From positions 1 to 42,723 of the forward strand of contig RBNJ01000085.1 in NCBI GenBank assembly GCA_003990765.1: a stretch of DNA of 42,723 bases, read 5' to 3'. The stretch comes from Jimgerdemannia flammicorona (taxonomy: Eukaryota). Shown piece after piece: positions 1 through 42,723 of this stretch. The notes under the pieces are model-generated. The model had not been told where the DNA came from. It made no database searches and saw only the letters and a program-made list of their open reading frames with translations. Within the stretch, counting starts at the first letter, position 1. Each line of letters begins with the position of its first letter. The position numbers and the translations under genes are program-made.

Positions 1-962
1 CCTTGTTGGCGACGGCAAAAGGAAGAAGGCGCCGCACCAAAACGGGTACACCCCAGACGCAGCTGAAGGCACCAGAATCTGCGAAAAAGTAGAGGAAGCA
101 CCGATCCGACACTAATAAAGGGGCAACTCATCACTATTGCCCTCCTCCCACCATGCCCCTGCAGGCACAGCAAACCAACCCAAGGTAGAGGGGGTAATAT
201 TAGGGGAAAGGGGACTCAGAAGGTCGCCTACCAAACCTTGTGACCAGTAAGGTAGCGGAGAAAGGTCTGTAGTACTTAGTACTTTGCTGAGTTAGAATAC
301 AGTCACATAGTATAAGTGTGAACTGACATATCAAGAGATTGTCTAACTGCTGAGTTAGTATACAGTTATATTATATGAGACTAATTTAACTATACTAATA
401 ACTACTAAGCTATCTATAAATTTAGACACTGTCTGAATAGTCTTCAATGAGGTCACTATCAATGATATTATCTCTGATGAAGTAGTTATCTAAGAAGAGC
501 AGTTCTTAGATTATATCTCCTTGTTTATTTATATAGTAGTAGGTTGGAATCATGTCATTATTCTATAGGATAGCATCATCTGTTTCATATACTGGATAAG
601 ATATTAGTGAATGAAGAAGGGGTATATCATCTTCACTTTCATTGGATTTGCTATCTGCATACCTTCTATAGATAATGGTACTATGAGTTGCAGAGTTATA
701 GTAGGCTGGTAGCTGTAGTTTATTTTATTCATACTCAGAAGATAGAGTTGTTGATTCAATCTCAAGGATTATCTAGAGATATAGGTTATATTCTCTAGTC
801 TCTTCATTATAGTTGAAGTAATCAGGCATAAATGTGGATTGGTACTCATATATTATCTCAATAGGTCTCATAGGTAGTTATGAACTATTATAAGTTTATT
901 GGCAAAGTTGATAGTATGATTAGAGTTAGCAGAGATCCTTAACTAGAGATCATATCTGTGTT

Positions 963-1426
963 TATAATAGTTCTAGTTTCTTTAAGAGGAAGTAGCTAAA
1001 TCTGGAAGTTCTAGTTAGCCTAAAGTAGCTTAAAGGGATATTTAAAGATTTAAGTATTCTCAAAGAATTTCTGAGAGAAAATATTCTGAGCTTTATTCAG
1101 ATAGAGAATAAGGATATTTATACATAATCTGAAAGAAAGATCCAGAAGGATCTTAAAAAGAAAGAGAAATACCAAGAAATAGACTCTTGGCAAAGCTGAT
1201 TAATACTGTTCTATAATATTCTAAAAGGTTCTATGACTAGCTAAGACAAGATGCTTAGTACCAAGAAAAGACAAGAATGTTCTAGTGGTGTCTGGGCACC
1301 AAGAGAAGATTTCTAAGCAAGTAGAAGGTAGCAGAATATAGTAGAATATTTAAGAAATAATAAGAAAAGACTAACTAAAATATGTGAAAATGTACTAAGA
1401 CTAAATATAACTGTGAAATTGTTATA
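963..1426 (-). repeat. 3' LTR of A1 (about 464 bp)
   Basis: Direct repeat of the sequence from 6609. Ends tataat...gttata are decayed TG...CA. A pyrimidine tract follows on + (PPT on the minus strand). Confidence 0.9.
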
Positions 1427-1749
1427 TCTCTCTCTCTTTAAGAATTAATATCCTTATTGAGTTCTTAGATAATATAAGACTAAATATACTTAACCAAAAT
1501 TTCTCAAACTTGTATTAGTGCATTAGTGGAGATTAGCCATTCTTATATAGAGTAGAGGGCTTATTATTAGACTAACTAACTGAGAGGAGTTCAAATCTAG
1601 CTAGTAGCTTCATTTTGGTGAACTTCTTGTTTATTAAATATTCTGCTAGTTTTGGGGTCCCAAAGTAAACTTCTGATATATAAGGCACTAGTCATTGCTA
1701 TAGATTGTTGACAATCTAAGAAAGTCACTATAGGGATTGAATAATATAT

Positions 1750-4700
1750 TTTGCCTTGAAGTCTTGAACTAGATCTTGAGAGTTCTTAAGGTTGACCAGT
1801 GGTTCCCAGATAGTATCATATTTAGAGTAGCCTATCTACTTGACTAGATATTTAGGATAGCAGTAGCAAATTCATTTGTTAAGAATTTTCTCAGCTTCAT
1901 ACTCAATATAGTCTTTAATAATCACAGGGACAGATGGCTTGGGAATTTGACCAGAGTAGGGTGGTGACTGGTTCCAGATCTTAAGATATGATATATGAAA
2001 GATTGAGTGTACTCTCATAGTTTCAGGTAGCTTGAGGCAGTAGGAGGATATAGAGACTTATTTAGTAATTTTGAAAGATCTAATATATTTGGATTGAAAC
2101 TTATTCAAAGAGCAGTTGACTTGAGATTGTATCTTGAGATTCTCAGTAGACAGTAGAACTTAATCTCTAACAGTATAAGTGATATCATGGTATTTCTTAT
2201 CAGCATATTTGGTTTAATGCTGTTGAGCCTTCTGAAGATTTATAGTAGCAATCTTGAGTAGTTTATCCATTTTATCTGTAAGGCTCTTGATAGTAGAGAC
2301 TTGTATTTGACTGCTTTTCTTGAAAGAAAATAAACTTATAGAAGTCTTGGGATCTTGACTGTAGAGTAACCAAAAAGAGAAAAGACCAGTAGATAATTGG
2401 ATGACATTGTTATATATGAACTCTGCATAAGTCAGATAGTAGTCTCAATCATCTTACTTATAAGAAATATAGTTTCTAAGTATTTGTTCTAGAGTTCTAT
2501 TCATGTACCCAGTTTGTCCATTAGTTTGTAGGTAGAAGGTAGTAGACATAGCCAATTGGGTTCTCAGGATCTTGAAGAGAGTTTGCCAGAAGTAACTAGT
2601 GAACTTGGGGTCATGATTACTAATAATTACTCATAGTAAGCCATAGTAATAGAAGATGGACTTGAAGAAGATTCTTACAATCTCAGATGCAGTAGCATTG
2701 ATAGTAATTGGTTCAGCAACTATAGTATTAGTCAGGTGATCAATAAATATAATGATAGCATTAGTACCTGATTGAGTTCATAGTAGTTGATTTATAAAGT
2801 CCATGGTAACTTGCTCAAATTTCTTAGTAGGAATTGGTAATAGTTATAGTAAGCTGACTGATACTTGGTTGGTAGACTTATTGCACTAGTATAGATCACA
2901 GCTGGCAATATAGTTCTTGATTTCCTTAACCATACTTGGCCAATAGTAGTGGTATTGGATGTTCTTAACAGTCTTCTCAATTCTCAGATAACTAGCAAGA
3001 GAGGAGTTATAGTGTTTTTGAAAAATCTTATAATATAGATTTATGTTTTCAGATAGATAGATTTGATCTTGATGATAGATCAGATTGTTCTCAATAGTAT
3101 ATATAATCTTGAGCTCATTTAAGAAAACTCTAGTAGCAACTGTGTCTTCTTTATAAACTTGTCTGATTTGGTCTAGAAATTCTGATGCCAAGGTAACTTG
3201 TATGATCATGGTGAGATCAGGATATCTTGATAAGGCATCTGGTACTACAAGAGTCTTGCCAGGCTTATAGATGATCATCAGATTGAAGGTTTGGAGTTTG
3301 AGGCTTTACTTAACTTATAGACATAATAGGATAAATTGAGTATTGATGTACTTGAGGGATTGATGGTCAGTAATGATATCAAACTCAATATCTTCTAGAT
3401 AATATTATCAGTAGTTTAGTGCATATATTATTACCAGTAGTTTCTTCTCATGAGTAGCTAGCTTTTGTTTGGCTGAGGTCAACTTGTGGAACTTGAAAGC
3501 AATGTGATGATATCCTTTACCATTATCTTATAACAGGACTACTCTAATGGCAAAATTTAATATATTAGTAGTAACTGTGAATTTTAGGCCTTGATCTATA
3601 TTATACAGAACTAGAGCATAGATCAGATGGTTCTTGAGTTCTTGAAAAGCTTATTGACAGAAGAGGTCTCAGGTATAGAGTACATAGTAGTCTGAGTACA
3701 GGGCCTTCCTCATGAGATTAGTCAGTAGCTCAGCAATACTAGAGAAGTTTCTGATAAAGCAATGATAGTAGCCAGCTAGACTAAGGAAGGATCAGAGTTC
3801 TGTAAGGTTCAATGGAATGGGTCATTCTTCAATTGCTTCTATCTTATATGGGTCTATTTGAATTCCTTGTACAGAGATAATATAGCTAAGATATTCAACT
3901 TGTTTCTTGAAGTATTTGCACTTCTTGAGCTTAATATAAAGCTTGTATTTCACAGGATCTTCAGAACTATTCAAATATATTTGAGGTATTCTTTTTTAGT
4001 TATATTAAAGATCAGAATGTCATCAAGATATATCAACAGAAAAATAAATAGTTGGTCCTTGAATATCTTATTTATCAAGATCTGAAATATAGCAGGTGCA
4101 TTGGTGAGACCAAATACTAAGACTAAGAATTCATAGAGTCCAAAAGAGGTCATAAATACAGTTTTGGGAATATCTTCTAACTTAATTTGAATCTAGTAGT
4201 ATTCTGACATAAGGTCCAACTTGGTGAAGTACTTGGCATTCTTGAGAGTATCAAAGATTTGATCAATCAAGAATAGTAGATAGTAGTTCTTAGTAGTGAG
4301 CTTATTGAGTATATGATAGTCTATGCACATTTGTAGGGTACTATTCTTCTTCTTGACAAATAAGACTAGTGAGCCATAAGGAGATTTGCTTGACTGAATG
4401 GCTTCTTATAAGTAGTTCTTCTAGTTTCTTCTTGACTACTTCAATTTTGAGTGGTGATATATGGTACATATATTTCTTAGGTAGTACAACTCCTGGGGTT
4501 AGTTTGATTTCATAATCAACTTCTCATGTAGGTGGTAGGCCAGGTAGCTTGTCTGGAAAGATATCCTTGAATTATTCTAGCAGTAACTTGATACTTTTAT
4601 TGATTAATAGTTTCTGGTTTTATTTCTTGAGATAGACTATTATAATAAAGGTGTGCATTGCCTTCTTGAGTACTCTCTTATACTATATAGCTGATAGTGT

Positions 4701-6370
4701 TGCAATCTGGGTCTTGCTCATGGTCTTGTCTATCTTGATAGTAATGTTGGCTCTATCTTGAAGTAAGGTGACTTCATTCTTACACTAATCAATGTCTGGG
4801 TTATATTTTGTAAGCCAAGGTTTTCCTAGGATCAGATCATGATCTCCTAGTGATACAACCTCAAAGTCTACTCATTCTCAATATTTCTGAATCTTGATGA
4901 GTAGTTTGGTAGCAATTGACTTGATGGAGTACAGAGTACCATCTGTAGTAACTATACTATTGTTCTTGAGTATAGACTTAGTAAGAATCTTGAGACTTTT
5001 GATAAGGTTCTGATTAATGAAGTTCCCTGTAGCTCTGCTGTCTATAAGTACTTGAACTTCTTTTCCTTTGACTAGGTCTTTAAAAATGAGCATAGCTTGA
5101 GCTTGATTTTCAGTAAGACTTACTACTTGATCAGTACTATCAAAACATTTTTAGTCTCATTTGGTTTCAGGGAGTTCTTGGACTTCTGTAATCTTGAGTT
5201 GACTGGCTTTTTCTAGGATCATTTGCATGACTTGGTCTCCTTTCTTGACTATGTAGTCTTGATCCTTTTGGTTGATAAGTAGAACTTAAACTTATTCTCG
5301 AAAGTCTGGGTCAATAATATCAGTATCTACATCTAAATGATATTTGACACTGAGTCCTGATTGTGGTACAATTCTGACATAATGTCCTTTAGGATGTTGA
5401 ACTGTAATTCCAGTAGGCACCAGAGTTCAGCTCTTGACTGAAATGGTGACTTGTTTGACAGAGTGTAGGTCAAAACTAATGACTTCTTCTGTTTGATATT
5501 GAGAGACCTGGGCCTTCAGGTGAAGCTTTTTAATCTTGAGCTCAGATTGACTGATAGTAGAGTTGATGGGTATATCTTTGGACAACACAGTGACTAGTCT
5601 TAAGGGTTCACTAGTCTTCTTAGGATATTTGATTGCAATGTGTCCTGTTTGACAACAGAAGAAACAGGCTCCAGATTTCTTCAGACAGTCCTTTTCTTCA
5701 GGGGTAAGCTTGGTGTTCTTTTTATTCATAGTGTCTAAATCCATTAGTACTGGGCCAACTGTCCTTGGTTGGTTTCTGTGGCAGTTCTCAAAATAGTTCT
5801 TCTTACAGTATTTTAGTTTAAAGTGGTTGCCAAAGATAATGACATCAAACCTATTGATAATTCTTATGGCTTCATCAAGGTTTTTGGACTTTTCTAGCTC
5901 AACCTTGACTTGTGTGTTTTCCTTCAGATCTTGGACATAGTGGTCTATCTTTTTGTCCTCAGATATTACTAGTAGCTTGAGTAGAATTGATAAGAATTAT
6001 ACATTGTAACTTTGTATAGACTTGAGTTACTTGATGTTCACTAGCTTGTCTCTGGCTAGCTTGGTAGTATTAGCAGGCTTAAACTTCCTGTGAAGGGCTC
6101 TCTTGAAAGCTTCCCAGTCTCTGATATATGTATATGAGTATATAGATATAGTTATAATATAATTGTGTTACCAGATGGCTGCATTTTCTCAGAGAAGTGT
6201 GGTGGCAAATTGGACTTGCATCTCTTCTTTCATTCTTATAAGCTCAAAGTATTGGTCCAACTGAAAGATCCATATATCTGTAGATAGTTCTCCTCAATGA
6301 CTATTGAAGATATCTGGCTTAAGTGGCTTAAAACTGACTAATGCTACAGTAGGATGTGATATACTCATAG
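1750..6370 (-). pseudogene. pol: A1 gag-pol remnant
   Basis: CFFCCQTGH knuckle (~5670); LIDSRATGNFI protease (~5040); FGLTNAPA and YLDDILIF RT (~4030-4120); VVPDALSR RNase H end (~3240); YYWP...C integrase; EYEAEKILNK...WEPLVNL chromodomain (1750-1915). Many stop codons. Confidence 0.92.
5150..5520 (-). pseudogene. dut: dUTPase domain of A1, between Zn knuckle and protease
   Basis: Manual translation gives FDLHS...LVPTGITV...RIVPQSGLS...IIDPDFR...KKGDQVMQMI, matching degenerate trimeric dUTPase motifs 1-4. Confidence 0.85.
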
Positions 6371-6590
6371 TTCTTATTTTCTACTATTCTAGTTGTACTT
6401 GAAGTTCTTAGATTTAGTAAACTATAGCAGTAATCATGTTCTCTATACCAACTTGCAGTCCTCCTGCTTTTTCTATAGCAGAGGGGTCTGACTGATAGGC
6501 TAACTCTTTGCAGTTTATTTTAGATTCATGTAACTGATTGTAACTGGTTTCCAAATTTGTGTGAGGTTTCTTAATAAGGCAAAATATAAT

Positions 6591-6608
6591 AACACTACTA
6601 CTATCAAG
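6591..6608 (-). promoter_or_regulatory. Degenerate primer-binding site of A1, probably tRNA-iMet type (TGGTAGCAG-like)
   Basis: Minus strand reads cttgatagtagtagtg directly after the 5' LTR. D shows the same pattern (acttagtagtagtgg, 29206-29220). Differences from TGGTAGCAGCGG are transitions only. Confidence 0.45.
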
Positions 6609-6983
6609 TATAATGGTTCTAGTTTCTTTAAGAGGAAGCAACTAAATCTGGAAGTTCTAGTTGGCCTAAAGTAGCTCAAAGAGATACTTAAAGGTTCAAG
6701 TATTCTCAAAGAATTTCTGGAAGAAAATATTTGAGAAATACCAAGAAATAGGGTTTCAGCAAAGCTGACTAATACTGTTCTACAATGTTCTAAAAGGTTC
6801 TATGACTAGCTAAGATAAGATGCTTAGTATCAAGGAAAGACAAGAATGTTCTAGTGATGTCTGGATACCAAGAGAAGGTTTTTAAGCAAGTAGAAGGTGG
6901 CAGAATATAGTAGAATATTCAAGAAATGATAAGAAAAGACTAACTAAAAGATGCAAAAATGTACTAAGTCTAAATATAACTAT
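6609..6983 (-). repeat. 5' LTR of A1, interrupted by B; last 12 bp at 13683-13694
   Basis: Aligns with 963-1414 apart from an internal deletion of about 78 bp. Confidence 0.9.
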
Positions 6984-7449
6984 TGTAATATAGCAGATGC
7001 TAAGATGGACAAGTATGTCAGATTTCTTTATCTTGAATTCTTGTCTTCTTGACTCCTAGAGTCAGTAGTTCCTTGAGGCCAAATGTGTTTAAAGAGGTAA
7101 TCCTGAAGGTCCTTTTATTGGTATACTTGTTCTTTTTCTAACACTTTTAATCTGAGATTTATTCACTCCAAGATACTGGGTTATTTATACAAGTTTGCTA
7201 GCTATGAGAGGGTGGCTAAGTAATAAATGAGTCATTTGGACTTTGTCGAAATATTTGGACAATGTCTAAATGCTATACTAAATCAGAATGTTTGATTTGA
7301 ATAATGTCTAAAAATTTAGACAATGTCTAAGAATTTAGACAATGTCAAAATCAAGGACTGCTAACTATAAGGCTATACTACTTTGGGAATGGGTGCAATC
7401 AAGTGTCTATTCCCTATTTCCTTCTTCTTAATTTGGCTATACCGTCACA
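6984..7449 (-). repeat. 3' LTR of B
   Basis: Near-identical to 13213-13678. TATAAATA on the minus strand near 7182-7189. Confidence 0.95.
7235..7350. repeat. Array of palindromic ~19-bp units (tttagacaatgtctaaa) in U3 of the B LTR
   Basis: About 5 copies; same array at about 13464-13580. Confidence 0.85.
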
Positions 7450-7498
7450 ACTTCCTCCTGAATAGATGGTCTCATCTCTGAGGCATCTATTCAAACTC

Positions 7499-7948
7499 CT
7501 ATGCTTCAACCATCTGTATAGTCTTGTACTGCTCAATTTGCTGTATGACTGTTTCCCAATGATGTCTTCTTACTTTCTTGAAATCAGTGGGAGTTACTCC
7601 TCTCAGGTGGTCTATTGCTGGTTCATCTTCTTGGAATAACTTGTAGATCCTTTTGGTGATAGTGATCTGTGAGTAAGAGAGTTGGCACTCTGCGATCCAG
7701 TCTTCTTTGGTCTTTGCTGGATCCTGGTTGAGCACCTGTCCAAGCTTGAAGTACTCTTGGAACTCTGCCCAATGTTGGTAGGCACTAAAATGTGAGATCC
7801 GAGTGAGATGAGTCTGCACAATACTCTGAATACTATCATAACATTCCTCTATAGTCAGAGGTTTGGTGGTGCACTATTGTCTTTCAATAGCTCTTTGTGT
7901 AGTACTAGTGATCTTGAGTACCACTGCAGTACTCCGGTTATTGGCCAT
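7499..7948 (-). pseudogene. Accessory ORF of B, between integrase and PPT (about 150 codons, one internal TAG)
   Basis: ATG at 7948 overlaps the end of pol and is in frame with ORF 7499-7819 (QEYFKLGQVL...TKRIYKLFQEDEPAIDHLRGVT). Confidence 0.75.
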
Positions 7949-10900
7949 GGTACTTCTTGAGTCAGTTTTGGTGAATGGTGGTGGGGATTATTGTGTCTGA
8001 GGGCTTTTATAGTCAGAAAGTGGTCCCTTTTATATCTTGCACCAGGTAAGGTCCTTCCTATTTAGGCTCCAGTTTTTGTGACCAAGAAGCTTCTACCATA
8101 TTCTGATACACCAGGACTTCATCTCCTATCTTGATAATCTCCAGGGGCTTGTGGGTTTTTTCTGCATTGTTCTGTTGCAGTGCCTGTGCCTTGATTATGT
8201 AATCCTCTGCCTTTTTCCTGATCTGGTACAATCTCTGTATCTCTATGTCTACATGTTTCCAAATTGCATCATTACTTGCTGACAAACTTCCACCAGAACT
8301 TTCTTTGCTGAATAGCATTTCTCGTGGTGTAAAATGGGTGCTTTGTAATCATATGTCTCACAGAGTAGATAATGCTATTGGAAGATAGTGGTCCCAGTTT
8401 CCATATTCATCACAGATCTTGGCGATGATATTCTTGAGGGTCTTGTTGGTTCTCTCTGCTTGTCCATTTCCTTGTGGGTGATATGCAGTGGTCTTGATGT
8501 GTTGGATCTTGTACTTTTTGTAAAGAATCTCATGAAACTGGTTGACAAATTCTGTTCCTCTGTCTGTAGTAACTTGCTTCGGGGTTTTGAATTGGCAGAT
8601 GATTTCTCTGTATAAGAAATCGGCAATTGACTGTGCATTGACTTCCTTGAGTGGTCCAGCCTCTACCCATTTTGTAAACAGGTCTACTATTACAATGACA
8701 TATTGGTTGCCAGTCAATATCAGGGGTAGGGGGCCGATTACATCCATTGCAATGTGGGCAAATGGTATCAGTTTGATGTCTGCTGATCCAGGGGCTTGAT
8801 CTCATTGGTCTTGTTTCTGTTTCTGGCATTTGTCATAGGTCCTGACAAATTGTCTGATATCTTCCTCTATTCCAGGCCACCACAAGATTCTTCTCGCTTT
8901 GTTATAGGTGTTTGTTCCTCCTACATGACCTTGTTTATGTACCTCTTTCATCACTTGATTCTTCCAGTGCTTGGGGATGACTAATTGTTGTCCTTTCTTG
9001 AATATTTCTCCATCAGTTTCAAATTGTTTCCATGTCTAATTAATAATTGTTTTTGTCCATTCTTCCAGATGTGGGGGCATCTTTCGCTGCCCTAGGTAGC
9101 TGATGATTCCATAGTACAGCTCCTTATTCATGGTGATTTTGTGGGGGTGGGGTCCTTCGGGGTGTCCGTGAGAGGGCGTCAGCATTGGTATTGGTTCTTC
9201 CAGAGCGGTGGGTGATTGTAGCATCATATGCTTGCAGCTTTATGATCCATCAGGCATAGATTCCTTTGGGCTCACTTGTAGTGAGCAATCAGGTAAGTGC
9301 TGAGTAGTCTGTCTGGATGGTGAAGTGTCTTCCAGCCAGGTAGTAGTGGAACTTCTCTACAGCCCAGATGACAGCAAGGCATTCCAGCTTGTATGATTCA
9401 TAGGACTGCTCGGCTCCTCAAGTACCTCGGCTGAGATAAGCTACCATATATTCAGCACTATTCTTCTTTTGTGTAAGGACAGCTCCAAGTCCCATTGCAC
9501 TGGCATCTGTCTGCAGAATAAACTCTTGAGTCCAGTTGGGTCTTCTCAGTATTGGGGCCTGGGTCAATCTGGTCTTGAGCTCATCAAAGGCTAGTTGCTG
9601 CTGCTGAGTCCACTGGAACTTGACCTCTTTTCTGAACAGATCATAGATAGGACTGGCAATGTGGAAGAACCTTCTGATAAATCTTCTGTAGTAGGATACA
9701 AGTCCCATGAAGGCTCGGGCTTCAGTGATACTGATAGGTACTGGGTATGCTGCTACTGCTTTGATCTTTGTAGGATCTGTATGTGTTTCTTCACGGTTGA
9801 TAATGTGTCCAAGGTATGTGATTTCTTCTTCTCCAAACTTGCATTTCTTGGGCTTGATGTAGAGGCCATGTTTATAAAGCCTTCTGAGAATTTCCTCAAT
9901 GTGTTCCAAGTGCTCCTTGGCAGTTTGGCTGAAGATGATCACATTATCTACATATACCATCATCTATTTTTCTATAACATCCCTGAAGATACTGTTCATC
10001 ATTCGCTGGAAGCTTGCTGGTGCATTGCACATTCCAAAGGGCATGCGAAGATAGACATAGGTTCCATCAGGAGTAATGAAGGCTGATCTTTTGCTGGCTT
10101 CAGGTGTAAGGCCAATTTGGTAGAATCCTGAGAACAGATCCAGGGTAGTGTAGAATCATGATTCATTCCCCAGCATGATAAGAATATCACCAATATTGGG
10201 CAATAGTTGTCTGTCCTTCTCTGTGACCTCGTTGAGTCTTCTATAATCTGTGCAGAGTCTTGGTACAAACTCTCCTGGTCGGCTTCCTTTCTTTGGTACA
10301 AGGATGATAGAGAAGGACTAAGGGCTGCTAGCTTCTTCAATGATACCAGATTCCTCCATTTCCTTGATCTCTGTCTTGAGCCATTCTCTGTATGCTGGTG
10401 GAATGGAGCAGACCTTCTGATAGATTGGCTTTGCATCTCCAGTATTGACATCATGATAATACAAGGGTTTCTTAGTCTTGATATTCTTGAAATCTGTGAC
10501 CAGTACATCCTCCGATATATGCAAGAGGCTCTGCAATTCTTTCCTGAGGGGGAAGTTTCTTCTGATTGTGTAGGTGTGTTTGTCTTGGCTTTCCTCCTTC
10601 TTGTGCTCCAATTCGGTGATCTTAGTTGCTGTGAGGACTCCTCTTCCTGTAGAGCTGAATCCAGCTCTCCCTCACTGAGTTTGTCTGATGTTTGCAACCT
10701 CCTTGATTCTTGGATTAAGGACAGGTAGGATGAGCATTTGTGCCAGCTGATCTTTCTTTCTTACTTCAAATGAGATTGTTGGGTTGTGGTTCCTGGCAAG
10801 GAGAAGAATTTCTCCAGTATAATCCGAATCGATGACTCCTCCTTCTATAGATATTTCACTTTTCGCCAGGCTACTCCTTGTCTTAAGAATTCTGATATGG

Positions 10901-13110
10901 TTTGGTGGGATGGTTACTTCAATTCCTGTTCCTAGAATGGTAGTGGTCTGTGGTTCGAGTATTGTGTGTGTAGTAGTAGATAGGTCCATTTCAGTTGCAT
11001 TTTCCAACTTGTACTGTGGTATGACTGCATCAGGGCAAATCCTTCGTATCTTGACTATAATATCTTCATCCTCATCATTGCTGTCATCCAATAACTCTGA
11101 TGGTCCATCTTCTAGTTCCTCCTGGTTCTTCTTTGGCTTGTTGGTGATCTTCTTCACCTCAATGATACAAGAGTAGCAGTGATCCAAATGCTGAGCACAG
11201 TACATTCTTTCACCATAGGGACACCTTCCTAGTGGGGTATATCCATCTGTGATTCTTGTATACCATTCTTCCTCAGTCAATTGCTTGCCTTTTCCTTTCT
11301 TTGTAGTAACCATATAGGCTTCTTCTTCTTGGTCTTCCTCCATCTTGGGGCAGACTCCTTTGTGGACATTGATGGGAATTCTGATCTTCTTTCCCCGGTA
11401 GACAATCTACATCTTCTGTGCACTGAGGTCAATCATTGCCTTGGCTTTATGAAGCCATTAATTGCCAATGAGAATATCATAGTTGGTTGCATTGGTGACG
11501 ATGACATCCATAGGGATAGTGGCTTCGCCAAACTTGATTGGTACATCCCAAATTTTTCTCAAGGGTGTTGCTCATGTCCCATCAGCTGTGACAAACACCA
11601 ATTTGGTGGCTTCTTCTATCTCCCAACCTAGGCAGTCTACTGCTTTCTTGGTGATGAGACATCCTCCTACTCCTGTATCAATGATGGCTTCAAAGATCTG
11701 GTCCTCGATCTGGCAGGTAGCATAGGCTGATGTTTTCCAGTTATCTTCACTCTCTTCATCTGAATCTTCTTGTGCATTGTTGGCTTTAATTATTCTGTAA
11801 CCTTGGTCTTTGCCGATATCTGAGATTCCTGTCCTCATTTGTTGTCTGAAGGTTGGGATTTCTGCTAGTTGGCTGAAGGTTGCATTGACCTTTTGGTCCT
11901 TGAGGTCCTTGAAGATATCATACTTGAAGGTCTTGCTCTTGTGCAATTTCTGCTCCTTCTTCTCTTCACTTGATGGGGTGGTGTTTCTGATGATATCTTC
12001 TACTACTTGTTCAAGTTCAGCATCTTGTTCTAGCTCTATATCTTGATCAGCTTCGCTCTGCTGGTTCTCTTTTTCGATGACTGTTTCTGGTTGTCTTGTT
12101 TGTGTCTGGGCTTTCTTAGGAGGTCTGCCTGGAGGTCTTTTATAAGAACTGGATTGGACATCCTTCTTGCTTGAGGTGGCAGGGTAAGCTTCCCATTCCT
12201 CCCTCTCTTCCTCAGATTCTCCAATCTCCTCGAAGGTGATAGTGTTTGCTTGTTCGCAGTTCCTAGTTGTATTGCTTGGATTGGCCTTTCACTTGGTTTC
12301 TATCATACATTCAGAGGCATAATGGCCTTCTTCTCCACACCTGTAGCATGTTACTGATTGCCTGTCATTTGTGGCCACAAACTTTTGTACTGGCTTCTTC
12401 TTGAATTCTTTGACTATATCACTGAGGTGCACTGTCATTTCCACAAACTGCTTGGCCAGTTCCTCCATTGGGTCAACCCTTCTCTGGTCTTGTGATTGTA
12501 GTTGTTGTTGTGTATTCTAATTAACTATGGCAGCTGGGACTGTATTGATAATTCTTGATGCTTGTTCCATTTTTACTCCAGTTATCCTTTCCATTGTATG
12601 GCCTTGAGGGTGTCTGGCAGTCCAGTATCTTTGGGTGTAGGTAACCTTCTGTCCCAGGTCCAGTGATGTTGGGGTAGATTGAATGGCTAAAGCAATTTCT
12701 TGGTGAATGCCTTTCATGAAGGTATTCTTGGCCACTTGGTCTTGAACTGCATTGGGGTAGTCAGTAAGGACTATTTGATGTCAGATTCTTGTGTAGAATG
12801 TGTTTGGGTCTTCGGACATTCTTTGGCAGATAGTATTCAGTTGATCTTTGAGTACTTGTTTGATTTCATCTATATAGTAGATTACCCAGAGCCAGGCCTT
12901 GAAGGCCAGGATTCTTGCTGGATCATCAGCTCCTTGTACATTAGCTGTGGTAAATGCAGTTCTTGCTGGGCCTTGGAGGCTCACAGGGAGTAGGGCTACT
13001 TGTTATGCTGCCGATAAGGTTCTTATAGCAGCATACTGCTCGAAATCATCAATGAAGGTGATGATTGATTCATCAGAGGTATATCTATGGAATATGGGTG
13101 GTCTCATATC
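7938..13110 (-). pseudogene. pol: B gag-pol remnant
   Basis: CYRCGEEGHYASEC knuckle (~12310-12350); IIDTGVGGC protease; YVDNVIIF RT; LQTDASAMGLGAVL RNase H; DVIGP/TDRG/ERTN integrase DDE; GPY motif near 8050. Confidence 0.95.
10640..11060 (-). pseudogene. dut: dUTPase domain of B, between protease and RT
   Basis: MDLS...LGTGIEV...TRSSLA...GGVIDSDYTGEI...LAQMLI in ORF 10672-11343. Confidence 0.9.
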
Positions 13111-13212
13111 CATTCTGTCTGATTGTGTTGTGTGGGTTCTGGTTGTAGTTATTCGTTATTCAGCTTGAAAGTGAGGGATTCGTCTTGAATCATCAGCCAA
13201 TGGGCACTAAGT

Positions 13213-13678
13213 TGTAATATAGTGGATACTAAGATAGGCAAGTACATCAGATTTCTTTATCTTAAATTCTTGTCTTCTTGACTCCCAGAGTCAGTAGTTC
13301 CTTGAGGCCAAATGTGTTTAAAGAGGTAATCCCGAAGGTCCTTTTATTGGTATACTTGTTCTTTTTCTAACACTTTCAATCTGAGGTTTATTCACTCCAA
13401 GATACTGGGTTATTTATACAAGTTTGCTAGCTATGAGAGGGTGGCTAAGTAATAAATGAGTTATTTGGACTTTGTCGAAATATTTGGACAATGTCTAAAT
13501 GCTTTACTAAATTGTGACATTCAATTTGGATAATGTCTAAAAATTTAGACAATGTCTAAGAATTTAGATAATGTCGAAATCAAGGACTGCTAACTATAAG
13601 ACTATACTACTTTGGGAATGGGTGCAATCAAGTGTCTATTCCCTATTTCCTTCTTCCTAATTCAGCTATACTGTTACA
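13213..13678 (-). repeat. 5' LTR of B
   Basis: tgtaatatag...ctgttaca. Adjacent PBS-like tagtgcccat on the minus strand may be a decayed TGGCGCCCA (tRNA-Lys-like; uncertain). Confidence 0.95.
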
Positions 13679-14599
13679 CTATGAAATTGTTATAGTGTTA
13701 AAGGAATTATTATCTTCTGCTTTATTATTATTAAACTAGATTATATTGTAGATATCCTTCATAGTATATCTAACCTGGGGTATTTGCAAGATATAGTTGT
13801 TAGGGTATAGAAAGATTCTGTCTATAGTTTGAATATACTTGATATACTTGTGATTGAGTTCTTATATTATATTATCAATTTGACTATAGAATAGGGTGGT
13901 AATAATTTCAGCAGTAGTAACTTAGAGGTGAGAAATAAAGATACTGTACTTATAAAAGAGTTCTCAGTATTTATAAGCAATAAGTTTCTAGTATTGAGAC
14001 ATCTGAGTAATATCTGTATTATAGTAGTGTTTAACTATATCTTCTAGGAGATAGTTGATCTAGTAGTAGCTTGAGATTTGTCTGATTTAGTGAGCTTTAC
14101 TGAGTATATTCAGGTCATTTCATTGTGCTTCTATAAAGTAGAGAGGTACCAAACTATGGATATTCATAAAAGATAGGAGAGGTATAGCTTGATTGACAAT
14201 AACATTCTAAATATTAATATGAATGCAGTTGTAGATCTAAGTAATTATGGTTGAATATATATTTAAGAGTTGTAGTTATTTATTTAGTTTATTGTAGTTC
14301 TCTATTTTGATGTATCTGAGTACTTAGTATATATGCATTTAGTCTTAATTGTTAAGATTCTATTTATATAAATCTTGTATTCTATGACTTTGATTTGACT
14401 CAGTTTTGTACTTTGTAACTTCAGTTTGACTTAACTTTATGATCTTATATGTAATTTCTGAATTTATTTAGAGGGTGATGTGCAATTTTAGTAACTTGGA
14501 GGTTATATATTTATGTATAATTTAATTTAATTCAAATTAATTTGATTTATTTGGAAGTACTAGATAATATAAATAATTTTATTTATTGAGAATATAGAT

Positions 14600-15410
14600 T
14601 ATATTAGTTTTAAAAAAGTAATATCTTTGAATTCATTCTAGATAAATGGACAAATATTATAATAAAGTATTCTTGGTATTTCAATTTTATAGAAAAAAGT
14701 ACTAGTACTGAAAATAACAAAATTTTGATTTTTTTTTTATAATTTTTGAAGTTTTGTATTTACTACTTTTTAATAATTTAAATTCTTATAATAGACTATT
14801 TACAACTTCTCAAGTTTTGATCACACTATAATTAGAACTAATAAAAAGAAAATATTGAAACTTTTATAATATCTGTAAATATAAAACCAAAGAGTGGTAT
14901 TATTTTTGTTTTATTCATTTATATTATTATAAGTAATTTTTAAGTATCTTTTATCTTAGTTCAATTACTTAATTCTATTAAAGATCAGAATAAGTATACT
15001 ATTCAGATCTTTCTCAAGAAGTTTATTCTCATTTAGTATATAGTTAATTTACTCACATAATACTTTATCCTAGATATTAAATAAATGTACTTTGTAAGTA
15101 CTAAGATAATATACTTTACTGATCTGTTAATCTGAATAAGATATATAGCTATTTTGAGCTCAGTTATAACTATAATGAGTGGTAGCATCAATGCTATAAT
15201 ATTGAATCATAGTATTTATTAGTAATGAGTTTTTATTATTCTTCTACCAATTTGATATTTTTATTATAATAGTTTCTCTCTAGCTTAGCTTTGATAAGAT
15301 ATTCTTTATATCTCTTTAATAAATCTTAAATATAATAAAATTATATTCCAATATTATAAATAATAATATTATCAAGCTGATATTATTAGATTCATATCAC
15401 TAGTAAGGTT
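14600..15410 (-). pseudogene. Highly decayed DNA transposase relic, Sola-like / DUF7869-like
   Basis: Manual translation gives AKLERNYYN...THYSYN*AQN...KVHLFNI...INYILNE...KITYNN..*NKNNTTLWFY (a decayed DNxxGQNKN motif) and C-terminal ICPFI*NEFKDIT. Confidence 0.6.
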
Positions 15411-15413
15411 ATA

Positions 15414-16358
15414 TGTTAGAAAAATCAAGAATATTAGTGAGATCATAATGATTTTGCACTAATTTTGGTCCTCTTCAGCTGATTATATCATAGTAATCAT
15501 ACTAGTCTCTGTACTAGTTTAGTATATACTTATACTGATATTACTATAAAATATATCTCAAAAATAGACTAAGGATGCTAAAAATAGTACAAGACTAAAT
15601 TATATTATAGAATACTTAGAGAAAGAGTAAAGAGAAGAAGTAGTAATTATTTATTAATAGCTTATATACTTTTATATATATTGATGATATTTATAGGATG
15701 ATATAGTCAGACTATATCACTATATATTAAGTTGCTATAATTAAGATATTTCAACACTCCTACTCAATGAGATATATTTCAGAATATATAAATAGAAGAA
15801 CTAACTAATAATAACTAACTAAATACTATCTAGATAATTAAAAAAGATCAAAATTTCCTACTTATAAGTATAAAAATAGATTAAAAATATAGTAAAAAAC
15901 TAATAATATAGATTCAGATCTATTTACAAATAAAGAGATATAAGTAATGTTAGAAATATATATATATACTATATAAGATATAGTGAGAGACTTTTTAGTA
16001 CTTTGAAAAAACTTTCTATTATTACTTATATTATTATTATTATTTACTGCTTACTGATATATAGTTGATAAGTTTTATTTCTAGTATATATGTATAAGTC
16101 AAACTTTACTTTTAGAAGAGTTTTAGTTAATTAATCTGCTATTATACATATATATACTCTCTTAGAGTATATTTGAGATATATAGTACTATTTTTCATAC
16201 ATTCTTATATGAAATAATAGTATATATTAATATGTTTAATCTTTGCATAATATATATAATTCTTTACTATAGCAATCATATATTGATTATCTTATTGGAG
16301 TAGTATAGAGTACTCTTTCTGAAAAAATCTCAATTCTTTTAATAGTTTCTAAAGCTAT
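15414..16358 (-). mobile_element. Ty1/Copia relic: RNase H end, 3' UTR, PPT and probable 3' LTR (about 15414-15756)
   Basis: 16075-16355 translates to LLKEL...DNQYMIAIVKN...AKIKHINIYYYFI*EC...IIAD*LTKTL, a Copia RNase H. Minus strand gagtaggag-TGTTGAA at about 15750-15765 is a typical Copia PPT/LTR junction. Left LTR edge is tentative. Confidence 0.7.
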
Positions 16359-17924
16359 TATTATATAGTGGTCACTGAGTTTTTCAAATATATCAGATTC
16401 TCTTCAAGGTATATCTCTTAGACTAATTATAAGTTTTTTATAAGCAAGTTCTTATTGGAGTATCTTCCTAAGGTCTTATATTTCTCAAACTTCTTATCTT
16501 TAAACTATCTTATTATCTCTTAGATTGCTTATATATAATTGAGTGTAAGTGAACTGGAACTGACTTTATTTCAAAGAAAATAAGAGGAATATTTATATAA
16601 AATATAATTCAATAGTTACTAAGTTATAAAGCTAAATATAAATTCCAATAACTAAATAAAATACTGGAATACAGAAAACTATAGTTGTAAGTACAAATTC
16701 AAATATCTGTACAAATGGTTGCATAAGTTCAGGATGCTAGTAGATTTTGATAGTATAGAAAAAGGGTGCTTAAAGATTTAGGTGTTATAGAAAAAGAATA
16801 TTAGTAGAATTTAGTTACATAGAAAAAGGATGTCAGAAGATTTCAGTATTACCAAGAACTTAGAGCAGAATGTTCAGGACTATGGGGGCTTCATCTTCAT
16901 CACTGCTAGAGGTCAGAATGTTCTTGAATGAAATGAGGTCTACAAATGTTTTATCTATTTCATATATTTCATATATTATATAAGATGACATCATTTCATT
17001 TGGTGACAGAGAAAGCAAGAAGATCCAGGGCTCTCCAATCTATGACATTCTCTTCTACAAAATAAGAAACAAATGTGGAGTCTTGGAGAGGTCTAACCTG
17101 GATACTGGGGCCTTAGAATACTGAGATCAATTCTTATAGAAATTGATCAGAATTGTCCTTGAGAATGGGATTCCAGAACTCTCCTACCTCATCACCATTG
17201 AGAGTGATAGTGGACTGGGCTTCTGTGACCACTATGGCCTCTAGTGTATTAGTACAGCAGGCTGATAGTTTCTTAAAATCTGAGACTCTAGTATATGTAC
17301 TCTAAGTTGGGAATCAACCATAGTATATACCTAAAGACCTGATGAATCTTCTTAGCTGTCCTTATTTCATACATATCTATAGAAGTGACATCTTGAATCT
17401 CTTGGAGACTGGCCTGAGAGAATTTCCAGTAGAGGAGGTTTCCTATTTCATATTTATGCCATATCTAGAGACATTCAGTAGCAATGATAATTCTTGTTCC
17501 CATTTCATGGCAGTAGAGGATATAATGATAAGGGTCACCAGTACTTAGATTGAGGCTAGAAGTCCTTCTTGTATGGGTCCTCATGACTCTTCTGATGTCT
17601 TGGAATATTCTTTTCTGGACTGAGAGGTCTTAGTGGTTCCTGGACCTTGAGGTTTGGTGAGTAGTAGATATTTTATTTATAGTAAGTCTTTTGAACTATT
17701 TCTGTAAGCCTTGTTTGAGTTGCTGCTACTGCAGTTTCTTGATTCTTCTTTTATATTTCTCAAGATGTCAGTCTTATAGTCATAATAACTCATAGTTAGT
17801 TATTATTGCTCATCTTGTAGTCTGAGTGAGTCATATCATATGATCTTCTTATACTCTGATCTGGTGGCTTATAAGGAAAGGCTATCTCCTGTACTAATAT
17901 TATCATTCTGAGGTCACCATTATA
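16359..17924 (-). repeat. 3' LTR of C (about 1.57 kb) containing a decayed accessory ORF (about 16860-17670)
   Basis: Homologous to 36279-37838 and, inverted, to 18708-20260. Confidence 0.85.
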
Positions 17925-18707
17925 TCTTCCTCCTAAATAAGAATCTTCTCTTAAATATTCTTATTCATTGGTCCAGTCTGAAAAATTTGCTGATCCCATA
18001 ATCTCTGGCAGGGAGTTAAAAAGTGGTATTTATGGGCTGATATCTTCTTTATATATTTTGGTATGATGGTGAAGGGTCACTCCCTTCATATAGAGTAAGA
18101 GTCTGATTCTGATATTGATCAATTAGTTGATGGTTTGAACTCCTCTGGCTTTGAAAGTCTCATAGATAAGTAGTTACTGGTACTGTATCTCTTAGAGAAT
18201 GGTCCAGATAGATTATCTGCTAGTCATAAGATATACTGTTACAATTCATGGACTAGAACCTCATGGGTGATCATCACATTTTACTTCTCTTATATAGGTT
18301 CATAGTACTTCTTGAGTCTGTTCTTATATATTGTGGTAGGCAGTATGATCTCTGAAAGTTTTCTAAGCCAGAAGGTAGTTTTCTTGATATCTTATATGTA
18401 GAAGAGTTCTTCCTATTTGGGCTTCAGTTTTCATGACCATGAGACTTCTACTATATTTCAATACAGTAGAACCTTTTCTTCAATTTAGATAGGTTTTAGG
18501 GTCTTGTAATTCTTTTCTGTATTCTTTCTCATCAGTGCTTATGACTTGATGATATAATCTTCAGCCTTCTTTCTGATTTGGTATAGTCTCCAGATTTCTG
18601 AGTCAATCTATCTCTAAGTTAGATCTAGATTTATAGCTAAGATTCCATTAGAATCATCTTCTCCAAAGAGTAGTTCTCTTGGGGTAAAGTGTATACTCTG
18701 TGACTAT

Positions 18708-20260
18708 TGTAACAGTGACTTCAGAATGATGACATCAGCACAGGAGACAGTCTTTCCTTGCAAGCCACCAGATTGGAGTATAAGAAGATTATATGGCATA
18801 TGAGATGAGTAATGATGACCAACTGTGAATCATTGTGACCACAGTATAGTACCTCAAGGAATATAAAAGAAGGATCAAGGAACTGCAGTAGCAGCAACCA
18901 ACAAGACCCACCAATCTCAAAATAGCTTAAAGACTTACTACAAATGAAATGCCTGCCACTTGCCAAACCTCAAGGTCAAGGAACTATCAAGGTACCTTGG
19001 TCAAAGAAAGGATATTTCAAGACATCAGAAGAGCTATGAGGACCTGCTCAAGAAGGACTCCTAGTGTTGACCTAGGTACTGCAGATCCCTATCATTATAT
19101 CCTCTACTGCCATGAAATGGAAACAAGGATCACCATTGCTACTAAATGCCTCCAAATATGGCAGGAGTATGAAATAGGAAACCTCCTCTACCAGGAGTTC
19201 CCACAGGCCAACACTCAAGAGCTACAAGATGCCACTTCTATGGATATACACAAAATGAGGACAGCTAAGAAGATCCATCAGATCTTCAGGCATGTACTAT
19301 GATTGATCCCCAACTTAGAGTATGTTAGAGTCTCAGATTTCAGAGACCTGTCATCTCACTATATCAATGTACTAGAAGCCAGAGTGGCTACAGAAGCCCA
19401 GTCCACTATCACCCTCAATAGTGATGAAGTAGAAGACTTCTGGCATCCTATCTTCCAGAACAACCCAGACCAATTTCTGCAAGGATTGATCTCAGTATTC
19501 TAAGGCCCAAGCATCCAGGTCAGACCTCCCCAAGACCCCACATTTGTCCCTTATTTTGTAGAAGAGAACCTCATAGATTAGAGAGCCCCCAATTTCCCTG
19601 CTGCCAAATGTGATGACGTCATCAGTGATGATGTCATCTCACACAACTTCGACATATGCGAAACACATAATGAAGTACACAAAGTATGTGAAACGTATGA
19701 CCTACATGACGAATTCATGGACCTCATCTCCTTCAAAGATATCCTGACCTCTGATGATAAGGATGAAGTCTCCATGGTCCTGAACTTTCTGCTCTAAGTT
19801 CTTTGTTATACTGAATAATGCTAGTACCAGTATTTTGATATAATACTAAATAATGCTAGCACTGGTATTTTGATGTAACATCAAATTATATCAGTATCCT
19901 GAACCTGTATAACCATCAGTATCAACCCTGGAACTTAGCAGTTTTCCTATCCTGGTATATTATTTTAGTTATTGGAATTTATATTTAGCTTTATATCTTA
20001 GCAACCATTAAATTATATTTTGTATAAGTACCCCTCTTATTTCCTCTGAAATAAAGTCAGTTCTAGTTTCACTTACACACACTTCCTTATAAGCAATCTA
20101 AGAGATAACAAGACAGTTAAAGATAAGAAGTTTGAGGACTATAAGATCTTGGGAAGACACTCTAATAAGAACTTGCTTATAACAAACTTGAGTTAGTCTA
20201 AGAGATATACCTTGAAGAGAATCTGGTATATTTGAAGGACTCAGTGACCACTATATGATA
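18708..20260 (+). mobile_element. Solo LTR of the E family, inverted, inserted in the integrase of C
   Basis: tgtaacag...tgata; reverse complement of 36279-37838. TSD CTAT at 18704-18707 and 20261-20264. Flanks rejoin as in 38601-38620. Confidence 0.92.
18949..19797 (+). pseudogene. LTR-encoded accessory ORF (about 283 codons, three internal stops)
   Basis: ORFs 18949-19302 and 19303-19503 and their continuation are one frame. The TAA and TAG are CAA and TGG in the E copy (36760-37230). Confidence 0.8.
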
Positions 20261-20635
20261 CTATAGATCTCATAAGACAGAGAGGGCAGTTAGGAGGTAG
20301 TTATCCCAATTGTCATATATGTCTGAGATCTTCACCAGGATGTTTTTGAGGGTCTTATTGATTCTTTCTATCTGTCTATTTCCTTGAGGGTAGTATATAG
20401 TGGTCTTGATATACTGAATCTTGTATTTCTGATATATTATCTCATGGAATCCATTGACAAATTCTGTACTACAGTCTGTAGTGATTTGTCTTAATGTCTT
20501 GTAGCAGTAGATGATTTCTCAGTATAAGAATTTGACTATAAAGAGAGTATTGGTATCTTGTAATACTCTTGCTTCTATCTATTTAGTAAAGAGGTTTATA
20601 ATAACTATAATATAGTAGTTTCCTGATAGTATTAC

Positions 20636-22702
20636 TGTAAGAGGGTTACTTTTTAGGGTAACTGTTACATAGTTCTGGAAGGGTTTTCTGGAAGTTCTGG
20701 ATATTCTGGAAGACTGTTTTCTTATGGTCAAGATCAATTTCATATGGAGTATATCCTCTACACTTATTGATTTCAAGATCGGGTTGACATCTCAACCAAA
20801 GTCCTTTTTCAGACTAGTTCTGGATATTCAGGATTTTCTGTATTTCAGAAAGTTCAAGAAACTAAGACCAGCTTAGTTGAATTGGCATATCGCTACAGAC
20901 AATATCCAATTAGGAAATTTCGTGATGGGGTTAGGAGTGGGATCTAATGGGGAGCGGATTTACTTAAGAGTGGTTTGTGGGTTATTAAATAGGTTTATTC
21001 GCTATTCATAATATTGCTATACTAGGAGTAGTTGTGTGAAGGAATATTGTAGAGAAGTGCTCAGGAGTTATGTTTGGATTGTTCAAGTCTGAGATTCTGA
21101 GGTCTAGGAGAGGGGGTATTTATACTAGTGGGGGGCTATCTGGACTATACTAGATATGGGTGTAGCACTAAGTATCTTGCTGAGTCAGAATGCAGTCACA
21201 TAGTACAAGAGTGATCTGACATATCAAGAGATCATCTGACTGCTGAGTCAGTTTACAGTTACATCGTATAGGGCTAATCTAACTATATTATAACTGCTAG
21301 ACTATTTATAAATTTGGACACTATCTGGGTAGTCTTCGATGATATTACTATCGATTGCATCATCTCTGATGAAGTAGTCATCTAGGAAGAGTGATTCACA
21401 GATTACTTCTCCTTGTTTGCTGAGGTAATAATATATTGGAACTTTGTCACTATCCCATAGGATAGCATCATCTGTCTCATATACTAGATAAGGTGTTGGG
21501 GGGTAAAGGAGTGGTATATCATCTTTGCTTTCATTGGTTTCACTATCTGTATACCTTCTATAGGTTACAGTACTGTGAGTCATGGGGTTGTAGTAAGCTG
21601 GCGACTGTGGTTTATGTTGCTTATACTCAGGTAGTAGAGTGGTTAGTTTGATCTCAAGGGTTGTCTGAAGGTATAGGTTGTGTTCTCCAGTCTCTTCATT
21701 GTAGTTGAAGTAATCGGGGTGAACATGGGTTGGTATTCGTGCCAGTGGTCATTGTCCCAATAAGTCTTGTATGTAGTTATAAACTATTGTAAGTTCATCA
21801 GCAAGGTTGGCAGTATGATCAGGGTTGGCAGAGATCCTTGGCTTGAGGTCATGTCAGTATTAGAGAGATTATTGTCTTCTGCTTTGTCTTCATCAAATCA
21901 GATTATATGTATCATACACATCCTTCATAGTATATCTGACTTGAGGTATTTGCAGGATATGGTCATCAGGGTGTGGAAAGGTTCTGTCTGTGGTCTGGAC
22001 ATATTCTAGGTACTTGTGGTTGAGTTCTTGGATCATGTTGTCAATTTGGCCATAGAACAGGGTAGCCACTATTTCGCTGGTAGTAACTTGGAGGCAGGAA
22101 ATAAAGGTGCTGTACTCATAAAAGAGTTCTCTGTGTTTGTGGGCAATGAGCTTCTAGTGTTGAGACATCTGGATAATGTCTGTATCATAGTGGTATTTGA
22201 CCATGTCTTTCAGGAGGTGACCAATTTGGTAGTAGCTTGAGATTTGTCTGATCTGGTGGGCCTTATTAAGCATATTCAGGGCATTCCATCAGGCTTCCAC
22301 GAAGTAGAGGAGTGCTAGACTATGGATATTCATGAGGGGTAGAGGGGGTGTGGCTTGGTTGACAATGGCATTCTAAATGTTAGCATAGATGTGGTTGTAG
22401 ATCTTGGTGGTCATATTTGTATATTTGGAAGTTATAGTTATTGTTTGTTTTAGTTCTTTGTTTTGACACATCTCAGTGCTTGGTATATATACATTTGGTC
22501 CTGATTGGTAAGATTCTGTTTATGTGAATCTTGTGTTCCATGACTTCATGTTGACTCAGCTTTGTATGCTGTGACTTCGGTTTGACTTAGCTTCATGATC
22601 ATGCAGATAATTTCCAGATTTGTTCAGAGGTCACATGTGATTTTAGTAGCTTATTCAGAGGGTAATGTGTGATTTCTGTGGCTTGGAGGTTGTGTACTTA
22701 CA
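20636..22702 (-). repeat. 3' LTR of D
   Basis: Direct repeat of 29221-31283. TATAAATA on the minus strand near 21117-21124. Confidence 0.95.
21302..22414 (-). pseudogene. Accessory ORF in the 3' LTR of D (about 371 codons, internal stops)
   Basis: ATG at 22414 is in frame with ORF 21302-21583; homologous to the 5' LTR copy. Confidence 0.72.
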
Positions 22703-23129
22703 ACTCTCTCCTTCTTAACTTTCGACATCCTCGTCAGAGCCTTCTAATTTTGTTCTAGTATTGTTACACCATTTGAGAGGTCAAAAGTCTAGTAAAGTCC
22801 ATTTTTTCAGAAAGTGGTATGCTCATAGTACAGTTGTCTAATATATTGGATTCACATGTTAAAGGGTCATGTGTTTGATACTGTATACCAGAAGTGATTC
22901 TGATATCATTTACTGCTGGAGAATTTCCTCTAAGGAATCTTCTTAAATATCTATGTCTCATTTCCCACCAGTGGTATGGGGAGAATAGGCTGGCTTTCAG
23001 TTTTGCTATTTTTCTAGAGGATTGGTGTTCTTTTCTCTTGACTTGATGAGTTCTTGATTGTGATAATTATAGTGTTTAGGTAATATATAGTATGTACTGA
23101 TAGGTGCAGGAGTATTAGGGTTTCAGTTG

Positions 23130-26100
23130 TTCAAGGAATTATATTCCTGAGCTAAGTCTGTGGTATTCTGGAGATTGGTCTTGGGTTTCCATATTGCATC
23201 ATGGATCGGGTAACCTTTTCATTTGACAAGGTACTCAGGATAGTTCTTGTTGCCATGTTTGTTGAGGATTTGTTCAACTTTGTATTCTTCTTGGTCATTA
23301 ATTATGACAGGTGCAGATGGTTCAGTAGTTTGGTTTGGGAATAGCTTATCATTATTTTCATTGTATTGCTTGAGACGTTGGATATTGAAGACTGGGTGAA
23401 TCTTAATAGTGTCTGGTAGTGCCAATTTGTAGGAGGTTGGAGAGACTTGTGCAATGACTTCAAATAGTCCAATGAACTTGCTGTTCAGCTTTGTAGATAG
23501 TCTATGCTTGAGGTTGTCAACTCAGTATCCTTGGATGTCTAGTAGAACTTTTTTGCCAATATCAAAGGTTTCTTCATAGTGGTGTTGGTTAACATACTGT
23601 GACTATTGTTCTTGAGCTCATGATAAATTCTCAATTGTGATCTGGCTTAGATTGCGCATTCAGAGCAGGAATTCTTCAACAGCTTCAACTGTAGAGGGTT
23701 CTTCAGTAGTTCAGATGAGTGTCAAAGGGGTGTTTGGGTTTTGTCCTGTATTAGCAAAGAATAGAGTCATTCCAAGAGAGGCTTGTTTGCTGTTGTTATA
23801 AGCAAACTCGACTGCAGTGAGGTGTTTATGCCAATCATCTTATCTGTAGGAGACATAGTTCCTTAGCATTTATTCCAGAGTTTAGTTCATTCTTCTATTT
23901 GGCTATCAGTTTTAGGGTAAAAGGCTGTGGATAGTACAAGTTTTGTTCCAAGGTGTGCATGGAGGGCTTTCCAAAAATGGCTGGTGAATTTTGGATCTCA
24001 GTCACTAACAATAATCTTAGGAAGACCATGATAGTGGAAGATGTTGTCAAACAAGAGTGTGGCTATGTCTGGTGCTGTTGCAGTAGTAGTAGTTGGCATG
24101 AAGTAGGCTTGTTTGCTGAGATAGTCCACAAAGACAATAATTGCATCTTTTCCATTCTTGGTTCAGAGTAGTTGTACAATAAAGTCCATAGAGATTTGTT
24201 CCCAATTCGCAGATGGTACTGGGATAGGGTGGAGTAGGCCAGGTTTTGCTAGTGTTGAGGTCTTGTTCCATTGGCAGGCATCACAGAAAGTGATGTAGGT
24301 CTTAAGCTGATCTGCCATATGGGGCCAATAGAAGTTTCAGGAGATGACTTCATAACATTTGTCAAATCCTAAATGTCCAGCTGTAGGTATATCATAACAT
24401 TCAAATAGGATAGTCCTTCGGAGGTCTTGGTTGTTTGGAACATATAGTCTGTCCTTGTAGTAGATACATAGCATTGTCCTTGAGTTGGTATTGATGGTAC
24501 CAGGTATACTTGTCAGCATCATCACTATTCAGAATTTCTTGGAGTGCTTGAGCTTCTTTATCATCAGCATATACTGTGATAATTTGTTCCATGATAGTGT
24601 TGGTAACCAAGGTGAGAGTTTGGATAACTTCTTCAATGAGTGGTCTGGAGATTACATCAGTAACAATGTTTTCCTTGTTAGGGTGATACTGGATTTTATA
24701 GTTAAAGTTGGTGAGGACTTTCATCCATCTGGCTTACTTTCGAGAAAGGGTAGCCTGTGTCTTGATGTTGACTAATGACTTATGGTCAGTCAATATAGTA
24801 AAGTGTGCTCTTTCTAGGTATGGTCACTATTTAATCAGAGTATCTATGATGGCTAGCATTTCCTTCTCATGAGTTATATAGTTGATTTCAGCATCATTGA
24901 ACTTACGGGAATGATAGGCCACAGGATGTCCTTCTTACATGAGTACAGCCCCAAGGGCTAGGTCAGAGGCATTGGTAGTAACTTCATATAGTAGTACAGG
25001 GTTTGCTGCTTGAAGTACTGGAGTGGTTATCAGGGTATTCTTTAGTGCTTGAAAGGTGATATCTTGCTTGGGTCCCCAATTTACAAGATTATTGAAGTCT
25101 TTCTCTTGTTTTGTAGTCCAGAACTGTTCTCCTTTCTTATTATGCTTGGTCATTTGGGTGAGGGCAGTAGTGATTTTGGCAAAGTTGGCAACAAATCATC
25201 TGTAATAGTTTGCTAATCCCAGGAATGACTGGAGGTCTTTCAGCTTCTTGGGTCTGGGCTAATCTTTGATTACAGAGATTTTGCTGGAGTCCACTTTGAT
25301 TCCATTTGGTGTGATGATGTGTCCAAGAAATTGAATTTTCTTCAGGAGAAATTCGTACTTACTGAGTTTTGCAAAGAGTCAGTTTTCTCGAAGTTTCAAT
25401 AGTACTAGTTTGAGGTGTTCAAGATATTCCTCCAGGGTTCTGCTGAAGACTAGGATGTTGTCAATGTAGACAACAATGAATTTGTCCAGATATGAGTGCA
25501 GGATGGTGTTCATCAGTGTCTGGAATGTTGCAGGAGCATTAGTTAGGCCAAAAGACATAACCAGAAACTCGAAGTGTCCATAATAGGTTTGGAAGGCTGT
25601 CTTGTAGATGTCTTCTTCTTTCATAGCAATTTGCCAGTAACCATTTCGCAGATCAAAAGAGCTTATGAATTGTGGATTGATAAGTCTATCGAATATTTCA
25701 TCGATCCTGGGTAGTGGGCAATAGTTCTTGATTGTCTGTTCATTGAGGTCACAGTAATTAATGCATATTTACAGATCTCCTCCTTTCTTGACAATAAAGA
25801 GGACTGGTGCACCATAAAGTGATACACTAGATCTGATGAATTCTTGTTCTAGGAGTTTGTCAATTTCTTTCTTGAGTACATCAATTTCTCTCAGAGACAT
25901 GTGGTAGATTGACTTGAAGGCTGGTTTGGCATCTGGAATAGTCTTGATGATATGGTCCACTGCTTGTTTAGGAGGTAAGCCTTTCAGGAGCTTCTTTGGG
26001 AATATGTCTTGGAATTTCTGGAGTAGTGGTCTGACATGGCTGTTGACTTTAGAAAAGTCTTCTTCAGAGTTCTTGGATTCTCCTTTGGATGGACAAATGG

Positions 26101-28900
26101 AGATAGCAAAGAGAGGGCATTTCTTGGCTAATTTCTTGAGTTGTAGCTTATTGATATGGGTGATCTTTGGTCCAGAGTCACTGGAGTTGAGTGGGTCCTT
26201 TTTATCTTACAGTTTGAAGTTATAGCATCCTTTCTTAAGGGTTAGAGAATGGTTTACCCAATTGATCATGGGGTTCTCTAGTTTCAACCATGAGGTTTCA
26301 AGAATGATCTTGTTGTCAGAAAGTGGTACAATTTGGAGGGTAACATGTACTCAATAGTCACCAATTCAAAAGGGCAGATTGTGGACTTCCTTACTAATGA
26401 CATATGAGGTTCCATCAGCTGTGGCAACTGCTTGAGTTTGTTGTACCAGAGAGGTGAAGACCTTGAGTCTGTTGGCTGTTTCTTTATTAATGAAGTTGCC
26501 TGAGGCACCACTGTCTATCATAATCTTGACAGATACTCGGTTGACAAAAGCTTTAAGTGTAAGCAATTTATCTGATCCAATAGTGGTGATTTCAGTTGTA
26601 GGAGCTTTCCTTCTGTTGGTTCTTCTTTAAGTCAGTTCATTGATACAAGAGAAGCAATCATCGATCATTCGGGAAGAGTACATTCTAATGCCATGGGGGC
26701 ATCAGCAACTTGGTACATATCTATCTTTGATTTTCTTATAGAATTGTTCTTCTTTATTCATGGTAGATTGGGCTGGGGCCTTGTTTGATGAACCAAATCC
26801 TTTGGATCCTCAGATGGTAGGCAGTAGTTCAGGGACTTCCTTGACTGTCAGGTTTGACTCAATTTTTTCAAATAGGATCTGGGCAATACAGAAACCAATA
26901 GGAATCTTGAAGGGTGTCCAACTGTGATTTCAGATGAGAACAATAATTTCGCCTGTATAATCTTTGTCAATGACTCTTCCTTCTACTGAGAGTCCTTTCA
27001 ATGCTAGGCTGCTGTGACAGCATATTCTTCCAATATGTCCTTCAGGAATTTGGATACTGATTCCTATATAGACTTGCTTGACTTCTCAGTTGGAAACTGT
27101 AGCTTCTTCGGCTGCATACAGGTCATATCCAGCTGCTTTTTGACTTCCTTTGGTTGGGGCCTTAGCAGTTTGTCTTAACTTGACAAAGTCCAGTGTTCTG
27201 GTGGTCGGATTATTGAGATTGTGCAGAGTGGTAACAGTTGCTCATATTGCTGTTTAGGGTTTTTAGTTAGGGCAGACACTGGCCATGTGTCTTGTCTTTT
27301 GGCAATAGAAGCATACTCCACTTCTTCAAAGTTCATTTCTTTCACCTTTGGTGAGTTTTTTGAAGGTACTTGGCTGTGTGGGTTCATGATTTCTGAGTGT
27401 CCAAGAGGTGGATGTAGAGAGAGCTCGGGATGCTTCATGCTTAGGTTCTTCTTTCTTGGTCCAAGTCTTTTCCTTGTTATTGAATTGTCTTCAAGGCAGA
27501 ATTGGTCCAGCTATTAAGATTCACTTAACCATAGTCTTGATTCTTGCTAGGCACCATTGTTGGTGATCGCAACCAACTGGGCAGCCTTGTTCTCAGATTT
27601 TTCTAGTAAGCTATTCAGGCAGGGCATTGAATAGATGGTCTGCTCTTGTACCATTTCGTGCTTCATCATTGGTGATATATCTTAGGCCAACAGTGTTCAG
27701 GAGTGACTTGAGTTTTGTACAGAAGGTTTCGAATTCTTCTTTGCCATATATATCAAATTTGAGGTTGCAGAGTTTTACTCAAGATTCAGCAATTATGGTT
27801 TCACTGTAGTATTGAGCAATCATGAGTTGTTTCAGTCCAGGGGCTGCAGGATGGGCTCCATATCCTGGGACATTATTTGCTGTATTCTGAGCAACTACTG
27901 TAGATCAGGTGTCCCATGTGAGGGGTTTTTCAGGAAGGGTTCACCACCATTCTTTGGCAGGTCCTTGGAAGAATATAACAACTCGGCAGATGTAGGCTGT
28001 GGTGGTAGCAAAGAGTTGTTCTAGAGTGTGGTCTTGATTGTTTGTCAGAACACAGTCAGCAACTTACTCATTGGTCCATTGATTGGCTTCAAAGTTAGTG
28101 TCAACTACACTAATAAAGCTTTGGACTTCTTGTGTAGTACCATTGAAGGTAGGTAGGCTCAGATTTTTGGTAGGTCAGGTCTGTTCCACCAAGGCAGTAA
28201 TGGTTGCTGCCATTATTGCTACCTGGGCTATAAGGTCTAGAATCTGTTGGTTCACTATGTTGTTTACTAAAGGTGGTTGGACTGCTGGTAGTGGTGTTAC
28301 TGGTACTACTTGAGGTACTGGTGCAGAGTGTGAGGGTATTCTTTGGGTCTGTGTAAGTTGTTGGAGTAATAGTTATAGGTCTGGAGTAAGGCCTTGATAG
28401 ATAGCTGTCTGTTGCTGTATAGGTGTATTCTGTCCTAATGGAGGTACGTCTCCTTCGGTGGTGTATCCGGGATTGAATTCACTGAGATACTCCTCCTCCT
28501 CTTTGGTTTGGTCCTCATATAGTTGGATTTGCTCAGCATCGAAGTAGAAAGAGTCAGTTGTATATCTGATTTCAGAAGGACTTAATTCAAAGTCAAGTTC
28601 TGGTTTGGTATTGGTTTCAGATTCCAGTAGAGCAGTAGCAGGACCTACTTCTGATTCAGGGTTAGGTAGTTGATGAAGAGTTTCTCTTGCTTCTTCCTTA
28701 AGGATATACCAGGCCTTGCTGTTCTGGAATTGATAGTATAATGCGGTCTTGGTCCTGGTATGGTAAAAGTCAGTAGAGTTGAGCCACTTGGCTACAGAGG
28801 CTTGAGCTTCATGAGGAACTAAGGTTAGAAAGACTGCTGCTGGTTGTCCTAGGTCACTCAGATTTGTAGAGCTGACAAAACTCTTGTTGAGAAGAGTAAA
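23130..28900 (-). pseudogene. pol: D gag-pol remnant
   Basis: CFYCQKTRHMASVC knuckle; IDSGASGNFI protease; FGLTNAPATFQ and YIDNILVF RT; TNASDLALGAVL RNase H; IHPVFNIQRLK integrase end; EEYKVEQILNK...YLVK chromodomain. The gag start is approximate. Confidence 0.93.
26790..27185 (-). pseudogene. dut: dUTPase domain of D, between Zn knuckle and protease
   Basis: Manual translation gives AAGYDLYA...IGISIQIP...HSSLA...VIDKDYTGEI...IAQILF...*GSKGFGSS, covering motifs 1-5. Confidence 0.92.
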
Positions 28901-29220
28901 GAAGGCTGCTATAAGACCTTCTTCATCTTGACTTGCTGGGTATAGAGCAAGGAGTTCAGTGAATAGGGTTTCACCTATTTGCTTATTTAACTGGAGTATT
29001 TCTTTTTTTGAATGAAGTTTGTCCCACTTGTTGCAGGTGTAGAGATCAAATTGTCCTTGTACATCAGGTTCAATTCTCTCCAGATTGTCAGATGATTCAG
29101 GATAAATTCCAGTTCAGAGGTTGGGCTTTATACCAACTTGTAGGAATTTGCAAAAGGGTTTGTAGTGGGGTGAGGAAGCATCTTGAAGTGAAATTGGATT
29201 GTAAACCACTACTACTAAGT

Positions 29221-31283
29221 TGTAAGAGAGTTATTTTTTAGGGTAACCATTATGTAGTTCTGGAAGGGTTTTCTAGAAGTTCTGGATATTCTGGAAGACT
29301 GTTTTCTTATGGTCAAGATCAATTTCATATGGAGTATGTCCTCTATGCTTATTGATTTCAAGATCAGATTGACATCTCAACCAAAGTTCTTTTTCGGACT
29401 AGTTCTGGATGTTCAGGATTTTCTGTATTTCAGGAAGTTCAAGAAACTAAGACCAGCTTAGTTGAATTGGCATATCACTGCAGATAATACCCAATTAGGA
29501 AATTTCATGATAGGGTTAGGAGTGGGACCTAATAGGGAGCAGATTTACTTAAGAGTGGTTTGTGGGTTATTAAATAGGTTTATTCGCTATTCATGATATT
29601 GCTATACTAGGAGTAGTTGTGTGAAGGAATATTGTGGAGAAGTGCTCAGGAGTTGTGTTCAGATTGTTCAAGTCTGAGATTCTGAGGTCTGGGGGAGGGG
29701 GTATTTATACTAGTAGAGGGCTATCTGGACTATGCTAGATATGGGTATAGTACTAAGTATCTTGCTGAGTCAGAATATAGTCATGTAGTACAAGAGTGAT
29801 CTGACATGTCAAGAGATCATCTGACTGCTGAGTCAGTTCACAGTCATGTCATACAGGGCTAATATAACTATACTATGACTGCTAGACTATTTATAGGTTT
29901 AGATACTATCTGGGTAGTCTTCGATGACATCACCATCAATTGCATCATCTCTGATGAAGTAGTCATCTGAAAGAGTGGTTCATGGATTACTTCTTCTTAT
30001 TCACTGAGGTAATAATATATTGGAACTTCATCACTATCTCATAGGATAGCATCATCTGTCTCATATGCTGGATAAGGTATTGGGGGGTAAAGGAGTGGTG
30101 CATCATCTTCGCTTTCATCAGTTTCGCTATCTGCATATCTTCTATAGGTTATGGCACTGTGAGTCATAGGGTTGTAGTAAGCTGGTGGCTGTAGTTCATG
30201 TCACTTATACTCAGGTGGTAGAGTGGTTGGTTCAATCTCGAGGGTTGTCTGAAAGTATAAGTTGTGTTCTCTGGTCTCTTCATTGTAGTTGAAGTAATCA
30301 GGAGTGAACACAGATTGGTATTCATGCCAGTGGTCATTGTCCCAATAAGTCTCATATGCAGTTATGAACTATTGTAAGTTCATCAGTAAGGTTGGCAGTG
30401 TGATCAGGGTTGGCAGGGATCCTTGGCTTGAGGTCATGTCAGCATCAGAGGGATTATTGTCTTCTGCTTTGTCTTCATCAAATTGGATTATATCATACAC
30501 ATCCTTCATAGTGTATCCAACTTGAGGCATTTGCAGAATATGGTCATTAGGGTGTGGGAAGGTTCTGTCTGTGGTCTGGATGTATTCTAGGTACTTGTGG
30601 TTGAGTTCTTGGATCATATCATCGATTTGGCCATAGGACAGGGTAGCCACCATTTTGCTAGTAGTAACTTGGAGGTGAGGAATAAAAGTGCGGTACTCAT
30701 AAAAGAGTTCTCTGTGTTTGTGGGCAATGAGCTTCTGGTGTTGAGACATCTGGATAATATCTGTATTATAGTGGTGTTCAACCATGTCTTCTAGGAGGTG
30801 ACCGATTTGGTAGTAGCTTGAGATTTGTCCAATCCAGTGTGCCTCGTTAAGCATGTTCAGGGCATTCCATTGGGCTTCTATGAAGTAGAGGGGTGCTAGA
30901 CTATGGATATTCATGAGGGGCAGAGGGGGTGTGGCTCAGTTGACAATGGCATTCCAAATGTCAATGCAGATGTGGTTATAGATCTCGGTAGTCATATTTG
31001 TGTGTTTGGAAGTTGTGGTTGTTTTTTGTTTTGATTCTTTGTTTCAACACATCTCAGTGCTCAGTATATATGCATTTGGTCCTGATTGGTAAGATTCTGT
31101 TTATGTGAATCTTGTGTTCTGTGACTTTGTGTTGACTCAGCTTTGTATGCTGTGACTTCAGTTTGACTTAGCTTCGTAATCATACAGGTGATTTCCAGAT
31201 TTGTTCAGAGGTCACATGTGATTTTGGTAGCTTATTCGGAGGGTGATATGTGATTTCTGTGGCTTGGAGGTTGTGTGCTTACA
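29221..31283 (-). repeat. 5' LTR of D
   Basis: Direct repeat of 20636-22702. PBS-like site at 29206-29220. Confidence 0.95.
29883..30995 (-). pseudogene. Accessory ORF in the 5' LTR of D
   Basis: Includes ORF 30369-30914 (SSYYQIGHLL...IAHKHRELFYEYRTFIPHLQVTT). Upstream in-frame ATG at 30995. Acidic, Pro/Tyr-rich tail. Confidence 0.75.
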
Positions 31284-31644
31284 ATTACTGGTAGTGATCT
31301 AATGATATCTATTGTAATGTAGTGGAAGGAGATAGGCTCAATTCTTGATGACCTAGGTATCTGGTCTTGCTGATCTTGTTTCTGTTTTTGATACTTATCA
31401 CACCCTTTGACAAATTGGTACAGGTCTTCTTCCATCTTAGGCTACTACATGATTCTTCTTACTTTGTCATATATATTGATTTCTCCTAGATATTCTTGTT
31501 CATATACTTTCTTCATTACTTGATACTTCTTATATTCAGGTATTATGAGCTTTTCTCCTTTTCTGAGTGTGATATTATCTAGTTTAAATTGTTTCCAAGT
31601 CCAGTTGATAATAGTGATAGTTCAGGGTTTGAGATAGTTGAGCA

Positions 31645-34600
31645 AAACTTATATCAGTATATTGGTGGAGATTGGTCATCCTCATATAGAGCAGAGGGTC
31701 TATTATCAGACTAACTAACTGAGAGAGATTTGAACCCAGCTAGTAGCTTCATTTCAGTAGACTTCTTGTTCATTAAATGTTCTGTTGGTTCTGGGGTCCC
31801 AAAGTAAACTTCTGATGTATAAGGTACTAGTCATTGCTGTAGGTTGTTGACAATTCAAGAAAGTCACTATAGGGATTAGATAATATATTTTGCCTCAAAG
31901 TCTTGGACTAGATCTTGAGAGTTCTTGAGGTTGGCCAGTGGTTCCTAGGTAGTATTATATTCAAAGTAGCTCATCCACTTGACTAGGTATTTGGAATAGT
32001 GGTAGTGGATTTGTTTGTCAAGGATTTTCTCAGCTTTGTACTTAATATAGTCTTTAATAATCATAGGGGCAGATAGCTTAGAAATTCAACTAGAGTAGAG
32101 CAATAACTGATTCCAGATCTTGAGGTGGGACATATTAAAGACTAGGTATACTCTCATAGTTTCAAGTAGCTTGAGGCAGTAGGAGGATATAGAGACTTGT
32201 TCAGTAATCTTGAAAGGTCCAATATACTTAGGTTAGAACTTATTCAAAGGGCAGTTGACTTGAGATTATATCTTGAGATTCTTGGTAGACAGTAGGACTT
32301 GATCTTCAATAGTGTAAGTAACATCATGATATTTCTTATCAGCATACTTGGCTTGATACTATTGAGTCTTCTGAAGATTCATAGTAGCAATCTTAAGTAG
32401 TTTGTTCATTTTGTCTGTAAGGCTCTTGATAGTAGAGACTTGTATTTGACTGTTTTTCTTAAAAGAGAATAGACTTGTAGGGGTCTTGGAATCTTGACCA
32501 TAGAGTAACCAGAAAGGAAAAATACCAATAGATGATTGGATAGCATTGTTGTATATAAACTCCATATAAGTTAGATAGTGGTCTCAATCATCTTGCTTAT
32601 AAGAAATATAGTTTCTAAGTATTTATTCTAGAGTTCTGTTCATATACTCAGATTGTCCATCAGTTTGTAGGTGGAAGATGGTAGATATAGTCAATTGGGT
32701 TCCCAGGGTCTTGAAGAGAGTTTGCCAGAAGTAACTGGTGAACTTGGGTCATAATCACTGACAATTACTCATGATAGGTCATAGTGATGAAAAATAGACT
32801 TAAAGAAGATTCTTGTAATCTCAGATATAGTAGCATTAGTAGTGGTTGGTTTAGTAACCATAGTCTTGGTCAGGTAGTCAACGAATACAATACTAGCATT
32901 AGCACTAGATTGAGTTTATGGTAGTTGAGTTATAAAGTTTATGGTAACTTGCTTAAATTTCTTAGTAGAAATTGGTAGTAGTTATAGCAAACTGGCAGGT
33001 ACTTAATTAGTAGACTTGTTGTACTGATATAGATTACAGCTGGCAATATAGTTCTTGATTTTCTTGACCATGCTTCACCAATAGTAGTGGCATTGGATGT
33101 TCTTGACAGTTTTTTTGATTCCCAGGTGATCAGTGAGAGGGGAGTTATAGTGTTTTTATAAAATCTTATAGCATAGGTTTATGTTTTCAGGTAGATAAAC
33201 TTAATCTTGATGATAGATCAGATTATTCTTGACAGTATATATATCCTTGAGCTCATTTGAGAAAACTCTAATAGTAACTATGTCTTCTTTGTAAGCTTAT
33301 CTGATTTGGTCTAGGATTTCTGATACTAGGGTAATCTGTATGATTGTGGTAAGGTCTGGGTATCTTGATAAGGTATCTGGTACTACAAGTGTCTTATCAG
33401 GCTTATAGATAATCATCAGATTGAAGGTTTGAAGCTTGAGGCTCCACTTAGCTTATAGATGTGATAGAGTAGGTTGAGTGTTGATATACTTGAGGGATTG
33501 ATGATCAGTGATGACATCAAACTCAATATCTTCTAGGTAGCATTATCAGTGGTCTAGTATATGTATTATTGCCAGTAGTTTCTTCTTATAGATGGCTAGC
33601 TTTTTTTTAGCTGGAGCCAACTTATGGGACTCAAAAGTAATAGAACAATGTTTTTTGCTATCATCTTGTAACAAGACTGCTCCAATGGCAAAATTCAATA
33701 CATCAGTAGTGACTATGAATTTTAGGCCTTGATTTGCATTATATAAGACTGGAGCATAGGTCAGGCAGTTCTTGAGTTCTTGAAAGGCTTATTGACAGAA
33801 GAGGTCCCAGATATAGGATACATAGTGGTCTGAGTACAGGGCATTCCTCATGAGGTTAGTCAGTGGCTCAGTAATACCAGAGAAATTTCTAACAAAGTAG
33901 CAGTAGTAGCCAGCTAGACTAAGGAAGAATCAGAGTTCTGTAAGATTCAACAGAATAGACCATTCTTCAATTGCTTCTATCTTGTATGGGTCTACTTGAA
34001 TTCCTTGTACAGAGATAATGTAGCCAAGATATTTGACTTATTCTTTGAAGAATTTACACTTCTTGAGCTTGGCATAAAGCTTGTATTTTTACAGGATCTC
34101 CAAGACTATTTGAATGTATTTGAGATATTCTTCTTTAGTTATACTAAAGATTAGAATATTGTTAAAATATACCAATAGGAAGATAAATAGTTGGTCCTTA
34201 AATATCTTATTTATCAGGGTCTGGAATGTGGCAGGTGCATTGGTGAGATCAAATGCTAAGACTAGGAATTCATAGAGTTCAAAGAGGGTCATGAATGTAG
34301 TTTTGGGAATATCTTCTGGCTTGATTTAGATCTGGTGATATCCTGACATAAGGTCCAACTTGGTGAAGTACTTGGCATTCTTGAGAGCATCAAAGATTTG
34401 ATCAATTAAAGGTAGCAGATAGTGGTTCTTGACAGTAAGCTTGTTGAGTACATGATAGTCTATATATATTTACAGAGTATCATCCTTCTTCTTGATGCAT
34501 AAAACTGATGAGCCATAAGGAGATTTACTTGGCTGAATGGCTTCTTATACAAGTAGTTCTTCTAGTTTCTTCTTGACTGCTTCAATTTTGAGTAGTGACA

Positions 34601-36278
34601 TATAGGTCATGTATTTCTTAAGTGATACAGCTCCTAAGATCAGTTTGATTTCATGATCAACTTCTCATATAGGTGATAGACCAGGTAGCTTGTCTGGAAA
34701 GACATCCTTGAATTCTTCTAGTAGTAACTTGATGCTTTCATTGACTGATAGTCTCTTGTCTTATTTCTTAGAACAGACTATTATAATAAAGGTATGCATT
34801 ACCTTCTTAAGTACTCTCTTATACTATATAGCTGACAGTATTGTAATCTGAATCTTACTTATGGTCTTGTCTGTCTTGATAGTGATATTGGCTCTATCTT
34901 AAAGTAAGGTGACTTCATTCTTATACCAATTGATGTCTGGATTGTATTTCATAAGTCAGGGTTTTTCTAGGATCAGATTATGATCTCTTAGTGGTGCAAT
35001 CTTAAAGTCTACTCATTCTCAATATTTCTGGATCTTGATAGATAGTTTGGTAGTAATTGACTCAATGGGGTACAGTATACCATCTGTGGTGACTATACTG
35101 TTATTCTTGAGTACAGGCTTGGTAAGGATCTTGAGGCTTTCAATGAAGTTCTGATTAATGAAGTTCCTTGCAACTCTGCTGTCTATGAGTACTTGAACTT
35201 CTTTTTCTTTGACTAGGTCTTTGAAAATGAGCATAGCTTGAGCTTTATTTTCACTAAGACTTACTGCTTGATCAGTACTACCAAAATATTTTTGATCTCA
35301 TTTTTTAGGGAGTTCTTGGACTTCTATAATCTTGAGTTAACTGGCTTTTTCTAGGATCATTTGCATGACTCAGTCTCCTTCCTTGACTATATAGTCTTGA
35401 TTCTTCTAGTTGATAAGCAGAACTTAAACTTGTCCTTGAAAGTCTGGGTCAATGATATCAGTACCTACATCTAAATAATATTTGACACTGAGTCCTGATT
35501 ATAGTATAATTCTGACATAATGTCCTTCAGGACATTGAACTGTAATTCCAGTAGGCACCAGAGTTTGGCTCTTAGCTAGAATAGTGACTTGTTCGACAGA
35601 GTATAGGTTAAGACCAATGACTTCTTTTGTTTAATATTGAGAGACCTGGGTCTTTGAATGAAGCTTTTTGATCTTGAGCTTGGATTGACTAGTAGTGAAA
35701 TTGACAGATGTGTCTTTGAACAATATAGTGACTGGTCTTGAAGGTTCACTAGTCTTCTTAGGATATTTGATTGCAATATATCCTATTTGATAATAGAAGA
35801 AACAGGCTCCAGATTTCTTCAGGTGGTCCTTTTCTTCAGGAGTAAGCTTGGTGTTCTTTTTATTCATAGTGTCTAAGTCTATTGGTGCCAGGTCAACTAT
35901 TCTTAATTGGTTCTTATGATAGTTCTCAAAGTAGTTCTTCTTGCAGTATTCTGGTTCAAAGCAGTTGCCAAAGATGATGATATCAAACCTATCAGTAATT
36001 CTCATGACTTCATTAAGGTTTTTGAGCTCTTCTAGCTCAATCTTGACTATGTGTTTCCCTTCAGACCTCAGACATAGCAGTCTATCTTTTTATCCTCAGA
36101 TATTGCTGATAGCTTGAGTAGAATTGACAAGAATTATATATTATAGCTTTATATAGACTTGAGTTGCTTGATGTTTGCTAGCTTATCTCTGGCTAGCTTA
36201 GTAGTATTAGCAGGCTTGAACTGCTTATTATAGGCTCTCTTGAAAGCTTTCCAGTCTCTGAATCATATATATGAGTAT
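31645..36278 (-). mobile_element. Second A-family copy (A2), internal region only
   Basis: Collinear with about 1505-6140, with the same dUTPase, PR, RT, RH, IN and chromodomain. No 3' LTR. gag is cut at 36278 by E. Confidence 0.92.
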
Positions 36279-36591
36279 TGTCACATAGTGGTTGCTGAGT
36301 CCTTCAAATATGCCAGATTCTCTTCAAGGTGTATCTCTTAGACTAACTCAAGTTATTATAAGCAAGTTCTTATTGGAGTGCCTTCCCAAGGTCTTATAGT
36401 CCTCAAACTTCTTATCTTTAACTGTCTTGTTATCTCTTAGATTGCTTGTAAGGAAGTATGTGTAAGTGAAACTGGAACTGACTTTATTTAAGAGGAAATA
36501 AGAGGGGTATTTATACAAAATATAATTCAATGGTTGCTAAGATATAAAGCTAAATATAAAATTCCAATAACTAAAACTACTAAGTTCCAGA

Positions 36592-36755
36592 GCTGGCATT
36601 ATTTAGTATCACATCAAAATGCTGGTGCTGGCATTATCCAGTGTTACATAAGAATACTGGTGCTGGTATTATTTAGTATCACATCAAAATGCTGGTACTG
36701 GTATTATCTAGTGTTATATGAGAATACTGGTGCTGGCATTATCCAGTGTAACACA
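36592..36755. repeat. 35-bp tandem repeat, about 4.7 copies, with two alternating variants
   Basis: gctggcattatttagtatcacatcaaaatgctggt alternates with gctggcattatccagtgttacataagaatactggt. Confidence 0.9.
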
Positions 36756-36759
36756 GAAC

Positions 36760-37597
36760 TTAGAGCAGAAAGTTCAGAACCATGGGAGCTTCATCCTCAT
36801 CATCATCATCACTGAAGGAGATGAGATCCATGAATTTGTCATGTAGGTCACGTATTTTGCATTCTTCACATACTTTGGGTATATCACACAGGATGATGTC
36901 ATCGCCAATGACATTATCACATTCAGCTGTGGCAGGAAAATCAGGAACAAGACCTGGAGCTCTCCAGTCTATGAGGTTCTCTTTCACAAAGTAGGGAACA
37001 AATGTGGGGTCTTGGGGAGGTCTGATCTGGATGCTTGGGCCTTGGAATACTGAGATCAATCCTTGCAGAAATTGGTCTGAGTTGTCCTGAAGGATAGGTT
37101 GCCAGAAGTCTTCTACTTCTTCACTGTTGAGGGTGATAGTGGACCAGGCTTCTGTAGCCACCCTGGCTTCTAGTGCATTGATATGGTGGGATGATAGGTC
37201 TCTGAAGTCTGAGACTCTGACATACTCCAAGTTGGAGATCGACTATAGTGCATGTCTGAAGATCTGATGGATCTTCTTAGCTGTTCTTGTTTCATATATA
37301 TCCATGGAAGTGGCATCTTGTAGCTCTTGGGTGCTGGCTTGTGGAAACTCCCAGCAGAGGAGGTTTCCTATTTCATACTCCTGCCATATTTAGAGGCATT
37401 CGGTAGCAATAGTGATCCTTGTTTCCATTTCACAGCAGTAGAGAATGAAGTGATAAGGGTCTGCAATACCCAGGTTGACACTAGGAGTCCTTCTCGAGCA
37501 GGTTCTCATGGCTCTTCTGATGTCTTAGAATATCCTTTCCTCAACTGAAATACCTTGGTGATTCCTTGACCTTGAGGTTTGGCAGGCAGCAGTCATT
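36760..37597 (-). pseudogene. Accessory ORF in the LTR of E
   Basis: ORF 36760-37230 plus upstream sequence homologous to 18949-19797. Confidence 0.78.
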
Positions 37598-38151
37598 TCA
37601 TTTGTAGTAAGTCTTTGAGCTATTTTGGGGTTAGTGGTTCTTGTTGGTTACTGCTACTGCAGTTCCTTGATCCTTCTTTTATATTCTTCAGGATGCTTGT
37701 GCTGTGGTCACAATGACTCACGGTTGGTCATCATTGCTCATCTCATATACTGTATGATCTTCTTGTGCTCTGATCTGATGGCTTACAAGGAAAGGCTGTC
37801 TCCTGTGCTGATGTCATTATTCTGGGGTCACTATTACATCTTTCTCCTGAATAAGGATCTTCCTGAGTATCCTATTCATTGGTCCAGTCTTGAAAAATTT
37901 GCTGATCCCATAACCTCTGGCAAGGGGTCGAAAACTGGTGTTTATAGGCTGGTGTCTTCCCTTTGTATTTTGGTGTGATGGTGAAGAGTCGCTCCCTTCA
38001 TATAGAGCAAGGGCCTGATTCTGATCTTGACCAATCAGTTGATGGTTCAAACTCCTCTGACTGTGAAAGTCTTATGGATGAGTAGTTGCCAGTACCATAT
38101 CCCTTAGAGAATGGTCCAGACAGATAGCCTGCTGGTCACAGGACATGCTGT

Positions 38152-41100
38152 TACAATTTGCAGACTAGAACCTCATGGGTGGTCATCACGTTTTGCTTCT
38201 CTTGTATAGGTTTATGGTACTTCTTGAGCCTGTTCCTATGTACCATGGTAGACAGTATGGTCCCTGAGATTTTTCTAAGCCAGAAGGTAGTTCCCTTGAT
38301 ATCTTTTACATAGAAGGGTCCTTCCCATTTGGGCTCTAGTTTTCGTGACTATGAAGCTTCTACCATATTTCGATACAGTAGAATCTTTTCTCCAATTTGG
38401 ATGGGCTTGTGATTCTTTTCCACATTCTTTCTTGTCAGTGCTTGTGACTTAGTGATATAATCTTCAGCCTTCTTCCTGATTTGGTGTAGTCTCTGGATTT
38501 CTGCATCAATCCATCTCCAAGTTAGGTCTAGATTTGTGGCTGAGGTTCCATCAGAATCTTCTTCTCCGAAGAGCAGCTCTCTTGGGGTAAAATGTGTGCT
38601 CTGTAACCATATATCTCATAGGACAGAGAGAGTAGTTGGGAGATAGTTATCCCAATTCTCATATGTCTCTGAGATCTTTGCTAGGATGTTCTTGAGGGTC
38701 TTGTTGGTTCTCTCTGTCTGTCCATTTCCTTGAGGGTGGTACGTGGTGGTCTTGATGTACTGGATCTTGTATTTCTGATACATTATCTCATGGAATCCAT
38801 TGACAAATTCTGTACCACAGTCTGTTGTGATTTGCTTTGATGTCTTGTAGTGGTAAATGATTTCTCAGTGTAAGAAGTCAGCTATAGAGAGGGCATTGGC
38901 TTCTTGTAATACTCCTGCCTCTATCCATTTGTTGAAGAGATCTACAATAACTATAATATAGCAGTTTCCTGATAGTGTTACTGGTAGTGGTCCAATGATA
39001 TCCATTGTGATGTGGTGGAAGGGGATAGGCTCAATTCTTGATGATCCGGGTGCCTGGTCTTACTGATCTTGTTTCTGTTTTTGGCACTTGTCACACCCTT
39101 TGACAAATTGGTGCAGGTCTCCTTCCATCTTGAGCCACCACATGGTTCTTCTTGTCTTGTTATATGTATTGGTTCCTCCTAAGTGTCCTTGCTCACATAC
39201 TTCCTTCATTACTTGATACTTCTTGTATTCAGATATTACTAGCTTTCCTCCTTTTCTGAGTATAGTGTTGTCTAATTCAAACTGTTTCCAAGTCTGGTTG
39301 ATGATGGTGATTGTCCAGGGTTAGAGGTGGTTGGACATCTTCTGCTGCCCAAGGTAGCTGATTAATCCATAGTATAGCTCCTTATTCATATTGAGTAGTC
39401 TTGATGGGGGTGTTTTGGGGTGTCCTTGAGAGTGCATCGGCATTGGTGTTGGTCTTTCCTGAGTGGTGCTTAACAGTATAGTCATACTCTTGCAGCCTGT
39501 AGATCTATCTGGCATATATTTCTTTAGGGTTCAGAGTGTGGAATAGCCAGACAAGAGCAGAATGGTCTGTTTGAATGGTGAAGTATTTTCCAGCTAGGTA
39601 GTAGTGGAACTTGTCTACTGCCCAAACTACTGCTAAGTATTCAAGCTTACATGACTCATAGTACTGTTCTGCTCTGCAGGTACCTCAGCTTGCATAGGAG
39701 ATGACATATTCATGTCCATCTTTCTTCTGAGCTAGAACTGCTCCAAGTCCTATAGCACTCGCGTCTGTCTGCAGGATGAATTCTAGGTTCCAGTCTGGTC
39801 TTCTGAGGATGGGTACTTGGGTCAACCTGGTCTTGAGTTCATTGAAGGTTTCTTGGTACTCCTTGGTCCATTCGAATTTAGTCTCCTTCTTCAGTAGCTC
39901 GTAGATAGGTGCTGCAATATTGGAGTATCCTTTGATGAATCTTCTATAGTAGCTGGACAGTCCAAGGAAGGCATGGACTTCTGTAGTTGTTCTGGGTCTC
40001 GGGTAGGCTGCAACAGCCTCAATCTTCATGGGGTCTGTGTGGATTCCAGTCTGGTTGATGAGGTGTCCTAGGTAGGCAATTTCTTGAGCTGTAAACTTGT
40101 ATTTCTTGGGCTTGATGTAGAGGCCATGCTTCTTGAGCCTCTTGAGGGCTAGCTGTATGTGATTGATATGTTCCTGTATAGTGTTGCTGAAGATGATCAC
40201 ATTATCAACATAGACAAAGAGCCATTTTCCAATCTCATTGCTGAAGACTCTGTTCATCATTTGCTGGAAACTTGCTGGGGTATTGCACATTCCAAATGGC
40301 ATTTGCAGATAGATATAGGTGGCATTAGGTGTGATGAAGGCTGATTTCTCACTGGCATCTTGAGTGAGACCAATCTGATAGAAGCCTGAGAACAGATCCA
40401 AGGTGGTATAGTATTTGGCTTCACTTCTAAGGGTGGTAAGGATTTCTTGAATATTTGGCAAGGGCTGCCTATCCTTCTTGGTGATGGCATTGAGTTTCCT
40501 GTAGTCAATACAGAGTCTTGGTGCAAACTCTCCAGGCTTGCTTCCTTTCTTCGGGGCAAGGACAATGGGTGAGGCCCAGGGGCTGATAGCTTGCTTGATG
40601 ATTCTGACTTCTTCCATTTCTTTGAGTTTGGCTCACAGCCACTCTCTGTAGGCAGGTGGTATGGGTCTGGCTTTCTGATAGATAGGCTTGGTATCACCAG
40701 TGTCAACTTTGTAGTAGTACTTGGGTTCTTGATTGTGGATATCCCTAAAGTCTGTAGCAAGTACTCCTTCATTCTGGTACAGGATCTTGAGAAGTTGTTC
40801 CTCCAGAGGAAAGTTTTCTCTAATGATATATGTGTGCTTGTTCTGGTCCTTGTCTTTCTTTTGCTTAAGTTCAGTAATCTTGGTGGCAGCATAGGCTCCT
40901 CTTCCAGTAGATCCAAAGCCTTGTTCTCCTCTCTTAGTCTTGATAAGTTCAGTGGCTTCTATGATCTTGGGCTTCTTGATTTCGTGGATCAGCATCTGGC
41001 CAATCCTGTCATGCTTCTTGACTTCGAAGGGGATGGTGTGGTTGTGATTTCTGACTATGAGAAAAATCTTACCAGTGTAATTAAGGTCAATTACTCCTCC

Positions 41101-42691
41101 TTCAACAGAGATTTTGCTTTTAGCCAGACTGCTCCTGGTCTTGATAATTCTGGCATAGTTTTTGGCAACTTGACTCCAATTCTAGTGCCAAGTAGAGTAG
41201 TGGTCTGTGGTTCAAGGGTAGCATCTTGGATGCTGGCAAGGTCCATTCCTATGGCTCCTTCAGTCTTGTATTCTGGGATCTTGGCTTCAGGGTGAAACTT
41301 CTTGACCTTGAGGGTGATGTCTGATTCTTGTTCCTCCTCATCATCACTGTCAGCTTGAAGCTCTGGGGGCTGGTCATCTTCTTCGGCTTTCCTTTTTGCT
41401 TTGGCAGCTTCTTGCTCATGTTTCTATTGGTGGATTTTCCTGACTTCACTGATACAGGGCCAGCAGTCATTCAGATGTTCAGAGCAGTATATTCTAGTAC
41501 CATGGGGGCATCTTCCTTGAGGGGCATACCCATCAATGATCTTATTATACCACTGCTCATCTGTGAGCTTGGGTGTCTTGTTCTTGTTCTTGTTTACCAA
41601 GTACATGAAGACCTCTGTGTCTTCTTCATCTCTTTTCTCTATGTCTGGCAGGACTCCTTTGTGGACATTGATAGAAACTTGTACCTTTCTTCCTCTGTAG
41701 TTGATCTGCATCTTCTGGGCATTGAGGTCAATGATGGCCTTGGCCTTATGAAGCCATTGTTGCCAATGAGGATATCATAGTTGGTGGTACTTATAACAAT
41801 CATGTCTACTGAGATAGTAGCTCCTCCTATCTTGATGGGGACTTCTCAGATTTTGTCAAGGGGGGTAGCTCATATACCATCTACTGTGACATAGACCATC
41901 TTGGTGGATTCTTCAATATCCCAACCTAGGTGCTCAATTGTCTTCTTGCTCATGAGGCATCCTCCAGCACCAGTATCAATAATGGCATCAAAGATACAGT
42001 CTTCGATCTGGCAGGGGGTATAGGCTGATGTCTTGTGCTGGTCTTCAGATTCTTCACCTGAGTTCTCAGATTCTTCTTGTGCATTGTAAGCTTCTATAAT
42101 CTTGTACTCTTGATTTTTGACAGTAGTTGCAAGTCTTACTCTCAACTGCTGTCTAAAGGCAGGGACTTCAGCTAGCTGTCCAAAAGTGGCATTGACCTTC
42201 TGTTTCTTGAGATCCTTGTAGATATCATACTGGTAGATCTTGGTCTTATGCAGCTTCTGTTCCTTCTTGCTGGAGTAGTGCCTTCGATAATCTGGCAGGC
42301 AGCTTCATCTAACTCCATGTCTTGATCAATCTCCTCGGGTTGGGTCTTGCTTTGAATAGTGATAGCTGGAGTCTTCTTTGGTCTTCCAACTGACTTACTG
42401 TTGCTCTTCTTGTTATAGGGCTTGGACCGGGTTCTGGTACCTTCAGTAGCAGGGTAGAATTCGAGCTCCTTGTAGTATTATTCATCATCAGTGTCACTGA
42501 TCTCCTCGATGACTACTGTATTGGTTTGTTCTCTGGTTCTGCTAGCATTACTTGGTTGGGCTTTACATCTCGTTTCGGTCATGCAACTCTTTGCATAGTG
42601 GCCTTCTTCTCCACATCTGAAGCATGTGATATTGCATTCTTCTATAGCAGCTGCAAATCTCTGCACTGGTCTCCTGTTGGCACTTCAGACT

Positions 42692-42693
<2 letters not shown>
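38152..42693 (-). pseudogene. pol: E gag-pol remnant
   Basis: 310-aa RT/RNase H ORF at 39685-40617 (LCIDYRKLN, YVDNVIIF, LQTDASAIGLGAVL); IIDTGAGGC protease; integrase core at about 38650-39010. Confidence 0.95.
40890..41310 (-). pseudogene. dut: dUTPase domain of E, between protease and RT
   Basis: GMDLAS...TRSSLA...GGVIDLNYTGKI...RIGQMLI...RGEQGFGSTG. Confidence 0.92.

Positions 42694-42723
<30 letters not shown>
42694..42723. repeat. Poly(T) run of 30 nt at the window end
   Basis: Seen directly. Confidence 0.95.

Follow-up and report, generated by a model that had tools for sequence, protein, structure and literature searches.

Each of three decayed Gypsy families in the stretch of Jimgerdemannia flammicorona DNA analysed here (42,723 nucleotides of contig RBNJ01000085.1, hereafter the window) carries an open reading frame (ORF) that the original prediction assigned to a single unrecognised accessory protein family. 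Fungal LTR retrotransposons are usually described as carrying gag and pol only, and this locus raises the question of whether these ORFs are versions of one gene, where in the elements that gene resides, and what its product might do. Our analysis confirmed that one undescribed helical protein gene, in different versions, is common to all three families.

One gene in three Gypsy families

The elements and ORF copies concerned are as follows.

6983..13678, minus strand: element B, a complete Gypsy element (gag CCHC, PR, dUTPase, RT, RNase H, IN)
7499..7948, minus strand: B-type accessory ORF, 150 codons including the stop
20636..31283, minus strand: element D, a complete chromovirus (PR, RT, RNase H, IN SH3, Chromo)
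29883..30995, minus strand: D2 ORF in the 5' LTR of D, 371 codons, with 5 stops and a frameshift near the end
21302..22414, minus strand: D1 ORF in the 3' LTR of the same element D, 10 stops including the terminal one
13658..14248, minus strand: N-terminal half of D3, a third D-type ORF, on a fragment (13694-14497) of a D-type LTR
406..962, minus strand: C-terminal half of D3, on the second piece (268-962) of that split D-type LTR
36760..37596, minus strand: E-type accessory ORF, within the 3' LTR of E, 3 internal stops
18949-19797, plus strand: ORF of the solo LTR C', 3 internal stops plus the terminal stop
16863-17671, minus strand: ORF remnant in the 3' LTR of element C
7592-7681 and 7730-7759, minus strand: B peptides, from six-frame translation
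30660-30749 and 30792-30821, also 22211-22240, minus strand: D peptides, from six-frame translation
19162-19188, plus strand, and 37357-37383, minus strand: peptide QEYEIGNLL, from six-frame translation

All seven peptides quoted in the original prediction were found by six-frame translation at the places it gave, with some corrections of labelling. The peptide MDIHKMRTAKKIHQIFRHVL*LIPNLEYVR, attributed there to E, comes from the plus-strand copy (19240-19329); the E ORF is in frame at 36763-37596 on the minus strand with its stop at 36760-36762, the span 36760-37597 being one base out of frame; the "C" copy belongs to a solo LTR; and the two "D copies" are both LTRs of one element. The three families represent distinct lineages. 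D has a chromodomain (Chromo, 34.7 bits against a cut-off of 25.1) following SH3_Tf2-1, whereas B and E, both of which carry dUTPase, have no Chromo match in any of three frames, although decay could hide one; element A scores 23.2 bits, just under the same cut-off. The RT of E is 65% identical to that of B and 33% identical to that of D. The family therefore does extend, as had been claimed, across chromovirus and non-chromovirus Gypsy elements.

At the DNA level the ORFs of B, C/E and D have no mutual match (self-blastn, E<=1e-10), consistent with the lack of evident similarity reported earlier, and pairwise BLASTP of the window's ORF pieces gave E-values (0.024, 0.067-0.12 and 0.13) that are too weak alone for a claim of homology. 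Profile comparisons were more informative. B-family and E-family profiles aligned over 102 columns (hhalign E=2.9e-4), and an intact B-type homologue searched against the whole window by tblastn found both better-preserved E-type ORFs (E=0.004 and 0.006). When the six-frame window was searched with an HMM of B and E members, the top non-self match was the D core; the D2 N-terminus scored 16.4 bits, which none of 5000 shuffles reached (maximum 10.3).

A competing explanation is that D is not a true relative, its likeness to B and E reflecting convergence of helical ORFs from two unrelated accessory genes. The first profile tests for D were indeed not significant (A1 against A3, E=0.2; A2 against A3, E=0.56), these being shallow profiles of 3-7 near-identical rows; BLASTP E-values of 0.024 and 0.13 point the same way, and D was part of the profile used to retrieve the enlarged B/E set. 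However, once more diverse relatives had been added, D aligned with the remaining members at a probability of 94.8% (hhalign E=4.9e-8), and without two D-leaning sequences, leaving 11 sequences each firmly B or E, the alignment still extended over 139 collinear columns (90.1%, E=1.6e-6). Neither control matched these values: reversed D gave E=0.46, and in 100 column shuffles the lowest E-value was 0.025. Sequences bridging the types were also present: P0023 scored 24 bits against the B profile and 34 against the E profile, while P0025 scored 21 bits against an E-only and 23 against a D-only profile. Finally, unguided MAFFT placed D in the same register as the other members. Together with the shuffle result for the D2 N-terminus, this makes two unrelated genes very unlikely.

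The shared core proposed originally thus corresponds to an N-terminal domain of about 135-140 amino acids that is homologous across the ORFs of B, C/E and D. Its conserved landmarks are [IF]xx[DE][IV]xxA, Y-x-[IL]-G-x-x-L, A-[KR]-[KR]-I-[HY]-x-[IL]-F and I-x-x-L-x-x-V; the I-x2-DI-x2-A segment singled out earlier forms helix 1 of the domain and is seen again in relatives. In the six-frame window the family HMM matches the seven ORF copies alone: the gag and pol of every window element give no match, and element A has no copy of the domain. A derivation from Gag or capsid was rejected on the same search and on the lack of any capsid Pfam match.

Position of the gene at the 3' end of the element

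The following features define the position of the ORFs relative to the LTRs and the polypurine tracts (PPTs).

~7451-7459, minus strand: PPT of B, AGGAGGAAG
36279..37838, minus strand: 3' LTR of element E, about 1.55-1.56 kb, TGTAAT...TGTGACA
37839-37848, minus strand: PPT of E, AGGAGAAAGA, immediately upstream of the 3' LTR and followed by TGTAAT
36592..36753, minus strand: 35-nt unit in 4.6 tandem copies, between the E ORF stop, which it directly follows, and the motifs TATAAA and AATAAA
18708..20260, plus strand: C', an E-type solo LTR (about 1.55 kb), inverted and inserted in the integrase region of element C
16356..17924, minus strand: 3' LTR of element C, E-type, heavily decayed
17922-17937: PPT-like site of C
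17925-18707, 20260-20637 and 31285-31640: rest of element C
22704-22716, minus strand: PPT of D, AAGAAGGAGAGAG

In all three families the gene occupies the 3' end of the element RNA, upstream of the PPT in B and downstream of it, inside an enlarged LTR, in E and D. The earlier description of a sense ORF 3' of pol is therefore accurate for B but not for D and C/E, whose ORFs are inside LTRs. B alone has its ORF between pol and the PPT. Its LTRs are 467 bp long (6983-7449 and 13212-13678) and differ at 31 of 467 sites, and the ORF's ATG (7946-7948, in ACCATGG) overlaps the final pol codons, the pol TAA being at 7938-7940.

The E ORF starts about 242 nt into the 3' LTR and ends about 480 nt before the end of that LTR. 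The remainder of element E reaches the window end, its 5' LTR being outside, and the status of the E-type LTR comes from two features, namely the sequence downstream of the PPT and the solo copy C', which has a target duplication of its own (about 5 bp of overlap, equivalent to 38606-38610 in E); an LTR pair on one element is outside the window's reach. For D, the LTRs are direct repeats of about 2.07 kb (20636-22702 and 29221-31283) with TGTAAG...CTTACA ends, 90% identical with 202 of 2063 sites differing. They are accompanied by a PPT and by a 5-bp target duplication (GTAAT on both sides, the uninterrupted target being visible in element E), and the ORF lies at about 289-1401 of the LTR, the D2 copy starting about 289 nt into it. 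The D-type LTR that bears D3 was split by insertion of elements A and B. Being LTR-internal in E and D, the gene is present at both ends of these elements and also in every solo LTR.

We infer that the D- and E-type ORFs lie in U3. In the E-type LTR, a variable 35-nt tandem repeat (the solo LTR carries two copies, 19808-19878) and a TATAAA/AATAAA pair follow the ORF on its 3' side, and the repeat would be an enhancer-like U3 repeat. However, both long LTRs also have TATA-like motifs some 75-90 nt ahead of the ORF, so the ORF could lie in R instead. No DNA similarity between the B and E LTRs was found that would fix the layout, their local alignment score of 35-40 being within the shuffle range (mean 33, maximum 52). 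Likewise, a search for a second PPT-like site marking a crossing of the LTR border by the ORF yielded the three expected sites and otherwise nothing above chance level (6 matches, with 2.5 expected).

Relatives, constraint and fold of the protein

The family is rare, with 14 representatives among 1.84 billion proteins in a library without taxon labels, and the resemblance to Glomeromycota proteins suggested earlier found no support there. All seven window copies carry stops and are inactivated. These stops coincide with W or Q of homologues, the single internal stop of the B ORF being at a W position. Differences between the D LTRs are almost all transitions (198 of 202), dominated by CpA/TpA, a spectrum that looks like RIP and would suggest an ascomycete host.

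Such decay invites the view that these frames are non-functional, being either long-LTR sequence left open by chance or pieces of host DNA that were captured but have no role in the element. Besides the stops in all seven copies, two observations accord with this: the three window E-type copies show no excess of synonymous transversions (3/30, 10/51 and 9/37), and the database proteins were called as genes on short contigs (600-3003 nt). Yet relatives at 41-79% identity have open frames of 128-342 codons with the same start (MANN in 5 of 7 B-family rows, MP in P0008, P0019 and P0020, MTTEIYN in P0018), and four E-type relatives also keep the same end (LNFLL in P0007-P0009, LNILL in P0010). Between D2 and D3, 16 of 32 transversions are synonymous against 13.9% expected (p=1.3e-6), with a distribution over codon positions of 7/4/21. 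In addition, the domain is kept in three element families whose RTs are as little as 33% identical, and it yields a confident AlphaFold domain. We therefore consider non-functional frames extremely unlikely, and conclude that this is a real retrotransposon-borne accessory gene family without described relatives. The selection claimed originally is thus borne out only in part, by the D2-D3 transversions and the relatives' open frames, but not by the three window E-type copies. In all three E-type pairs, gaps are twofold rarer within the ORF than in the remaining LTR. We did not count the codon-position distribution of transitions as a sign of selection, because an LTR pair that diverged after insertion shows the same depletion at position 2 (47/24/50).

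The expectation of a helical core was confirmed by an AlphaFold2 model of P0008 (with 20 sequences), which has seven helices and a confident, all-helical N-domain, its block-mean pLDDT being 65-95 for residues 11-160, with about 90 across 61-150; for residues 220-271 the pLDDT is under 50. The model of B-type P0012 (14 sequences) was discarded as unusable, with a mean pLDDT of 53. In the P0008 model, helices at 47-83 and 89-95 are followed by a 4-residue turn and a helix at 100-113, and this predicted core of a 7-residue helix, a short turn and a long helix may resemble a helix-turn-helix. D and E types and several database relatives additionally have a strongly acidic tail that contains many hydrophobic and aromatic residues and is modelled with low confidence, with a net charge of -16 to -32 in D and E types; the B-type has no such tail. 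The tails of D and E are not homologous to each other (hhalign E=0.35 over 10 columns).

No transmembrane segment was found in any of 12 proteins, the maximum 19-residue Kyte-Doolittle mean being at most 1.47 and never reaching 1.6, and the original view that this is not a classical Env stands. A retroviral or errantiviral Env was rejected on this ground, on the lack of a Pfam match and on the all-helical, soluble-looking model. Searches for known relatives were equally negative, so that the family is, as proposed, unrecognised in Pfam, PDB sequences, PDB folds and viral folds. Six proteins had no Pfam family at E<=10, and 13 members had no consistent one, with three sporadic single-member matches, including HTH_Tnp_Mu_2 in one member (E=0.031). 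PDB sequence profiles gave one chance-level match (L-asparaginase, E=0.12). Foldseek returned nothing at E<=0.001 against the PDB (best E=0.27 for P0008 and 0.48 for the poor P0012 model) or, for the P0008 model, against BFVD (best E=0.15). Two protein-atlas searches yielded mixed hypothetical clusters and nothing usable, and their HTH-like leads (HTH_3, DUF3102, DUF433) had scores of at most 0.87 or TM below 0.5. A word-matching literature search, with subscription journals outside its range, found no description of the family.

A putative regulator and its known counterparts

On balance, we lean towards the product being a trans-acting factor, neither enzymatic nor structural, and most likely one that activates the element's own LTR or relieves its repression. 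The accessory protein would act in trans for its element, with the N-domain docking on a nucleic-acid or protein target and the acidic tail recruiting host machinery, a scheme resembling that of the 3'-terminal regulatory genes of complex retroviruses. The predicted helical N-domain followed by a very acidic tail would be compatible with an activator. As the B-type has no acidic tail, an activation-domain mechanism could not be common to all members. With regard to nucleic-acid binding, the N-domain has a near-neutral net charge (-8 to +2), which is atypical of a nucleic-acid binder, and no helix-turn-helix protein appeared at a significant Foldseek level; both observations speak against an activator.

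The same near-neutral charge would be no less suited to protein binding than to DNA binding, and it is possible, if somewhat doubtful, that the protein is a counter-defence factor neutralising host genome defence (RNAi/quelling, heterochromatin/DNA methylation or RIP-type mutation). Its helical domain would then bind a host protein and its acidic tail serve as decoy or recruiter, in a mode like VANC of VANDAL transposons or lentivirus accessory proteins. The gene evolves far faster than pol (between B and E, the RTs are 65% identical but the ORFs align at only about 24-26%), which fits an arms race. The tails are non-homologous between lineages, and the transitions in the D LTRs show clearly that the host mutates its repeats. 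However, no similarity to a known suppressor was found (Pfam, Foldseek against PDB and BFVD), no host partner is known, and all seven window copies were inactivated.

Alternatively, the protein might assist the particle or pre-integration complex in nuclear import, reverse transcription or integration-site choice, through contacts with Gag, integrase or chromatin and with the acidic tail binding histones. The overlap of the B ORF's ATG with the pol stop links it translationally to the integrase end, and the lack of a detected chromodomain in B and E would make another targeting device plausible. This role is nevertheless unlikely, given that D has a chromodomain as well as the gene, that the gene of D and E is separate from pol, on the far side of the PPT, and that the family HMM matches nothing in the gag and pol of the window elements.

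An extension of our preferred reading, a trans-acting regulator, can be offered only as a doubtful proposal. In two unrelated lineages the LTR may have turned into a gene complete in itself, comprising a promoter, the ORF, enhancer repeats and a poly(A) signal and encoding a regulator fold without detectable relative. Since the gene precedes the PPT in B and is LTR-internal in E and D, the cassette would have been moved by recombination across the PPT as well as between lineages, and every LTR, solo ones included, would be a dispersed source of a trans-factor serving or policing the element family.

Our results describe a third gene, conserved and fast-evolving, that is common to chromovirus and non-chromovirus elements and in two lineages has been absorbed into LTRs of 1.5-2 kb. 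The HMM and the confident domain model provide a handle on the means by which such elements regulate themselves or escape genome defence, on why some fungal LTRs are so long, and on whether solo LTRs stay active genes. They also carry a warning for annotation, as "hypothetical proteins" of this accessory family are transposon genes.

Comparable genes have been reported in other retroelements. Figures in one study of fungal Gypsy elements draw some with an "Additional ORF with unknown function", and its PosPlaTy3-5 has dUTPase between PR and RT (PMC2864245), the placement seen in B and E; the additional ORF, drawn with neither sequence nor family assignment, could be the same as the present family. 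The Botrytis element Boty has a gene of unknown function, brtn, which a passage in PMC8365987 cites as antisense, whereas the ORFs here are sense. In bdelloid-rotifer LTR retrotransposons, one report describes ORF3 genes shared between diverse retroelements, some lineages encoding dUTPase, and these ORF3s are recognisable proteins, namely Env-like, GDSL esterase and DEDDy exonuclease (PMC5408684). Unlike these ORF3s, the present family matches nothing known and lies inside the LTR in two lineages.

More distant counterparts exist outside these groups. VANC proteins are the anti-silencing proteins of Arabidopsis VANDAL elements, plant DNA transposons; our family is likewise a fast-evolving, transposon-encoded accessory protein not needed for catalysis, although the carrier of VANC is a plant DNA transposon. 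The sag gene of MMTV lies in U3 of the LTR and encodes a type II membrane glycoprotein. Like the D and E genes, it is an ORF wholly inside a greatly enlarged LTR, present at both provirus ends and at the RNA 3' end, but our family has no transmembrane segment and no consistent Pfam match, and it occurs in fungal Gypsy elements rather than in a retrovirus. Membership of the Sag family was rejected (six proteins without a Pfam match at E<=10, no transmembrane segment), LTR location being the sole shared trait.

Complex retroviruses have 3'-terminal regulatory genes such as foamy-virus Tas/Bel1, Tax, Bet and Nef. Membership of the foamy-virus Bel/Tas family was likewise rejected, with no Pfam match and nothing at E<=0.001 against BFVD. 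Unlike Tas/Bel1, the present family has no Pfam match, a best BFVD E-value of 0.15 and a B-type without an acidic tail. Like Tas/Bel1 and its kin, however, the gene is downstream of pol and near or overlapping U3, and in D and E types it combines, as Tas does, a folded N-terminal domain with an acidic C-terminal part. It may represent the fungal counterpart of the regulatory genes of complex retroviruses.

Layout and decay of the retrotransposon nest

Pfam scans of stop-to-stop frames and self-blastn show that the 42.7-kb window consists of nested, decayed LTR retrotransposons of the Gypsy (Ty3) group, lying on the minus strand nearly throughout. A family HMM run against the six-frame translation recovers seven copies of the accessory ORF; beyond these it finds nothing, and element A is without a copy.

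Elements and accessory ORFs of the window
963-6981: element A, complete
31645-36278: element A, second copy, without LTRs
6983-13678: element B, with 467-bp LTRs
20636-31283: element D, with 2.07-kb LTRs
36279 to window end: element E
16356-18707, 20260-20637, 31285-31640: element C, a broken relative of E
18708-20260: C', an inverted E-type fragment
268-962 and 13694-14497: third D-type LTR, split by insertion of A and B
ending at 7499: B-type ORF, one copy
36763-37596, 18949-19797, 16863-17671: E-type ORFs, three copies
29883-30995, 21302-22414, 13658-14248 with 406-962: D-type ORFs, three copies

Both B (10675-11406 (-), 64.8 bits) and E (40636-41423 (-), 61.1 bits) encode a dUTPase between protease and RT, an arrangement reported from a small number of Gypsy elements in fungi (PMC2864245). 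A chromodomain was detected in neither B nor E; D carries SH3_Tf2-1 and Chromo (34.7 bits). The RT of E is 65% identical to that of B, 33% to that of D and 35% to that of A. Element A (1413-2891 (-)) matches SH3_Tf2-1 at 40.2 bits and Chromo at 23.2 bits, just below the Pfam cut-off of 25.1, and is probably a chromovirus too, though one without the accessory gene.

The complete elements A and B stand back to back within one split D-type LTR (962/963, 6981-6983, 13678-13694). The two D-type pieces around them have an overlap of no more than about 5-6 bp, such as a single insertion would leave, and 15 nt beside B (13679-13693) are assigned to no element. The second copy of A meets a C fragment at one edge (31640-31645) and the exact end of the E LTR at the other (36276-36281), which suggests that it arose by deletion or recombination, not normal insertion. 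The stretch 14498-16355 (about 1.9 kb) has a GC content of only 21-24%, lacks any frame reaching 70 codons, resembles none of the other elements, and is probably a repeat mutated past recognition. Just inside the 5' LTR, the sequence starts ACTTAGT... in both D (29180-29220 (-)) and B (13170-13211 (-)), A has the related CTTGATAGTAGTAGTG (6570-6608 (-)), and TAGTAGTAGTG is common to A and D; at this place none of the three shows the canonical TGG start of a primer-binding site. The 5' LTR of D also holds a 31-nt unit repeated 2.2 times (31112-31178 (-), LTR positions about 106-172), upstream of the ORF start.

Repeat pairs differ from each other almost exclusively by transitions: 198 of 202 differences between the D LTRs (20636-22702 vs 29221-31283), 674 of 706 between the A copies (1506-6141 vs 31645-36278), and likewise between the B LTRs (6983-7449 vs 13212-13678). 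Among these transitions, the contexts CpA<->TpA and TpG<->TpA prevail. The spectrum is RIP-like, and would point to a genome defence of the ascomycete type and away from Glomeromycota.

Homology of the three ORF types

The original prediction held that the B, C/E and D ORFs form one unrecognised protein family with no DNA similarity among them. All seven quoted peptides were found at their places, and self-blastn (E<=1e-10) bears out the lack of DNA similarity. Two details need amendment: the string with RHVL*LIPNLEYVR, ascribed to E, is present but comes from the plus-strand copy at 19240-19329, and the E ORF exists with its in-frame limits at 36763-37596 rather than those first given.

Taken by themselves, the window pieces are only suggestive of a common core (BLASTP E=0.024, 0.07-0.12 and 0.13). 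A word-indexed database supplied intact relatives: six of the B type (65-78% identity), five of the E type (58-76%) and one of the D type (P0002, 61% over residues 115-342), in which W or Q stands where the window copies have stop codons. The B-family profile matches that of the E family across 102 columns (E=2.9e-4), and an intact B-type protein, used in tblastn against the whole window, finds the two better-preserved E-type ORFs (E=0.004 and 0.006). Against these shallow profiles D is not significant (E=0.2 and 0.56), though it aligns in the same register; with a combined B+E HMM, the D core is the top non-self frame of the window, and the N-terminus of D2, the ORF in the 5' LTR of D, scores 16.4 bits, a value reached by 0 of 5000 shuffles (maximum 10.3).

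When the joint alignment was run exhaustively with HMMER against 1.84 billion protein representatives, only 14 reached E<=0.001; one of these is an intact N-terminus of the D type (P0018), and several are divergent. Two of the database relatives bridge the single-family profiles: P0023 (B profile 24 bits, E profile 34 bits) and P0025 (E profile 21 bits, D profile 23 bits). With the HMMER relatives included, D aligns to all others with an hhalign probability of 94.8% (E=4.9e-8), and without the two D-leaning sequences still with 90.1% (E=1.6e-6, 139 columns), while the controls fail as expected (reversed D, E=0.46; best of 100 column shuffles, E=0.025). We conclude that all three ORF types have a homologous domain in common, some 135-140 residues long and N-terminal; there is no homology between their C-terminal tails (E=0.35). 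The significant profile-profile alignments, together with Pfam, PDB sequence and fold searches that give no significant match, support the claim of one unrecognised family, and we rank non-homology or non-function among the lower alternatives.

Gene position and evidence of selection

The ORFs had all been placed 3' of pol, which is right for B; those of D and E lie inside the LTRs. D is a complete element: its LTRs end in TGTAAG...CTTACA, a polypurine tract (PPT, 22704-22716) adjoins the 3' LTR, and the element is flanked by a 5-bp duplication, GTAAT, whose undisturbed target is preserved in element E. The two supposed D copies hence belong to a single element as its two LTRs, with the ORF at LTR positions about 289-1401. 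In E, TGTAAT comes after the PPT (37839-37848), and 242 nt further on the ORF begins. C' has the same ends as the E LTR, interrupts C with a target overlap of about 5 bp, and is a solo LTR.

In B, pol ends with LKKYHGQ and TAA at 7938-7940, and the ATG of the ORF (7946-7948, in ACCATGG) lies, in another frame, over the final three codons of pol and their TAA (7938-7948 (-)). Such an overlap may point to translational coupling or to a compact layout for a sub-genomic RNA. The ORF end at 7499 is followed by a PPT at about 7451-7459 and then by the short 467-bp LTR. Some 45 nt around the PPT are common to B and E, which makes the PPT a homologous landmark; the same gene thus precedes it in B and follows it in E. 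A second PPT-like site that could account for this move was looked for and not found. The analysis confirms the original observation and sharpens it.

Within the E-type LTR, a 35-nt unit repeated 4.6 times (two copies in the solo LTR) directly follows the ORF stop, and then come TATAAA and AATAAA, 27 nt apart; the B LTR has such a pair too, 26 nt apart. Repeats and motifs after the ORF suggest that it sits in an expanded U3. This placement is tempered by TATA-like motifs that both long LTRs also have 75-90 nt ahead of the ORF, and by B and E LTRs that cannot be aligned.

Several features speak for a gene. Among relatives at 41-79% identity, frames of 128-342 codons stay open, starts are held in common (MANN..., MP..., MTTEIYN...), and E-type proteins end in LNFLL in three sequences and LNILL in one. 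Because RIP gives only transitions, we chose transversions for the selection test. Between D2 and D3 (the third, split D-type copy), which are independent insertions, these fall 7/4/21 by codon position (p=4e-4), and the synonymous ones number 16 of 32, where 13.9% would be expected (p=1.3e-6). The LTR pair of a single element, whose divergence began only once it had inserted, has just 2 transversions; the transitions of this pair show the position-2 deficit as well, which rules out codon-position transitions as evidence of selection. No synonymous excess appears in the three E-type copies (3/30, 10/51 and 9/37 transversions); gaps are about 2-fold rarer within the ORF than in the remaining LTR in all three E-type pairs.

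Protein model, candidate functions and known systems

An AlphaFold2 model of P0008, an intact E-type homologue, built with 20 family sequences, has block-mean pLDDT of 65-95 over residues 11-160 (about 90 over 61-150), 47-70 over 160-220 and <50 over 220-271. Helices are predicted at 18-31, 47-83, 89-95, 100-113, 117-122, 128-132 and 136-150. The conserved Y-x-I-G-x-x-L forms the end of the long helix and A-K-K-I-H-x-I-F the helix 100-113, after a 7-residue helix and a 4-residue turn, so that the modelled core resembles a helix-turn-helix. Foldseek gave nothing significant (best E=0.27 in PDB, 0.15 in BFVD), protein-atlas leads fell under their thresholds, and Pfam and PDB sequence searches had no match; the helix-turn-helix reading thus draws no support from them. 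The N-terminal domain is near neutral, D- and E-type tails carry a net charge of -16 to -32, and no protein examined has a transmembrane-grade hydrophobic stretch.

Three Gypsy families carry at their 3' end a conserved, fast-evolving, non-enzymatic, non-membrane protein. We infer that this protein has a regulatory or adaptor role in trans: its N-terminal domain would attach to a target, and in those members that have an acidic tail, the tail would bring in host machinery, in a scheme like that of the 3' regulatory genes of complex retroviruses. Our first choice is an activator or anti-repressor acting on the LTR of its own element, with a counter-defence factor a close second and a particle or targeting helper ranking lower.

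Word searches found no paper describing the family, Repbase entries and subscription journals being outside their scope. By the sequence, hydropathy and fold tests applied, it belongs with none of MMTV Sag, Env, Bel/Tas or Gag. MMTV sag is the classic ORF inside U3. Extra ORFs in LTR retrotransposons are a kind already known: rotifer ORF3s are common to unrelated retroelements (PMC5408684), fungal elements have been drawn with an "additional ORF with unknown function" (PMC2864245), and Boty carries the antisense gene brtn (cited in PMC8365987).

Follow-up and report, generated by a model that had tools for sequence, protein, structure and literature searches.

A sense accessory ORF in a solo LTR of a dUTPase-bearing Ty3/gypsy family, probably placed in U3 and related to an internal ORF of a sister family

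The solo LTR and the neighbouring elements

The window, i.e., the whole stretch of DNA analysed here, comprises 42,723 nucleotides and contains the LTR retrotransposons B, C, D and E. It also contains a solo LTR left by LTR–LTR recombination in the Ty3/gypsy family with a dUTPase to which E and C belong (the E/C family). The features of this LTR and its flanks are as follows:

18704 to 18707, no strand: CTAT, left copy of the target-site duplication; E has a single copy (38576-38645 compared)
18708 to 20260, plus strand: 1553-bp solo LTR belonging to the E/C family, starting TGTAAC and ending TGATA
18860 to 18899, plus strand: conserved TATA block AATATAAAAG..., a candidate ORF promoter that precedes the ATG by about 85 nt, from the three-copy alignment
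18949 to 19797, plus strand: accessory ORF, 282 codons and a stop, LTR positions 242-1090, pseudogenised by three in-frame stops
19808 to 19878, plus strand: 35-bp tandem repeat with 2.0 copies, following the ORF in the putative U3; the repeat in E (36592-36753) has 4.6 copies
20022 to 20034, plus strand: putative genomic-RNA core promoter with the TATA motif GTATAAGTACCCC, common to the LTRs of B and D
20050 to 20062, plus strand: AATAAA followed by TCAGTT, read from the sequence as a putative poly(A) signal with the putative R start
20261 to 20264, no strand: CTAT, right copy of the target-site duplication, flanking the solo LTR

The solo LTR occupies a site in the integrase region of the older element C. 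Its flanks join up in E, where 18500-18707 corresponds to 38403-38610 and 20260-20559 to 38606-38905. The target duplication is 4 bp long, and becomes 5 bp only if the final A of the LTR is assigned to the flank. The empty site was recovered from soil metagenomes, with one contig each in runs X2, X3 and X8 (three of the four runs) passing from 18703/18704 to 20263/20268. The initial annotation's description of a solo LTR flanked by a target-site duplication is thus borne out by CTAT on both sides, the single site in E and the empty-site contigs. In the soil data, contig depth over the LTR exceeds that of its flanks several-fold; such depth does not equate to copy number.

The other elements that bear on the solo LTR are:

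6984 to 13678, minus strand: element B, with LTRs at 6984-7449 and 13213-13678, domain order PR-dUTPase-RT-RNaseH-INT and the 4-bp duplication ATAG
7450 to 7462, minus strand: polypurine tract (PPT) of B, TTCAGGAGGAAGT, before B's LTR
7487 to 7948, minus strand: ORF3 of B, located after pol and before the PPT; its intact relative P0013 has 153 codons
16359 to 17924, minus strand: 3' LTR of element C, with an ORF copy disrupted by a frameshift and many stops
20636 to 31284, minus strand: element D, a chromovirus, with LTRs at 20636-22703 and 29221-31284 and the duplication GTAA(T)
36279 to 37838, minus strand: 3' LTR of element E, 1560 bp, ending TGACA
37839 to 37851, minus strand: PPT of E, TTCAGGAGAAAGA on the sense strand, abutting the LTR directly

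The 1553-bp unit recurs on the minus strand at 37838-36281 (82.6% identity to the solo copy) and at 17917-16359 (74%), i.e., in E and C, with shared ends in all three copies; the termini are TG...TGATA in the solo LTR and TG...TGACA in E. In both E and C, the unit begins at the base right after the purine tract, and its terminus, CCACTAT..(A/G)(C/T)A, is the same as that of B's LTR. The sense-strand junctions read TTCAGGAGAAAGA followed directly by TGTAAT in E and TTCAGGAGGAAGT followed directly by TGTGAC in B. These are the two strings, given there on the opposite strand, on which the initial annotation based its statement that a PPT nearly identical to that of B lies upstream of the ORF in E/C, and the statement is correct. 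On the minus strand, B and E share the Pfam order Asp_protease_2, dUTPase, RVT_1, RT_RNaseH_2, rve and Integrase_H2C2, and their pol regions are 70% identical over 4 kb at the nucleotide level. By its domain sequence, E/C is classified as Ty3/gypsy (Metaviridae) with a dUTPase domain and without a chromodomain.

Contigs of soil-metagenome runs X2, X3 and X8 have loose ends before 18708 that are purine-rich and PPT-like, and a loose end behind 20253 resembles a PBS. One short contig from X2, which covers only the end of the LTR, runs from there into a PBS-like sequence resembling the PBS region of B. Together with the solo LTR, this contig suggests that the 5' LTR of E/C carries the ORF as well. 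The window shows just the 3' copies and one solo copy of the unit, which would also be seen if the 1.55-kb unit were a separate non-autonomous element, located beside E and C by chance and once on its own. We regard such a coincidence as highly improbable, given that the unit starts right after a B-homologous PPT in both E and C and shares the terminus of the B LTR, that the X2 contig joins its 3' end to a B-like PBS, that it has TG...CA ends and a 4-bp duplication as do the LTRs of B and D, and that it carries the TATA motif shared with them.

The accessory ORF and its predicted protein

The ORF starts 241 nt after the PPT, within the LTR. The initial annotation stated that the solo LTR keeps the whole ORF; the full-length frame of 282 codons is indeed present and has no frameshift, but it is interrupted by in-frame stops at codons 118 (TGA, 19300-19302), 185 (TAA, 19501-19503) and 211 (TAG, 19579-19581), such that the open frame of 117 codons (18949-19302) represents only its first 42%. 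The E copy (36760-37596, minus strand) has stops at codons 24, 69 and 118. The 282 codons form a single frame in the solo and E copies; the C copy is wrecked. All three E/C copies of the ORF in the window are dead, through stops created by C-to-T and G-to-A changes. The stops of the window copies fall at positions where relatives have W or Q. In soil contigs, 19501 T>C was found near full depth in 33, 13, 4 and 8 contigs of X1, X2, X3 and X8, respectively; among the 40 variants listed of 261, none falls in the stops at 19300-19302 and 19579-19581.

Protein searches returned relatives at E<=0.01 for 5 of 281 candidates, including the full-length P0004, which has 271 aa and 68% identity, and P0003, with 247 aa and 82% identity. 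A HMMER search of 1.84 billion representatives yielded five clusters only, including the distant P0010, P0011 (342 aa) and P0012. Intact relatives in public protein sets are 271, 247 and 342 aa long. A pattern scan of metagenome contigs based on alignment A1 gave 282 matches and no relatives, and it also missed P0003, which has both motifs.

Between the solo and E copies, differences in the ORF frame are distributed 34/22/64 over the three codon positions, and the NG86 dN/dS is 0.22 in this frame versus 0.66-0.75 in the other frames. In a frame-specific permutation of the same pair, 56 codons differ in the encoded amino acid versus 79-81 under the null, and none of 5000 shuffles gave a number as low, whereas the two other frames gave P values of 0.25 and 0.03. 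The two LTRs of D, for which neutral divergence is expected, served as a control and also showed a deficit (22 changes versus 31 expected, P 0.0006; dN/dS 0.24), so that mutation bias or gene conversion may account for part of the signal. With this caveat from the D control, sequence comparison identifies the E/C LTR ORF as a sense-strand frame that is kept across the family with signs of coding constraint.

The predicted E/C protein has a basic N-terminus, a helical core, an additional conserved C-terminal domain and an acidic tail. Pfam has models for Sag and Nef. It contains no family for the window ORF, nor, at E<=1, for P0004, P0008 or P0010-P0013, and a sequence profile search of the PDB gave no match for the ORF family. 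AlphaFold2 predicted P0004 with a pLDDT of 46 and P0013 with 59.5, the core of the latter (residues 60-140) being all helical at 62-84. Structural comparisons gave no Foldseek match against the PDB at E<=0.001, a best score of 0.83 and nothing informative in the ESM Atlas (pLDDT of its own model 0.35), and a best Z of 5.2, not above noise, in the VIA wide fold search. For the helical core, a possible lead is offered by ParB-type domains, which recur below noise (SopB 3mkw_B/3mky_P, VirB 3vwb_A, P1 ParB 1zx4_A and KorB 8qa8_A, Z 4.0-4.6), as does Noc with a Foldseek probability of 0.10-0.11, which is below noise for helical models. A gag origin of the ORF was considered and rejected (hhalign of A2 versus the gag-PR frame of B, E 0.54). 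We tentatively predict that the protein is an ORF3-type regulator or an RNA/DNA-binding helper, which is a possibility rather than an expectation.

The sister family and the probable placement of the ORF in U3

The LTRs of B are 466 bp long and 93% alike, and the E/C LTR is about three times that length. As the initial annotation had it, the accessory ORF of B stands just before the PPT, ending about 40 nt from it. ORF3 of B begins, at its ATG (7948-7946), 6 nt before the pol stop (7940-7938), an overlap which suggests that ORF3 is translated by reinitiation; the window copy of B ORF3 has two premature stops. A distance of 0.6 kb separates the E/C ORF from pol.

Despite these different positions, the two ORFs are related. 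Profile–profile comparison of B ORF3 with the E/C LTR ORF by hhalign gave a probability of 88.5% (E 2.7e-6) with colinear alignment over 114 columns. When the B ORF was compared with all six frames of the window, the LTR ORFs of elements E, C and D came out as the best non-self matches, on the correct strand, and tblastn of the intact B-type P0013 against the window matched the LTR ORFs at E 0.004-0.006. The distant P0012 bridges the B and E/C motifs (AIAHLQGVT versus ALAHLRGVT). From these alignments, we conclude that B ORF3 and the E/C LTR ORF are homologous, i.e., that sister families have one gene on either side of the PPT. Independent acquisition or chance resemblance, with nothing having moved across the PPT, would fit the 21-26% identity, the pairwise BLASTP E of 0.001, the hhalign probability of 36% when one sequence was used, the absence from B of the C-terminal half of the E/C protein (~130 aa) and the failure of tblastn and three-frame reading to find, in E or C, an ORF remnant in the interval from pol to the PPT. 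However, it would leave the colinear profile–profile match, the ranking of the LTR ORFs among the window matches, the sister relationship of the B and E pol regions and the bridging motifs of P0012 to coincidence, and we judge it quite unlikely.

The initial annotation further proposed that the ORF had changed position relative to the PPT. This stands insofar as a homologue is found on either side, but the comparison of the LTRs yields no direction or mechanism. The PPT and the first ~9 bases of the LTR are alike in B and E, while the LTRs are otherwise unalignable beyond short motifs; the scoring of a global alignment of the B and E/C LTRs was too harsh to inform. Inspection of the E/C LTR by eye for a relic PPT or a relic LTR start beyond the ORF gave nothing convincing.

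The placement of the ORF in U3 is suggested by a TATA motif common to the LTRs of B, E/C and D. The pattern GTATAAATA(A/C)CCC has six matches in the window versus 0.13 expected, all of them in LTRs and on the sense strand, each single match being weak (blastn E ~0.1). In E/C, 225 nt separate the ORF stop from the motif downstream. Its distance to the 3' end of the LTR is 194 nt in B and 223 nt in E, AATAAA follows after about 22 nt in both, and the TATA-to-TCAG spacing in B equals that in E/C. Conservation within the E/C LTR is highest over its final ~290 nt. The U3/R/U5 borders were placed from this shared motif and AATAAA, and the ORF would lie wholly in U3: its position past the PPT is observed, and its position upstream of the transcription start is inferred from the TATA motif and AATAAA. 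Accordingly worded, the annotation of a gene inside the LTR U3 holds in being downstream of the PPT in E/C, and U3 fits the shared motif by inference. A bacterial promoter/terminator scan was set aside because the element is eukaryotic.

Few parts of the initial 240 nt of the LTR are as well conserved as a second TATA block, at 18860-18899, where the copies differ in C and E solely by transitions. This conservation would also suit a different layout, in which this block is the genomic-RNA promoter and the ORF is located in a very long R or 5' leader, as the first cistron and again at the 3' end. That layout appears unlikely. The TATA motif that recurs in D and in B, whose 466-bp LTR has no ORF, is found downstream of the ORF and stands about equally far from the LTR's 3' end in B and E; moreover, an R of ~1.15 kb would be required, and translation of gag would have to follow an upstream ORF of 849 nt.

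In element D, the initial annotation saw the same arrangement as in E/C. The LTRs of D (2064 and 2068 bp, 90% alike) both contain a sense ORF (30369-30995 in one, 21787-22414 in the other), followed by the shared TATA motif at 29698-29710 and 21113-21125, respectively, and the positional part of the claim is therefore confirmed. As for kinship, hhalign of the D ORF with the other ORFs gave E 0.0015-0.0036 and probabilities of 9-17%, which is suggestive of homology to the B and E/C ORFs.

Taken together, we consider it probable that the E/C solo LTR carries a sense accessory gene of ~280 codons in U3 that is homologous to B ORF3. The gene would lie between the PPT and the core TATA motif of the LTR and would thus be present once per genomic RNA, near the 3' end, in a position like that of an ordinary ORF3. 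Reverse transcription would duplicate U3 into both LTRs, giving two DNA copies per element and one per solo LTR. The doubled gene dosage proposed in the initial annotation would hence apply to DNA copies, but not to genomic RNA, which has U3 once; for the same reason, a copy in a 5' LTR or a solo LTR would matter only with a separate promoter for the ORF. The TATA block, 85 nt before the ATG, allows a guess that there is one. With this block and the poly(A) signal of the LTR, the LTR might form a self-contained transcription unit, and the protein might act in trans for the element.

The strongest form of this idea is that the E/C LTR is a gene cassette consisting of the TATA promoter at 18860-18899, the 282-codon ORF and the poly(A) signal at 20050-20055, from which each 5' or solo LTR expresses a trans-acting protein. 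We hold this form to be doubtful. If it were true, LTR–LTR recombination would leave working copies that serve the family or are open to host domestication, the crossing of the PPT by an ORF would be a general route for LTR growth from 0.5 to 1.5-2 kb, and D might represent another instance, possibly an independent one.

For the probable reading, a U3 gene related to B ORF3, several consequences are of interest. A gene inside an LTR would survive in solo LTRs and adjoin the enhancers of the element, in addition to being doubled in DNA. The pair of B and E/C would represent a natural experiment on LTR expansion and ORF3 expression. Finally, pipelines that mask LTRs will hide LTR-borne genes.

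Comparison with known systems

In full-text literature searches, no description of a gene inside an LTR was found outside the retroviruses (MMTV sag, and the overlaps of nef and bel); PMC10787394, PMC6875170 and PMC4031123 held nothing relevant to ORFs in LTRs. The excerpts considered of a review of additional ORFs (aORFs) of LTR retrotransposons place them in the internal region (Vicient & Casacuberta 2020, PMC7264820), including the antisense internal aORF 'brtn' of Botrytis Boty, and the phrase 'in the LTR' is absent from the text of this review. An excerpt on CERV of Cer1 indicates that such an ORF can encode a trans-acting regulator of the element RNA (PMC10309623).

As described in the excerpts on aORFs (PMC7264820) and on the ORF3s of bdelloid elements (PMC5408684), the likeness to the ORFs discussed here is that of a lineage-restricted sense ORF downstream of pol without homology outside the elements. 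B ORF3 sits exactly at this position, from the pol stop to the PPT. The E/C ORF does not share that feature, since in E/C and D the ORF is past the PPT and wholly in the LTR. Among fungal elements, excerpts of Novikova et al. 2010 (PMC2864245) describe Ty3/gypsy elements with a dUTPase between PR and RT, e.g., PosPlaTy3-5 of Postia placenta, and some elements drawn with an 'add. ORF' whose function is not given there. By that description, B and E resemble the PosPlaTy3-5 type in the order PR-dUTPase-RT-RNaseH-INT and in having an extra ORF.

The closest parallel in position is the superantigen gene sag of MMTV, a complete accessory ORF in a long U3 that is present in both proviral LTRs and once in the genomic RNA. 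However, MMTV is a retrovirus with env, whereas E/C is a retrotransposon whose ORF has neither a sequence relation to sag nor a hint of superantigen function. In HIV/SIV and foamy viruses, nef and bel/bet overlap the U3 of the 3' LTR and start upstream of the PPT. They are likewise 3' accessory genes that reach past the PPT into U3, but they merely overlap it, whereas in E/C the whole ORF, together with ~240 nt upstream of it, is inside the LTR.

Nested elements and the solo LTR

The window is made up of nested Ty3/gypsy retrotransposons, the sense strand of all of which is the minus strand. The borders were drawn from a self-comparison of the window; E and C form one family, and B belongs to a sister family.

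Elements of the window, with coordinates and strand
1164–6981 and 31645–36278: short-LTR family, unrelated to the other elements
6984–13678, minus: element B, LTRs of 466 bp, 93% alike
16359–17924, minus: 3' LTR of element C, a fragmented sister of E
17925–18707, 20261–20637 and 31285–31640, minus: internal pieces of C
18708–20260, plus: solo copy, 1553 bp, inside C
20636–31284, minus: element D, inserted in C, LTRs of 2064/2068 bp, 90% alike
36279 to past the window end, minus: element E, its 3' LTR being the only LTR present

The Pfam domains of B and E are, in order, protease, dUTPase, RVT_1, RT_RNaseH_2 and integrase. The dUTPase lies between protease and reverse transcriptase (B 10672–11406, E 40633–41181, minus; Pfam E 9e-18 and 1e-16), a position reported for basidiomycete and bdelloid elements. 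A chromodomain follows the integrase in D, which by its predicted domains is a chromovirus, and B and E are without one. By eye, the translation of the D pol end (22704–23300, minus) reads chromodomain-like EEYKVEQILNKHG...YLVKWKGYP. One D-type LTR is found in two pieces (268–962 and 13694–14497), which are separated by the nested short-LTR element at 1164–6981 and by B.

CpG is nearly absent from the window (observed/expected 0.11), TpG/CpA is in excess, and the differences between element copies are mostly transitions; this pattern fits methylated-CpG deamination in silenced repeats. The stretch 14500–16355, between the D-type LTR fragment and the LTR of C, has a G+C content of 19.5% and zero CpG, and is probably an extremely decayed repeat. 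The last 30 nt of the window (42694–42723) are a T run.

The 1553-bp unit at 18708–20260 (+) recurs at 37838–36281 (82.6% identity) and 17917–16359 (74%). In E and C, its first base directly follows a purine tract, and its last base is the element end. The unit ends in ...CCACTATGTGACA in E and ...CCACTATATGATA in the solo copy, to which the 3' end of the B LTR, ...CCACTATATTACA, is related. The solo copy interrupts the integrase region of C, both flanks are adjacent in E, and CTAT is duplicated around it. Logan contigs from four coded runs, of which three are soil metagenomes and one is "organism A", were aligned at a likeness to the window of at least 80%. An empty site, with 18703/18704 joined to 20263/20268, was observed in one contig each of X2, X3 and X8, i.e., in three of the four runs. 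Contig loose ends before 18708 are purine-rich in the same three runs, as expected for the polypurine tracts (PPTs) of other copies. One X2 contig passes from the LTR end into ACTTGGTGCCCATTGG..., which matches the sequence after the 5' LTR of B (ACTTAGTGCCCATTGG...) and resembles a tRNA primer-binding site. Because of these PPT- and primer-binding-site-like junctions, the adjacent flanks in E, the CTAT duplication and the empty-site contigs, the unit is an LTR and the copy at 18708–20260 is a solo LTR. What the initial annotation gave as PPT strings, LTR lengths and target duplication is confirmed. After their 5' LTRs, B and D start ACTTAGT... (13190–13212 and 29198–29220, minus), and a metagenome relative reads ACTTGGTGCCCATTGGCTGG, which resembles a tRNA primer-binding site starting 3 nt past the LTR.

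The LTR-borne frame and its relatives

The LTR contains a frame of 282 codons (18949–19797, LTR positions 242–1090), which is in register throughout the solo and E copies. The initial annotation held the ORF to be kept whole in the solo LTR; the whole frame is indeed kept, but the copy is a pseudogene with in-frame stops at codons 118, 185 and 211, and the 117-codon ORF described there exists only as the head of the longer frame. The E copy has in-frame stops at codons 24, 69 and 118, and the C copy has many stops and a frameshift. An out-of-frame ATG, 5 nt before the ORF ATG (18944–18949) and kept in E, opens a 31-codon overlapping frame and may bear on translation of the ORF.

The LTR ORF is a real gene. 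A word-indexed search of 5.8 billion proteins returned five relatives among 281 candidates, including P0004 (271 aa, full length, 68% identity) and P0003 (247 aa, 82%). When 1.84 billion cluster representatives were searched exhaustively with a HMMER profile, five clusters came up, three of them distant (P0010, P0011 of 342 aa, and P0012; 28–47% identity). The relatives carry W or Q where the window ORF has stops, and position 19501 is C in nearly all contigs (by run, 33, 13, 4 and 8). The changes from window to contig are mainly A>G and T>C, showing that the window copy decayed via C-to-T and G-to-A.

Between the solo and E copies, the ORF differs at 34, 22 and 64 sites of codon positions 1, 2 and 3, respectively, and dN/dS (Nei–Gojobori) is 0.22 in the ORF frame vs. 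0.66–0.75 in the other two. Under a permutation null that keeps substitution type and dinucleotide context, 56 amino-acid-changing codons were counted vs. 79–81 expected, with none of 5000 permutations as low (off-frames, P 0.25 and 0.03). As a control, the two LTR ORF copies of D (30369–30995 vs. 21787–22414), which are expected to diverge neutrally because they belong to one element with a matching target duplication, gave 22 vs. 31 expected (P 0.0006) and a dN/dS of 0.24. This control deficit possibly arose from gene conversion with other or active copies, or from a mutation bias missed by the null model. Since the control shows the same frame-specific deficit, the intact distant relatives carry more of the argument for selection than the copies in the window do.

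Searches of Pfam, of PDB sequences and of folds gave no family, no match and no convincing fold, respectively, for the ORF proteins. The B-type core (residues 60–140) is predicted to be helical (pLDDT 62–84), and sub-threshold matches to ParB-type DNA-binding domains recur in the fold searches, a modelled likeness that we treat as a lead only. Passages of PMC10309623 describe CERV, the ORF3-type protein of Cer1, as required for genomic RNA export. By analogy, our best guess, of low confidence, is that the ORF protein may act in trans as a regulator of the element or help it by binding nucleic acids.

Relation to ORF3 of B and the ORF of D

In B, an ORF lies between pol and the PPT; its start, MANNRST (7948), is set by intact relatives (P0013 of 153 aa, and P0014–P0016), and its window copy has two premature stops. 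The ORF3 ATG (7948–7946, minus) precedes the pol stop codon (7940–7938) by 6 nt, with ATGGCCAATAA common to the two frames at the overlap (7938–7948, minus). Such start/stop overlaps are typical of termination-reinitiation or frameshift coupling, and the arrangement in B suggests termination-reinitiation or a fusion.

ORF3 of B is very probably homologous to the E/C LTR ORF. Pairwise BLASTP gave an E-value of 0.001, the E/C profile aligned to B's sequence alone a probability of 36%, and profile against profile a probability of 88.5% (E 2.7e-6, 114 colinear columns). The joint alignment has the common motifs (W/F)QEY.(I/L)G..L, AK(K/R)IH(Q/K)(I/L)F and (I/L)(P/A)(N/H)L.(Y/G)V..DF. In six frames of the window, the B ORF has its top non-self matches in the LTR ORFs of E, C and D, and tblastn of P0013 matched the solo and E ORFs (E 0.004–0.006). 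The E/C protein is extended, relative to B's ORF, by a highly conserved C-terminal domain (FWNPILQDNPDQFLQGLISVFQGP...QDPTFVPYF); it also has an acidic stretch that varies and ends in a conserved ...LNFLL. Derivation of the E/C ORF from gag was rejected, the two being unrelated in comparison.

The D ORF is present in both D LTRs and, heavily decayed, at 13658–14248 in the D-type LTR fragment, and has one database relative, P0008. It aligns weakly to the same motif region (E 0.0015–0.065, probability 1–17%), and its homology to the E/C and B ORFs is not established.

Proposed position in U3, possible expression and known systems

The LTR families of B, E/C and D do not align and have one motif in common, GTATAAATA(A/C)CCC, with six matches in the window vs. 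0.13 expected (six were reached in none of 100 shuffles), all six inside LTRs on the sense strand. This TATA motif is at 260–272 of 466 in B, 1323–1335 of 1560 in E and 1575–1587 of 2064 in D. In B and E, AATAAA follows it by ~22 nt, and TCAG is 36 nt from the first T of TATA. Conservation within the E/C LTR is highest over its last ~290 nt (84–88% three-way identity). We infer that the motif is a putative core promoter of the genomic RNA, closely followed by a poly(A) signal and a short R; U3 would thus span ~285 nt in B, ~1350 in E/C and ~1600 in D, and the ORFs of E/C (LTR 242–1090) and D (290–916) would lie in U3. With D a chromovirus and B and E without a chromodomain, the ORF-in-LTR arrangement is found in one genome in two gypsy lineages that are distinct from each other. 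Just after the ORF, a 35-bp tandem repeat of variable copy number (2.0 copies in the solo LTR, 19808–19878; 4.6 in E, 36592–36753) resembles the enhancer repeats of retroviral U3.

Reverse transcription would write the E/C gene into both LTRs. The genomic RNA includes U3 only at its 3' end, and thus, at the RNA level, the E/C gene would still be a 3' ORF3, like that of B. The expression mode must differ between the two families: the E/C ORF begins ~0.6 kb past the pol stop, with a conserved AATATAAAAG block (18860–18899) 85 nt upstream of its ATG. If this block were a promoter, the LTR would be a complete transcription unit (promoter, ORF, AATAAA). We consider it rather unlikely that the LTR, with this candidate promoter, is such a self-contained unit from which solo LTRs could express the protein, and the gene dosage doubling claimed in the initial annotation holds only under this promoter-in-LTR reading. 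As to origin, the candidate routes are emergence of a new PPT upstream of the ORF, transfer of the ORF into U3, or loss in B of an ancestral LTR location. B and E resemble each other in the PPT and in the first ~9 bases of the LTR, and the rest of the LTRs is unalignable; no ORF remnant was found between pol and the PPT of E or C.

Full-text searches, which covered only a minority of subscription journals, brought up no description of a conserved gene lying entirely within a retrotransposon LTR. The nef and bel genes match the E/C arrangement in part. For fungal elements, passages of PMC2864245 note a dUTPase located between PR and RT as well as an "add. ORF" whose function is unknown. The dUTPase position in B and E, together with the contigs from soil, makes a fungal host plausible. 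MMTV sag is, in a passage of PMC12548423, an LTR-borne gene, and the E/C arrangement matches that of sag.
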